Below, one piece after another: positions 1 through 64,000 of a DNA stretch of 64,000 nt. The stretch spans positions 165,664,001 to 165,728,000 of the forward strand of contig OZ360227.1 in the NCBI GenBank assembly GCA_977017645.1, given 5' to 3'. The stretch comes from Torpedo marmorata (lineage: Eukaryota). The notes beneath the pieces are model-generated. The model saw only the letters and a list, made by a program, of their open reading frames with translations, did no database searches and was not told the origin of the DNA. The position numbers and the translations under genes are program-made. The first letter of the stretch is position 1; each line of letters begins with the position of its first letter.

Positions 1-55
1 ATAACCTTTTGATATCTGTGTTCCGGCTAGACAAGCACAGATATCAAAGGGTTAT
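1..55. repeat. 20-bp inverted repeat with 15-nt spacer
   Basis: ataaccttttgatatctgtg (1-20) vs cacagatatcaaagggttat (36-55), one mismatch. Confidence 0.7.
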
Positions 56-322
56 AGAGTTACCGGTATTTCTCAGTATCTTATCTTTTGTTACCAAGGC
101 TCTTAACTCTGGAAAATTTTCCCCAAACCTTTTTATTACTTTTTCTTCCTTTATGGCTCTCTTAAAATCCGTCTAATTTTGGGCATATAGACATTTCTCT
201 CCCAAGGTGGCTTGGTATTGAATTTTGTTTGACAAGAATTCTGTCAAGTGCCTAAGGAGATGTTGCAGTGATAAAAATATTACTGTCAGTTATTATTTGA
301 TAAAATAACTTGGCTACACAGG

Positions 323-990
323 TCAAGCAGGAGGGGGAGAGGAAGGGAGAGAGGAGGGGGAGAGGAAGGGAGAGAGGAGGGGGAGAGGAATGGAGAGAGG
401 TGGGGGANNNNNNNNNNNNNNNNNNNNNNNNNNNNNNNNNNNNNNNNNNNNNNNNNNNNNNNNNNNNNNNNNNNNNNNNNNNNNNNNNNNNNNNNNNNNN
501 NNNNNNNNNNNNNNNNNNNNNNNNNNNNNNNNNNNNNNNNGAAACAGAGGGAGGAGAGGAGGGGGAGATGAAGGGAGGGACGGAGAGGGAGGAAGGAGGA
601 GAGGAGAGAGTGGGAGAGGGGAGGGAAGGGAGGGAGAGGGGAATGGAGGAGGGGAGGAGGTGAGGGAAGGGGAGGGAAGTGGGGGTGGGAGGAGGTGGTG
701 GGAGGAGGGGGAGGGGGATAGTAGAGGAGAGGAGGGGAACAGAGGAGGGGAGAGGTGAGGGAGGAGGGGAGAAGAGTGGGAGAGGAGAGGGAGAGAGGAG
801 GGAGATCAAGAGGGGGAAGGGGAGCAGAGAGAATGGGAAGGCAGAGAATATGAGAGGAGGAGAGGTTTCAAAAGAGAAGAAAAGGTTTTGGGGAAGGGGA
901 GGAGGGAGGTTTTCAGAATGAGGGAGAGGGGTGAGGAGCAGATGAGGAGGGAGGAAGGAGAAGGGGATGGGAATGGGGGAAAGGGGAGGT
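323..990 (+). repeat. G/A-rich low-complexity tract containing an assembly gap (N 408-540)
   Basis: Almost pure purine GGAGAGG/GGGA runs on the + strand. Confidence 0.9.
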
Positions 991-1351
991 ACCCATTGTC
1001 TCTAAGTTGACACATGCAACAAGTTAGTACCAAGTACAATTAGCTTTCCTCTCTGTCAGTAAGCAAGGGAAAAATCTGAGATCCTGGATAGGTGATATCA
1101 TTACGTGTCTTACTGCTGGCAAAAGAAGTGCTTGGGCTTATTTCTCAATGGGCACAATTTCACCCAGAGTGATGTTGACCTGATCTATTCTGGGTAAAAT
1201 TGCTTTTATATGCAATTTGCATCAAATTTATATGTTTATATATTTAATGTCCTGCTTTTTTTGTTTTATTTTCTCCTGAGATCAATTCTGTTTCTTTGTT
1301 TGACTTTGGGTGTGCAACATCAAATTAAGTGATAAATTAGCTTTCCAACCA

Positions 1352-1566
1352 ACCAGTTACAATGCCAGCGACCTGGGTTTGAATCCGGCGCTGTCTGCAA
1401 GGAGTTTGTACGTTCTCCCCATGTCTGCGTGGGTTTCCTCCGGGTGCTGTGGTTTCCTCCCACCCTCCAAAACGTACGGTGGTTGTAGGTTAATTGGGCG
1501 GCACAGCCTCGTGGGCCGGAAGGGCCTGTTACCGTGCTGCGTGACTAAATTTTTTTTAAAAATTAA
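1352..1566 (+). mobile_element. HE1-like tRNA-derived V-SINE, 5' truncated
   Basis: B-box-like gtttgaatcc, V-domain gttctcccc..tctgcgtgggtttcctccggg, CR1-like tail gggcctgttaccgtgctg. Confidence 0.8.
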
Positions 1567-1600
1567 ATAGATGGGGAGAAAAAGAATAAGATGTACTCAC

Positions 1601-1912
1601 GTCACTCTGCAACTCATAGGCTTTCTTAGCCTGGATCACGTCATTCTGGTCTGGGAGACAGGTCCATTCATGCAGATAATGTCTGTAGTCAATATCACTG
1701 ACCAGGGTCTGGCATTTCTTGGCCAACAGGATGTCCAGCATGTCGACCGGCATGTTGAACTTGGTCTTGGTTTTCTCAAAGTCTTTCTTATACTCCCTGT
1801 CACTCTGAATCTTGGCCACGTGCATGGACCAGACCATTTTGGGATCATCTTGCAGGCTGCGGCATCCAACATGGTGGCCAAGCTGCTTGCGGTAGCCTTC
1901 TTTGTATTTGTA
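1601..1912 (-). CDS. NEB: NEB exon A1 (312 nt)
   Basis: [34 protein letters not shown]...AYELQSD; AG at 1914-1913, GTGAG donor at 1600. Confidence 0.95.
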
Positions 1913-4900
1913 CTAATTGTGAGGAAGAAAGAATTCAGTTGAAACTTCAACAGTGATTTAGTATCTGGCATATCGCATTATCAAGATGTGCTTTAGTTGG
2001 TGAACAGCTCTTACCATGCTCGCAATGTCTCTGGACGCTTTTGCTGCCTTGATTGGAATGGCATCAACACGCATGTCGTAACCTTTAAGCTTGGATTTTT
2101 CCCATGCTTCTTGGTACAATTTCTGAAAGGACAGACACACAGGACTTGTTAGACTTTGCTTCTGATCAATGGTGAACCCAAGTTCCAATGTTTGCAGTCG
2201 CATGGGCAATTACCTGGCTGATGTTGGCAGAATTACTCTTAGCCAGAAGAATTTCAGGTGTGTCTGGCATAACATGAATCTTGGTTTTATCAACATCCCA
2301 AGCTTCTGTGTATAAGTGCTGTGCAAAAGAAACATGGCAGAAAATTATACTTTTGATGTCATAGTAATAAACACTTTAGGATTTAGTCATCGAGATCTAG
2401 TACTGCATTGTTTTTTGTTTTGTTTTTTTTAATTTTATTTTGGATTTTTTTTTTAAGAATAATTACACGGAGTAAGAGTTTTAACTTGAATCTAGAACTT
2501 GGTTAAGATGACTTATTTGTTTTTTTTTTATATATACATGTATAAATACCAGATAATTTTTCAAATGTTTTTCTTAATTTTTTATTCTGTATACATGTTT
2601 ATTTGTTGAAACTCAAAAAATATTTTAAAAAGAAAAGAAAATTTTACTTTTGATGTCATAGTAGTAAACACTTTAGAATTTAGTCATCGAGATCTGCAGC
2701 TGAGCAAGCTAGTCCCATTTGCCTGCATTCAGCCCATATCCCTCCAAACCTTTCCTATTCATGTACATATCTGTCTAAATCCCTTTTAAATGTTTAATTT
2801 GTCCCCACTTCCACTGGCAGCTCATTCCATATACCCACCATTCTCTGTGTGAAGAAGATCTTTATTAAATCTATCCCCTCTCACCTTATAGTTCCAAAAA
2901 CAAATTTCTACAATACCTTAAATAAAAAATTCCACTCTAATCTAGTTTTCCCTACCCTGGGAAAAGGGCTTTGACTATTTACATTATCTATGTCCCTCAT
3001 GATTTTATAAACCTCCAGAAGGTCCCCCTCACCCTCCTACGCTCTAGAGAGAAAATCGCCAGATTCTACAGATATTTGATGAGTAGTTTTAGGATGAAAT
3101 ATTTATTGATTGTCAGACAAGAAAATAATATATCAATTACTTTAATGATTATTGTGAAAAAATAAATTTTAATTTTTGTCATTCATTTTTACTTACTTTA
3201 TTAAGATTCAGGGCATTGTTTTTGGCTAAAACCAAGTCAAGCGAATCAAGAATACTTGTAAACTTAAATTTATCTGGGTGCTGGCGATAATTCTTTTCAC
3301 TCAGGATCTCCCCAGCTCTTTTCGCGTTCACAACATCCAGTGACTCATGAGGACTCCATCCGATTCCACGAAGCCATTCCAAGTCTGACTTGTACACCAG
3401 CTGTGGGTCCAAAGCATTGTTTCAGTCAGGAAGAAATATAATTGGGTAGTGGAAGGACTACTAGACGCAAATAAAAGTGGTGAAATTCAAACTGCATATA
3501 TTCAAAGTTAAACTTCAACTGTGATTGTAGTAGGTGCCAATCTTGTAACAATCAGTCATTTTGGTTTCTGACTGTACGCGTCAAAGATTTGATCAAACGG
3601 AATATTACGTACTATATTAATGCATCATTTACAATGTGAAGATTTCTCTCGCATTAAGATAACAGCATTCAAAAGTCTGGTTCAATTCTGTTCATTCAAA
3701 TCTTTGACAAATGTAGGTCTCTAAGCAACAGGTTTATACAGCAGCTGCAATTTTCTGGATGGATTCTAACTTTCATCAGTCTTTACTCTGCACATACGAT
3801 TGAGCAAAACTTAAGAGTAGAACGGTTAGTGCAACGCTATTACAGCGCCAGCAATCTGGGTACGAATCCAGCGCTGTATGTTCTCCCCGTGACCTGCCTG
3901 AGTTTTCCGGGTGGTCTGGTTTCCTCCCACCCTCCAAAACGTATGGGGTTGGTAGGTGTAATTGGGCTGCACAAGTTTCATGGGCCAGAAAGGCCTGCTA
4001 TTGTGTGGTATTGTTAAAATTTAAAAAAATCTTTTTGCTTCTTCTGCAGCAGACCCTTGGGATCAAGAATAACGTGTTTCCTCTCAGTTTTTGTGGCAAC
4101 TGCAGACTCTTCCACAAATGGGGTAGGAGGTGGATGATGGGATGAGTGGGTAGGTAGTTTGGGAAATGGTGCACTTATTACTCCCCATACACAACCTGAT
4201 GCTTACCCTCAAGGTTCTCAGTATCACCCCAAATGCTCCATCTCCATTTTGAGTGGTCGCAAGCAGGAGGTTCCCAGAATACGTGGGTATGTTGCATTTT
4301 CACAAGGAAACCAAGCTCATTTTAGTTCTCAAATCATAAGTAGTGTCCTTGTTAATTTATTATGACATGACAAGAATTACTATGAAAAAATGATCAATTT
4401 GGTTATCATAAGTAGCATATTTTCCTGGATGAATTTCTCAGTGTCTAGTCTAATTTGTTTCACTATGCGGCAACAAAATGAGAACAAAGACAAATAATAG
4501 TGAAGCACGATAGTCTGCAGATGCTGGGATTGTCGTCAAAACACAGAAATGATGGAGGAACTCAACTGGTCTCACAACGTCCATAGGAGGTAAAGATATA
4601 TTACTGACGTTTCGGGCCTGAGCCCTTCCTCAAGGAATTGGCTTAACGATAGATACATAGATGGAAGAAATGCAGTGCTTGGTCATAAAGATACAACATT
4701 CAGTATACATTGATTTAAGTGGAGTAAGGGCTCAGGCCCGAAACGTCGGCAATATATCTTTACCTCCCATGGACGCTGCGAGACCGGCTGAGTTCCTCCA
4801 GCATTTCTGTGTTTTGAAAGACAATTAATAAATCATGCATCCTCACACGCTGCTAAACAGCCTATGCAGTTAAATTGTAGCTTGACATTTTAAACCCCAA

Positions 4901-7900
4901 AGCATTCTCATGAACTTTAACTATTTTATTATTGCCAGATACATACAAAAGCCATAAAAAAAGCTATTGGAAATAAAACTCACTCACATGAGATTAAACC
5001 CAATCTTAGTTATTTGCAAGTACAAGGCTGTAATTTCTAAGAGGAGGTGTTACATTATTTAGAATAAATAATAAACACTCAAGGTAAAAGAAGCAGACAG
5101 ATGAATATTTAAAGTATCCATTCACCAATGTTAGACATCTGAGAATCATAATAAAGATAGAAAAAGCAATCAAATGGTGTTTAAAATAACAGGTTGTTCC
5201 ATATAAATAGCTCTGGGAGGACTGATGAATTACAAGTCCAGCAATGTCAGAGGTCAGATGTTAACAGGTAGTCCTTTTGCCAAAGAATAGCTTTCTACTG
5301 AACCTGATGGCAGCTGGTCCACTGACTAGCAATTCAATGACTGCCTTTGACTGAGGGCTGGAACCATTTGAAGGCAGTAATTGAATAATCCAGAATCAGA
5401 GTGATCTCCACCACCAAACTGAGAATTTTGTGCAAAACTGACAGCTGAGAATCAAGTATGACCAGAAAATGAATTAAATTGCTTTACCAACAAGCACATT
5501 TTCTTTTGAATAATGAAGGAAGAAATTTCCTTCTACTTGATGCGAGATCATACTCGAAGAGATAATTAAGGAGTAATTGTTTTCCCCAAACAAAAAACAA
5601 GTTGCAATCCTCTTTTAATTTTTATATATGGTGGAAGATATCAGAAGTACAATACAGATCTAAATGAATTCACACATGAATATTAATGCAACAGCTATCT
5701 GGCATCATTTACCGGTAATTAATCTGTGAATTCATCACTAGTGAAAATACAATGGCAATCTGCACAAATTAATTTCTCAAATTTTCTGACAAATTTCTTT
5801 AAAATTCTGAAAGGAATTTAAGGAAGTACTCACATCACTCTGCAATTCATAGGCCTTCTTTGCCTGGATCACATCATTCTGGTCTGGGAGACAGGTCCAC
5901 TGGTGCAGGTATCGCCTGTAGTCAATGTCACTGACCAGGATCTGGCATTTCTTGGCCAACAGGATGTCCAGCATGTCGACCGGCATGTTGAACTTGGTCT
6001 TGGTTTTCTCAAAGTCTTTCTTATACTCCCTATCACTCTGAATCTTGGCCACGTGCATGGACCAGACCATTTTGGGATCATCTTGCAGGCTGCGGCATCC
6101 AACGTGGTGGCCAAGCTGCTTGCGGTAGGCCGTTTTGTACTTGTACTACAGTAGAGATCAAGCAAAGTATCTTGGTTTCAAGCAGTACATTCAACTCAAG
6201 GTAACTGCTCATTAAAAATGCCAAGATGGAATTTTTGGATCGATTGAATCTTCCGGTACTACCTCAGGATGAACGTGCAAGCTTGGAAAAACCTATTTCT
6301 AAATAGGATATAGCTCTCGCTATTTCCTCACTACAGTCTGGTAAATCTCCAGGGCCAGACGGATTTCCTGTGTAATTTTATAAATCTTTCTCCAAACAGC
6401 TTGTACCTCATCTGAGTGTGGTATTGGATAACTCAATTAATGAGCGTAAGCTTCCCGCATCTTTTAATGAGGCCAGTATTTCCTTAATTCTTAAAAAGGG
6501 TAAAGAATCGACTGAATTCACATCTTATAGACCCATTTCTTTACTTAATGTGGATATGAAGATTTTGTCTAAAGTATTAGCACATAGATTAGAAAATATT
6601 TTACCTTTAATTATCAATTCAGATCAGTCTGGATTTATTAAAAATCGTTTTTCATATTATAACATTAATAGATTGTTGAATATTTTATATTTACCTTCTA
6701 CTCCGGTGACGGAATGTGTCCTTTCACTAGATGCTGAAAAAGTATTTGATCGGGTGGAGTGGGAATATTTATTTGCTATTTTAGATAAATTTAATTTTGG
6801 TTCTGATTTTATTAAATGGATTAAGTTACTATATTCTTATTCTATGGCCTCAGTTCAATCTAATTTACAACAATCAGATATGTTTCGGCTTAATAGAGGA
6901 ACCCGACAAGGGTTAAGTCCTTTGCTTTTTGATATAGTATTAGAACCTTTAGCTGTTGTTCTTCGACATTGTAGAGAATTTAATGGTATAACTAGAAACG
7001 GAATTGAACACAAAGTATCTCTCTATGCGGACGATTTATTATTATTTATTTCAAACCCTGAAGTTTCTATACCAAATATATTAACCCTATTTACTCAATT
7101 TAGTCAATTTTCAGGGTATAAATTAAACCTACAAAAGAGTGAGCTATTGCCCTTAAAAGGACCTTTTATTGGTTATTCTAATTTTCCGTTTAAAATAGTG
7201 AACAATCAATTCTAATACTTAGGAATTACAATTACAAAAAACCATAAAAATTGACTGAAAGAAAATTTTTGGGTATTAGTTAATAAGGTTAAATTACAAT
7301 TAGTGGGTTGGTCAACCTTATCAATTACAATGATGGGCTGTATTAGTTCGATTAAAATGAATATTTTGCTTACATTTTTATATCTTTTCCAATCTTTATC
7401 AATTTTTATTCCTAAAACCTTTTTTATTTCATTGGATTCTATTCTTTTTTCATATATATGGCAGGGAAAACATCCACGTATAAATAAATCCCATCTTCAA
7501 AAAATTAAAAGGAATGGAGGATTATCACTTCCAGATTTTAGATTTTATTATTGGGCGATTAATATTCGTAATTTGCTTTTGTTATTGCATTTTGATAAGT
7601 TACAGAATCGCCCATCCTGGGTGGAAATGGAATTGAAGTTTTCAAAAAAAAACATCTATGTTAGCAATTTTAGGATCCTTTTTACCATTTTCATTTGTTA
7701 AAATAACTCATAATCCTGTATTAAGATATAGGTTGAGAATATGGGCACAGTTTAGAAATTTTTTTGGATTTAATAGCTTTTCTCTGGCTAGTCCTATTAT
7801 AGATAATCACCTTTTCTAGCCGTCTGTGATGGATGTAGGATTTAGGGAATGGTATAGATTGGGAATTCATAGTTTTAATGATCTTTTTATTCGAGATAGT

Positions 7901-10900
7901 TTTGCCACTTTCGAACAATTGGTCAATAAATTTAATCTTACTAACAGACATTTTTTTAGATACTTATAAATTAGACATTTTGTTCAGTCTAAGATTTCAG
8001 ATTTTCCTCGAATTTTAAGTTCTAATTTTCTCGATTTACTTTTTAATATACGGTTCTTTTTTCAACGTGGATTAACATCATGTATATATAATAATTTATT
8101 GGAAATCAGAGTAGCTTCTATGACGGGGATCAAGAATGAATGGGATCGAGATTTGAATGTTACATTTTCAGATCAAGATTGGTACAATGCTCTTGATCTA
8201 ATTAACGCCTCATCTTTTTGTGCTAGACGCTGTTTATTACAATTTAAAGTGGTACATAGAATTCATATGTCTTAACTTAAACTATCACGTTTTTACTCTG
8301 ACATAGATCCATTGTGTGAGAGATGTAAAATTTTTGAAGCTTCACTGATACATATGTTTTGGAAATGCCCCAATTTGGAGAGATTTTGAAAGGATATTTT
8401 TAAATCTTTATCATTGATTTTTAAGATTAATATTGAACCATGTCCTATAATTGCTCTGTTTGGTTTTTCACGTGAACTTAACATACCTTTGTCTGCATCA
8501 CAGGAAAAAGTTTTAGCTTTTTCCACGTTGATTGCCAGACGGGCAATTTTATTGAAATGGAAAGATGAGTTATCACCGACACATAGACAGTGGTTACTAG
8601 ATGTAATGTCCTTTCTGAGTTTGGAGAAAATTAGATATAATATTAAAGATAGAAAGTTTCAATTTTTAAAGATCTGGGGGCCATTCATTGAATAATATCA
8701 TGATTGGCAGAATTAACAAAACTGACTATCCCGGGGACTCTCTGTCCGATGCCTGGAGGTCGCTACAGGATCCATACCTTTTTTACAATATTAAGGTAAC
8801 CTTACTTAGAGGGAGGGGTTAGAATAGATTAGTTATTAGTGTTTATTTTTTTTGGTCTTTTTTTTTCTTTCTTTTTATTTTATTTTCAAGTGGGTTTTTT
8901 TTAAGATAATTATAAGGAACTAGAGTTTTAACCTATATTAAGAATTTAGTTACGACAATTTACGTAGTTTTTTTTATATACATGTATGAATACCAGCTGA
9001 TTTTTTGAATGTTTTTCTTAATCTTGTTACTCTGTATACATGTTTATTATTGAAACTCAATAAAAATATTTTAAAAAGAAAGAGAATGCCAAGATAAGGT
9101 ATTCACTGACACTAAATAAATAGGTCCACTTACATCACTGGCAATATCTCTGGAGGCTTTTGCGGCTTTAATTGTAATGGCATCAGGTGACAAGTGGTAG
9201 CCCTTTTTCTTTGACTCCTCCATTGCAAGTCTGTACAATTTCTATGTGGAAGAGAGAATGTTCTTAGTGATAGTTTCAAAATTAAATTGAAGTTTTTTTA
9301 TGTTCTTCAGCTAATTGTCATGTACAGTGTCTCAATATGTTGAGTAGTGGCTAAAGGTGGAGATTCAATTTCAGATTCTACGGAAGTCAAGTCAAGTTTA
9401 TTGTCATCTGATTGCACAAGTACAACCCGACAAAACAGCGTTCTCCGGTCCTCGGTGCAAAACATGCAGACACACAACCAGGCATAAACACATACAAACA
9501 ATACATACTCTATGTAGGACAAGTATTCATATATACAAATAAATATTGTTTCGTAAATATGATGGTTAGTGTGAGCAGTTCTTTTGGTCGTTCAGCATTC
9601 TCCCTGCCCGTGGGAAGAAGCTGTTCCTAACCTGGTAGTGCTGGCTCTGATACTCCTGTATCTCTTTCCCAATGGGAGTATCTGAAAGATGCTGTGTGCG
9701 GGGTGGAAGGGGTCCTCAATAATTTTGCACGCCCTCTTCAGGCAACGATCCCGGTAGATCACGTCAATGGGTTGGGGGGGGGGGAGGGAGACTCCAGTGA
9801 TCCTCTGCCATTCTTATGGTCCTGTGCATTGATCTCTGATCCATTTCTCTGCAGCAACCGTACCACACTGTGATGCAGCCGGCCAGAACGCTCTCGATAG
9901 AGCTCCTGTAGAAGGTTAACATAATGGTGACCGGTAGCCTTGCCCACTTCAGTCTTCTCAGGAAGTGCAGTCGCTGCTGTGACTTCCTGACAAGTGAGGA
10001 GGTGTAGTGTGCCCATGATAGGTCACCAGTTAAGTGAACTCCGAGGAACTTGGTGCTCTCCACTACAGAGTTATTGATGTGTCGTGGAGGGTGGCCATTC
10101 CTGGTCCTCCTGAAGCCATGATCATCTCCTTCGTCTTTTCCATGTTGAGACTCAGGTTGTTACTCTCGCACCATATCACGAAATTTTCCACCTCTTCACT
10201 ATAGTGTGACATCATTGTTTCTGATGGGACCTACTACTGTTGTGTCATCTGCAAACTTGATGACAATGTTGGAGCTGGATCTGGCGATGCAGTCGTGGGT
10301 CAGTAGCATAAACAGGAGCGGGCTGAGCACACAGCCCTGAGGTACGCAAGTGCTCAGTGTGACGGTGCTCGACGTTCTGGTTGGCTTTGGTGCCAGCTGC
10401 ACAAGTGCTTCATCCAGACTGATCCTGGACTAGGCAACTAAATTCCCAGCTATTGCAGTGGGATGTGAACTCTGGATCATTCACCTTGCTATCTGAACTA
10501 CTAATCCAGTAATTCATGACTCGATTATGGTACCCTCTAATCTGCCCTAAATGTAAAGTAACACTGAGAGTCAATTTCATTTACTATGGCTTCACATACT
10601 TACGTCACTGCACGCAATCTGGTTCTGTTTTGCCAATATTATCTCTGGTGTATCTGGCTTCAGATGAATTTTGGTTTTGTCTGCTTCCCAAGCTTCAATG
10701 TATGCCCGCTAAAAAATAATCACATGGATTAGCATTTTGTTGGGGAATATTGAAAACATAATTGCCCATTAATTAAATGAAGAGTCCAACCTTATTCATT
10801 ATGTGTGCATTATTCTTTGCCAGAGCCAAATCCATGGAGTCATTCAGGCTTGTGAATTTGAACATCGATGGGTGCTGCCGGTAATTTTTCTCACTCAGGA

Positions 10901-13900
10901 TCTCACCGGCATTTTTGACTTTGGCCACATCTAGCGATTCATGTGGAGACCATCCAATACCCTTTAGCCACTGAAGGTCCATTTTGTATTGATTCTAGAA
11001 CAAATGAAAAACATCTCTGCAAATTACTCTATTTATACCACTGAAGTTTGTTCTAGCTGAGAATAAGGCAAGGTCTGATTTGCACAAGTTCTGGAAGACA
11101 GTTAAAAAAAAATCCTTGTTTAAGCTTCATGTTAATCAGTGATTCAGCCAATTCAATAAAAATAACATCCATGAACAGTGTTAGAATCTAGATCAACCTT
11201 CATGTGGATGTTATTTTGTTGAAATCAACTGAGATAATCAGACTGCTGGAAATACTGAAGACATGAGGAAGCATCAGGATTAAACAGTGGAGTTATCATT
11301 TCACGTCAATGATCTGACATCAGAACCTACATTGACTTCTCTTTCCATGGATGCTGTCTTACAAATTAAGTATTTCCAGTATTTTATGCCTGTAATTTTG
11401 AGAAATCCATTATCAACATTGTCAATTTAAGTACAGGTCACTATACAAGAAAATAATGTAAACCTGGTTGTTATAATAAAAGACTTACATTTGTATTATA
11501 TTTAATTTAATTTAAAATGTGGACATACAGACATACAGCAGGGTAACAGGCCCTTCCGTCCCATGAGCCCATGCCGCCCAATTACCCCAACTAACCAACG
11601 ACTCCGGTACGTTTTGAAGGGTGGGAGAAATCCACGCAGATATGGGGAGAATGTACAAATTCCTAACAGACAGCGCCAGATTCGAACCCGGGTCGCTGCC
11701 ACTGTAATAGTGTTGTGCTAACCTTTACGCTAACCATGCCGCCCTCTACGCTAACCATGCCGCCCCTATGCTAACTATGCCACCCTATCTGATCACATTG
11801 AAATGTAATATACTGTTTTTAGCAAGTGTGGCAACAGATTTTAGACAGTAACTGTTTATGATTACGACAGCTGAGGAAGTAGAATTGGGAATGCCACATC
11901 TACTGTTCTTTGATCGTTATCATGGCTTTGTTCCAAAAACAAGCTTTGCCCCAGTTGAATTCCTTGTCAAAAAGGAGGCACTCCCAGTTTATTATTGGAC
12001 CCGGCCAATTATCGATCAAGAACCCATCATAACCCTCTATTTTTCTTGTATCCACGTGCCTGTCTAAGAGTCTTTTAAATGTCCCTATTGTATCAGTCTC
12101 CACCACCACCCTTGGCAATGCATTCCATGCACCCACCACTCTGTGTAAAAAATCTTAACACTGACGTCTCCCTTAAACCTTTCTCCCCTCACCTTAAACA
12201 GGTGTCCTCTGGTATTTGCTACTGTCACCTCAGGAAAAAGATGTTGGCTGTCCACCGTATCTATGCCTCTCATAATCTTGACCTCTATTAAGTCACCTTT
12301 CATCCTTCTTCGCTCCAAAGAAAAAAGCCCTAGCTCTGTTAACCTTGCCACATAAGACACATTCTCCAATCCAGGCAACATCCTGGTAAATCTCCTCTGC
12401 ACACTCTCCAAAGCTTCCACATCCTTCCTGTAATGAGGTGACCAGAACTGAACACAATATTCCAAGTGTGGTCTAACCAGAGTTTTATAGAGCTGCAACA
12501 TTACTTTACAGCTCTTGAACGTAATCCCATGACTAATGAAGGCTAACATACTTTAAGGCTTAAGCCTTCTTAACTACCCTATCAATCTGCTCAGCAACCT
12601 TGTGAGATCAATGGATTTGGACCTCAAGTTCCCTCTGTTTTTCCACACTGTTAAGAATCCATGTACACCACCTTCAAGTTCGACAATGCAAAATGCTTGA
12701 CTTTGAATCTGCCACGAGATCATGAGAAACTTGGACCATTTCTTAAGTCACCTCTCAGCAATGACAAATACCATCAACACCATCACTGGTGTGCCAGCAT
12801 TGCTTTCAGTCAGTTGATGAAAAGGATATTTAAATATCAGGAGCTCAAATCTGGGACAAAAAGCCCATGACTCACTCTGGAATATACAGGTCAACTGAAC
12901 CAAACATAGGTTCTTTCATTGTAAAGACCTGTCCAGGTTTAAATTTTTATTTTTTTTAAATTTTTTTATACAGCATGGTAACAGGCCATTTCGGCCCACG
13001 AGTCCGTGCCGCCCAATTTACACCCCATTAACCTACACCCCCGGTTAGTTTTGAACGGTGGGAGGAAACCGGAGCCCCCAGAGAAAACCCACGCAGACAC
13101 GGGGAGAACGTACAAACTCCTTACAGACAACTTCCTTATCATTGCAAAGGAGTTTTTATATTTTCAGGTTGCAATCCAAACAACCTGCATGTTTCATCAC
13201 TACAATTTCTACATTAGATTATTCTGGCCTGGCAGATGTATCTATTGTTACAAGTAGTTCCAGTCATCCATGTCACTGACTGAAGATAGACAATTCTTGG
13301 CTTATGAAAATGTAACTTTGTTCAAATTTCACACCTCCAGCTTTGCTACAAAGACTATTTGAGCTTTTGTAGATAATTGACTACGAAAATGTTTTTCACG
13401 CATTTTCCGATTAAATTTTTAAAAATAGTTATCAACATTCTAAGAATGTTAAGAAGATACTCACATCACTCTGCAAATCATAGGCCTTCTTTGCCTGAAT
13501 CACATCATTCTGGTCTGGGAGACAGGTCCACTGGTGCAGGTGATGCCTGTAGTCAATGTCACTGACCAGGGTCTGGCATTTCTTGGCCAACAGGATGTCC
13601 AGCATGTCGACCGGCATGTTGAACTTGGTCTTGGTTTTCTCAAAGTCCTTCTTGTACTCCCTGTCACTCTGAATCTTGGCCACGTGCATGGACCAGACCA
13701 TTTTGGGATCATCCTGAATGCTGCGGCATCCAACATGGTGGCCAAGCTGCTTGCGGTAGGCTGTTTTGTACTTGTACTGTTAAAGTTAAAATTATCAGTT
13801 TGCGTGTTTTAAATTAATACATCAGAAATGATGGGAAAATGTCCAAAAATTGATATAAATTTATATAAAATAATGTTTAAAACAAAATATAAATTGCTTA

Positions 13901-16900
13901 CATCACTGGCAATATCTCTTGATGCTTTTGCAGCCTTGATAGAGATAGCATCAGGACGCAAGTCGTACCCTTTCTTCTTTGATTCTTCCATTGCAAGCCT
14001 GTATCGTTTCTGCAGATTAACAAAACTATGTGAAGTACACATTCACCTGGCAATATTTGTGATCTGTTTGCTATTTTAGAAATACGTGCACTGACTTACT
14101 TCACTGTAATTGATTTTGTTTTGGCTTGCCAACAAAATCTCTGGTGTGTCTGGCATGATGTGAATATTAAGTTTATCCTTCTCCCATGCTTCAGTGTATA
14201 AACGCTGCAAAAATAATTTATAGAGATAATATTAATACTGGAATGCAATGGACAACATCCATAATGTTGCACATTTGATGCAACAATAGATAAGTATTTT
14301 GTATGCTCGTATCCAAGTGGTGCATGCAGGAGAAAACAACTGTATAGATAGTGGTGAAATTAACATAGCATACTGTTCCACACTTTTCCTCATGCTTAAA
14401 AAAACAGGAGAAGTGTGAGAGTACAATAATTTAAAATATGCATGAAGGGGATGATTTTAGGTAAGGAGATGATTTTAGGTAAGGAGACAATACCTAAAGC
14501 AATAACTCAGAGAAAAAGAATGCAATCATTATTTTCCATTCTGCCTTTTTATATTCATTCTAAAAGAGTGTAAAGTAAGGGCAATACAAAAATAGTGTGA
14601 ATATTATACATTTTTAAGCTTAAAACACCAATCATGGTTGGACATTCAGAGGATGTCCCTTGACCCTGTCAGGCTTTACTGTGACTCAGAGCACGAAACA
14701 ACTGGTTTAACAGCCCAGAATGTCAACTTGGTCAGCAAGGAAGAGTAGGTTAATTGGGTGTATTTGGGCAGCTCGGGCTCATGTGCCAGAAGGGCCTGTT
14801 ACTGTGTTGTATCTCTAAATTAAATAAATGGTCCTCCACATATGCAGGTTCCCTGCCATACAACCTCCTTTCCCCCAGCCCCTCCACGACAAAGGAAAGA
14901 TTGTTTGTGGCTGGCAGAATGACATGTAGTGCACTGGAACTTGTATTCCGTACTTTGTTTCAATCTTATTGGCACATCAGAGAAAAGTACTCAGCTTCTC
15001 TTGACATTGAATTATATCTCAATTACAGGTATACCCCGCTTTACGAAACTAGAGCGTTCCTATGAAACCTTTCGTAAGCCGAAATGGCGTAAAGCAAAGA
15101 CCCATTCACTACTATTGAAGGCTATTTTCGTAAAAGCCAAAACACATTCAAAACCCATTCAAATCCTTTTGTAAAAGCGAACACAGGTTTCTTCGTAAAA
15201 GCGAATTTTCGTAAAGCGAGTATTCGTAAAACAGGGTATGCTTTTGTTTTATTATATTTCAGGAGTTGGGTGTCATTGGCAAGGCTAGCATTTATTGTGC
15301 ATCCAAAACTGAGCTGGAGAAGGTGGTATTTCAAACGACAAAATTCTTTATCATGCTGAATCGTACAATTTGGTACTGTTTTATACACAATATCACAGCC
15401 ATCAGTCAATGTGCTACATTCCTCTATCACCATCCTTGCGCATGTCCTGTCTGACTGGCAGGATTGACCTATCAGAAGTGGTGGCACAGGGTACAGAGTG
15501 GTCTGGTGCCATTCAATATTGACTCAAGGCTGCTTCAAGTTTTCTGCGATCAAGCCAAACATGTGTAAAGAAACCTCTTGATGATTATGACCCTTAGCTG
15601 ATATATCAGTACTCTTTGATGTTGAAAAGCAGATGAAAGTAGAACTGAGGTGACTGTAGATTGGATACCTGTTGAAGTTCTTAAGCCAGAATACATGACC
15701 AAAAGTGGCCCTCTGAACATTAGCTTACCAATTAAAACTCTTTTTCAAGTGTATGTTATATTCCATTTACCACATTCTTGCCCGTTTTCTTGGCTTGTCT
15801 AAAGCCTGTCTGCATCCTACTCACAAGTAAGAAATTCCACTGAATTAACACTAATGTTCATTAGAAATATTATGGAAGGCATTTACTTTTTTTGGAGTCA
15901 TAGTCTTAGAGGATAGAAAACAGACCCTTCTGTCCACCGAGTCCACACTGGCAATCATGCACCCATTTATAATAATCCTGCACTGTTGGCCGAAGTGCCT
16001 GACCTAGCATTCAATAACATCATGCCTGATCATTTAACTCAGTATCTCCTAACAAATTCGGCCCCATCTAAAGCTCTTGCATGAAGGAAGTCCCCATTAA
16101 TATTGGGGAAATTAGTCACCTACGATGGCAACCATGTTGATTTTGTATCTTTACATAATCTGTCTACATATCTGCACCTCAGTTTCATGCTGGCTATTGG
16201 GAGGCCTCTCGAGTCAGAGTCATACAGCATGGAACAGGCCTTTTGGCCTAACTCGTCCATGCTGCCCAAGTTGGCATACTGGGTTTGTCCCATTTGCCTG
16301 CATTTGGTCCATATCCTCCTGAACCCTTCCTATCCATATATCTATCCAAAAGTCTTTTTAAAGTCATAATTGTCTTCGCTTCTGTAGTTTCCTTTGGCAG
16401 CTCATTCCAAATACAAGCTACCATCTGAGGGAAAAAGTTGTCCTTCAGCTCCCTTTTAAATCTCTCCTCCTCACCTTAAACCAGTGCCCTCAAGTTCTTG
16501 AATTGTCGACCTGGAGAAAAAGACTGTGAACCCAGTTTATCCATGCTCATCATGATTTTATATCCCCCGTGACATCACCCTTCAACCTCCTACACTCCAG
16601 GGAATAAGGATCCAGCTAATCCAGCCTCTCCCTTTAATTCAAGTCCTCCAGTCCTGGGCAGATCCTAGCCAATCGCTGCTGCACTCCTTCCAGCCTTTTG
16701 ATATCCTTCCTATAATTGGGTGGCCAGAACCGCACACATTGCTCCCAGTATGGTCTCACCAAAGTGTTTACAGCTGAATCTACCTAGTCACAACGTTTGT
16801 ACTCAATACCCTGCCCAGTGAAAGCAAGCGTGCCAAATGCCTTCACTGTCCTGTCCCCAAGTCGTCACTTTCAAGAAACTTCGCGACTGTCCTTCTAGGT

Positions 16901-19900
16901 CTCTCTCTCTCTCTCTCTGAAACTCACAAGGGTTTATTGTTGCATTGATTGCCTCTCCAAAGTGCAAAGTCTATTTGCCACTCCTTGGACCACTTTTAAA
17001 ACAAATCTCGATCCAGTTGTAAATTTAATTATCCTTTCCAAGTGTTCACTACTACACCACCAATTTTGTTGTCATCTAATTATGCTATGACATTGTTATC
17101 ACTAATATTGCTAACAATCAACAGTGGATCCGGCACCAACCCTTGCAGCACACCACTGGCCGTAGGCCTCCAATCAGTAAAGCAAACCTTCCACCAAGCC
17201 AGTTTTGATCCCAATCGGTGAGCTTACCTTATTTCCCATGTGATATAATTTTGCCGACTAAGTGTATGGCAGGACCTTATCAACTCCCTCTCACCCCCGA
17301 GTATAACCCTGTCATATTGACAGCACCTTTCTGATTTCTGAGCCCTACGCATATTGCCCTCATTGATGAGGCTTTCAGTGAGTCCACTCTCAGTACAGCT
17401 GTGACATTTTTTATGATCAGTAATGCCCCATCCCCCCATCTTTCATATTCCTCTTTATCATGGCTTAAGCATGGAAACCCTGTAACATTGAGCTGCCAGT
17501 CCTTCCCTCCTCTCAACTATGTCTCTGTCATGGCCACATCATCATAGTTTCATGTACCAGCCAGGATCATATTTCATCTGCCTTGCCCATAATACTTCTT
17601 GCATTAAGATAAGCACACTTCAACATGTTTGTTAATCGGACACTGCAGGTCTTTCCCATCAGACACTTGGCCAAACACTTACCTACCCCTCTATCCCTCC
17701 ACTTGCTGACCTACTGCTCTGGCTCCTGAGTAGCATTAGCAAATACCCCTGCAAAGATATTGGTGCCCCTCCAGTTCAGGTTCAATGTGTCTTTCTTGTA
17801 CAGGTCCCAACCCCCTGGAAAAGAACCCAATGATCTATGTATCTGAGGTTCTCTCTCCTGAACAAGCTCCTTAGCTATGCATTTAAATCTTCCTATTCCT
17901 GCCTTGCTAATATATGTTATGGAGAGTAATCTTAAGATTACACCCCGAGTGGTCCTTTTTTAAAAAAAACTGTTTACCTACTTTCCTAATTTTCCCTTGC
18001 TTGATCTCATTTCTCTTCCTGCCTGTATCTTCAATGCCAATGTAGAACACAATCCCTGGTTCCTCACCTTCCCCTTTCAGAATGCCCCATGCCCAATCCA
18101 AGACATCTTTCTCCCTGGAACCAGGGAGGCAACACACCTGGAGTCTTGTTCGCAGCCACAGATACACCTGCCTATGCTCCTGCCTAAAGATTCCCTGTCA
18201 CTATTGCCTGCCCTGCTGAACAACAAAGCCAGTCATGGTACCACTTGAACCACAGAACACTACAACATAGAATCAGGCCCTTTGGCCCATCTAGTCCGTG
18301 CTGAATGTTATTCTGCCTAGTCCCATTGACCTGCACCTGGACTATAGACGTCCATGCTCTTCCCATCCATGTACCTATCCAAATTTTTCTTAACTGTCAA
18401 AATGAAGCCCACATTCACCATTTCAGCTGGCAGATCGTTCCACACTCCCACAACTCTCTGCATGAAGAAGTTTCCCTTAATGTTCCCCCTAAACATCTCA
18501 CCTTTCATCCTAACTCTATCTATACCCCTCATAATTTTATATACCTCTATCAAATCTCCCCTCATTCTTCTACGCTCCAGGGAATAAAGTCCAAACCTGT
18601 TTTGCCTTTCCCTGCAACTCAGTTCCTCAAGTCCCGACAACATCCTTTGTAAATCCCCTCTGTACTCTTTCTAATCTGGCTGCTGCTGCTATTTTCCCAT
18701 GAGAGTCTCTTCCCCACCAACAGTATCAAAAACAGCATCCTTGTTTGAGAGGGCATTCTTCATTTTGAAAACCGTGCAGCCTTATCCTGTCTGATGCAAT
18801 TTATACTTTGCTCTCACACTCAAACCATTAGTGGAAGCATACAAATGGAATGGCTTTAAGGAAAGTCTGTTGCAAGTGCAGATCAGATTCAACATTTTAA
18901 AAATTGGCCTGCAGACAATAATCACAACAGTTTCTAACTTTAACAAGCACTTTACCTGGTTGCGATTTTTGGAATTGACCTTTGCCAGTGCCAAAGGCAT
19001 GGAATCCAACAAACTGGTGAACTTGAAAGTGTCAGGGTGCTGGCGATATTTTTTCTCACTCAGAATTTCTCCCGCTTTCTTCACTTTTTCAGATTCCAGG
19101 GATCCTTCAGGCATCCAGCCGGTACCCTTCAGCCACAGAAGATCTGACTTGTATTGGATCTGTTTCACACAAACAAGCGAGAATTAGGGATAGGGCTAAA
19201 ACAGTGGGAAGATCACACTTGAGCCAGCCTGGTCATCGGGTTCATTTCCCCATGCTGTCCTTGCAACCGCACCAACAGTTTGTGGCTGTGTGGATCAAAA
19301 CAAGTTCTGGGCCTCACTTTCAAGTGATCTGCAAATGGGCTCCAGGCCTCAGCCAGTGGAACGGAGGTCCCAAACGCCTCTCGATGAGGTGGATGATCAA
19401 AATGTTTCTAGTGGTTCTAACAAAGACATTTAAGTGCAGTCAAAACAATTTCAAACAAATAGGAAATTAAAAATCTGGAAGTTCATTTAAAACATTAATA
19501 TTGATTAAAATAAAGAATAAGCATTTATCGACACTTTCTTCTCCATCCAGGTTAGTGACATCATTTCAGATGAGTGGGTCATAGGTTCACACTGATTAAG
19601 CTCATCCTGACTGTTGTAAAGCCGTAGAGCCAGACATAAAGTGTATTTTTCCTCACAACTCAGGACAATCCAGAACTATCCTGGACCCACTTGCGATTCC
19701 ATGGAACCAGCAACTAGCTGTGAGCATAACTGGGCCCATTAAAATGAATCATGTGGCCGATGCTGTTCAAACAGGAAGCCTCTCTTTTCTCGGTTCACCC
19801 ACTGACCACAGGATACATCACTCCAAGAACAGATAAAACAAGCAGCTTGTTCACAGAAAATACAAATACAGTAGTTCCAAAAACTAATTTCAGCTGCATC

Positions 19901-22900
19901 CATTTCTCAGTAATCCAAACATCTGAGTGCATATTGCTACTGAAGTATCAGTGAGTTTTATGTGATTAAATTGGGTCAGTCTGTGGTAAACCACTGTATA
20001 TGTATTGTGGGCTGGTGATAGGTTTGGACATGCCCTGCTGACTTTCCCGGTGGCTCCTCCCACAAACCCCCTTGAATAAACGCTATAGTGCCACAACTCC
20101 TCCCCCAGTCCGGGACAGATCATCAGCTCGAATGTAGCTCCATTCTATAACTAATAAAAGCCTTTCAGTTCATATACAACTTCCAGTCTTTTGGAGTTAT
20201 TGATAGGCGTATCACAGTCGAATACCAATTACTCTTTCTATTCTTTCATGCAGAAAACATTTGCTCAGAAGCAACAACAATATAATAATCTGTTAAAGGG
20301 TGTCCTAGCAATTTGTCTTTGAAGTGTAATTGCTATAATCTGCTCACTCCAAAGGGAGCCATTGAGCTATCTGTTAACAAGTACTATAAAAACATTCTGG
20401 GATTAAATACTTACATCACTCTGCAAATCATAGGCCTTCTTTGCCTGAATCACATCATTCTGGTCTGGGAGACAGGTCCACCGGTGCAGGTGTCGCCTGT
20501 AGTCAATGTCACTGACCAGGGTCTGGCATTTCTTGGCCAACAGGATGTCCAGCATGTCGACCGGCATGTTGAACTTGGTCTTGGTTTTCTCAAAGTCCTT
20601 CTTGTACTCCCTGTTGCTCTGCATCTTAGCTATGTGCATTGACCAGACCATTTTGGGATCATCTTGAATGCTGCGGCATCCAACGTGATGGCCAAGCTGC
20701 TTGCGGTAAGCCGTTTTGTACTTGTACTGTTAAAGTTAAAATTGTCAGTTTGCATGTAAATTCATACCAAAGCAAAGATCAAGCAAATGATTCAGTGAGT
20801 ACATTTAACTCAATATAACTAGTCTTTAAAGATTTTAATCTCTACATCTGAGAGACTGGACGCAGACTGGGAGATTGCTTCACTGAGCACCTTCGCTCTG
20901 TCCGCATCAGTGACAGGGATCTCCCGGTGCCCAATCATTTCAATTCCGTGCCCCACTCCCAAGCTGACATTTCTGTCCATGGCCTCATGTACTGTCAAAT
21001 CATGACCACCCAAAAATTGGAGGAGCAACACTTAATTATCCGTCTGGGCACTCTCCAACCGGATGGCATTAAAATCAACTTCTCCGGCTTCTGCTAGCCT
21101 ATTCCCTGTTCTCCCTCCCTTCCCATTCCCTCTGTCTTATTTCCTCCAGATCTGCACCCTCTTCCCTCTCCATTCACAGAGCCATCCTCCCTCCCCCTGT
21201 TTGCTGGTGTGCCCTCCCTCCCTTATCCACCTATTGCCTCCTGCCTGTGGGACTGTGCTCCTCCCCCTGCCCGTCCCCCTACCATTTTATTCAGAAGCCT
21301 GTCAACAATTTGCTCATACCTTGATGAAGGGTTCAAGCCCGAAACATTGGGTTTGTATCTTTACCTTAGCTATATAAAGTACACTGTTTGACCTGCTGAG
21401 TTTCTCCAGTATTGTGTTTTTACATCAGACATTTTAATATTGCATTTTCTTGTTCCGCATTCCAATCCAAAATAAGCAGGTCCACTTACATCGCTGGCAA
21501 TGTCTCTGGAGGCTTTTGCTGCTTTAATTGTGATGGCATCAGGGGACAGGTTGTAGCCCTTTTTCTTTGACTCCTCCATAGCAAGTCTGTACAGTTTCTA
21601 TAGGGACCACAACAATATACTCGGTATATTAAAAAATCACAACAGTAATCATCAGAGTCTCAGAATATTTTCCCTTTAGATTGCACAGAATTTTTCTTCT
21701 ATTCATTATATTTCATCCTTCCACCTGTTAAATTTTAACCCAAAAATGTTGTGAATAATTGCTTATCATTTATTTTTCTTTAAATACGCAACTGCACACT
21801 GCATATGGACATTGCAGGCAAAGCATCATTTATTGCCCATCTCTTATTGCTAAAAGGACATTAGAATTAATCATATAATGTGGAACTGGAAGCATATCAT
21901 TTCACTGGGAGTGAGCCAGTGTCCTTTTACTGAGCCAGTTAGGAATGCAGCATCTCTCTCAATTACAATTCAAACCTTTTCCTCCATTCATTGATTTGTG
22001 TCTGCTGTGTTCCTAATTTTTACACCTATCTTCAATCCATAATCCCACAATTCTTAAAAAAACAACAAAAATCTGTAAGTCTCAGCTGTTAAAAAAAAAA
22101 TCAAATGCTTCAACATCTATGTCATAAGAGGGGAATTGGAAAAGGAGCTTCATATTTTCATTTCCAAATGATTTAGCTCTAATTTTAGGATCACGTCCTC
22201 TTTTTCGTTATTCCTTCACCAGAGGAAGAATTTCTGATGCCATCCTTCTTTGTCATAGAATTGTGCAGTATAGAAACAGGCCCTTTGGTTCACTGTGTTG
22301 ACCATCATAGCTGTCTATACTAATCCTACTTGCCTGGATTAATTCTATAATCCTCGCCCCACACATTGAAATACCTGTCACGATGTTATTTAAATGTTGT
22401 TACTGATTCAGCCTCTGCTATCTCTCTGGCAGCGCATTCCTCATATCAACTACTATTCGTGTGAAAACTTTAACCACAAGATCTCCTTTGAACATTCTCC
22501 CTCTCACCTTAAACCTACACCCTCTAGTTTTAGTTACCCATACCATGGGAAACAGGCATTGCCTATCTACCTGCTCTATACCTCTTGCATTTTTATGTAG
22601 TTCATTCATATCACCTCTTAGCCTCTTTCGCTCTAGAGAAAACAGACCTAGCCTATCTAATCTCTCCTGATAACTCACGCCCTCTCATCCAGATAACGTC
22701 CTTGTGAATCCTTTCTGCAATTCCTAAGCTTCATCATGTCCTTCCTTTTGTGTGATAACCAGAACTTCACACAATACTCCAAGTGCGGCCAAACCAATAA
22801 CCCGGACAGTGAGAATGCTGAACGACCAAAGGAACTGCTCACCATAACCATCCAAAACTCTAATATTCATGAAACAATATTTATTTATAGATATGAATAC

Positions 22901-25900
22901 TTGTCCTGCATTTGTATTGTTTGTCTGTATGTGTGTTATGTCTGGTTGTGTGTCTGCGTGTTTAGCACCAAGGACCGGAGAATGCTGTTTCGTCGGGTTG
23001 TACTTGTGCAATCAGATGACAATAAACTTGACTTGTACAACTGTAATATGACGTCTCAATACTTATACTCAATGCTTTGGCCAATGAAGGCCAGCACGCC
23101 ACATGCCTTCTTCACCACCATGTCTACCTGTGTTGCTGCTTTCAGGGAACTATATGCTTGCACCCATAGGTCTCCCGTTCAATAACTCTCCAGTGCCAAT
23201 TTGCATATGTCTCACTTTCCCAGTTGATCTGAATCCTGTTGTAACCTTAGTTAACTTTCTTCACTGTCCACCATAGCACCACACCATGTGAATTCTCATC
23301 CAAAACATTAATAAAAATGACAAAACTCAGCACCGATTCTTGCAAGACCCCACTAATCACAGGGCTCCGCTACTACCATTCTCCATTAAGTCACCTCTTA
23401 ACCTTCTCCATCCAGCTGGCCAACATCTCCAGCGCCTCCAAGTGAATAATGTTGTGGCTCAGGCCTGAAACGTTAGTTATATCCCTTTGCTTCCTATGGA
23501 CGCTGCGTGTCCTGCTGAGTTTCTCCACCACTTTTGTGTATTGCAAATAATGTTTCTTGTTCCTGGTATCATTCTTGTAACTCTCCTCTGCACCCTTATC
23601 CAGGTATTGATATCTAATTTGTTTTTTCTCATTTTGATGACAGGTCTTGAACCTAATAGGTTAACTGTGTTTCACTTTCCACATATGCTGTCTGACCTTC
23701 TGACCTGCTGAGATTTTCCAGCATTTGCTGTTTTTATTTTAGACCCAGCATCTGGAGTTTTTTTGTTTTTATTTAACAAAATTGTTTTTTGTCGGATTAA
23801 CATTAGTTTAATGCTTTTTAATCTGTTCTACCAAGAGAAACAAGGATGTTGCATGTGTGTCTTTTAAAAGCATGGTTATTAGATTAATATCCAGAGGTCT
23901 GTACCATTGGTGTTAAATCTTGCAAAAGAAATTGTGACTTTATATTCAATGCGACACGGTTAGCGTAGAGGTTACCGCAACGCTTTTACAGTGCCAGCGA
24001 CCCGGGTTCGAATCCGGCACTGTCTATATGTTTTCCCCGCATCTGCGTGGGTTTCCTTCAGGCACTCCGGTTTCCTCCCACCCTTCAAAACACACTGGGA
24101 GAGGGGTTGGGGGGGGTGCAGTTGGGGGGTTGTAGGTTAATTGGGTGGCACGGGCTTGTGGGCCGGAAGGGCCTGTTACTGTGCTGTATGTCTGAAGTTT
24201 TAAAAAATTTAAAAATATGGAATTACAAAGTTAATTTTTGCGACAGTTACCATGAAATTGCTAGATTTCTATAAAAACCTGTCTAATTCACGAACATTCT
24301 AAAGGAAGGAAGGAAACCATTCTTCCTTGGCCTGGCCCACACATGACTTCATATGTTCCAATGTGGATGACTCTTAACTTCCTCCTAACTTTAAGGGCAA
24401 TTTTAGATGGACAATCAACGGCAATGTTGACAATGTTGTTCACATGAATGGATAAAAAGCTCTTCACATCTTGTCCTGCCACTTCCAGAGGCCTTTTCAC
24501 ACATACACTGAGCCCTCTCCATTTCTGCATGCGCTTTAAAGTTGTAATACTGTATTTGGTACTTCCTAACAAACTGTGCTACTTCACCTCATTGTTTACC
24601 ATATCTCTGACTTTGATAATACCTCCAACATTTGAGATTTTGCTCCTGAGTACAAGCATTTAATCAATACCGAAAATTGAAGTGATCATAATACTGATCC
24701 ATGAGAAACACTTCCTCCAATCTCAACATCAAGATCAACTCTCTACTTTCTAACACTTAATCTATCCAGGCACGACCTGGGGAAGGGAGTGCAGGCCATT
24801 ACAGCCTACAAAGCGAGGGCAAACACTATAGGCGGCTATGATGCTTCACTACCCGATGAGCTGAACACCTTCTATGCCCGCTTTGAGAAGAAGAAACAAA
24901 CAGTGCCTACTTTAATCCCTGAAAAGACTGAGGACCCTGTGATATCTGTCTCTGAGGGCGACGTCAGAACATCATTCAAGAGGGTGAACCCTCACAAGGT
25001 GTCAGGCCCTGACGGCATACCTGGCAGGGTACTGAAAATCTGCGCCAACCAACTAGCCGGAGTGTTCACGGACATTTTCAACCTCTCATTGCAGCAGTCA
25101 GAGGTTCCCACCTGTTTCAAAAGGGCATCAATCATCCCGGTACCAAGGAAGAGTAGTGTGGACTGCCTCAATGACTACCGCCCAGTAGCACTAACTTCTA
25201 CTGTGATGAAATACTTTGAGAGGCTAGTCATGGCCAGAATTAACATGTACCTAAGCAAAGATCTGGACCCTCTGCAATTCGCCTATCATCATAATCGCTC
25301 CACAGCAGATGCAATATCGCTGGCTATCCACTCAGCGCTGGATCACCTCGAAAACAGCAATTCATACATACGGCTGCTCTTCATCGACTACAGCTCGGCC
25401 TTCAATACCATTATTCCCTCAGTGCTGGTCAAGAAGCTACAAACCCGAGGCCTCTGTACCCCACTCTGCAACTGGATCCTTGACTTTCTCATCGGAAGGC
25501 CGCAGTCAGTACGAATTGGAAACAATGTCTCCTCCTCACTGATTATCAACACAGGTGCACCCCAAGGATGTGTGCTTAGTCCACTGCTCTACTCGTTATA
25601 CACCCATGACTGTGTGGCCAGGCACAATTCCAATGCCATCTACAAGTTTGCCGATGACACCAGTTGTCGGCAGAATCACAAACGGCAATGAGGAAGCGTA
25701 CAGGAGGGAGATAGATCAGCTCGTTGAATGGTGTAACGACAACAACCTTGAGCTCAACGTCAGCAAAACCAAGGAGATGATTGTGGACTTCAGGAGGAAG
25801 TCAGGGGAACATGACCCAGTCCTCATCGAGGGCTCAGTAGTGGAGAGGGTCAAAAATGTCAAATTCCTGGGTGTCAACATCTCCGAGGATCTGTCCTGGA

Positions 25901-28900
25901 GCCTCCACATTGATGCAATCGCAAAGAAGGCTCGCCAGCGGCTATACTTTGTGAGGTGTCTGAGGAGATTCGGTATGTCACCAAAGACTCTTGTAAACTT
26001 CTGCAGGTGTACTGTGGAGAGCATTCTGGCTGGTCGCATCACTGCCTGGTATGGAGGCGCCAACTCTCAGGACAAGAATAAACTCCAGAGGGTTGTTAAC
26101 TGGCCTGTGACATCACAGGCACCAGACTTCACTCCATCGAGGACATCTACATGAGGTGGTGTCTTAAAAAAGCAGCCTCTATCCTCAAAGACCCCCACCA
26201 CCTAGGCCATGCCCTCTTCACTCTGCTACCATCGGGAAAAAGGTACAGGAGCCTAAAGACGAACACTCAACGGCACAAGGACAGCTTCTTCCCTGCTGCC
26301 ATCAGATTCCTGAATTATCAATGAACCAAAGATACTGACTTACTTTTCGTGCACTATTATTTATATATATTTTATAGTAATGTCGTAAGATGGTAATAAT
26401 ATGAATGTTTGCACTATGATGATGCTGCAAAACACCAAATTTCATGACAATAAATTCTGATTCTGATGTTAATCTTCACCTTTTGTAATAATTTGATCAT
26501 TTTTTGTTCCTGTATTTTAATAATTTATGATATATGGATATCTAAAAACACATTTCTTTTCAATAGCACTCAGGCTCTTTCTCTTATGACTTTATTTCTG
26601 GATGCAAAGTGAACGATCACTGCTATATGTGGATTGCGGAGGATCACGTGACCTCCCTGTCTGGAACTTAGGTGGAAGTCGCATCACCTGCCAATCAAGT
26701 TTGGACTCCGGCCATCCATTAGTGCACACCTTACCATTGGCTTATTGAAATGATGCAGTGTCATCATTGTCCAGACGCCCAGCTCAGACCAACATAAACT
26801 ATAACACATGCAACAGATCTCGCTCTTTGCTCTTGGTCCTGACTACGAACGCTGCTCTACGCCAGGTCGCTATTGTGGACATTGCTGGAGGAGTCGTTGT
26901 TAAGGTGTGCACTACTTAGAGCGGACTGTAGTATTTTTTGGCAGTAAGCATTGAGCCCCCCCACCCCGTTGGTACAGGGAATCGGGAGTGTGCGTTTAAG
27001 TCCCTGTCTTGTTAGTGTGTATTAGTAACGGAATATTACTTAACACTGATCCGCACCGAGGTACAAGTATTGGGAGTGTCTGCTGAAGTCCCTGTCTGTG
27101 AAGTGTGTACACGTGTGGGAGTGTGCGGTAGGGTAAGCAGCCACTGGTATCGAGGACCCTTGCGCCCGATGTGCCTGCTTACACCGTTATAGTTTTTGTC
27201 TCGTACCCCGTAGAAGATAGGCGGCCACTGGTATTGGAGTCCAACCTGGATCCGATGTGAATGCCTGTATAGCTATTAAGTAGTGAGAGTGATTAAGTAT
27301 TGCTTGACGTCTTCCCCTGTTTGATTCCCGTGTGTACAATAAAGTTACCTCTGATTGTGACACTTGTGTCCAGACTCATCTCTCTGTGAACCCACTGAAT
27401 CTGATACTATTCCCAACACAACAATCAAACACATCTTACAATTGGATGCTGTTAACTGCAATTATGTCCATCACCATCCTCATTCTTATGTTATCCCCTT
27501 CTCCTGTCTGGCTCATCTGTAAACCTGGGTATACAGCTCTTTATGAAGCTTTTATTAAATAATAATCTGGAAGTTATTTTGCAAATTAGCAAACTATTAA
27601 ATTTAATTTCAACATTTGCTCTGATTGAATTTAGATTACTAATCCAGTGAGATATCATATCCATTTAAATCAATATTTGGTAACCAACCTGAGCTCCTTC
27701 AGTTCCCCTCCCTTGCTCTCATAATTATCAAATGTCTCTTCAAAATGGCTTCCCATACTTACGTCACTGCACGCAATCTGATTCTGTTTTGCCAATATGA
27801 TGTCTGGCGTATCAGGCATGATGTGAATTTTGGTCTTGTCTGCTTCCCAAGCTTCAACATATGCACGCTGAAAAATATGTACAAGCAAGTTAGTATTCCA
27901 ATGGACCAGAACAAATTTACTGACAAAAATCTATATCTTTCAAACACCAAACAGAATATAATGATTCAACCTTATTCATTCTGTGGAAAAAAAAAATCAG
28001 ATTAAAATAGACTTGCCTTATTCATTGTAAGTGCATTATTCTTTGCCAGGGTCAGATCCATGGAGTCGGACAAGCTGGTGAACTTGAACATCGATGGGTG
28101 CTGACGGTAATTGTTCTCACTCAGAATCTCTCCAGCTTTTTTAACTTTGGCCACATCTAGCGATTCATGTGGAGACCATCCAATACCCTTTAGCCACTGA
28201 AGGTCCATTTTGTATTGATTCTAGAAGCAATGAAAAAAATCTTTGCAAATTACTCTATTTAAACCACCGAAGTTCATTCTAGCTGAGAATAAGCAAAATG
28301 ATTGAGATTTGAATGAAGGACAGAAAGTACGTTATTTTACGGCAGACCTTTTCTCAACAATTATTTATGCTTCCTTGCAATTGTGGACAGTGCCTCCTGC
28401 TTGAGGGGATTACCAGTTTCTAATCCATCAATTTGCTATTATCTTGTAGTGTCCTACCATTATAAATGGGGAGGACGCAAAGGAAGAATGTTTTATTAAA
28501 TGGATAAAATGGGGCGGCACAGTTAGCGTAGCGGTTACCGCAATGCTGTTACAGCGCCAGCGACCCGGGTTCGAATCCGGCGCTGTCTGTAAGGAGTTTG
28601 TACATTCTCTCCGGGTGCTCCAGTTTCCTCCAACCCTTCAAGAAACGTACGGGGGTTGTAGGTTAATTGGGTATAATTGGGGAGTACAGGCTTGTGGGCC
28701 GGAAGGGCCTGTTACTGTGCTGTATGTCTAAAAAAAAGAGATACGTCCTTGTCCAATGAATTCTATGGTAAAATCTAGCTCTTGCAACAGAGCACATCAG
28801 AGGAAAGATGTAAACATATGCATGAATAGCAGCAAGTAAACAGGTAAAGTAGTATCAAGTCAAAAGTATATTTTAAGCAGTGGTTCCATTGTATAAGCAT

Positions 28901-31900
28901 GGATCCCACAACCTCACTACTTTAGTGCTCCAAAGCAAATTGATTGGGCCAGAAGACCCAGACATGTAGTGACTGGAGCAAAGCTTTGTGAGCTTGCTCA
29001 GCTGTCAAAAGTGTAAAGCACTCCGCATGTTTCTGAATGTCCACGCAAAACTATTAAAACTTGACGAATATTCTTTTTAAATTTTTTTTATGTTACTGAA
29101 AAACAGAGAAACACTTCAATTAATTTGAAACAAGGCATAATTACCACTCTCACTCACAAACCTCACTCTCGATTCAAATAATGAATTCTTTGAATTTGAT
29201 CTTATTGAATTATTGTCGCAAGTACTGAGCTACAGTGAAAAGCTTTATTTAATATCCAGGCAAGTCAACCCATACTTAAGTGCAGAAGGTAGTAAAATAA
29301 TAAAACAAAAGTGCATGGTGCCGTGTTGCAGCAAATCAATGAGTGTAAGGTATAGTGTGACAAGGTATAATAAAATGTACAGTTGAAACTCTGCAATTAC
29401 ATCATCTTTTACCAATGAGAGATCCATTTAAAAGTCTGATAGCAGCAGAAATGAAACTATCCTTGTGTCTGGTGGTTCGTGTTTTCAAATTCAAGGTAAA
29501 TGTCACATATACCAAGATGCAGTGCTCAAGAGAAAGGAGAAGAAGGGAGTCTGTGGTGTGATGGGTCTTTTATTATGTTGGCAGCTTTCCCAAGACAGTA
29601 GGAGCTACAGAAGGAGTCGATGGAAGGGAGTTTAGTTTATGTGATGGCCGGAGCTGCATTCAGAACTCTCTGCAGCTTATTGCTGTCTTGGGTAGAGCAG
29701 TTTCCGTACCAGCTGTTATTCAAGATTCAAGAATCCTTTATTGTCATGTAATAGTGCAGAAAATGTAACATTACACGAAATTTCTTTCTGCCTGTGGTAT
29801 GGAGACAAAGAGTTACCATTAGTATTGCCCGGTGCCTCTTACTGTCAGAGAGAGAGAGTAAGAAAAGAGAGACCCTTCAGGGTCATTGAGTGTCCGTGGA
29901 TTCACCTCCAGCACTCCTGCAGCCTCTGCAACCACAAAGACTCCTGTTCGATCCATTGGTATCCCAAGCTTCAGTTCCAATGCTGCGACACGATCAAAAA
30001 GATTGCAGTGCCCGAGACCCTTCAGGAGTCCTTCCTGCCCTCAGCACCCTCACGAATCCCGGTTCTGTGAATGCCTCAACTGCAAGTCGCTGATCGCCTG
30101 CAGCCTGTGGATCCTTCAGTCGCTGAGCCCCTCTGCCATGATCACCATCCTGTCGGGTCATCTCCTCTGCTTCTCCTTCTCAATGGGGAGTTTTCTCCCA
30201 GTTACTGGTGCCCTACGCTGGTCCGCTGCTTCCCCAGAGACTGCAGGCCCTTGTGGTCGCTGCTGAGCATAGGCATTGCCATCTTGAGCACAGACCCCGA
30301 GGTTGCAGGTTCTTAATTAAAAACACTGTTGCCTACTTTAACAGGCTTTTTAAGGCCTGAACAGAGCTGCCATTATTAGGATTGGGCAGTTAGACCCTGC
30401 GGAGCAGTGCTGCCTCTCCACTCCCCGCTCTCCTGGGTCCACACCAGCGACAGCGCCACCGTTGCAGCTGCTCCAGCAGCGTCACCATTTTTAAAAATCC
30501 ATTGTTATACAACCAGTCTGGATATTTTCTGTGGTACATTTGTAAAAACTGGTAAGAGATCTTGGGGACATGTCAAAATAAATGGGGAACTGCCACATTT
30601 TCATGCATCATTGGAGCATAAAAGGACAACTGAAAAATTGTCCGCAGAAACCAGCCAGCAACTATGAAATCTCTGTGCACGTGAAACAGTCCTGAACTTC
30701 CTGATGCTGATTGCAGGCACTTTGGGACAGAAATCCCAGCATCTCAACTGTTGGCCTCTCCCAGCAAGTTCTATACCGATCCATCTACAACCTGAGCATT
30801 GCCTACATGTTGGAGTCAGCAGATTGTTCCTTGAGATTTTAAAATAGTGGCGTAGAAGAAATTGAATTGAAGTTATTTTTATTAATTTTCCATTTTAAAC
30901 CAAAGAAATACTTCAAAGCTCATTTTCAAATAAACTAAGTAAGGTTAGGGCTCAAATTTCAATAGAGATTTATGTAAAGAGATTAAGGCATATTAATGAT
31001 AAAAGTATCATAAGATACCTTAACCTGTTACATCAGTATGGTATCTCAATGCAAATGCAGGAAAAATAGTCACATTGGACTTGAAATACTCACATCGCTC
31101 TGCAGGTCATAGGCCTTCTTAGCATGAATCACATCATTCTGGTCTGGGAGACAGGTCCACTGGTGCAGGTGATGCCTGTAGTCAATGTCACTGACCAGGG
31201 TCTGGCATTTCTTGGCCAACAGGATGTCCAGCATGTCGACCGGCATGTTGAACTTGGTCTTGGTTTTCTCAAAGTCCTTCTTGTACTCCCTGTTGCTCTG
31301 CATCTTAGCTACGTGCATGGACCAGACCATTTTGGGATCATCCTGAATGCTGCGGCATCCAACGTGGTGGCCAAGCTGCTTGCGGTAGGCTGTTTTATAC
31401 TTGTACTACAGTATATAAAGATATCATGTTATTTGTAAATCTGAACATCTTAAAGATTAAAATAGGCAATAATTGCTTTATACATACATCACTCGCAATG
31501 TCCCTGGAAGCTTTTGCAGCCTTGATGGAAATTGCATCATTTCTCAGATCATATCCTTCCTTCTTTAATCCTTCATAACCCTTTCTGTATAATTTCTATG
31601 AAACAAATGGACAAACATTTTCAAAAAATATAATTCTAACTGCTTAGCAATTCCCAACGCAAACTTTTGGACCAATCAATGATATCATTCAATTGGAATT
31701 ATTTGCAAAATGCTGCACAGAAGATGCTGGGATTTATTCTGTAGCCATGTTAATTATGGACATTGCCCTTAAAAAACTTTGGACAAGTCTTTGATCACTT
31801 ATGCTAATATTTCCTTCTCCAAATTTGTATTCCTATATGCACTGTGCTTCAGATTGAAACATTTCTTGCTATCATCTGCTGACAATTTGTGAATTTGAAC

Positions 31901-34900
31901 AAAAAAATTTAATAATGTCAAAAAGTGGAGCTCAATCTATTTCCATGAATTGTCTGAAGATTTTCATTCTCCACAGTTGAAGACACATTCTTCTCTTTGG
32001 AAATAATTTATATTTAATTCACATTTGCTTTGATAATTTTGAAAGTAATAATAAATGATTGAAAATTGACCATATAGGTTACTTTCTAGTCATTCAAGGC
32101 ATGGATATCTCTCCCCCAGCCCAACAACCACTGAAACACTCCCACCCTTTATAGATCTCTCAGTCCCTTCATCCTACCTTTAGTGCCTGCACCTTCAATT
32201 GTCTTGGGTACATCACTGGCACACTCTCCCTAAATTTTTCTACCTTAAATCTCTTTTGTTAAACCGTGCATCTGTTTAGACACCTTTGCCAAAACTCACT
32301 TCTCAGTGCCAAAGTTTTGTCCGATTGCATACCCATGAAGCATCTTGGGACTATTTTATAATGTTAAATGTATAAAGGAGAATCACATCCATACATCAGC
32401 AGAACAGCTTAATAGACCACGACTGGGAAAAATAATTTACTGAAAGAATTTGTGCAGCAGAGAATTTAGTTAATGTTCCCCCCAAACCTAAGCAGAACAC
32501 AAATTTGGCTCTGAATGGGCACTTACCTCACTAATGTTTATTGCATTTGCTTTGGCCAGTTGTATTTCAGGAGAGTCAGGCATGATATGAATCTTTGTCT
32601 TGTCCTTCTCCCAGGCTTCTGTGTAAAGCCTCTGATATAAATTAAAAAAAGGAAATGAATGGATCAAAGTTTTGCTAACCATACATTAGGGATGGCCAGA
32701 AATGCCAGCCTGTTGAAGGGCCCAGGCCCAAAATGTTGTCACATTTTAAATCCTATGGATGCTGCTTGACCTGTTGAGTTTCTCCAGCCCATTTTTGAAT
32801 TGCATTCAACTCCAGCACCTTTAGACTTTCTTATTTAAATGATAGCCTACGACATTCTGTGAGTACATAAAACCTATACTGAACAGTTCCACCTCTCTGC
32901 AAGTGGTTTAACTGTAATGTTTCAAGACACAGCAATAACTTGTGTATTTTTTGATTGTATTTGAAAAATGAATAGTTTAAAGAAGAATTACATACAAGAG
33001 GAATACAAAAGCTGAGCAGCTGGTCCTACCGACTAACCCAATATCAACCTATGATTTCAAATATTATTGTGAATTCAGGAATAAGTTGCCTGGAATTTCT
33101 TTGGTAGTGAATTTACGGTAGTTGTCAAATATTACTTCTTCATTTAGTCCACTGCTATGCTGACATGTGTATTGCAAAAAAGAAAATTACTAAATTCAAT
33201 ATCCACACTCAATATGGCAGTTATACTACAGTAATATAAAGGTAAGTTACACTTCCAATAAAATACATCCATGCCATTCATGATGTCAAGTATATGTGAA
33301 GGTTCTCTTCACCTTAACTATGCCTTCACCTCCTGAAACCTACATGAGGGTTTAGCCTCAACCGCATTTTTATGGAGCTATTATAGATGCCAACTCTACT
33401 TCCAATTAGGAAGGTTAGAATCAGACCATAGTTTCCTCGAGGTTTGGTCAACTTTCAGAGCCTTTTATGGCCCAAGCAAAACACCTCATTATCCTTCAAA
33501 GATAAGCAAAAAAATACAGGCTGTTTTTAAAATGGCACCAAAGCTCCCTTTAATAACTGCTGATTAGCCATTTAGTGTCAGGACAAATTACATTTTACAA
33601 AATTGAAACCTTGCCTGTTGCAGGATCTGCTCTAAGATAACTATAGCTAAAGAGATAGTGTCTCCACTAAAAAAAGAACTTTTGATATTCCTATCAACAA
33701 GTAGCACTGGTGAACATTGATCTGGAGAGGGAACTGGGAATGCAGTGCTTGAATTGTAGCAACATCGCATGAAAGTACAGCAAATAGGTTACTATTTGCT
33801 TTGATGAAAGATATTGCTAACATAATTATTTTCACCCTAATGCCTGCTGTTTCTGAAACAGTGTCAGTTACACAAGGGAGCACACCAATGCTATTTAAGA
33901 ACTGGTGGAAAGGAATTTCATAAACTTAGAACTTCTTAAAACAGCACAAGGCAAATTAATAATGCAATTTTCACAATTGAAACATGATACAGTTGGATTT
34001 CTAAGATGGAATCCCAGGATAAGTCTGAAATAAGAACTTCATCCAGATTTGTTAATCATTACAATTCTTTACCCAGAATACTGGTTTGAGAATATTAGTA
34101 AGGCTGGGCTCGTTTTCCCTGGCATGACGGAGGCTGAGGGGTAATGTGATAGATTAATATAATATCGTATGAGATATAGATCGTCAGAATCTTTTTTCCC
34201 CCATAGTAGGAATATCAAAAACAAAAAGTCTACGATAAGGCAAAGGAGTTTTAAAGGGGATCTGAAGGAAGTGCTTTTTTTTTCCATGCAGAGTGATTGA
34301 TATCTGGAGCATATTGCCAGAGGAGGTGGTAGAATTGATACAACCACTTTGTTGAAGAGGCATTTAGACAGACACCTGAAAGGCAAGGCAGAGAAGATAC
34401 AGACATCATACAGGCAAAGCAGTCAGCATGAATGCAGTGGGCTGAGGAGCCCTTATCTGTGCTGTATGACCCTATGGCGCCCGTTAAGGTCAATTACTGG
34501 TAATGTTGAAGGCAAAGATAAATAAATTGGTTTCTGAGACAATTGCGGTATGGACAGCAAATTAGATGAGATGGACGATCAGTTAAAATCTGAGTGAATG
34601 GCTCAAAGTGGTGCTGTGACCTGATGGGAGGATGAATTTACCAAGAGCAGTGAAGGTGGAGTCTCTGAATAAATTCAAGGGTGAGATTGACATGAACCAT
34701 GAGAGGTGTGACCTTGAGGCCGAACTGGATCAAGCATAATCTGATGGAATGGCAGATGAGCCGATTGGCTACTCCAGCTCTTGTTTCTTACACTTTTATG
34801 TACTCTTACTTATATTTTGTACGTTCTCGGTTATTTAGCACAAAATTCTGAGGAAAAAAAATCAGATTAAAATAGACTTGCCTTATTTATTGTAAGTGCA

Positions 34901-37900
34901 TTATTCTTTGCCAGGGTCAGATCCATGGAGTCAGACAAGCTGGTGAACTTAAACATTGATGGGTGCTGACGGTAGTTGCTCTCACTTAAGATCTCACCAG
35001 CTTTTTTGACCTTGACCACATCGAGTGATTCGAGAGGAGACCATCCAATACCCTTTAGCCACTGAAGGTCTGCTTTGTACACAATCTGGAAGGCAATGAA
35101 AAATCATTTCACAACTGTGCAAAAGGACAGAGCTCTTAGATTTTCATCTTTGTCCAATTCTTCTGGAATAGGTGCCGACTAAAAATGACAGAACGCCCTT
35201 CCACCACTATTCGGGGAGTATAACTGAACCCCTCCACCCGATGTTGGTTCCACTGAGACATGACATGCTTCCTGCTGTGTGAGTGATGTGTGATTATAGG
35301 AGGCACTTGAACTAAGTCTGGCCTTCATTGAGTTTTCTGCTAACTGCTTTGGGTAAATACTGGACCCACCAGCAAAAGCAGAAGTAAAGGCCTTTGGCAG
35401 CCAAGATCAAGGAGACATTTAGGGTGTGCTGCTGTGCACAGGAGAAAACTCAAATATCATTTTTCTTGGGCAGAGTTCATGGCTGGACAGTGCATTCTTG
35501 TCCTCTGAAGATTAATCAATGTCAGAAAGTTATCAAATTCAAATATTATATCCAGAGGTTTTAAGAAGTTTGAAGGTTTATGGGGCAGGATTGTCTTTAA
35601 TCATGGAAATCCAGAATATGGGTCAAACCTATAATATTCCTCGAAAAATCTGTTGAGGTTGACTGAATTGAAAAGTTCAAAACAGGAATTGATGTTTTTG
35701 TTGTTTACAAGTCTGTTGATGTTAGTGGAACTAAAATATGTTGATGTTGTTAAAATATAGTTCAGCTTTGATCTAATTGTATGGCAAAGCAGTGAAACAG
35801 GGCTAAATGGTGTCCTCCTGTTCAGAATGTTCCTAACTCTAAGACAAGCTATCGAAACAAAATGGGGAATCCATCCTTTTTAAAGTTTTGAAAGCTTGCT
35901 AGATCAAAATCATGGAACTTGGCTTCAAAATGCATTGTGGCAAGCACCATTCTGTTTTTATTCCTCTGCTTGTGGCATTATGTAATGGCTTTATTGTTCA
36001 AGTGTATGATATCGTTGATATTATACTCACGTCACTCTGCAAATCATAGGCTTTTTGTGCATGTTTCACATCATTCTGGTCTGGGAGACATGTCCACTGG
36101 TGCAGGTGTCGCCTGTAGTCAATGTCACTAACCAGGGTCTGGCATTTCTTGGCCAACAAGATAGCCAGCATATCAACTGGCATGTTGAATTTGGTCTTGG
36201 TTTTCTCAAAGTTCTTCTTGTACTCCCTGTCACTCTGCATCTTGGCCAAGTGCATGGACCAGACCAGCTTAGGATCATCTTGAATGTTGCGGAAACCTAC
36301 ATAATTGCCGAGCTGCTTGCGGTAACCTGTTTTGTACTTATACTGCAAAAGAGAATATAAAGCAGGAATGTAATGTTGCGGCTTTAGTCAGACCACACTT
36401 GGAGTATTGTGGGCAGTTTTGGGCTCTTTACTGAGGAACAATGTGTTGGCATTGGAGAGGATCAAGAGGAGGGTCACTGGAATGATCCCCAGAATGAAAA
36501 AGTTATCATACGAGGAGTATTTGATGGCTCTGGAACTGTACTCACTGGACTCGCCTTTCGAATACTGAAAGGATTGGATAGAGTGGATGTGGAGAGGTTG
36601 TTTCCTGTGCTGGGGGAACCTGGGACCAGAGGGCACAGCCTCAGAATGCAAAAACGTCCCTTTGGAACAGAAGTGAGGAGGTGTTTGTTTACCCAGAGGG
36701 TGGTGAACCTGTGGAATTCATTGCTGCAGGTGGCTGTGGAGGCCAAGTCATTGGGTATATTAAAAACAGGTGGATAAGTTCTTGATTAGGAAGGGAATCA
36801 AGGATTACGGGAAGAAGGCAGGAGAATGGAGTTGAAAGGATAGTAAATCAGCCATGAAATGCCGGGACAAACTCGATGGGCCGAATTACACTCCTATGTC
36901 CAATGGTCTTATGTTCTAAAATTGTTCCAACCCCTCAGTGGTATTTCCCAAGGTACAATAAATGTCCAATTTCGGTCTTGATTACAGTTATGTTTCTCTT
37001 AAATAGGCACAGATGACATATATAAGTTAATTAGGGAAAATTTAACTTGTGGTCACTATGAAAGAGCCAATATATCAGAATGCTTTGAAGGGAAAGTGCT
37101 CATTGACCAAGATAATAAGTGGAGGGGAAAGGGTTGGGGAGGAAGGGAACAAAAGTGTGAACTCAAAGCCCAACCAAGAGAATATTTTTAAGGATGTTTT
37201 TGAAATTTGCTGCAGTAACATCAAAATGTAAAGATTTTGTAAAAGGACAGAATCTTAGTTGCTGAAAAAATGGAATTAAAGAGGGACACATTTAATTGGG
37301 ATTGATTCCACGTCAGCTGAGTGCCAGATGGATATTGTTGAAGAACACCAAGATTGAGAGGTTAACTGAATAAATTTGTTTCGGATAGAATTAAAGTACT
37401 GAGACTGATATTTGGAACTTGTAGTTCAAAAATTGTCATCACAAGGAATACATCTTGAGATAATACAAGAATATTGTACATAGTGGTAATTCATGAATAA
37501 CAGTGGTTTTGTTGTTATAAATTTTCTGGGCTTGTGTTAAGTGGCAGTCTTCAATAAGGTGAGAGGTGGGAGACGCAGAAGATAGCAACTTTGACCACAG
37601 AGCCAATGAAACAAAAAAAGACAAATTTCTTTAAGAAGCATAAATATAATTCTGCTCTCCTTTAATTTATACTTCCAATTGCTACCTGGGGATCATTGTT
37701 GGAAAGCTGGGAGGTGAAGGATATTTCATATCTCAAAGTTGCTGGGACTTGCAATTCAAATGCACTCGTTAAAAATATTGGACAAGGTGTCCTATTAAGT
37801 TAATAATAGTATGAATCAATCATAGAAGGGAAAGTCATTAAAAACTGTTGCCATACATCTGGTATCAATACTGAGATTCTTTATGTTTTTGTTTTTGTTT

Positions 37901-40900
37901 GTTGAACATATTTCTAATTGGTCAGAAGTTCATGTGGCACAAATATCAGAATCAAGTCATATACATACCTTGTTCACTAATAATGGATACATTGGTGTGT
38001 GATTATTCTCTGTATCGCTCAGTTAATCAATGGGGATAAATGTGGAAAAAGAGTGATGTGATTGATATTTTCACATTTCTGTAAACAGCCAGAGATTATC
38101 TATTTTTCCATTGTATTAAATTCCACCAGAAAGGTGAAAGTCAGAAGAAACCTTTCCAGCTGAGAAATAATAGGTATCAGGGATTCAGGAATCAGGGAAA
38201 ACTGAAAGTAACAGTAGAAATAAGATCAAGAATTACATAGGCAGAATAAAGAGAATAAGGGATTTAGTGAGAGGAGAGATAGGGAGCATCGATAAATTGT
38301 CATATCTATTCCCAGGGTAGGGGTGTCTAAAACTAGACAGCATAGATTTAAGATGAGAGGGGAAAGATGTAAAAGGAACTAGAGCAGCATCTTTTTCAGA
38401 CAGAAGGTGGTAGGTATGTGTAGCGAGCCGCCAGTGGAAGCTGTAGAAGTGGGTAAAAGTATGCCATTTAAAGATATTTGGACAGAAAGAAGTTTCAAGA
38501 GATATGGGCCAAATGCAGGCAAAAAGAATTGTCTTAAGTAAACAACTTGATCAGCATGGACAAGTTGGGCTGAAGGGCCTGTTAACATGCCATAAAACTC
38601 TATGACTATAACTGGGTACTTGTTGAAGGGGTTACTTTGTTAAATATAATAACCCATTTCTATTTAAGCGATATTCTTTTGCAAGAACTGAGCCAAGCAA
38701 ATTCATACATATTAAAATTACACATAACTAATGGAAACAATTCAAATAGATGGAAAGTTGAAAAACATTTTTTTTTACTTACATCACTTGCAATATTTGT
38801 AGAATTTTTGGCAGCCTTTATTGATATTGCATCAGGTCGAAGGTCGTAACCTTTCTTCTTGGATTCTTCCCAGTCAAACTTATACTTGTTCTGCAAAGGG
38901 AAGATGTTTACTACCAATCATTCAGGATTTGAATTTGAACTTTCTTTATATAATTATCATTTTAAAATATCTCTTACATTACTGAACATAAGTGAGTTGG
39001 CTTTTGCTTGTACAATGTCTGGAGAATCTGCAGTTACATGGTTCTTAATTTTGTCTTTCTCCCAGGCCTCTGTGTACAGATTCTGTAAAATAAAGGCAAT
39101 TCTCAGCTCATTTAAAAATAACTAGAAAAGGTCTGAAAAGGCAGATTAGAGTTAGCATTTAGACTGAAATTTGACAACGTTTACAGCGCTGTAGAATGTT
39201 CCATCTGATTAATACCTAACAAAAATTTAAATAAGTATGCAACTGATACATTATGAAGTTATATTATAAGCATCACATCTACAGTTTATCCAGTGGGTAT
39301 TTAAAGATTCTACATTTCCAATTTCTCCCAAGTGACTTGGTCTCAGCCAAAGTAAAAACACAATGCTGGAGAAACGCAGCTGGTCAAACAGTGTACAGGT
39401 AGTCCTCGACTTCCAACCTACGCGAGTTACGTCCACCCGCACATACGACCGTAATTTTAAAAAAAAAATACGCGTCTGCGCATGCGCAACATAGCACAAT
39501 ATAGGGCCGTGTGCGCAGTCGCCATTCTGTAGGCGCGCTAGAAACATGGCAAGCAAGAGGAAAAACATATCCCTTGCTGATAGAGCTGCTAAGAGACCGA
39601 GGAAAACCATAACTTTGGAGGTAAAAATGAAAGCCATTAACCAACATGACCAAGGTAGAAAGGTCAAAGTCTACAGTTGTCGCATTCCACCGTGTCAACG
39701 ATTTTAAAGGATAAAGAGGATATTGAACTGTGCAGGGCAAAGAGGGTATATATGGAAGTACTGAAGCTTTTGAAACATATAAAGGTGGATAAGTTTCCAG
39801 ACCCTGATGGGATTTTCCCCAGGACCTTGAGAGAAGTTAGTGAGGAAATAGCGGAGGCTCTGGCAGTGATTTTTCAAATGTCATTAGAGACGGGTATAGT
39901 GCCGGAGGATTGGAGTGTTGCACATGTGGTTCCTTTGTTTAAAAAGGGTTCGAGGAGCAAGCCTAGCAATTATCGGCCTGTAAGTTTGACGTCTGTGGTG
40001 GGTAAATTAATAGAAAGCGTTCTTAGAGATAGTGTGTATGAGTATCTAGAGAGACAGGGTCTGATAAGGGACACTCAACACGGATTTGTGCGTGGAAGGT
40101 CATGTTTGACCAATCTTGTTGAATTTTTTGAAGAGGTGACTAGGAATGTTTATGAAGGTAGAGCAGTGGATGTTGTCTATATGGACTTCAGTAAGGTCTT
40201 CGATAAGGTTCCGCATGGGAGGTTAGTTAGGAAGGCTCAGTCGTTAGGTATTAATTTGGAGATAGTCAATTGGATTCAACAGTGGCTGGAAGGAAGGTGC
40301 GAGAGAGTAGTAGTGGATAATTGTTTGTCAGGATGGAAGCCGGTGACAAGCGGTGTGCCTCAGGGGTCAGTATTGGGACCATTGCTATTTGTCATATACA
40401 TTAATGATCTGGAGGATGGAGCAGTAAATTGGATTAGTAAATATGCAGATGATACTAAAATAGGGGGAATTGTGGATGATGAAGAGGGTTTTCAAAGATT
40501 GCAGAGGGATTTGAACTGCTTAGAAGAGTGGGCTGAAAGATGGCAGATGGAGTTTAATGCTGATAAGTGTGAGGTGCTTCATTTTGGAAAGAATAATCAA
40601 AGCAAGACATACGTAATAAATGGGAGGGCATTGAAGAATGCAGTGGAGCAGAAAGATCTAGGAATAACGGTGCATTGTTCCCTAAAGGTAGGATCGCATG
40701 TGGATAGGGTGGTGAAGAAGGCCTTTAGTATGCTTGCCTATATAAATCAATGCATAGAATATAGGAGTTGGGAAGTGATGATGAAACTGTACAAGGCATT
40801 GGTGAGGCCAAATTTGGAGTACTGTGTGCAGTTCTGGTCACCGAATTATAGGAAGGATATCAACAAAATAGAGAGAGGGCAGAGAAGATTTACAAGAATG

Positions 40901-43900
40901 TTGCCTGGGTTTCAGCATCTGGAATACAAAGAAAGATTGAACAAATTAGGTCTTTATTCGTTGGAACATAGAAGGCTGAAAGGAGATTTGATAGAGGTAT
41001 TTAAGATTATGAGGGGGATAGATAGAGTTGATGTGGATAGACTATTTCCATTGAGAGTAGGAGAGATGGATACAAGAGGTCATTGGTTGAGAGTTGACGG
41101 GAAAAGGTTCAGGAGTAACATGAGGGGGAACTTCTTTACTCAGAGAGTGGTTGATGTGTGGAATGGGCTTCCGGGAGAGGTGGTGGAGGCAGGGTCAATT
41201 CTGTCATTTAAGGAAAAATTGGATAGGTATATGGATGGGAGGGGAATGGAGGGATATGGGAAGGGTGCTGGTAGGTGGGATTAGAGGAGGGTACTTGGAT
41301 CGGTGCAGACTAGAAGGGCCGAACTGGCCTGTTTCTGTGCTGTAGTTGTTATATGGTTATATATGGTTAATACGCGAGGCTGTAAGAGGATCTGTAAGTT
41401 TGAAGAGCACAATTTTAACTAAGCAACGGCGAGGGCCCATTCACGAGATGGAAAAGTTATTAATGGTGTGGTTGGAAGACCTGATTCAGAAACGCATGCC
41501 ACTGAATTTAAGGACGATTCAGACGAAGGCTAGAAGTCTTTTCGAGGCATTGAAGGAGTGAGCGGGAGAGGAGTACATTGGGAGTTTCACCGCAAGTAAT
41601 GGCTGGTTTCGTAGATTTAAAAGAAGGTACAGCTTGCACAATGTACGAGTCTCAGGTGAAGCAGCAAGTGCCGATAAAGGAGTCGCCAAAAGTTCATTGA
41701 AAGTGTGGATGAGTTAATCCGTGATGGCGGTTATCAACTAGAGCACATTTTCAATGTGGACGAAATGGGACTTTTTTGGAAGAGGATGCCGGAACGAATG
41801 TACATCCATAAAGAAGCTTGCACGATGCCGGGATTTAAAGCATTTAAGGATCGAGTGACCTTGTTACTGGGAGGTAATGTTGCTGGTTTTAAGCTGAAGC
41901 CTTTCCTGATTTACCGCTCCGAGAACCCACGTGCATTCAAAAACATTAACAAGCATACCCTGCCTGTCCACTACAGATCCAACCCCAAAGCCTGGATGAC
42001 TAGGGCCTTGTTTGAAGACTGGTTTGCTAACTGTTTCATTCCAAATGTTCGGCAATATTTAGAAAATAGTTTCACTTTCAAGATTCCATTAATCTTAGAT
42101 AACGCGCCTGGACATCCCCCTCATTTGTCGGACCTTAATCCCGATGTTAACGTGATATTTCTGCCACCAAACACAACTTTTATCATTCAGCCAATGGACC
42201 AAGGGGCGATTGCGACTTTTAAAGCTCATTACCTTCGCTCAACATTTGCGCAGGCCATAGCAGCAACCGACAATGATCAAGCATTGTTACGTGATTTTTG
42301 GAAAGATTACAGCATTCTTAATTGCATCAAGAACATCGCGGCAGCATGGGAGAATGTTACAGGAAGATGCGTGAATGGAATTTGGAAAAAATGTCTCAAA
42401 CGCTACGTTCACACAAGCTTGAATGAGGAGGATGTGCTTGACGAGATTAGAGAGAACATTGTGACGCTCGCAAGGGATCTTGAATTGGTAGTCGACGTTG
42501 AAGATGTGGAAGAGTTATTAGATCTTGAATCAAAGGAATTGATCAATGAGGACTTAATTGAATTAGAAGAAGAACGCATTGCAGAGGAGGAAAAGAGGAA
42601 AGAGGAAGAGAAAGAGGATGAGGAACCGCAGAAGAGGTTCACAGTTAAAGGGTTGTCCAATGCGTTTTCACAAATGAATAAGGCCCTTTCCGAGTTTGAA
42701 AGCATGGACCAGAATGTTGAAAGATTTTCCAAGATTGATCGCCAAATTCAGGACGCTTTAAGTTCTTATTGTCAAATTTACGAGGATAAAAAGAAACAAA
42801 CGGTGCAAACAAATTTAGGCATGTTCTTCAAATGTCCTTCATCAACCCCCTGCCCATCAACCCATGAAGAAGAAGAAGAAGACTGTGAGGAGCCACAGCC
42901 AAGTACCAGTACAAGTGCAGTGATGGGATCAAGCTCAGATGAAGAGACTTCCGATTATAGTTCAAATGTTGACAATCTTTATTAAAACTACTATACCTGT
43001 ACAGGTACATATTTTGTATTAAAAGTACTGTATATATGTTGAGATTCTTTATTATTTACTTGAAGTTCATATGTTGAGTATCTTTATTAAAGATACTGTA
43101 CTGTACATATGTTGAGATTCTTCATTAAAGGTTCATTTGTTGAAAATGTTTTTGAAAAATTGCTTTAAGACCTCGTTAAGACATGCGCGGTAGGGTGAAT
43201 CCGACTTACGACCAATCCGAGTTACGACCAATCCTTTGGTCCCAATTACAGTCGTTAGTCAAGGACTACCTGTACCTTATGTAGCAAAGATAAAGATACA
43301 TAACCAACGTTTCAGGCTTGAACCTGAGGTGTCCTTGATGAAGGGCACAATCCCAAAACATTGGTTATGTATCTTTAACTTTACTACATAAAGTACACTG
43401 TCTGACCAGCTGAATTTCTCCAGCATTGTGTTTTTACTTCAACCATGGTGTCTGCAGACTTTTGTGTTTTACTTCTGGTCTCATCCAAAGCAGTGTTTAA
43501 AAAAATGATTCGATTGACTTCAGTGCCTCTGGCCTGGGGAAAGTAAAAAGGTCAACATTTCCACTCCTGATCACCATCCAGTAAACTCCACCAAACTATG
43601 AGATGAAGACCAGATTCAGCTTGTCTGAAAGGTTTCATTCTGCCAACCCTCCACCAGTCATTTGCATTATAAAACTTTATCCCACATTGATTAAGCTCAA
43701 ACTCTAAATAATGGGAGCTTAGGTGAGATATAACTCAGATGAATTCAAATAAATAGGGGGAAAACACCGCCAGACTAAAATATTTATTTTCCAATTATCT
43801 ACCTTCTTCATTGCCTCTGTGTTCGTCATCGCCAGGACCAGGTCAACAGAGTCAAGCAAACTTGTGAACTTGAAGTTATCTGGATGCTGTCGATAATTCT

Positions 43901-46900
43901 TCTCACTTGCAATCTCTGTTGCTTTCTTAGCCTTCTCAACATCCAATGAACCAATGGGACTCCAGCCAATCCCCTTCAGCCATTGAAGGTCCATCTTATA
44001 ATTGTTCTAGATAATCAAAAACAACAACATCTGAATCTTTAGATGTGCATGCACCATAAAACTAAGCAAGACCTGGATACTTGCATCACCAGACCACAAC
44101 TATCTTTAATGATTAATTGGACTATAGTATCTTACTTATCAATTGCAATACAGATAATTATAGAGACTGACCATACACTAAAAAATGCATTGAAGCCACA
44201 CCAATGCAGTGTTTACAAAAATATTTTTAGTTCACCTTTGAGATGTGGCTTTTACAGTAACTAATATAAAAGTGAATGTACTTGGAGATTTAATGACCAT
44301 GAAGAGAGAAGCTATTCCCAAAAGCATTTGATTCAAACCATTCATTCCAGGAATCATTCTTGTGGACCTTCTCTGAACCCTCTCCAATGCCAGCACATCC
44401 TTTCTTAAATAAGGAGCCCAAAACTGTACTCCGCACTCCAAGTGAGGCCTTGCAAGTGCCTTATAAAGCCTCAACATCACATCCCTGCTCTTATATCTTA
44501 TTCCCCTAGATATGAATGCCAACATTGCATTTGCCTTCTTCACCACCGACTCAACCTGGAGGTTAACATTTTGGGTATCTGCATGAGGACTTCCAAAGTC
44601 CCTTTGCACTTCTAAGTTTTGAATTATCTCCCCATCCAAATAATAGTCTTCCCTTTTTTATTCCTTCTACCAAAGCGCATGACCGTATACTTTCCAACAT
44701 TGTATTTCATTTGCCCATTCTCCTAATCTAAGTTTCTCTGCAGCCTTTCCATTTCCTCCTCACTACCTGCCCCTCCACCTATCTTTGTATCATCTGCAAA
44801 CTTAGCCATAAAACCATTTATTCCGCAATCCAAATCATTAACATACAATGTAAAAAGAAGTGGCTACCGGTTACCAGTGGTGCGGTACACCACTGGTAAC
44901 TGGTAGCCAACCAGAATAGGATCCCTTTTTCCCCACCCTCTGTTTCCTGCCGATCAGCCAATACTCTACCCATGCAAGTATCTTTTCTGTAATTCCATGG
45001 GCTCTCATTTTGTGAAGCAGCCTCATGTGTGGCACCTTGTCAAAGGCCTTTTGAAAGTCCAAATATAAAACATCCACTGCATGTCCTTTGTCTATCTAGT
45101 CTGCTTGTGGTTTCCTCAAAAAATTGCAGTAGGTTTATCAGACAAGATTTTCCCTTCAGGAAACCATGCTGACTTTGGCCTCTCTTGTCAAGCACCTCCA
45201 GGTACTCCGTAACCTCATCCTTGACAATGGACTCTAACAACTTCCCAACCACCGATGTTAGGCTAACATGTTTATAATTTCCTTTCTGCTGCCCCTCTCC
45301 CTTCTTAAATAGCGGAGTGACCGTTGCAATTTTACAGTTGTCTGGAACCATGTCAGAATCTATTGATTCTTGGAAGATCATTAATAGTGCCTCCACAATC
45401 TCTATAAATACTTCTTTCAGAACCCAAAGGTGCATTCCATCTGGTCCGGGAGACTTATTTACCCTTAGACATTTCAGCTTGCCAAGCATATTCTATCTGG
45501 TGATTGTGACTGCACTCACTTCTCTTCCCTGACACCCTTGAAAGTCCAGTATACTGTTAATGTCTTCCACAGTGAAGACTAATGCAAAATACTCATTCAA
45601 TTCCTCTGCCATCTCATCTCCCATAATTTCTCCACAGTTGTGTCATTTTTCCATTCAAATATTCCTTCTTTTTTGGAATATACCTGTCCTGCACCTTCCT
45701 TATTTCTTGCAGAAACTCCAGCCATTGCTGTTCTGCTATCCTCCCTGCTAGTGTGCCTTTCCAAATAACTTTTGCCAGTTCCTCTCACACCTCTGTAGTC
45801 TTCTTTGTCCCACTGGTATACTGACACCTCTGATTTTAGTTTCTCCCTCTCAAACTACAGGGTGAATTCTATCATATTATGATCACTGCCTTCTAAGGGT
45901 TCCCTTACCTTCATCTCTCTTATCAACTCTGGTTCATTACACTATACCTACCGTAATTCAGAATTGTCATTTCCCTGATCGGCTCAGCCACAAGCTGTTC
46001 AAAGAAGCCATTGTGTAGGCATTCTACAAATTCTCTCTCTTGAGATCCAGTTCCAACCTGGTTTTCCCAATCTACTTACATGTTAAAATCCGCCATGACT
46101 ACCATAACATTGCCCTTCTGACATGCCTTTTCCATTTGCTATTGTAATTTGTTGTCCACATCCCGGCTATTCTTTGGAAGTCTATATATAACTGTCAACA
46201 GTATTTATTTATTTAATTCTCTTTCTTTGGTTTTAGCTACTCAATTAGATCCAAATCCACTTACAGCAATATTTGGTATAAATGATCCTAGTAATCATGA
46301 TCTTACTAATAATCAAACATGTGATTGCTTTTTCTTCTCTGGTTGCAAGGTGACAGATCTTGCTAAAATGGAAGGATGGTAATCCTCCTATTTATGAAGA
46401 TTGGCTATCAAGTTTAATGTCCTATTTAACATTAGAAAAGATTAGATGTTCAAATATTAAATTAAACCTAAAATTTACTAATATTTGGGGTTCCTTTATG
46501 GACTATTATCAGAGTTTATGATTCCTCATGCTTTGAAGTTATATTATCTCTACAGGTCAGTGCAATTCTGGGGTGGGGGTAGGTGGAAGGCTAGTTTAAA
46601 TTGCTTTAGCTTTTATAAAAAAATGTATTACGATGAAATTACTATGTTATTTTTTTTGTGGCTTGGTTCTTTTTATATCTATTGGTATTATAATACTAAA
46701 TTGTAAAGAAAAAAAAATGATATATACCGTATATTTTGGCGTATAAGTCTAGTCTTGAAACCCTCAAAAATCTCTCAAAAAACTGGGGTCGACTTATACG
46801 CCGGATATACTTTTGAGACCTTAAAATCAGCTCAAAAACCACTCCACGCCGATTCGGCGTATAAGTCGACCCTTGAAAACCCGATTCGGCGTATAAGTTG

Positions 46901-49900
46901 ACCCTTGAAAACCCGATTCGATGTATAAGTCGACCCTTGAAAACCCGATTCGGCGTATAAGTCGACCCTTGAAAAACCAAAAAAAAACCCGACTGCAACA
47001 AATTTTCATTGACCTTTTTATTGAAAACAACAAGACATTTAGAACCCTTCATAATCACTTTCGCTATCATCGTCTGAGGCAAAGATCTCGGCAAGCACAT
47101 CCGGGGTCTCACTGTTTAAACAGTCATCGTACGGGTCCCAGTCTGTATCTGATGAGGCGGCTTCAGCTTCGTCGACAGTGTCCCACAATAAATCATCTTC
47201 CGTACCATCAATTGCACAAGAGATACCGCACTTTTTAAACGATTTTATTATAGTCTCTACTTTCACTTTGTCTCATGCCTTGAGCACGAAGTCACACAGC
47301 ACATCAAGCGATGCAGCACGCATTGGCCTGCCTTTTGTAAATGATTTTTCTGCACTCGACATCCATGTATTCCACTCTTCACGCACATGGTCTTTGAATG
47401 GCTTGTTCAAGCAGACATCGAGAGGTTGCAATATAGACGTCAAACCACCCGGGATAACCGCCATGTAAGTATTATTTTGTGCTAATCTACTTTTAGTCTT
47501 CTCAGTTAAGTGGCTACGAAACATATCCCAGACCAGCAAACTCCGTTTCTTGAGTAAACCGCCTGACCGCCTGTTCCACACATTGTCTATCCATAGTTTT
47601 ACACCATTTTCATCCATCCATCCTTTTTCATGAAAATGTACAAAAATACCCGCAGGGAATTTTATTTTAGGTTTAAATTTACGTTTGAAGTTTACCATGG
47701 GTCTTAACTTTGTCCCGTCGGCCATGCACGATAACACCACAGTAAACCTGGTCCTTTCATGGCCTGTACTCCTGGTTTGCACAGTTTTCACACCTTTCCA
47801 TTCCACTGTTCTATTGCCTATCATGTCAAAATTCATGGGGGTTTCGTCCACGTTTCCAATATTTGCCAATGCAAACTTGTGTTTCTGCCGGTTACGTAAA
47901 ATAAACTGGTGAAAACTTATAACTTTATGATCAAGATCTTTTGGTAGTTTCTGAGCAATTTTTGTTTTTTGTCGTAATACCAGATTTTTCCTGTTCATAA
48001 AACGGTTGCACCAGCATAGCTTCAAAATCATTACTGAGTTCTGGGTGCGACTTTGCCCAGTTCAGTGCAAATGTTCTTATTTTATTTCGGGTGACTATGT
48101 AGCAATCTTGCCTCTGTTCACGTACCCATGTTGCGACGTGATTTTCCAACTCTGGCCAACGAGTGATCCCTCTTCTCATCGAACATTGCCTTTTTGGTAT
48201 TTTTCTTAAAGTATCTTCTTTCTTCCTCCAATCTCTTACCAACTTCTCCTATATATCAAATTTTCTTGCAGCAGCACAGTTGTTGGTTTTCTTGGCCATT
48301 TCTATCACTTTTAATTTAAAACTCGCCTCATACTTTTGTCGTTTCAATTGAGCCTCCATGATAACAATCACCTCCAGCCAACGCCCAGAGCTCAATCAGC
48401 GCGATCGTTGTGGGTCGACCTATACGCCGGTCAACGCCCAGCAGCTCAATCATCGCGATTTTTGGGGGTCGACTTATACGCTGGTCAACGCTCAGCATCT
48501 CAGGCATCGTGATTTTTAGGGGGTCGACTTATACGCCGGATATACAATAAAACCATTAAAATGAGGCTGAAAAAGGGGGGTCGACTTGTCTGCAAGTCGA
48601 CTTATACGCCGAAATATACGGTATATATATCTGTAATGTATAAGTAAAATTTTTTTTTTTTAATTTAATTTAATTTAGACATATAGCACGGTAACAGGCC
48701 ATTTCGGCCCACGAGTCCATGCCGCCCAATTTGCACCCAATTAACCTACACCCCCAGTACGTTTTGAACGGTGGGAGGAAACCTGAGCCCCCGGGGAAAA
48801 CCCACGTAGACACGGGGAGAACGTACAAACTCCTTACAGACAGCGCGGGATTCGAACTCCAGTCCCGATCGCTGGCACTGTAATGGCGTTGCGCTAACCG
48901 CTACGCCAACCGTGCCACCTCTATCTTTTTCCTCTTGCCATTTCTTAACTCAACCCACAATGTTAAGCATGCTATACATCTTGTTTCCCCTCTCATGTCC
49001 TTGCGTGGTCAGAAAAGGAAACAAGTTGAAGGAAAAAGGTTGAATTCTCAATAAAACCATAGAAATCCAAAGCCTGTTCTGTTAATGAATAGAATGGGTT
49101 GACAAAAAGGGTATGAAACTAGATTTTTTTTAGAAAGATTTTCCAAAAGCAGAAATACTTACATCACTCTGTATTTCCATCATCTTTCTGGCATGTTTTA
49201 GGTCCATTGCATCAGGTAGGTATGTGAAATGGTGGAGTTGTTGCCTATAATTGGCATTAGTGGCCACTTCCTGGGACTTCTTCGCAGCTGAGATGCTCAT
49301 CATGTCCAATGGCACGTGATACCTGGTCTTACTCATCTCGTAATTCTTTTTGTATTCACGATCAGACTGCAACTTGGCCACGTGCATGGAATGAACCAGC
49401 TTAGGATCATCCTGCAGGTTACGGAAACCAACGTGCTTTCCTCTTGCCATTTCATAAGCATGCTTATACTTGTACTGCAAGAAAGTAACGGTGAAAAATG
49501 AACCATGAATCCGTTAAAAGAACATCCAAATTACCAATAAAAATCTATGTGCAGAATTATGAAGGACAGTATCTATGAAATAATTTTCCATTTCATTTTA
49601 ACATGAAACTGATTTCTTCACACTACTGTACTTCAAAAATACAGTAAGTTAGCAGTGGTAAAATAGTTGAATGGAAGGTATTGCAGCCTCTGTGACTTGT
49701 ATCCTCTCTGCTTTGAATGTTTATAACATTTAAATATTTATTGGAAACATTTGTTCCAAAATGTATGGTATGAGTCACACAATCAGGTTTATCTCCTTGA
49801 CTGGTGAAGCGTGTGGGTACTGCATCAACTTTACAACCAACGTCTACTATTGTGCTAAAGGTCAATCTGCTCAATGCCAATGTAGTTACAGAACCCACTC

Positions 49901-52900
49901 AAATATTAAGATGGGTCAAGCATTCTGGAGTAAAGTTCAGCCACAACCCTTAATCCTAGCTAATTCAGTTGATTTTAACCAGTGGCAGATCCATTTGTCC
50001 TCACGCACTGGTTTTAGGACGCCCAAGGTTCCTGTAAATAGAAGTATTGAGTGAGTGATACAACTCAGTTCATTGCTCCAATTGACCTTTTTACCTTCAG
50101 TGCAACCTTTTACCGTGTTTTGTTCTCAACATTCTGCACCGGTCACTTTAAGGATAAGGATGTAGGAGCAGGAAATGTCCATTCAGCCCATCGAGTCTGC
50201 ACTGCCATGCATATCATGGCTGAAGTATTTTTCCTCTCAACCCAATTGCCCTGCCTTCTCCCCGTAACCCAAGACATACTTAGTAATCAAGAATGTATGA
50301 GCCTCTGCATTAAATATACTCAATGAATTGGCCCCGACAGCCATCTGTGGCCATAAATTCCACAGATTTTCCACCCTCTGGCTGAAGAAATTTCTCCTCA
50401 TCTCTGTTATAAGATGATGGCCTTTTATTCTGAGGCTGTGCCCTGTGGTCCTAGCATCTCCCACAACTGGAAATATCCTGTCCACATCTGCTCTTCCTGC
50501 AATTTCAATATTTGGTAGTTTTCAATGATTTGCGCCCCCCCCCCCATTTAAACCAGCGAGTACAAGAGTTCCTCATATGTTAACCCTCCCATTCCTGGGA
50601 TGATTCTCGTAAACGTCCTCTGGACCCTCTCCAATGCCAGCACATTGTTCCTCAGATATGGATCCCAAAGCTGCGCACATTACTCCAGATATGGCAGACC
50701 GACGACTCACAAAGCCTCAGCATTACATCCTTGGTTTTATAATCTAGCCCTTTCAAAATGAATGCTAACATTGCATTTGCCTTTCTTACTACCAATTCAA
50801 TCTGAAAGTTAACCTTTAGGGAATCCTGCACTAGGACTCCCAAGTGCCTTTGGACTCCATTTTCTGAATACTATCTCCAATTGGAAAATAGTTTACGCCT
50901 TTATTTCTTCCACCAGAACGCATGACCATACATATCCCTGCACTGAATTCCATCTGCCATTTCTTTGCCCATTTTCCCATCCTGTCCGTCCCTTTGCAGA
51001 CTCCCTGCTTCCTCAACACAACCTGTCCCTCCACCTGTTTTGTGTCCTAAGCAAACTTGAGTCAAACAAAAACACCACTAAGAGCAGAGATGATGGGCCC
51101 CCCAGAAGCACTTCCACAAAGATGTGGCCATAAAGCCATCAATTCCATCATCAAAATCATTAACATATAACATGAAAAGTGGTGGACCCAACACCGATCC
51201 CCTGCGGAACACCAGTAGGCATCAGCAGCCAACAAGAAAAAGGCTCCCTTTGTTCTCATTCTTTGCCTTCTGCCTATCCATGCTCGTACCTTTCCTGTAA
51301 TAAAGGACTCCTATCTTGTTTAGCAGCCTCACATGCAGCACCTTGTCAAAGGACTTCTCAAAATCTAAGTAAACAAAGTCCACTGACTCTTCTTTGTCTA
51401 TCTTGCTTGTTACTTCCTCAAAGAATTTCAACAGATTTGTCAGGCAAGAGCTCTCCTGAAGGAAACCATGCTGACCAGCCTATTTTAAAATGTGCTTCCA
51501 AGTGCTCCAAAGCCTCATCCTTAATAATGGACTCTAGAATCTTACCAAGCAACCACTATTTCTGGTGTTGGTGTAGCCAAAAGTTGTGGACATATCTTTG
51601 ATGCTACAGGGCTGTTTTGAAGATGATCCATCTTTGCCTCTTCTGACATGTAGAAGCCTATCAAGTTCTCAAGAACATTGCACCTGCCTCTGAAACCTCC
51701 TTCCCTCCTCAATTTATTCTATATGTTATTGTAGCCAGATGCCAATTTCTCATTGGGAATCATTCCTCAACAGCTCCATTCAATTACTTTGTCTAGTGGT
51801 GAATGCATGATCAGCTTTGCTCAAATTATGCTAGATCTGCCTCAGTGAAAATGCTTACTGTCAAATAGCCTGCTGATGGGTTTTAAATATGTTGAGTAGC
51901 TACTTCAATCTGCAAGCAGACCACTTCAGATGACGAGAAAATTGACTGACCATAAAACAATGGAAAAAGTATCTGTAAAAGTATCTGTAAAACACTTACA
52001 TTACTGGCAATATTAGTGGAAGCTTTGGCAGCTTTGATTGGAATGGCATCAGCACGAAGATCATATCCCTTCTTCTTTGCCTCTTCCATGCTTTGTTTGT
52101 ATATTTTCTGTCAAGGAATATAAATTAAAATAACTGTACGTGTTTGCATGGGTATGAACTAAAGTGATCAACACACAATTGATGAGTGATATCTAAATAA
52201 TGCAACATATACATTTGCACATCAGTACAAAATAGAAGTCAAGTACTCCAAAATCAATTACACATTCTTGCAACTCTGCCCGAACAATTCTATAGGATCA
52301 CAGGCACTCCAAGCATACACGAAGACCATCTGTGTTGACTAATAGTTCTTAGTCTCTTACCTCTGCTTTTATAAGTAACCCTGTAGGTTCTGGTCTGTCA
52401 GCAAGATTCCATCAGCACATACATTTTCTCCTCCCTTTCCCTTTCAACATTTAGACATAAATCCAAATTTAAAAATTTAAAATTTAAATTTTAAATTTCA
52501 GCAGAATGATGCCCTTTGTGACACCTTGGTCTGTTCTCCTATTTCCACCAACCATTCACCTTCTTATAGCATTTACCTGACTGCGAAAGTTAGTTGCCGC
52601 ACCTATCCTTTTACCTCTTTCCCTTCCACCATCTAGGGACCCAGAGTTCGTCCAAATGTAGCAACAATTCACTTGCACTTTTTCCAATCTAGTGTACCAC
52701 ATTTGTTGCTCATGATGTGGTCTCCACTACATTGGTAAAATCTGACACAGATTGGTTGATCACTTTACAGAGCATTTGCGCTGATTCCAGAGGGCTGATC
52801 CGGAGCTTCCTATTGTCCATCATTTTGAACTTCCAACCTACTCCCACCCCGGTCTACCTGTCTGCAGCCTTCAGCACTGTTATAATGTGGTCCATTGTAG

Positions 52901-55900
52901 CCTTGAGGAAAAACATTTCTTCTGTCTGGGTACATTCCAGTCTACTTGACTCAAATATTGTATTCAACAGCTTCATGTAACTTACCCTTGCTGTTTGTAT
53001 CAGAACTGGTCAATTCTACCATTGCTCACTTATCTGTAATAATGGCTCAGAGTTTCTCTCTGACCTGCTTAGCAGTTACAATCGTGAATTTCACATCTTT
53101 TATATTCCATTGTTCAATTTTCTCTCTTTAACTGCCATTGTCACACAGATTTTAATTTTTTGGTCATGTTATATCTCTCTAATTGCCCTCCCTTACTCCA
53201 GGTTACTTCATCAACACCTTAACATATCCTATCAGAGATATGCCTTGGGTCCTATCCTTCTCTGTAATTTGAAATCAACATTCTCCCTCTTTCCTAGCTT
53301 TAATGAAGGTCATATGACCTAAATGTTAAACACTGTTTCTCTTTCACGGATACTGAAATGTTTCCAGCATTTTCCATCTTTATTTCTGACTTCCAACATC
53401 TACATTTTTTTGATTTTCATTCTTGCATCTCTCATTTGATACATTTTACTGTGTTACCAACTTTCACGTTCTCTCCACGGCACCGAGTAGTTTGCAATTC
53501 TTTGCTACATTGCAATTTACATTCAAATATTTCCATGGAAAGCAATTTAATCTGATTCATTTTACATACCTGACTAATGTTGTATTGGTTCATTTTAGCT
53601 AGAGTGATTTCTGGTGTGTCTGGCATTACATGTATCTGAAGCTTGTCCATTTCCCAGTCTTTCTTGTACAAGTTCTAAAAGGTTAAAGACTGGTGATTAA
53701 TAAAGCATTCTTTGAATCAGAGAAATTAATATAGCATCTTCACAATCAATACTTTTTTCTTACCATATCCATGATTTTGGCATTTGCCTTTGCCAACTCA
53801 ATGGGCATGGAGTGAGTATCAATGGTAAATTTGAATATCTCTGGGTGCTGACGATATTTTTTCTCACACAGAATATTTGAAGCATGCTTGTTCTTTTCAT
53901 TCTCCAGTGAACCAATGGGGATCCAACCCAAGCCTTTCATATAATCAGTATACTCTGACTTATAAAGGTTCTGAAATAACAAGCACAAAGATTAAATACC
54001 CAGATACATTTTCAATAACAGTTTTTAAACAAAATGAACTACAGCAGGAGCCAATTCTATTTACAATCTCCTGCACAAGAGACGTTTTGATTGTGTCATG
54101 CTTTTAATTTTGGTCTTCCTGAGCCACACAAATTTAATGCACAAGAAAGTGCAGTGGTGATTTCACTCTGATGATCAAAAGTCTCCCAAGGTTGGAGCAT
54201 AAGGTTAGGCAAGAGAATTGTTCTCCAATTTTCCTCAATTCCATGGAAAATATCTGGCTCCAGTATGATGACACAGAAGAGCGTCAATATAATCCTAAAT
54301 ACAGACTCATTGCATTAATACCAAGGTCAGTTCCACACTCCATTTTAGCCATGAAATGTACAGTGTTTAATAAAGCAGACCTACGTGCTAACTGGGATTT
54401 CCACTTTACCAGATAGCCAATGGCAATTTATCATTCTAAACTAGCTCCCATTCTCAATGGCAAGTCCTTGTGCAGATAAATGCCATCATCTGAGGGAGTT
54501 AGAACAGGGCTCATTCTCAAAAGAGTAGAGAAAAACACTGACAACCTTTTTGTTCAACTAGCTTCCAAACTTGACAATCACCTCAGATTTGCCAATAATC
54601 TCTGACATTCAAAAGCCATGATGAAAACATTCTTTTTTTTTTAAACTGAAAGAAACAAAACATTTAAATGAACGTAATAATTCATAAAACATGGAAATAA
54701 GTTTAAATAATTTGTAAGAAATAATATGGATGAACTAAAACTCATCATTGTTTCTTGCAGCTGTTCCAAATAAATGGATGTTATTTTCCTATACAAGGTA
54801 TAACCTGTGCCATGTTGGTCAGATGAAATCTACTGTTTAATTGCAAGGGAGCATATACTTGAAAAATATTTATTGATGAATTAAGCAGCGAATGGTTGGA
54901 AATTACATGAGCAACTCAACATTTGTTGACAAAATCTAGTCCAATATCTAATGATGGTCACATACCTAGAGGGCAAATCACCCTGAAATGAGGAAGAGGT
55001 ATATCTGTATTGGTGCAAACCATACCAGAAAGGTAACAATGTAAAACTAAATCTATTTAAAGGCAAACAATGAGAAGCTGGAGGATCCCAGTGGATCAGG
55101 CAGGATCCATGGGGAGAAATTGTCAGCGAACATTTGAGATCCTTTATCGATAAATATGAATACCTTTTCTAATTACCCATGACACAAGCCACCACTTACT
55201 ATTGCACTGAAGTGGCGACCTACATCATGTTCTCAAGTAATGTTGCTTGAACCTAAACTTTCTGACACAAGGACAAGATGCAACCAGAGACGAGAACTTT
55301 TCCAATAGCTGTTAAATCCACACACTGATACATTGCTTTCTGGCTTAATTAGCTGAATTACTGAGAAGCTGGACGCAACAAATAGCCATGCTTATATTTC
55401 ATTGTCCTCACGACAGAGTAATTCACACATCTGCATTTTCAAGATTGATACAAGATGTAGAATTATTGCAGTTTATAAATGCACTGTGTTTTACTTTACA
55501 AACTTACATCATTCTGTATGTTCATCATGTTTTTGGCTAATGCCAAGTTCATTGAGTCAGGAGGGATAACGTACTGATGGATGCGTTTTCTGTAGTCAAT
55601 GTCACTGACTGCTGCTTGAGACTGCTTAGCTGCTGTAATGCTGACCATGTCCACTGGTGTGTTGTACTTTGTCTTGCACTTTTCATAGTCCTTCTTGTAC
55701 TCACGATCTGACTGTAGTTTGGCAACATTCATGAAGTGGACAAGCTTGGGATCATCTTGCAAGCTGCGGAAACCAATATGCTTTCCCTTTCCTTTTTCAT
55801 AGGCTTGTTTGTACTTGTACTGCCAAAAAGAAACAGGAATGATGTTAATGGAGGAAAGTCTACACTGAATTCAATGCACTGCATTTGGCAAAGTTTTTGT

Positions 55901-58900
55901 TGTATTTGATGCATTTTAGCATTAACAGTGTTCTGGATTCAGACACAAATGATGACACAAAGACATAGAAGTGCAAGTTGTGAGGATGCTGTAAGGAGGC
56001 TATAAAGGGAAAAGATTAAGTTTAGAGATTGGGCAAAGATCTGGAAATAGTGTATAAGATGGAAAAATGTGAAGCTGTCCATTTTAACAAGAAAAAAATA
56101 GTAAGGAAGCACATCATCAAAACAGTTATATATTGAAATGATCAGATACAGAGGGATTTAGTCTAGTATATGAAACACAACAGGTTAATATGTAGATACA
56201 GTAAATAATCAGGAAGACTAACATAATATTATTTATTGCTGTGGAATTTGAATAAGTAAGGAGGTTATGCTAGAATTTTATGAGGTATTGGTGAAAACAC
56301 ATCTGGAGCACAACATATTGTACTGGGTATCTTTTGTAAAAAGCACTGGAAATATTTCTGGGAAATTTTACTAAACTGACATGGAATGGGCAGGTTATCT
56401 TACAAGAAAAGATTGGACAGATTAAGCTTATATCTGTTAAAACTTAATACAATGAGAAAGAACGATTGAAACATTCAAGTTCCTGGGGATCTTGATAGGG
56501 AGAGTATAGAGAGGGTCTTTCCTCTTTTGGTAGAACGAGGGATCGCTGTATAAAAATAAGAGAGTGCCCATTTAGGACAAAGACGAGCCAAAATAAAAAT
56601 TATCTTGGAGTCAAGAGTCTCTGGAACTCTCTTCCTCAAAGGGGAGTAGCAGCAAACTTTGAATATTTTTAATCAGAGGTAGGTATATACTTGATAAGCA
56701 AGAGAATGAAAGGTTACATTGACTAGAAAGGAATGTGGAGATGAGGTTATATTCAGATAATCTATGATCTTACTAAATTGCAGGGAAGGTTTAAGGATCT
56801 GAGTTGCCCATTTTTTCTCCTGATATGTAAGTTCCTACTTTAGTCTGGCATGAGACTGAAGTTGTTCAATTGCGAGTTTAATCAGAGGGTAAATTAAGAA
56901 TTTTGACTTCAAATATTTTAAAAGTACAATTTACACCAGCAAGCGACATACATCGATCATGCTATGCACAATGCACAAAATAATATATCGAAATAAAGCA
57001 TTTTCATGGGCTCGGTGACTAAACTGAAACCCATGCCTGCCCCAGTGCAAATGAGTGATAAATCATATCTGGTTGGATTATTAAGAAATATTTACATCAC
57101 TGGCTATGTCCCTTGAAGCTTTTGCAGCCTTTATTGAAATGGCATCAAGCATAAGGTGATATCCTTTCTTCTTCGATTTCTCCCAGCCAGATCTGTATAA
57201 TTTCTAAAACACAAAACAAGAGTTAGAATTTTAACACCATGTAATTCATTAACTGGCCACTGAAATTGTATGAGCTTGTTTTCCTACAGTGTTTTATGAC
57301 TGAGAATTTAATTTAGAGATACAGCACTGTCACAGACGCTTCCAGCCCACAAGCCTGTGCAGCTGAAATACACCCATATGACCAATTAACCCACTAATCC
57401 TGTATGTTTTTGGTGGGAGGAAACCAGAGCACCCGGAGGAAACCCACGCGGACACGCGGAGGAAGTCCAAACTCCTTATAGACAGCGGCGGATTTGAACA
57501 CGGGTCAACAGCGCTCTAATGGTCCTGCGCTAACTGCTACTTGAACCGTGCTTCCTCCATTTATTAAAAATGTAAAGTGAAATATGGGAAAAATGTATCT
57601 AATCTTTTTCACAAATGATTCAGTGCAACGTCGCACAATATTAATGCTGTGGCCGTCTCAAGTATCCATCTCAATGAGCAGAGAGCTACCACGCTCACAC
57701 CTTCCCTAGCTGCTAAGTCCGGACTTACATGGACAACTTTTACAATAATAACTTTATTCATGAAGTCAGGACGTGATTGATGGAGACCTGCCCAGCACTG
57801 AGTCTTCTGGTCATAAATAATAAGCCCTAACTCTAATAATGCCTTGTCAGCTGGTTATGCCAAGTCACCAGAATTACTGTTTAACAAAACGTTAAAGATT
57901 TTGGAATATTTGAGATGGTCGCTAATGCTGACTAACCTTGAAAAATTTTCAAACACTAATTAAAAGAATTACCGATAATTACGAATGTTTAAAAACTGCT
58001 GAAATTTAGAAACAAGGAACTAAAAGAAACAACTTCAAACAATTAAATACAATTAAGTTTACATCTAAGTTACCTCAACTAATTTTTAAAAATGTGAAAT
58101 TATTCCTTAAAGCAGTTCCTTGTCATTGAAATGAGTGGAGTAGTTTAGCCAGTGTTAGCAATTGAGCACTCAGATTTCCCAACATTAATCTGGAAAACTT
58201 CAGGAAGTCAATGCTTCCTCGCTGGACTCCACAGCAAGTCCAGCTTCTGATCAGAGCTCGTGTGATTGTAATGGAAATATTTCTGAGAGATTAGGATTTC
58301 AACATATGAATGAGTAGCCCTTAGAAATGGCCGCTATCAACATGGACCTCACTGCCAAAAAAACATGAACTGGACCAATGGACTATCACTCATTCCAAGA
58401 TTACAACAACTTGGTCTTGATTTTCACTACTAGAGATGATAATTTCTCTACTTCTAACCCATTTCGAGCCAGAAGGGAATATGAAACTCATTTACATGGA
58501 TTTCAGTAAGCCCTTTCACCAGATCCCACATGGAATTTTGGTCCAATAGTTTATGTTCAAGGTAAGTTGTCAAATTGAATTCAAATTTGATGTGATAATA
58601 GGAGTGGGAGGGTGATGGTTGAGAGTTATTTTTATGATTAGAAGCCTGCAACGAGTGGTATACTAAAGGTATTGGTGTTGGGACTTGTATGTCAATGATT
58701 TAGATGTGAATGTAGAAGGTACAGTCAATATGTTTTTGGATGACATGTAAATAGGTGGTGTTGTGATGATGAGGAAAATGGTTTTAGGCTGCAGAATGAT
58801 ATTGATCAGTTGGTAAATTAAGCAGAACAATGGGAGATGGAATTTAATCCTGGTATGAGTTATCACATTTTTGGGGAGAGGGATCACATAAGGGTAGGAT

Positions 58901-61900
58901 ATATGCTATGAATAGTAGGGCCTAGGGAAGTAAAACACAACGCTGGAGAAACTCAGCAGGTCAAACAGTGTACTTTATATAGCAAAGATAAAGATACAAA
59001 ACCAACGTTTCGGCCTTGAGCCCTTCATCAAGGCTCAAGCCTGAAACGTTGGTTATGTATCTTTAGCTTTGCTATATAAAGTACACTGTTTGACCTGCTG
59101 AGTTTCTCCAGCATTGTGTTTTTACTTCAACCACGGTGTCTGCAGACTTTCATGTTTTACTCCAGGCCCAGGGAAGTGTTGAGAAACAAAGTCCATAGAT
59201 TCCTAAAGGTGGCAGTCCAGGTGGATAGAGTGGTGAAGAAGGCATATGGGATGCTTTCCTTCATTTGCCTGGGCATAGACTAGAAGAGCAAAGAAGTCTT
59301 GGCCTTACTATACAAAACCATGGTTAGGCACAGCAGGAAGATTGTGCAGTGCTGGTCTCCATTCTGTAGGAAGGATGCGATTGGACTGGAGATGATACAG
59401 AGGATATACATCATGTTGACCGAGATGGAACATTTCAGTTACAAAGAGAGATTGAATCGGTTAGGTTTATTTTCCATAGCAGAGGAGGCTGAGGTGAGAC
59501 CTAATTGAGACACAGGAAATTGAGAGACATAGATGGTAACAAACTTTCCTCTATTGCAGAGATGTCTTGGACCAGAAAGGAGAAGTTTCAGGTGAGCAGT
59601 AAAAGGTTCACAAAGACCTGAGGACGTTTTTTTTTAAAACATCAGGGGTAGTTGGGATCTGGAATGCACTACCTAGCATGGTGGTGGAGGCAGAGACTGG
59701 CTTAAATTTTTAAACATATTTGGATAAGCATTTGAATAGCCAAGGAAAGTAGGATTATGGAACGTGGAAGTAAATGGGATTTTTACAGGTAAGTACTTGA
59801 TGGCTGGCATAGAAATGGAGGGTCAAACAGGCCTGTTTCTATTCTATTATATCCTTGTCTCTGTTTACTTAGCCTGATCTCTTAATTTACCTCCTTCAAT
59901 ACTAATGTAATCCTGGTTTCCTGCATGTCACTCTCACGCCTATTTTTATTTTCTGAAATTTAGCTAATAAAATCTCATCACAATTAGTAAAAATTTGTTC
60001 TGTTGTACACACTAAATGCATGTTTGAATTCTACTTCTGAAATTCAATGCTGCTCCAAATGACATTACTATATTGCAAATTTAGCACTACAGATCAATGT
60101 TCTACAGATCAATTTTAGATCATTGTAACCTTCACTACATCGCACTACATCTGTCATTACTTTTCTCACCCCTGGATTCCTATTATTTAAATAAATTTGT
60201 ATCTCACCAGGTTCTCAAAATTGGAAAACACCCACAATTACAGTTTCACAACAAACATTGCAGAAACTATTGATTATTTTCGACTTCAACACAAGTCATT
60301 AATAACTGACCTCACTCATGTTCATCTGGTTGCTTTTGGACAGCACAATTTCTGGCGAATCTGGCATAATATGGATCTTGGTCTTGTCTTTGTTCCATGC
60401 GTCTGTGTACAATTTCTGTTGAAAAGAATAGGACCGTAAGATTAAAAGAAAAAGCAGCAAGACCATGTCTCAGTGAGGATTAATGAAACCCAGCTCGTAG
60501 TTTTTCCACCTCTTGATGAACAAAATATTTTATGGAGTGGTAAGCAGTAAATGATCAGAATCCCAATCCAGACATGGGAAATGCAGCAGAGTGGTTAAGC
60601 TACAAGAGCATGATCCAGAGATCTGACCTGAAGATTGAGAAAATAGCAGCAATGGGGTATAAATTTACTTAAATTAAAATATTTAGTATCTGGTGTAATG
60701 ACCAGTAAACTCTTGGATGTGAGCAAAGTATTCAGTTCAAGGGCAATTCGGGATAAACAGTAAAAGGGCGGCACGTTTAGTGTAGTGGTTAGCGCAACGC
60801 TATTACAGCCCAAGTGATCGGGACTGGGGTTCGAATCCCGCGCTGCCTGTAAGAGTTTGTACGTTCTCCCTGTGTCTGCGTGGGTTTTCCCCAGGGGCTC
60901 TGGTTTCCTCCCACCATTCGAAACGTACCGGGAGTTGTAGGTCAATTGGGTGTAATTGGGCGGCATGGGCTCGTGGGCCGAAATGGCCTGTTACCGTGCT
61001 GTATGTCTACATTTAAAAAAAATTAAATTTAAAATAAATTTTAAATTTAAATAATGGCAACACAAAGATCCTACAAGTGAATTAAAAAAAAAATCACGCA
61101 ACATAATTCCACTATAAATATTATTTTCCTGGATCTCAACCATGCCATTTAGCCATGATGATAGGATCCAGACAGATCCAAGGTGGTCTTTTCAATAGCA
61201 GGGAATGTTTTCATGTTACAGTAACTGGCAAATCAATAGTATTTTCAGTGGAGGCAAACTGCTGCTCTTGGCCATAATGTTCATAAAATTGCCTGGGAAT
61301 TCATCTGCATTCATTGGTACTAAATGCACGATATGTTGGTATCAAAGGATCAGCGCATTGCCATTTAAGACAGAAGAATTAATTTTGGAGACATAGAATA
61401 AGCCTTTGTTAACACTGTACGGAACTGACTAGTGTTGAAAACCTGTATCGTCAACACCGTGTTCGAGACCAGGTGAGGCACACATGCCTACAAATCAACC
61501 AATCACAGAGTCAATTTACTCAAAAACAGGGTTTATTTTAACAGCAGAGGAAACAAAGCTTAAGATAGAAACTGCCATAGTAACACCCAACCAAAACAGA
61601 GTAATTTCTTCAGTGAGTGGAGGAAAGACGCATGCAAATTATGTAAAATCATTCTCCATTCTGGTGGAGAATAATGTTGTCATGCCAGAAAGCAGACCCC
61701 ATACCTCCAATTTTACCACACCCTCCCCATTTCTCCCCACAGCAATAAATGATCCAGGGATAAAGATAGCTCTGAGTGCATCATTAAGCCAGACACTCCA
61801 TTATTCTGTGTCCCATTCCCATGTCAGGCAGGGATGTTGTCATGTCTGAAATACTTGGAATTAGGAAGGGTACTGAATTAGATAATATTACTGTTGCTGA

Positions 61901-64000
61901 TTTCTATTCCTTATGTAGAAAACATGTGGAGAATAGGTGAGAACAGTATGTGGCTGGGTTGTAGTGCACCCGAGGACCTGTTAGCTGAAAACCGGGGAAT
62001 GTAGTGAATATGTTTTAAGAGGTAGCGTTTGAGGTCCATGCTCAGGACTACACTGCCATGCTTACCTTATTCCACATCTGTGCATTATTCTTGGCCAAGA
62101 CAAGTTCGAGAGAATCAGGAATGCTTGTGAATTCTAATGTGTCAGGACGTTGGCGATAGTTCTTCTCGCTTGCTATCTGGGTTGCTTTCTTTGCCTTCTC
62201 CACATCTAAAGAGCCAATAGGAATCCAGCCAATGCCTTTAAACCAGCTATTATAATCCATCTTGTAATTGACCTGCAAGGAGATATTAAAGAGTAAGTCC
62301 CATGTAGATAACATTTTTTTATTATTTGCCTTATGGCCTATGAATGTCATCAATAGCACTAGGATCAGAGTCAAAATATGAAATAAAAATTAAAAATAAT
62401 ATTATAGAAAGCTGATATATTTACCATTCAAATTTATGGAGGAGAGTTTAGTGAGTTTTATACCAGGATAAGCATTGGATTGTTTAGAATGGAGATGAGG
62501 AGAAAATTCTTAATTTAGATGCTTGCGAAATCCTCAAATTAATTGGAATCCTCAAACCAATTTCACAGGCCCAGAAGAATTTTAAGTGCTATCTAACATG
62601 AGCTGATAAGTGGCATGTAATATTCATGCCAAAGAGGTGCCAGGAAAAGGCAATTTCAAATAAGAGTGAGTCCAATCAACTACCCTTGTCACTCAATGGC
62701 GATCCCCCATTATCAACATCCTCAGGTAATCAGCATATGCCAGAACTTAAACTGGTCCAATGAAATAAAGGTAAAAGGTTCCATTATTGTCACGTAATAC
62801 TACATTTAGAATGTAACATACATGAAATTCTTTAATTTTTGTCTACCGTAAGGCAGACAGAGGGTCGCTACTTTGTCCAGCGCCCCTCACAGAAACCTAC
62901 AGCACCTAGTGTTCCTTGGTGGCTATTGGTGCTAAATACCAGGACTTCGAGGACAAGTCAAAGGCTGGATATTATTGGGGGAGTGACTTACCTCTGGACA
63001 CCTAGGTTCCTCCACCATCTATGAAGCATGGATGCGGACTGTGAAAGAAAGCTCTCCGCTTGCCTGAGTTAGTACAGCACTCAAGAAGCTTTGCACCATT
63101 CAGGAAAAAGCAACCCTCTTGTGTGCCACCCAATCCACTACCCTAAGCACTTGTTCCCTTTGTCACAGCTGCATCATGTAACATGTACAAATTACACTGC
63201 ACTTCCTCATCCAGGCCACTTCAACAGCACTTCCCAAACCTGCAAATACTTCCACCAAGAAAGGCAAAGACTGCAGGTGCATGAGAACACCAACAGCCTA
63301 CACCATCTGGGATGGAAATGTATTGCCAGACCTTCATCACCAGGTCTAAATCCCAGAACTCCCTCCCCAACCACTTCATAGAAGTGTCTTCACCAGAAGT
63401 ACAGTGGGTCAAAAAGGCAGCTCACCACCAACATCTCAATTGTCATTGGAGATGGTCAATGGAAGCTATCTTTTCCAGCAATGCCAGATCCAAAAAATGA
63501 ATAAATTTTTTTAAAAGTGTTAGTTTCATCTAATTGTAAAGTCACTGTTGAAATGCAACAGAGGAACTGGTTACAAACTGCTCACATGCCTTTGAATACA
63601 GACCTTCTACCCAGAGGCACAATACAATGACGCTCAGATACTGAAGAGTAATCCTTCTGGTTAGAATTACAAGGCTGCTGAGCTCCCCACAAAATGAAAA
63701 CAAGAAATTGTAATTCCAAAGCTAACTGATGCAGATAATCAAAATCCGAAACTTTGGAAATGCTTGATAGATTGGGACAGCATCTCTTGAGAAAAGGGTA
63801 AATACTTCTGGCCAATGTCATTCCATTAGACTATTCCAAGTTCTAATGCACAGAAACTAATTGTCAGGTTTGTTTCTCCTTCCACAGATGCTTGCATGAA
63901 TCTGCTAAGTATTTCCAAACAAAAAAAAAACATTTTCCATCAAAGGTTGTAGCTTACATCACTCTGTATGTTCATCATGTTTCTGGACTGCACCAAACTC
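1601..64000 (-). CDS. NEB: Nebulin, super-repeat region (partial gene: 33 exons here, continues beyond both ends)
   Basis: ~35-aa modules with SDxxYK motifs and WLKGIGW-like motif once per 7 modules; 8 full D-C-B-A cycles of 729/732 nt; all exons phase 0 with AG acceptors and GT (two GC) donors. Confidence 0.95.
2015..2122 (-). CDS. NEB: NEB exon B1 (108 nt)
   Basis: [36 protein letters not shown]; AG/GTAAG. Confidence 0.95.
2214..2318 (-). CDS. NEB: NEB exon C1 (105 nt)
   Basis: [35 protein letters not shown]; AG/GT. Confidence 0.93.
2399..2635 (+). mobile_element. L1 3'UTR fragment flanked by 60-bp direct repeats
   Basis: Matches the L1 3' end at about 8860-9084; repeats at 2339-2398 and 2636-2695. 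Confidence 0.8.
2700..3060 (-). mobile_element. CR1 LINE 3' fragment
   Basis: tagtcccatttgcctgcatt..cccatatccctccaaacc tail shared with other CR1 copies in the window. Confidence 0.7.
3197..3400 (-). CDS. NEB: NEB exon D1 (204 nt)
   Basis: [23 protein letters not shown]...NNALNLNK; AG/GTAAG. Confidence 0.95.
3822..4030 (+). mobile_element. HE1-like SINE
   Basis: acggttag..caacgctattacagcgccagc head, V-domain, A/T tail. Confidence 0.8.
4500..4817. mobile_element. Inverted pair of Penelope pseudo-LTRs with hammerhead-like motif
   Basis: ~92-bp arms 4536-4627 and 4726-4817; minus strand reads UUGAGGA-A-GGGC-UCAG-GCCC-GAAACGUC. Confidence 0.75.
5834..6145 (-). CDS. NEB: NEB exon A2 (312 nt)
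   Basis: [16 protein letters not shown]...AYELQSD; AG/GTGAG. Confidence 0.95.
6228..9084 (+). mobile_element. L1-clade LINE, 5' truncated, disrupted ORF2 (RT and C-terminal domain), 11-bp TSD
   Basis: [27 protein letters not shown] in ORF 6418-7215; AATAAA and A-rich tail; TSD aatgccaagat at 6217-6227 and 9085-9095. Confidence 0.92.
9134..9241 (-). CDS. NEB: NEB exon B2 (108 nt)
   Basis: [36 protein letters not shown]; AG/GTAAG. Confidence 0.94.
9385..10375 (-). mobile_element. Rex1/Babar-clade LINE 3' fragment
   Basis: [42 protein letters not shown]; aataaacttgacttgac tail. Confidence 0.85.
10604..10708 (-). CDS. NEB: NEB exon C2 (105 nt)
   Basis: [35 protein letters not shown]; AG/GTAAG. 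Confidence 0.93.
10791..10994 (-). CDS. NEB: NEB exon D2 (204 nt)
   Basis: [27 protein letters not shown]...NNAHIMNK; AG/GTTGG. Confidence 0.94.
11500..11788 (-). mobile_element. HE1-like SINE with tandemly triplicated 5' end
   Basis: Reverse complement of SINE consensus; tacgctaaccatgccgccc-like unit three times at about 11726-11786. Confidence 0.82.
12020..12690 (-). mobile_element. CR1 LINE 3' fragment
   Basis: ORF 12085-12549 [19 protein letters not shown]. Confidence 0.88.
12940..13130 (-). mobile_element. HE1-like SINE, 3' portion
   Basis: V-domain and tail in reverse orientation. Confidence 0.8.
13465..13776 (-). CDS. NEB: NEB exon A3 (312 nt)
   Basis: [12 protein letters not shown]...AYDLQSD; AG/GTGAG. 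Confidence 0.95.
13902..14009 (-). CDS. NEB: NEB exon B3 (108 nt)
   Basis: [36 protein letters not shown]; AG/GTAAG. Confidence 0.95.
14100..14204 (-). CDS. NEB: NEB exon C3 (105 nt)
   Basis: [35 protein letters not shown]; AG/GTAAG. Confidence 0.94.
14745..14828 (+). mobile_element. HE1-like SINE 3' fragment
   Basis: gtaggttaattgggtgta..gggcctgttactgtgttgtatctctaaat. Confidence 0.65.
15026..15244. mobile_element. Tigger/pogo-type MITE
   Basis: TA then caggtataccccgctttacga; degenerate inverse tcgtaaaacagggtatg; internal ttcgtaaa repeats. Confidence 0.65.
16211..18755 (-). mobile_element. Old, deleted CR1 LINE with ORF1 esterase-like and ORF2 remnants
   Basis: [22 protein letters not shown] (17907-18167); endonuclease remnants near 17200-17600; CR1 tail at 16211. 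Confidence 0.75.
18250..18672 (-). mobile_element. Younger CR1 3' fragment nested in the older CR1
   Basis: ORF 18317-18643 [26 protein letters not shown]; older CR1 resumes at about 18673. Confidence 0.8.
18956..19159 (-). CDS. NEB: NEB exon D3 (204 nt)
   Basis: [28 protein letters not shown]...NSKNRNQ; AG/GTAAA. Confidence 0.94.
19982..20214 (+). mobile_element. Solo LTR (233 bp)
   Basis: TG...CA ends, AATAAA, 5-bp TSD cagtc at 19977-19981 and 20215-20219. Confidence 0.75.
20415..20726 (-). CDS. NEB: NEB exon A4 (312 nt)
   Basis: [12 protein letters not shown]...[11 protein letters not shown]...AYDLQSD; AG/GTAAG. Confidence 0.95.
20838..21425 (+). mobile_element. Penelope-like element 3' end: GIY-YIG endonuclease remnant plus pseudo-LTR
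   Basis: Reads [52 protein letters not shown]; then ttgatgaagggttcaagcccgaaac..gacctgctgagtttctccag. Confidence 0.85.
21315..21357 (+). ncRNA. Minimal type I hammerhead-ribozyme-like motif (C3U variant, partly decayed)
   Basis: catacc-UUGAUGA-A-GGGU-UCAA-GCCC-GAAACAUU-GG within the Penelope pseudo-LTR. Confidence 0.55.
21490..21597 (-). CDS. NEB: NEB exon B4 (108 nt)
   Basis: [36 protein letters not shown]; AG/GTAAG. Confidence 0.94.
22258..23400 (-). mobile_element. CR1 LINE fragment, interrupted by a Rex1 tail
   Basis: ORF 22418-22678 [15 protein letters not shown]; CR1 sequence resumes at about 23036. Confidence 0.8.
22798..23035 (+). mobile_element. Rex1/Babar 3'UTR fragment nested in CR1
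   Basis: Reverse complement of about 9385-9610; ends aataaacttgacttg. Confidence 0.8.
23455..23770 (+). mobile_element. Two degenerate Penelope pseudo-LTR fragments
   Basis: ggctcaggcctgaaacgtt..ctgctgagtttctcc and ttgatgacagg..gacctgctgagattttccagc. Confidence 0.6.
23953..24215 (+). mobile_element. HE1-like SINE, near full length
   Basis: cacggttagcgtag head, gggttcgaatcc B-box, V-domain, tail. Confidence 0.83.
24767..26466 (+). mobile_element. Rex1/Babar-clade LINE, 5' truncated, frameshifted RT
   Basis: ORFs 24789-25691 and 25555-26154: [46 protein letters not shown]; ends aataaattctgattctga. Confidence 0.9.
26621..27423 (+). mobile_element. Solo LTR (~800 bp) with internal direct repeats
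   Basis: TG...CA ends, flanks atcac/atcaa, AATAAA at about 27338, CpG-rich, duplicated internal blocks. Confidence 0.65.
27763..27867 (-). CDS. NEB: NEB exon C4 (105 nt)
   Basis: [35 protein letters not shown]; AG/GTAAG. Confidence 0.94.
28017..28220 (-). CDS. NEB: NEB exon D4 (204 nt, GC donor)
   Basis: [15 protein letters not shown]...NNALTMNK; donor AAG/GCAAGT at 28016 gives the canonical 204-nt length. Confidence 0.9.
28511..28738 (+). mobile_element. HE1-like SINE
   Basis: ggggcggcacagttagcgtagcgg head, B-box, internal deletion in V-domain, A tail. Confidence 0.85.
29243..30580 (-). mobile_element. Degraded Rex1-like fragment with a nested GC-rich insertion (about 29718-30495)
   Basis: Rex1-like sequence at about 29440-29715 resumes at about 30498; insert starts ttcaagattcaagaatcctttattgtcatg (reverse LINE-type tail). 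Confidence 0.55.
31094..31405 (-). CDS. NEB: NEB exon A5 (312 nt)
   Basis: [12 protein letters not shown]...AYDLQSD; AG/GTGAG. Confidence 0.95.
31488..31595 (-). CDS. NEB: NEB exon B5 (108 nt)
   Basis: [36 protein letters not shown]; AG/GTATG. Confidence 0.93.
32100..32375 (+). mobile_element. Ancient L2-type 3' end
   Basis: aaagttttgtccgatt..atgaagcatcttgggactattttataatgttaaa tail; similar remnant at about 100-290. Confidence 0.45.
32527..32631 (-). CDS. NEB: NEB exon C5 (105 nt)
   Basis: [35 protein letters not shown]; AG/GTAAG. Confidence 0.94.
32712..32835 (+). mobile_element. Penelope pseudo-LTR fragment
   Basis: gaagggcccaggcccaaaatgttg..atggatgctgcttgacctgttgagtttctccagc. Confidence 0.6.
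34080..34800 (+). mobile_element. Degraded CR1 3' fragments
   Basis: aggctgggctcgttttccctgg..ggaggctgagggg; tail gggctgaggagcccttatctgtgctgtatgac. Confidence 0.6.
34882..35085 (-). CDS. NEB: NEB exon D5 (204 nt, GC donor)
   Basis: [23 protein letters not shown]...NNALTINK; donor AAG/GCAAGT at 34881. Confidence 0.9.
36031..36342 (-). CDS. NEB: NEB exon A6 (312 nt)
   Basis: [31 protein letters not shown]...AYDLQSD; AG/GTGAG. Confidence 0.95.
36358..36918 (+). mobile_element. CR1 3' fragment abutting the A6 acceptor region
   Basis: gtcagaccacacttggagtattgt; [31 protein letters not shown]. Confidence 0.8.
38270..38610 (+). mobile_element. CR1 3' fragment
   Basis: ttcccagggtaggggtgtctaaaactagacagcatagatttaag..gggctgaagggcctgtt. 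Confidence 0.7.
38783..38890 (-). CDS. NEB: NEB exon B6 (108 nt)
   Basis: [36 protein letters not shown]; AG/GTAAG. Confidence 0.94.
38978..39082 (-). CDS. NEB: NEB exon C6 (105 nt)
   Basis: [35 protein letters not shown]; AG/GTAAG. Confidence 0.93.
39396..43272 (+). mobile_element. Tigger/pogo DNA transposon with disrupted transposase (HTH plus DDE domain)
   Basis: TIRs caggtagtcctcgact / agtcaaggactacctg, TA TSD; ATG 39546 MASKRK..; ORF 41705-42985 [30 protein letters not shown]. Confidence 0.92.
39719..41369 (+). mobile_element. Young 5'-truncated CR1 LINE with uninterrupted RT frame, inserted in the Tigger transposase gene
   Basis: ORF 39677-41284 [34 protein letters not shown]; tail gttatatggttatatatggtta. 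Confidence 0.92.
43803..44006 (-). CDS. NEB: NEB exon D6 (204 nt)
   Basis: [28 protein letters not shown]...NTEAMKK; AG/GTAGA. Confidence 0.93.
44340..46195 (-). mobile_element. CR1 LINE, degraded ORF2
   Basis: [33 protein letters not shown] fragments. Confidence 0.85.
46196..46720 (+). mobile_element. L1 ORF2 C-terminus and 3'UTR fragment
   Basis: [24 protein letters not shown]-like, resembling 8400-8700; A-rich end. Confidence 0.6.
46727..48621 (-). mobile_element. pogo-family (POGK-like) DNA transposon, full length, transposase with stop and frameshifts (48359 to 47039)
   Basis: TIRs ccgtatattttggcgtataagtc / gacttatacgccgaaatatacgg, TA flanks; [49 protein letters not shown]. Confidence 0.92.
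46849..46976. repeat. 4 x 32-bp subterminal tandem repeat of the pogo element
   Basis: ccgattcggcgtataagtcgacccttgaaaac repeated four times; contains TIR core gcgtataagtc. Confidence 0.9.
48645..48918 (-). mobile_element. HE1-like SINE, full length
   Basis: Reverse complement of the copy at 60766-61050. Confidence 0.88.
49163..49474 (-). CDS. NEB: NEB exon A7 (312 nt)
   Basis: [31 protein letters not shown]...MMEIQSD; AG/GTAAG. Confidence 0.95.
50150..51550 (-). mobile_element. CR1 LINE fragment
   Basis: [22 protein letters not shown]; [11 protein letters not shown]. Confidence 0.8.
52000..52107 (-). CDS. NEB: NEB exon B7 (108 nt)
   Basis: [36 protein letters not shown]; AG/GTAAG. Confidence 0.94.
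52380..53420 (+). mobile_element. Old Penelope-like element 3' part (GIY-YIG remnant and pseudo-LTR)
   Basis: tgtggtctccactacattggtaaa..gatcactttacagagcat (CGLHYIG..); ttaatgaaggtcatatgacctaaatgttaa tail. Confidence 0.65.
53570..53674 (-). CDS. NEB: NEB exon C7 (105 nt)
   Basis: [35 protein letters not shown]; AG/GTATG. Confidence 0.94.
53764..53970 (-). CDS. NEB: NEB exon D7 (207 nt)
   Basis: [26 protein letters not shown]...ANAKIMDM; AG/GTAAG. Confidence 0.94.
55508..55819 (-). CDS. NEB: NEB exon A8 (312 nt)
   Basis: [31 protein letters not shown]...MMNIQND; AG/GTAAG. Confidence 0.95.
55965..56840 (+). mobile_element. Degraded CR1 fragment
   Basis: gatgacacaaag..tgggcaaagatctgg..ggtgaaaacacatctggag..tggaactctcttcctcaaa. 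Confidence 0.6.
57096..57203 (-). CDS. NEB: NEB exon B8 (108 nt)
   Basis: [36 protein letters not shown]; AG/GTAAA. Confidence 0.93.
57305..57555 (-). mobile_element. HE1-like SINE
   Basis: ggtgggaggaaaccagagcacccggaggaaacccacgc (reverse V-domain). Confidence 0.8.
58490..59850 (+). mobile_element. Degraded CR1 fragment interrupted by a palindromic element
   Basis: atggatttcagtaagccctt; gatgacatgtaaataggtgg; gtgcagtgctggtctcc; CR1 tail near 59820-59850. Confidence 0.7.
58928..59162. mobile_element. Palindromic Penelope pseudo-LTR element with hammerhead-like motif
   Basis: ~95-bp inverted arms 58928-59022 and 59033-59128, extra tail to 59162; flanking repeat ggcc(t/c)agggaagt; minus strand CC-UUGAUGA-A-GGGC-UCAA-GGCC-GAAACGUU-GG at 59033-59002. 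Confidence 0.8.
60311..60415 (-). CDS. NEB: NEB exon C8 (105 nt)
   Basis: [35 protein letters not shown]; AG/GTCAG. Confidence 0.93.
60766..61050 (+). mobile_element. HE1-like SINE, full length
   Basis: gggcggcacg head, ggggttcgaatcccg B-box, V-domain, AT-rich tail. Confidence 0.88.
62066..62272 (-). CDS. NEB: NEB exon D8 (207 nt)
   Basis: [29 protein letters not shown]...NNAQMWNK; AG/GTAAG. Confidence 0.94.
62590..63510 (+). mobile_element. Ancient CR1/L2-group LINE 3' fragment with a small nested insertion (about 62776-62900)
   Basis: gtggcatgtaatattcatgcc..; tail aaggcagctcaccaccaacatctc..ccagcaatgccagatcc..aatgaataaa. Confidence 0.5.
63958..64000 (-). CDS. NEB: NEB exon A9, 3' end only (runs off window)
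   Basis: ...[14 protein letters not shown] followed by GTAAG donor. Confidence 0.85.

Follow-up and report, generated by a model that had tools for sequence, protein, structure and literature searches.

Gene conversion between paralogous copies is a mechanism that is already known from other genes. In the clustered protocadherins of fugu, as described in the available part of PMC1852091, conversion has homogenised part of the variable coding exons between tandem paralogues, in a lineage-specific manner and with GC3 raised there, and the exchange is between distinct gene units of the cluster. In the nebulin gene described here, the partners are instead constitutive-type internal exons of one mRNA, which lie 4–35 kb apart and form class-specific networks. 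The mammalian pairs BMP8A/B, DDX19A/B, and TUBG1/2 also show mosaic concerted evolution, in many lineages and over more than 100 million years, as judged from within-species similarity and a rise in GC (PMC2720389, available part). Those pairs are, however, two whole genes of constant copy number with whole introns co-converted, whereas nebulin involves at least five exons in one gene, intron edges only, a variable copy number, and seemingly a much older process. A survey of intragenic repeats likewise found repeats that are more alike within than between species, but described such cases as rare and lineage-specific, with no mention of nebulin; here, the repeat unit is homogenised only in part, and this recurs in many lineages. 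No earlier report of such conversion for nebulin was found in the literature. Work by Bjorklund et al. from 2010 is said to have described the expansion of nebulin super-repeats by tandem duplication. The human NEB triplicate arose by duplication of a block together with its introns, while the similarity described here is exon-class specific and lies in old units. For the same gene, the available part of PMC7754682 describes a super-repeat of seven modules and central super-repeats that are highly similar within species; it takes this identity as recent duplication, and the terms conversion, concerted, homogen, and intron do not occur in that part.

We analysed a window of 64,000 nt from Torpedo marmorata (contig OZ360227.1). 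The minus strand, on which all exons described here are located, carries 32 nebulin exons between positions 1601 and 62272, arranged as eight super-repeats (B8-C8-D8-A8 to B1-C1-D1-A1). All 31 introns of this stretch are present and have lengths of 82–6165 nt, several of them only 82–149 nt. A unit consists of exons of 312 (A), 204/207 (B), 105 (C), and 108 nt (D), all open and symmetric in phase 0, and encodes about 243 residues with SDxxYK and WLKGIGW-type motifs. The top matches to the A3 peptide were named nebulin or nebulin-like, showed up to 85% identity, and carried PF00880. The protein searches covered proteins of up to 5000 residues and returned no shark or ray nebulin in this range; the elephant-shark protein entry comprises late repeats only.

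Exons A1 (1601–1912), A2 (5834–6145), A3 (13465–13776), A4 (20415–20726), and A5 (31094–31405) are homogenised and differ pairwise at 12–35 of 312 nt; A1 has retained an ortholog-specific residue at its 5' edge. The initial annotation had put the difference between A3 and A4 at about 15 nt, and exactly 15 were counted. As it had also stated, A6 (36031–36342) is homogenised in part, with 36–49 differences to A1–A5, and A7 (49163–49474) and A8 (55508–55819) are divergent, with 116–127 differences to A1–A6 and 96 between each other; the latter two served as controls. A6 is losing GC and is likely leaving the network. Silent divergence (pS), calculated per exon pair as had been suggested there, was 0.14–0.37 among A1–A5 versus 0.66–1.12 among the B, C, and D exons of units 1, 3, and 5. 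Unconverted control exons were B1 (3197–3400), C1 (2214–2318), and D1 (2015–2122) of unit 1, B3 (18956–19159), C3 (14100–14204), and D3 (13902–14009) of unit 3, C5 (32527–32631) and D5 (31488–31595) of unit 5, and B6–D6, B7–D7, and B8–D8.

A 76-nt core is located at 1708–1783 in A1, with exact copies in A2–A5 (5941–6016, 13572–13647, 20522–20597, and 31201–31276), in agreement with the initial annotation, and a version with 8 mismatches in A6 (36138–36213). A search of the window for further copies with up to 25 mismatches found none beyond these six. Among A1–A5, 42 of the 312 columns are variable, and the core (exon nt 130–205) is the longest invariant run. An invariant run of 25 codons occurred in 0.07% of 20,000 codon shuffles (p=0.0007). 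Degenerate codons make up 23 of the 25, and the probability that one pair matches at all 23 is about 1e-7, given a background synonymous identity of 0.50 in 857 B/C/D codons. The core was also considered as a universal hotspot or special element. This was rejected, as within-species peptide divergence in 21 species was 0.134 in the core and 0.123 outside; between lineages, the core peptide was not better conserved than the rest of A (0.29 versus 0.28). The 76 nt are likely a trace of the latest sweep rather than a functional element.

Variants are shared in blocks: SLQ is present in A1 and A2 versus SIQ in A3–A5, and IQSD in A1–A3 versus MQSN in A4 and A5, as noted before. A3 shares an identical run of 169 nt with A5, the longest among the A exons, and of 120 nt with A4, and A4 shares 138 nt with A5. 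For A1–A6, 120 of 253 pairs of informative sites were at odds with a single tree. Clustering of the incompatible sites along the exon was not significant (p=0.18), and a PHI-like adjacency test on the A exons was not significant either. Our own tract permutations gave p<0.05, uncorrected, for 8 of 15 pairs.

Most units with a near-identical A exon have B, C, and D exons that are saturated at silent sites. The initial annotation had described the phenomenon for A exons; the groups B2/B4/B5, C2/C4, and D2/D4 are homogenised as well. B2 (10791–10994) is 91% identical to B4 (28017–28220) and 82% to B5 (34882–35085), and B4 and B5 share 88% and both have a GC-type 5' splice site. B5 is a mosaic, with the initial 15 nt or so of its own and the remainder near B4, and thus converted and unconverted parts lie side by side. 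C2 (10604–10708) is 88% identical to C4 (27763–27867), and D2 (9134–9241) is 92% identical to D4 (21490–21597). B, C, and D exons are likewise subject to the process, and every class has its own set of partners.

Since pS of the B, C, and D exons of units 2 and 4 is only 0.30–0.41, recent duplication of a block followed by rapid intron decay may be considered. Units 1, 3, and 5, however, are saturated in B–D and yet near-identical in A, the intron bodies do not align, and introns and all exons of a unit were not found co-duplicated at high identity. Each of units 2 and 4 is also matched by a counterpart of its own in skate, whale shark, and chimaera, as judged by eye on protein rows, and by the same comparison the duplication is older than the species compared. 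Because the order of the units is orthologous, a recent block duplication is refuted, and we assign practically no probability to it. A duplication of two units (units 5-4 versus 3-2) was examined separately and ruled out, as B5/B3, C5/C3, and D5/D3 are saturated.

The introns mostly do not align, as the initial annotation had stated, and the larger matches between same-class introns lie at a distance from the exons and resemble dispersed repeats. Among 224 same-class exon flanks, 218 scored at or below the best of 768 cross-class controls and 6 scored above it; all six belong to homogenised exon pairs. Three tracts enter the intron by 35–75 nt and others by about 20–50 nt. The A3 acceptor flank (13777–13820) is shared with the A4 flank at 20727–20767 (44 columns, 86%), the B2 acceptor flank (10995–11067) with the B4 flank at 28221–28293 (73 nt, 89%), and the B4 donor flank (27978–28016) with the B5 flank at 34845–34881 (39 columns, 92%, including the GC donor). 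The earlier proposal that tracts end near the exon edges thus does not hold in every case, and the sameness is exon-anchored rather than restricted to exons in the strict sense.

The initial annotation had raised a reverse-transcribed spliced mRNA as a possible donor, which would homogenise exons only. Most flanks indeed show no relationship even directly next to the splice sites, but exon-centred tracts are already predicted by divergent introns alone, and intron flanks of up to 73 nt were co-homogenised in precisely the converted pairs. Tracts that enter introns, one with a GC donor common to B4 and B5, whose adjacent C and D exons are saturated, disfavour a spliced template, as does the lack of any precise intron loss among the 31 introns, including the short ones. 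A spliced-cDNA template is largely refuted for the flank-sharing pairs and is extremely unlikely as a general explanation; an unspliced-RNA template is still compatible with these data.

GC at four-fold sites was 0.78 in A1–A5 (119/153), 0.58 in A6, and 0.37 in A7–A8, compared to 0.23–0.50 in other exon groups and a GC content of 0.39 in introns. GC3 of A3 was 76/104 versus 460/976 in 19 unconverted exons (p=5e-7). Private changes from G/C to A/T outnumbered the reverse by 16:6 in A1–A5 and by 21:6 in A6. No rise in GC was seen in B2/4/5 (0.41 versus 0.44). The gradient of 0.37/0.58/0.78 tracks homogenisation, as is expected under GC-biased gene conversion.

The comparison across species was performed at the protein level, and chondrichthyans were compared by eye using the protein rows of PMC7754682 Table S2. 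In the part of this source that was available, unit types and their order are common to thorny skate, whale shark, and elephant shark; this shared repeat order indicates that the copies are old. The uniform A variants, on the other hand, are private to each species. HHVGCRS is present in A1–A5 of the window and does not occur in the whole table, and all 6 occurrences of DQTDVIQ in the table are in whale shark SR8–13. PSKLKF occurs 5 times there, always in whale-shark B exons, and its counterpart in B2/B4/B5 of the window, PSMFKF, does not occur. TKYNIP was found in at least 8 elephant-shark repeats, among the 13 matches listed out of 14.

The A part was nearer to its own paralogues in 86 of 110 units whose B–D part is nearer to another vertebrate group; the 24 units contrary to this lineage pattern were, among the matches listed, mostly mole units. 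Protein trees of 63 units from 11 vertebrate species showed 16 label changes for A and 32 for B–D, the latter from a quick version of the tree, with a minimum of 10. The A rows of the window itself were not recovered as a supported clade, with 2 changes and one branch that occurred in 28% of bootstraps. Within-species identity was higher for A than for B–D in the proteins of 23 of 23 species. The sameness of A peptides within species seems to recur in many other vertebrates, and the process appears to act across jawed vertebrates.

Purifying selection on the protein, together with codon and splicing constraint, could keep copies alike without exchange. A peptides are conserved, and skate and whale shark carry the same core peptide, so that within elasmobranchs selection at the protein level and conversion appear inseparable for the core. 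Replacements private to a lineage nevertheless recur across its paralogues, the core differs at 5–9 of 25 residues from all 10 other lineages compared, the GC-rich codons are absent from A7 and A8 and from other exons of this transcript, and intron flanks are held in common. We consider selection without exchange very unlikely.

The window contains a scaffold gap (133 N near 408–540), and merging of reads from paralogous exons during assembly or polishing could also produce similar copies. The A copies differ, however, at 12–35 sites, lie in unique introns, and are identical over 169 nt at most; graded GC bias and decayed flanks (86–92%) are unlike a collapse, and the excess of A identity was present in all 23 species. 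An artefact is extremely unlikely.

In the available part of PMC7754682, super-repeat number is 22–24 in three chondrichthyans and 21–31 in vertebrates, and copy number is thus not constant. Unequal crossover also contributes, but leaves the exon-class pattern unexplained. Cycles of crossover inside A, in which a super-repeat is gained and later lost at a shifted point, might do most of the homogenising and leave conversion-like tracts. Among 12 recent tandem-duplication runs in the proteins of 51 species, the internal A was chimeric in the predicted direction in 4 and in the opposite direction in none (4 all-first, 2 all-last, and 2 mixed), and 2 of 3 whale-shark duplications had the same chimeric look by eye. 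Against such cycles, unit order is conserved across chondrichthyans while B/C/D of adjacent units are saturated, the partners B2/B4, C2/C4, and D2/D4 are non-adjacent with an unlike unit between them, and short intron-flank tracts suit non-crossover events. Crossover as the main homogenising process is unlikely.

Orthologous order, saturated B/C/D exons, lineage clustering of A peptides, and the GC gradient supported the preference of the initial annotation for intragenic gene conversion over recent block duplication. Short, GC-biased, DNA-templated conversion between copies is very probably the cause of the near-identity of the five old A exons. Protein selection would hold paralogous exons alike while introns decay, and therefore A, as the longest exon (312 nt), would remain the most favourable site for non-allelic strand invasion by a paralogue 4–35 kb away; we infer exon length as the reason. 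A break would be repaired from the paralogous copy without crossover, with G/C favoured by mismatch repair and with tracts centred in the exon that become weaker towards its edges and in some cases extend 20–75 nt into the intron. Conversion would restore similarity and thereby promote more conversion, a self-sustaining loop that likely started before chimaeras and sharks split and has run since. The shorter B (204 nt) and C/D exons (105–108 nt) would join only between closest partners, and a copy that has drifted too far would leave the network, as A7 and A8 may have done long ago and A6 apparently does now.

The A exon may tentatively be regarded as a self-renewing recombination pad, held near-identical between super-repeats by conversion since early jawed vertebrates, where unequal crossovers add or remove super-repeats, and hence as a possible, though rather doubtful, route by which nebulin and thin-filament length evolve. 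This reading gives a testable route for changes in super-repeat number. The chimeric-A duplications, two of the four being weak, fit it; mis-assembly would give the same mark. Human deletion breakpoints, in contrast, are reported to fall predominantly at LINE and Alu elements (PMC12402328, available part).

Within-species super-repeat similarity, so far interpreted as a trace of recent duplication, needs rereading. About 43% of the central unit (104/243 residues) follows the species and not the repeat, and repeat orthology should therefore be built from B-C-D. With targets of 312, 204, and 105–108 nt, a GC bias that is graded, and copies that belong to the conversion network, are leaving it, or lie outside it, a single gene offers a natural experiment on ectopic conversion. 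If the process were active in people, paralogous NEB exons outside the triplicate could swap variants and confuse short-read calling. Human SR9–13 have a single A core in common at the protein level.

The minus strand of the window carries 32 phase-0 exons encoding nebulin, arranged as eight super-repeats in the order B-C-D-A, with lengths of 204 or 207 nt (B), 105 nt (C), 108 nt (D) and 312 nt (A). All eight A exons are open over their 312 nt and bounded by AG and GT. As counted in the initial annotation, a 76-nt core (1708-1783 in A1, 1601-1912) was present exactly at five places, exons A1-A5, and A3 (13465-13776) and A4 (20415-20726) differed at 15 nt. A sixth copy of the core, in A6 (36031-36342), has 8 mismatches. 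Pairwise differences within A1-A5 were 12-35 of 312 nt. A6 differed from these exons at 36-49 nt, and A7 and A8 differed from A1-A6 at 116-127 nt, in agreement with the earlier description of A6 as partly homogenised and A7 and A8 as divergent. The 42 columns variable among A1-A5 numbered 0-2 per 39-nt bin in mid-exon (nt 118-195) and 4-8 elsewhere, and the core was the longest invariant run (p=0.0007, codon shuffling). Just downstream of A1, a scaffold gap of 133 N (408-540) lies in a purine-rich low-complexity tract.

The homogenisation of the nebulin A exons is real. Silent divergence among A1-A5 was 0.14-0.37, compared to 0.66-1.12, i.e., saturation, among the B, C and D exons of units 1, 3 and 5. 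A single block duplication cannot yield both, and the initial preference for conversion over a recent block duplication was thus borne out. The B, C and D classes each have their own homogenisation partners, with silent divergences of 0.30 for B2/B4 (10791-10994 and 28017-28220), 0.37 for B4/B5 (B5, 34882-35085), 0.41 for C2/C4 and 0.34 for D2/D4. B5 was like B4, yet C5 was unlike C4 and D5 unlike D4.

Intron bodies did not align, save in apparent dispersed repeats, as had been claimed for introns in general, but three flanks on the minus strand did: 44 columns before A3/A4 (86%), 73 nt before B2/B4 (89%) and 39 columns after B4/B5 (92%, with a GC donor in common). Conversion tracts ending near exon edges would fit most flanks and not these three, which are shared over 39-73 nt or columns of intron. 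By the anchored flank score, 6 of 224 same-class flank pairs ranked higher than any of 768 cross-class pairs; every one of the six belongs to a homogenised exon pair. A spliced-RNA or cDNA template, suggested earlier as a possible mechanism, is disfavoured, since it would bring no intron sequence with it and the nebulin stretch retains 31 of 31 introns; a donor made of DNA accounts for this more simply. The introns after B4 (donor 28016) and B5 (donor 34881) start with GC, not GT. In Table S2 of PMC7754682, whale shark super-repeat (SR) 8 has two extra residues (AR) at the B4/B5-type donor junction. There may be a GC donor there too, with the annotation having read past it; if real, it would make B5 the donor and B4 the recipient of conversion.

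GC at four-fold sites was 0.78 in A1-A5, 0.58 in A6 and 0.37 in A7-A8; the remaining exon groups ranged over 0.23-0.50, and intron GC was 0.39. Repeated conversion leaves raised GC3 as its mark (PMC1852091). Private changes from G/C to A/T versus the reverse were 16:6 in A1-A5 and 21:6 in A6. Four-fold GC was not raised in B2/B4/B5 (0.41 vs 0.44), consistent with rarer conversion events there.

For comparison across vertebrates, 27 proteins hand-picked from 120 matches gave, together with the window, 114 central units from 23 species. Units were included only with both A and the full B-D part; one coelacanth entry was excluded, and no units came from the entries of coelacanth, elephant shark and lamprey. 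At the protein level, within-species uniformity was higher for A than for B-D in all 23 species. A was nearest to its own paralogues, and B-D nearest to another vertebrate group, in 86 of 110 informative units; the 24 units against this pattern came, among the rows listed, mainly from mole. In trees of 63 of these units (11 species), A required 16 label changes, compared to 32 for B-D. The A rows of gar, sturgeon and turtle each formed one branch and their B-D rows were scattered; the A rows of the window also grouped, with support that was not strong. Zebrafish, perch and human each have their own uniform A core. Compared to each of 10 other lineages, the 25-residue core peptide had 5-9 differences, and its conservation between lineages did not exceed that of the remainder of A; this speaks against selection maintaining a fixed sequence. 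Second, separate homogenisation networks were also seen: late bird A exons (KQKGHYIGC type; proteins P0121, P0125, P0136) are mutually uniform, as are teleost early A exons (GHHVGFRS type).

Chimaeras and elasmobranchs split about 400 million years ago. Judged by eye from the protein rows of Table S2, the window units correspond to SR5-SR12 of thorny skate, SR5-SR14 of whale shark and SR5-SR13 of elephant shark, with type marks in the same order (e.g., a D exon ending in IASM, the C exon motif ASQN/ANQN); several window exons were nearest to skate, which makes a ray the likely source of the sequence. In all three species more A-type exons come after the matched stretch, so that further homogenised A copies are probably located beyond the window's start. 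Every chondrichthyan in this table (PMC7754682) has its own uniform A variants, with position-specific B-D. DQTDVIQ occurs 6 times, in whale shark only, and TKYNIP is carried by 8 repeats of elephant shark (13 of 14 places shown). HHVGCRS, found in A1-A5 of the window, has no occurrence in the table. YKKNFEK was less clean (skate 5, elephant shark 3, whale shark 1, frog 1). Exon edges of the window retain positional marks, namely E at A1 residue 5, as in the skate and whale-shark counterparts, and HAQK in A6, common to skate. A6 has drifted and lost GC here, in contrast to the homogenised appearance of its counterparts in skate, whale shark and chimaera; it is likely a copy leaving the homogenisation network in this lineage. 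Whale shark SR9/10 and SR15/16 are neighbouring super-repeats with identical protein in the table, either very recent duplications or assembly duplicates, and this affects published super-repeat counts.

PMC7754682 credits within-species identity to recent duplication. Defined as adjacent B-D parts at least 93% identical, recent duplications formed 12 runs in the proteins of 51 species. In 4 runs the internal A was a chimera in the direction expected from a junction within A, and in none was it a chimera in the opposite direction; it was all-first in 4, all-last in 2 and mixed in 2. The chimeras were clear in eagle and zebra finch; that of the hake-type fish rests on a single site, and that of rifleman depends on a garbled gene-model end. 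Since A makes up only a few percent of the unit DNA in the window, 4 of 12 hints at A exons as crossover sites for nebulin length change. Mis-assembly would mimic a chimeric internal A, and human large-deletion breakpoints are reported to lie mostly at LINE and Alu elements (PMC12402328).

The data show that the units are old, that homogenisation is specific to exon class and spills over a short way into introns, that GC follows a gradient and that there is clustering by lineage; the cross-species evidence for a mechanism is at the protein level, and the window sequence is that of the assembly alone. We propose non-crossover repair templated by a paralogous exon. The longest exon would be favoured, with selection keeping the exon homology that introns lose; conversion would sustain further conversion in a feedback loop, and a copy would drop out when divergence grows too high. 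Ectopic conversion requires some 100-200 nt of close homology. Incompatible sites along the A exons showed no significant clustering (p=0.18), which counts against this mechanism. Gene conversion is already well known in protocadherins and mammalian gene pairs. A literature search on conversion in nebulin, including interlocus conversion and concerted evolution, and on conversion of repeated exons listed no report of it (subscription papers and bioRxiv supplements lay outside its scope), and long-running, exon-anchored conversion inside nebulin appears undescribed in the literature searched. Bjorklund et al. (2010), the principal work on how nebulin repeats evolved, may touch on conversion.

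The introns also contain repeats. In the A7-B6 intron, about four 32-nt units that are 94% alike form a tandem array (46849-46976). One short repeat of interspersed type recurs several times, in different introns (1356-1567, 3805-3882, 23951-24214, 28514-28750, 60768-61029), and two longer related fragments in different introns (44343-45173 and 50590-51475) look like putative retroelement parts.

Follow-up and report, generated by a model that had tools for sequence, protein, structure and literature searches.

A short insertion, likely copied from a paralogous exon, has probably replaced a splice donor in a nebulin super-repeat

Repair synthesis followed by end joining (SDSA+EJ) has been described (PMC2895639), as has the closing of abandoned repair synthesis by end joining (PMC9299229), and in the available part of PMC13015775 mismatch-containing microhomology is reported for both polymerase theta end joining and microhomology-mediated break-induced replication. 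Introns can also pass between paralogs, with three cases in a table of PMC3443670, and GC splice donors are said in the accessible text of PMC2490688 to need a consensus context. For nebulin, high identity among the repeats within a species has been read as recent duplication (PMC7754682), and the word 'conversion' occurs 0 times in the part of that paper available to us. In the literature searched, with most subscription papers and supplements outside its scope, we found no report of the case described here or of conversion among nebulin repeats. The case concerns a nebulin exon, D4. Our main reading, to which we give a probability of about 0.72, is that a 46-base insertion, missing in two relatives, was copied into D4 from its paralog D5 by repair involving homology and microhomology, and that splicing thereby moved to an imported GC donor.

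The window (the whole 64,000-nucleotide stretch of DNA that was analyzed) contains a portion of a nebulin gene, read from the minus strand, and the exons, introns, splice signals and junctions described below all lie on that strand. Its exons follow a four-exon unit A, D, E, F of 312, 204, 105 and 108 nt, which amounts to 104 + 68 + 35 + 36 codons, or 243 residues. Matches in named nebulins are also 243 residues apart, the period of the nebulin central super-repeat, and in those proteins the window corresponds to the central repeats. In a protein search with D4, 13 of 14 matches were named nebulin, nebulin-like or unnamed vertebrate proteins and all 14 contain the nebulin repeat domain PF00880, so that D4 belongs to the central super-repeats by its domain relatives as well as by its period. 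Protein searches did not find a close ortholog of D4, the best identity among 287 proteins being 72%; the 120 protein matches listed, among 3302, came from mammals, birds or reptiles throughout. When 29 exons from 55819 to 1601 are joined using the GC donors of D5 and D4, they read as 1806 codons with 0 stops.

Exon D4 (28220-28017) is 204 nt long, or 68 codons, when it ends at its GC donor, and is a mosaic of D2-like and D5-like sequence. Its sister copy is exon D2 (10994-10791, 204 nt), which has the weak donor AAG/GTTGG. The template exon, D5 (35085-34882, 204 nt), occupies the region 34845-35085 together with its GC donor and intron start. The D-exon paralogs are 82-91% identical. Elsewhere in the window, exon D7 (62272-62066) measures 207 nt, one codon more than the others, and an E-type exon lies at about 60430-60330 with loosely defined limits. 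There is also a run of 133 N at 408-540, and the introns contain a 66-nt tandem pair (46849-46978, 94% identical) and a 60-nt direct repeat (2339-2398 and 2636-2695, 95%). The interspersed repeats of the window are similar to those known from sharks and rays.

The insertion in D4 spans 28030-27985. Its 46 nt comprise the last 14 nt of the exon, the GC donor, and the first 32 nt of the intron, including a run of ten T. In a self-search of the window its sole match is D5, where a stretch of 44 nt (34895-34852) is its counterpart; the two differ by 1 substitution in 44 nt (43/44 identical) and by 2 more T in D4. Just before the insertion D4 and D5 are identical for 37 nt (28031-28067), and the homologous junction lies somewhere inside this segment. 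At the other end is a microhomology of 8 nt (27978-27985) that is 7/8 identical to bases 30-37 of the D5 intron, a count that uses the window letter at 27981, so that the ancestral match could have been 6/8. Matches of at least 7/8 to the junction 8-mer occur at 53 of 64000 minus-strand positions, and in the D5 intron at 2 of ~2250, one of which is the junction itself.

Downstream of the insertion lies a relic of the ancestral end of exon D4 (27971-27984), which is now intronic if the GC donor is used; the base at 27985 may belong to either side. It leads into the ancestral donor AAG/GTTGAA (27965-27973, with its GT at 27970-27969) and the ancestral D4-E4 intron (27868-27970), which is 103 nt long, or 149 nt when counted from the GC donor. 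The likely working donor is the imported AAG/GCAAGT (28011-28019), whose intron begins at 28016. The original prediction had pointed to a 14-nt repeat of the D2 exon end and donor at 27980-27967, and this 14-mer does occur on the minus strand at those two places only, with a chance of ~2e-6 of its arising in the intron. The match to the end of D2 extends to 27985 (18/19), overlapping the D5-like tract. Aligned with the D2 intron, the ancestral D4 intron gives a weak alignment (global p = 0.01, local p = 0.30). With 6 introns tried, we found no significant ancient homology between the D5 and D6 intron starts (p = 0.087). Searching 31 exons for stranded ends or starts returned the D4 relic and matches at 63967, 60417 and 32221. 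Those at 63967 and 60417 are not stranded ends, both being inside unlisted exons, and the one at 32221-32209, a 13-nt match to the F2/F3 exon ends plus GTA in the E5-F5 intron, is probably due to chance.

We then aligned contigs from four of 24 sequencing runs, representing organisms A, C and F, to positions 27600-28480 of the window at 84% likeness. Organism A (run X1) is ~1% different from the window: over the four longest contigs at its D4 locus, 8 of 926 positions differ. A single contig reaches across 27838-28053, from E4 over the relic and the insertion to the GC donor; it has 0 substitutions, its one difference being a gap of 1 nt in the T run, and the D4 structure is therefore real and common to the window and organism A. 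In organism C (~7% different), a contig of 905 nt (contig 13) with D4-specific flanks on both sides skips exactly the 46 nt, passing from 27984 to 28031. In organism F (~11% different), contig 8 skips 107 nt with 62 letters between, which makes its D4 intron 45 nt shorter. Because 46 nt are missing in C and 45 in F, codon 63 of the ancestral D4 ran straight into the relic, and its donor was the GT at 27970. The idea that the relic is a former exon end thus stands on the orthologs from C and F; the further suggestion that it is a 10-nt piece of D2 does not, since D2 is a sister copy of D4 and not the source, and the relic consists of 14-15 exonic nt of D4's own.

The relatives also polarize the transfer. 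A contig of organism C with D5 flanks (contig 15) can be aligned over 25 nt of the copied intron start; it has 23 differences from the window, and an exon-only D5 contig from RNA of the same organism (contig 17) also has 23; from these counts in two samples we infer 0 differences in the 25 intron nt, and hence a GC donor at D5 in organism C. In the RNA contig, D5 ends at this boundary and is joined to E5 (30/30 letters match the E5 start). The D5 intron start is the same in organisms A and C. Since this intron start is older and spliced at D5, and is missing from D4 of C and F, D5 is the template and D4 the recipient. This agrees with the predicted direction, D5 to D4 with an imported GC: in organism C the intron start is found at D5 and is missing from D4. 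The ortholog comparison proposed for finding the exon with the ancestral GC accordingly gives D5, with letters in organism C that are deduced from counts. Rejoining out of register had also been proposed, and fits the net gain of 46 nt relative to organism C.

Under our main reading, a break or stalled fork within D4 would have left a 3' end in nt 154-190 of the exon, and this end would have invaded D5, which lies 6.9 kb from D4 within the gene. Synthesis would have continued through the D5 exon end, the GC donor and ~32-37 bases of intron. The new strand, once released, would have annealed to D4 codons 64-66 through the 7/8 microhomology, 46 nt out of register, and the insertion would have been closed by homology at one side and microhomology at the other, as in aborted homologous repair plus end joining. 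Break repair and template switching during replication are indistinguishable here. The exchange was non-reciprocal, as gene conversion is: D5 is unchanged, and E4 and F4 still resemble the D2 unit. Classical gene conversion is in register and leaves length unaltered, and here there is a net gain of 46 nt. Exon E4 (27867-27763, 105 nt) is 88% identical to E2 and 61% to E5; there was therefore no crossover to the D5 unit, and a simple unequal crossover is rejected because D4 is still followed by E4 and F4.

How far the recent tract reaches into the exon is a separate matter, because D4 is a mosaic well beyond the insertion. At 36 sites D2 and D5 differ and D4 carries the letter of one or the other; the best single switch fits 31 of them (permutation p = 8e-5), and the signal persists without the first 15 nt (p = 0.0016) and within nt 1-153 alone (p = 0.002). 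The three-way comparison of D2, D4 and D5 thus bears out a change of best-matching paralog along D4. As had been noticed, the 5' half and the upstream intron are D2-like: nt 1-77 equal D2 exactly, and the match reaches ~75 nt into the upstream intron (28221-28293 is alignable with D2), a product of older D2/D4 homogenization that organisms A and C have too. The 3' half and the downstream intron are D5-like, also as described before, with 2 differences from D5 against 12 from D2 in nt 136-204, the donor AAG/GCAAGT in common, and the intron start shared as far as 27978. The middle of the exon mixes D2 and D5 letters with no clean switch.

At exon nt 78, 96 and 153 (28143, 28125 and 28068) D4 carries letters of its own, which are also in D4 of organism C, among the differences listed, and are absent from D2 and D5 of that organism. 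Because organism C D4 shares the letter at nt 153, the recent tract would be limited to 46-83 nt and no overwriting of D4 is needed, although this left limit is a single site and patchy heteroduplex repair could leave that letter too. Organism F backs a short tract, with 4 differences only in D4 over 28016-28062. Copying from D5 was therefore correctly foreseen, and replacement of the whole 3' half was not, in view of nt 78, 96 and 153. A longer tract, in which a single conversion event replaced D4 with D5 sequence from around nt 136 as far as and including the donor, patchy repair sparing nt 153, would explain the 11 successive D5-type informative sites at nt 138-194, and the differences listed for organism C omit most of those sites (nt 138-152 and 166-171), as well as the interior of the relic. 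We consider it unlikely. It has to accommodate the D4-only letter at nt 153 in organism C; the 4 differences in organism F are too few for a D2-like end that also has D2 letters at nt 166, 169 and 171; nt 1-153 by themselves already give the switch signal; and a contig of organism F, described below, shows likeness of D4 and D5 arising without this event.

The wider D2-to-D5 mosaic in D4 is the outcome of older and recurrent exon-limited exchange among D2, D4 and D5, and the same kind of exchange is visible across the window. Twenty homogenized exon pairs are 82-96% identical, with third-position identity of 0.69-0.90 and alignable flanks of 0-75 nt; third-position identity in 69 other pairs is 0.44. 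Six A exons (36342-36031, 31405-31094, 20726-20415, 13776-13465, 6145-5834 and 1912-1601) are 84-96% identical while their introns are alignable over only 0-40 nt, those at 20726 and 13776 sharing ~40 nt of upstream intron; this is strong exon-limited homogenization. E4 and E2 (27867-27763 and 10708-10604) are 88% identical and F4 and F2 (21597-21490 and 9241-9134) 92%, with a homologous flank of just 5-20 nt. The units between E4/F4 and E2/F2 are 63-72% alike, and a recent tandem duplication of two super-repeats is rejected because alternate units are merely 63-72% alike.

Some of this exchange is lineage-specific. At position 28164, D2 and D4 of organism C (run X3) share a change that is absent from D2, D4 and D5 of the window and from both contigs of organism F at that site, which is lineage-specific homogenization in organism C. 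In organism F (run X14), a contig of double depth (28033-28142) has a D5 flank on one side and a D4 flank on the other, with 30-nt overlaps to a contig of the D5 upstream intron and to a contig of the D4 downstream flank. Most simply, D4 and D5 of organism F are identical over these 110 nt; an alternative reading is a D5/D4 fusion plus a further copy. D5 of organism F is also D4-like over its first 15 nt. High identity among nebulin repeats within a species can thus be produced by conversion and does not require recent duplication.

With the insertion in place, D4 has two candidate donors. The reading frame and the exon length of 204 nt are preserved only with the GC donor, and codons 64-65 then likely read Leu-Thr instead of His-Arg. 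By sequence this donor would open a U2-type GC-AG intron: GC at +1/+2, an otherwise consensus donor, and an AG acceptor. Donors were paired with the end motif of U1, to which the GC donor makes 8 Watson-Crick pairs (-5.9 kcal/mol) and the relic 4 plus 1 G-U (-4.1), the third-weakest duplex. On a matrix trained on 29 donors of the window, with +1/+2 left out so that GC is not penalized, the GC donor scores 8.3 and the relic -4.65, the lowest of 32 donors scored. The relic donor is the closer of the two to the acceptor. The position of the D2 donor scores -4.63 in the window, near the value of the relic, and this boundary is used in RNA of organism C, in which the D2-E2-F2 junctions are present; a weak donor of the relic's kind can therefore work in this gene. 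The GC donor is nonetheless predicted to outcompete the relic, because it is consensus apart from +2, is followed by a U-rich stretch from +10 to +30, and faces a very weak old GT. The U runs of the insert lie at +10 to +13 and +21 to +30. TIA-1 binds a zone of 10-28 nt and helps U1, according to the available text of PMC4027183, and by analogy one could guess at TIA-1-type help for the D4 GC donor.

A joint between 27867 and 28017 in an RNA-like run of organism C (X9) looked like use of the D4 GC donor, and we rejected it: it belongs to D2, in an organism without the insertion. It shares 7 substitutions and an apparent indel pair in exon E with the D2 contig of organism C and not with the D4 contig, and it runs on into an F2-type exon start. 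In this run D2 and D5 are represented by contigs and D4 is not, which may be a filter effect or skipping of the super-repeat and proves nothing. In the segment 28016-27969 the insert carries a signal resembling an acceptor, with a branch-like CTGAT, the run of ten T and a CAG ending at 27981, followed by 10 nt and the relic GT. A 10-nt micro-exon in front of the relic GT, reached from an upstream A donor, is possible from these motifs; an intron from the GC donor to the signal at 27981 would be 36 nt, far below the 82 nt of the shortest intron found in the window.

Reading on to the relic adds 46 nt, shifts the frame and meets an in-frame TAA at 28004-28002, ahead of many downstream exons. The 250-nt exon with a stop after MNKASLF that had been predicted for this case is correct by reading frame. 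A premature stop upstream of later junctions generally triggers nonsense-mediated decay, so an isoform subject to it is possible by reading frame, and on donor scores it would be minor. It is rather doubtful that the relic GT is used often enough for a frameshifted, decay-bound message to trim nebulin output. The relic was a working donor in the ancestor, its use leads to the stop, and GC donors are enriched in alternatively spliced genes, as stated in the accessible part of PMC2490688. Against frequent use stand the scores of the relic, lowest by matrix and third-weakest by U1 duplex, and there is no sign of regulation; the structure is found in organism A as well as in the window, D4 having stayed open in each, which fits a tolerated silent fossil. 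The relic is therefore probably near-silent, as judged from the donor models, with rare use giving a frameshifted and likely degraded message. That a single repair event built a switch with two donors, one giving normal nebulin and the other a message bound for decay, by placing the GC donor and U-rich enhancer of D5 ahead of a working GT, strikes us as improbable for now.

It is similarly doubtful that the insertion was tolerated, whichever donor wins, because the super-repeat containing D4 is mostly skipped. In human nebulin entire super-repeats are indeed skipped, namely exons 63-66 and some of the triplicate region (PMC7109182, available part), and the central repeats of named nebulins are where the window maps. 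D4, E4 and F4 are, however, intact and in frame with normal splice signals, and a comparison of D4 in organism A with that in the window shows 1 difference over 160 nt.

Without the relatives the direction of transfer would be open and a target-site duplication conceivable, because the 11-mer that ends exon D4 recurs in direct orientation at 27980. The GC donor could then have arisen in D4 itself, by a local insertion that duplicated an 11-nt target site, with later conversion carrying it into D5. This is very improbable once the relatives are considered: the intron start is present at D5 and not at D4 in organism C, D4 of organism F lacks it, and two precise losses from D4 would be required, which the relatives contradict. 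The true edges at 28030 and 27985 show no duplicated target, nor is the insert element-like, as would be expected of a mobile element. An assembly chimera of D2, D4 and D5, which paralogs 82-91% identical might invite, is extremely improbable, given the organism A contig across the whole structure, from a run differing at 8 of 926 positions, and an insert that differs from D5.

The D4 event is a short donor transplant upon older exon homogenization; it is real and polarized by two outgroups. It offers a probable natural replacement of a splice donor from a paralogous exon in which the template, the ancestral state and both junctions can be read. It adds a probable route from GT to GC donors besides point substitution, and indicates that an intron boundary can shift in DNA with protein length kept. 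Exon-limited conversion in nebulin super-repeats also means that high repeat identity need not indicate recent duplication. D4 in addition pits a consensus GC donor against a weak downstream GT donor in a small natural experiment. Its weight is limited, as it is a single event in a single lineage with a functional effect that is only predicted. Interest would rise in the unlikely case that the relic is used and coupled to decay: a two-donor switch, if true, would be a birth of unproductive splicing in which both parents can be seen alongside the ancestral state, and a GC donor would have been reached without point mutation.

The repair chemistry behind the insertion is already known. As in SDSA+EJ and one-sided invasion (PMC2895639, PMC9299229), judged from the parts of those papers available, a homologous template was copied and left unchanged, and a junction of long identity (37 nt) is paired with one of 7/8 microhomology; D4 differs from these systems in being a natural germline product of intragenic repeats, found in two lineages, with a splice donor as cargo. 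It resembles the systems in the available text of PMC13015775 in its junction homology of 7/8 with one mismatch, and departs from them at its second junction, where identity to a template lying 6.9 kb off extends over 37 nt or more; this argues for homologous invasion rather than local snap-back.

As in intron transfer (PMC3443670, available part), intron sequence was passed by recombination between paralogous copies. A whole intron moving into an intron-free paralogous site is not what we see, because the outgroup D4 already has the intron: D4 gained the donor and the first 32 nt only, and intron number stayed the same, so the event acts, by analogy, like a partial intron transfer. The same source describes intronization, with which D4 shares 14-15 once-coding bases that are now in an intron. 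In organism C the bases 27984-27971 adjoin codon 63, which makes them former exon, assuming use of the GC donor; unlike intronization, which involves no inserted DNA, the change in D4 was caused by a 46-nt insertion that supplied equivalent codons and left protein length unchanged.

Switches from GT to GC in vertebrate donors (PMC2490688, accessible text) are alike in that an orthologous intron probably went from GT to GC in a consensus context. In D4 the switch would have come by transplant with no T-to-C change, and the old donor is still present; since that donor lacked the consensus context, GT to GC by point mutation is unlikely here. Finally, D4 shares with nebulin super-repeat expansion, as far as the available parts of PMC7754682 and PMC7109182 describe it, central repeats of 243 residues and four exons with high identity within a species. 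Here, by comparison, identity ends at or near exon edges and lineage-specific changes are common to copies, and both features point to conversion.
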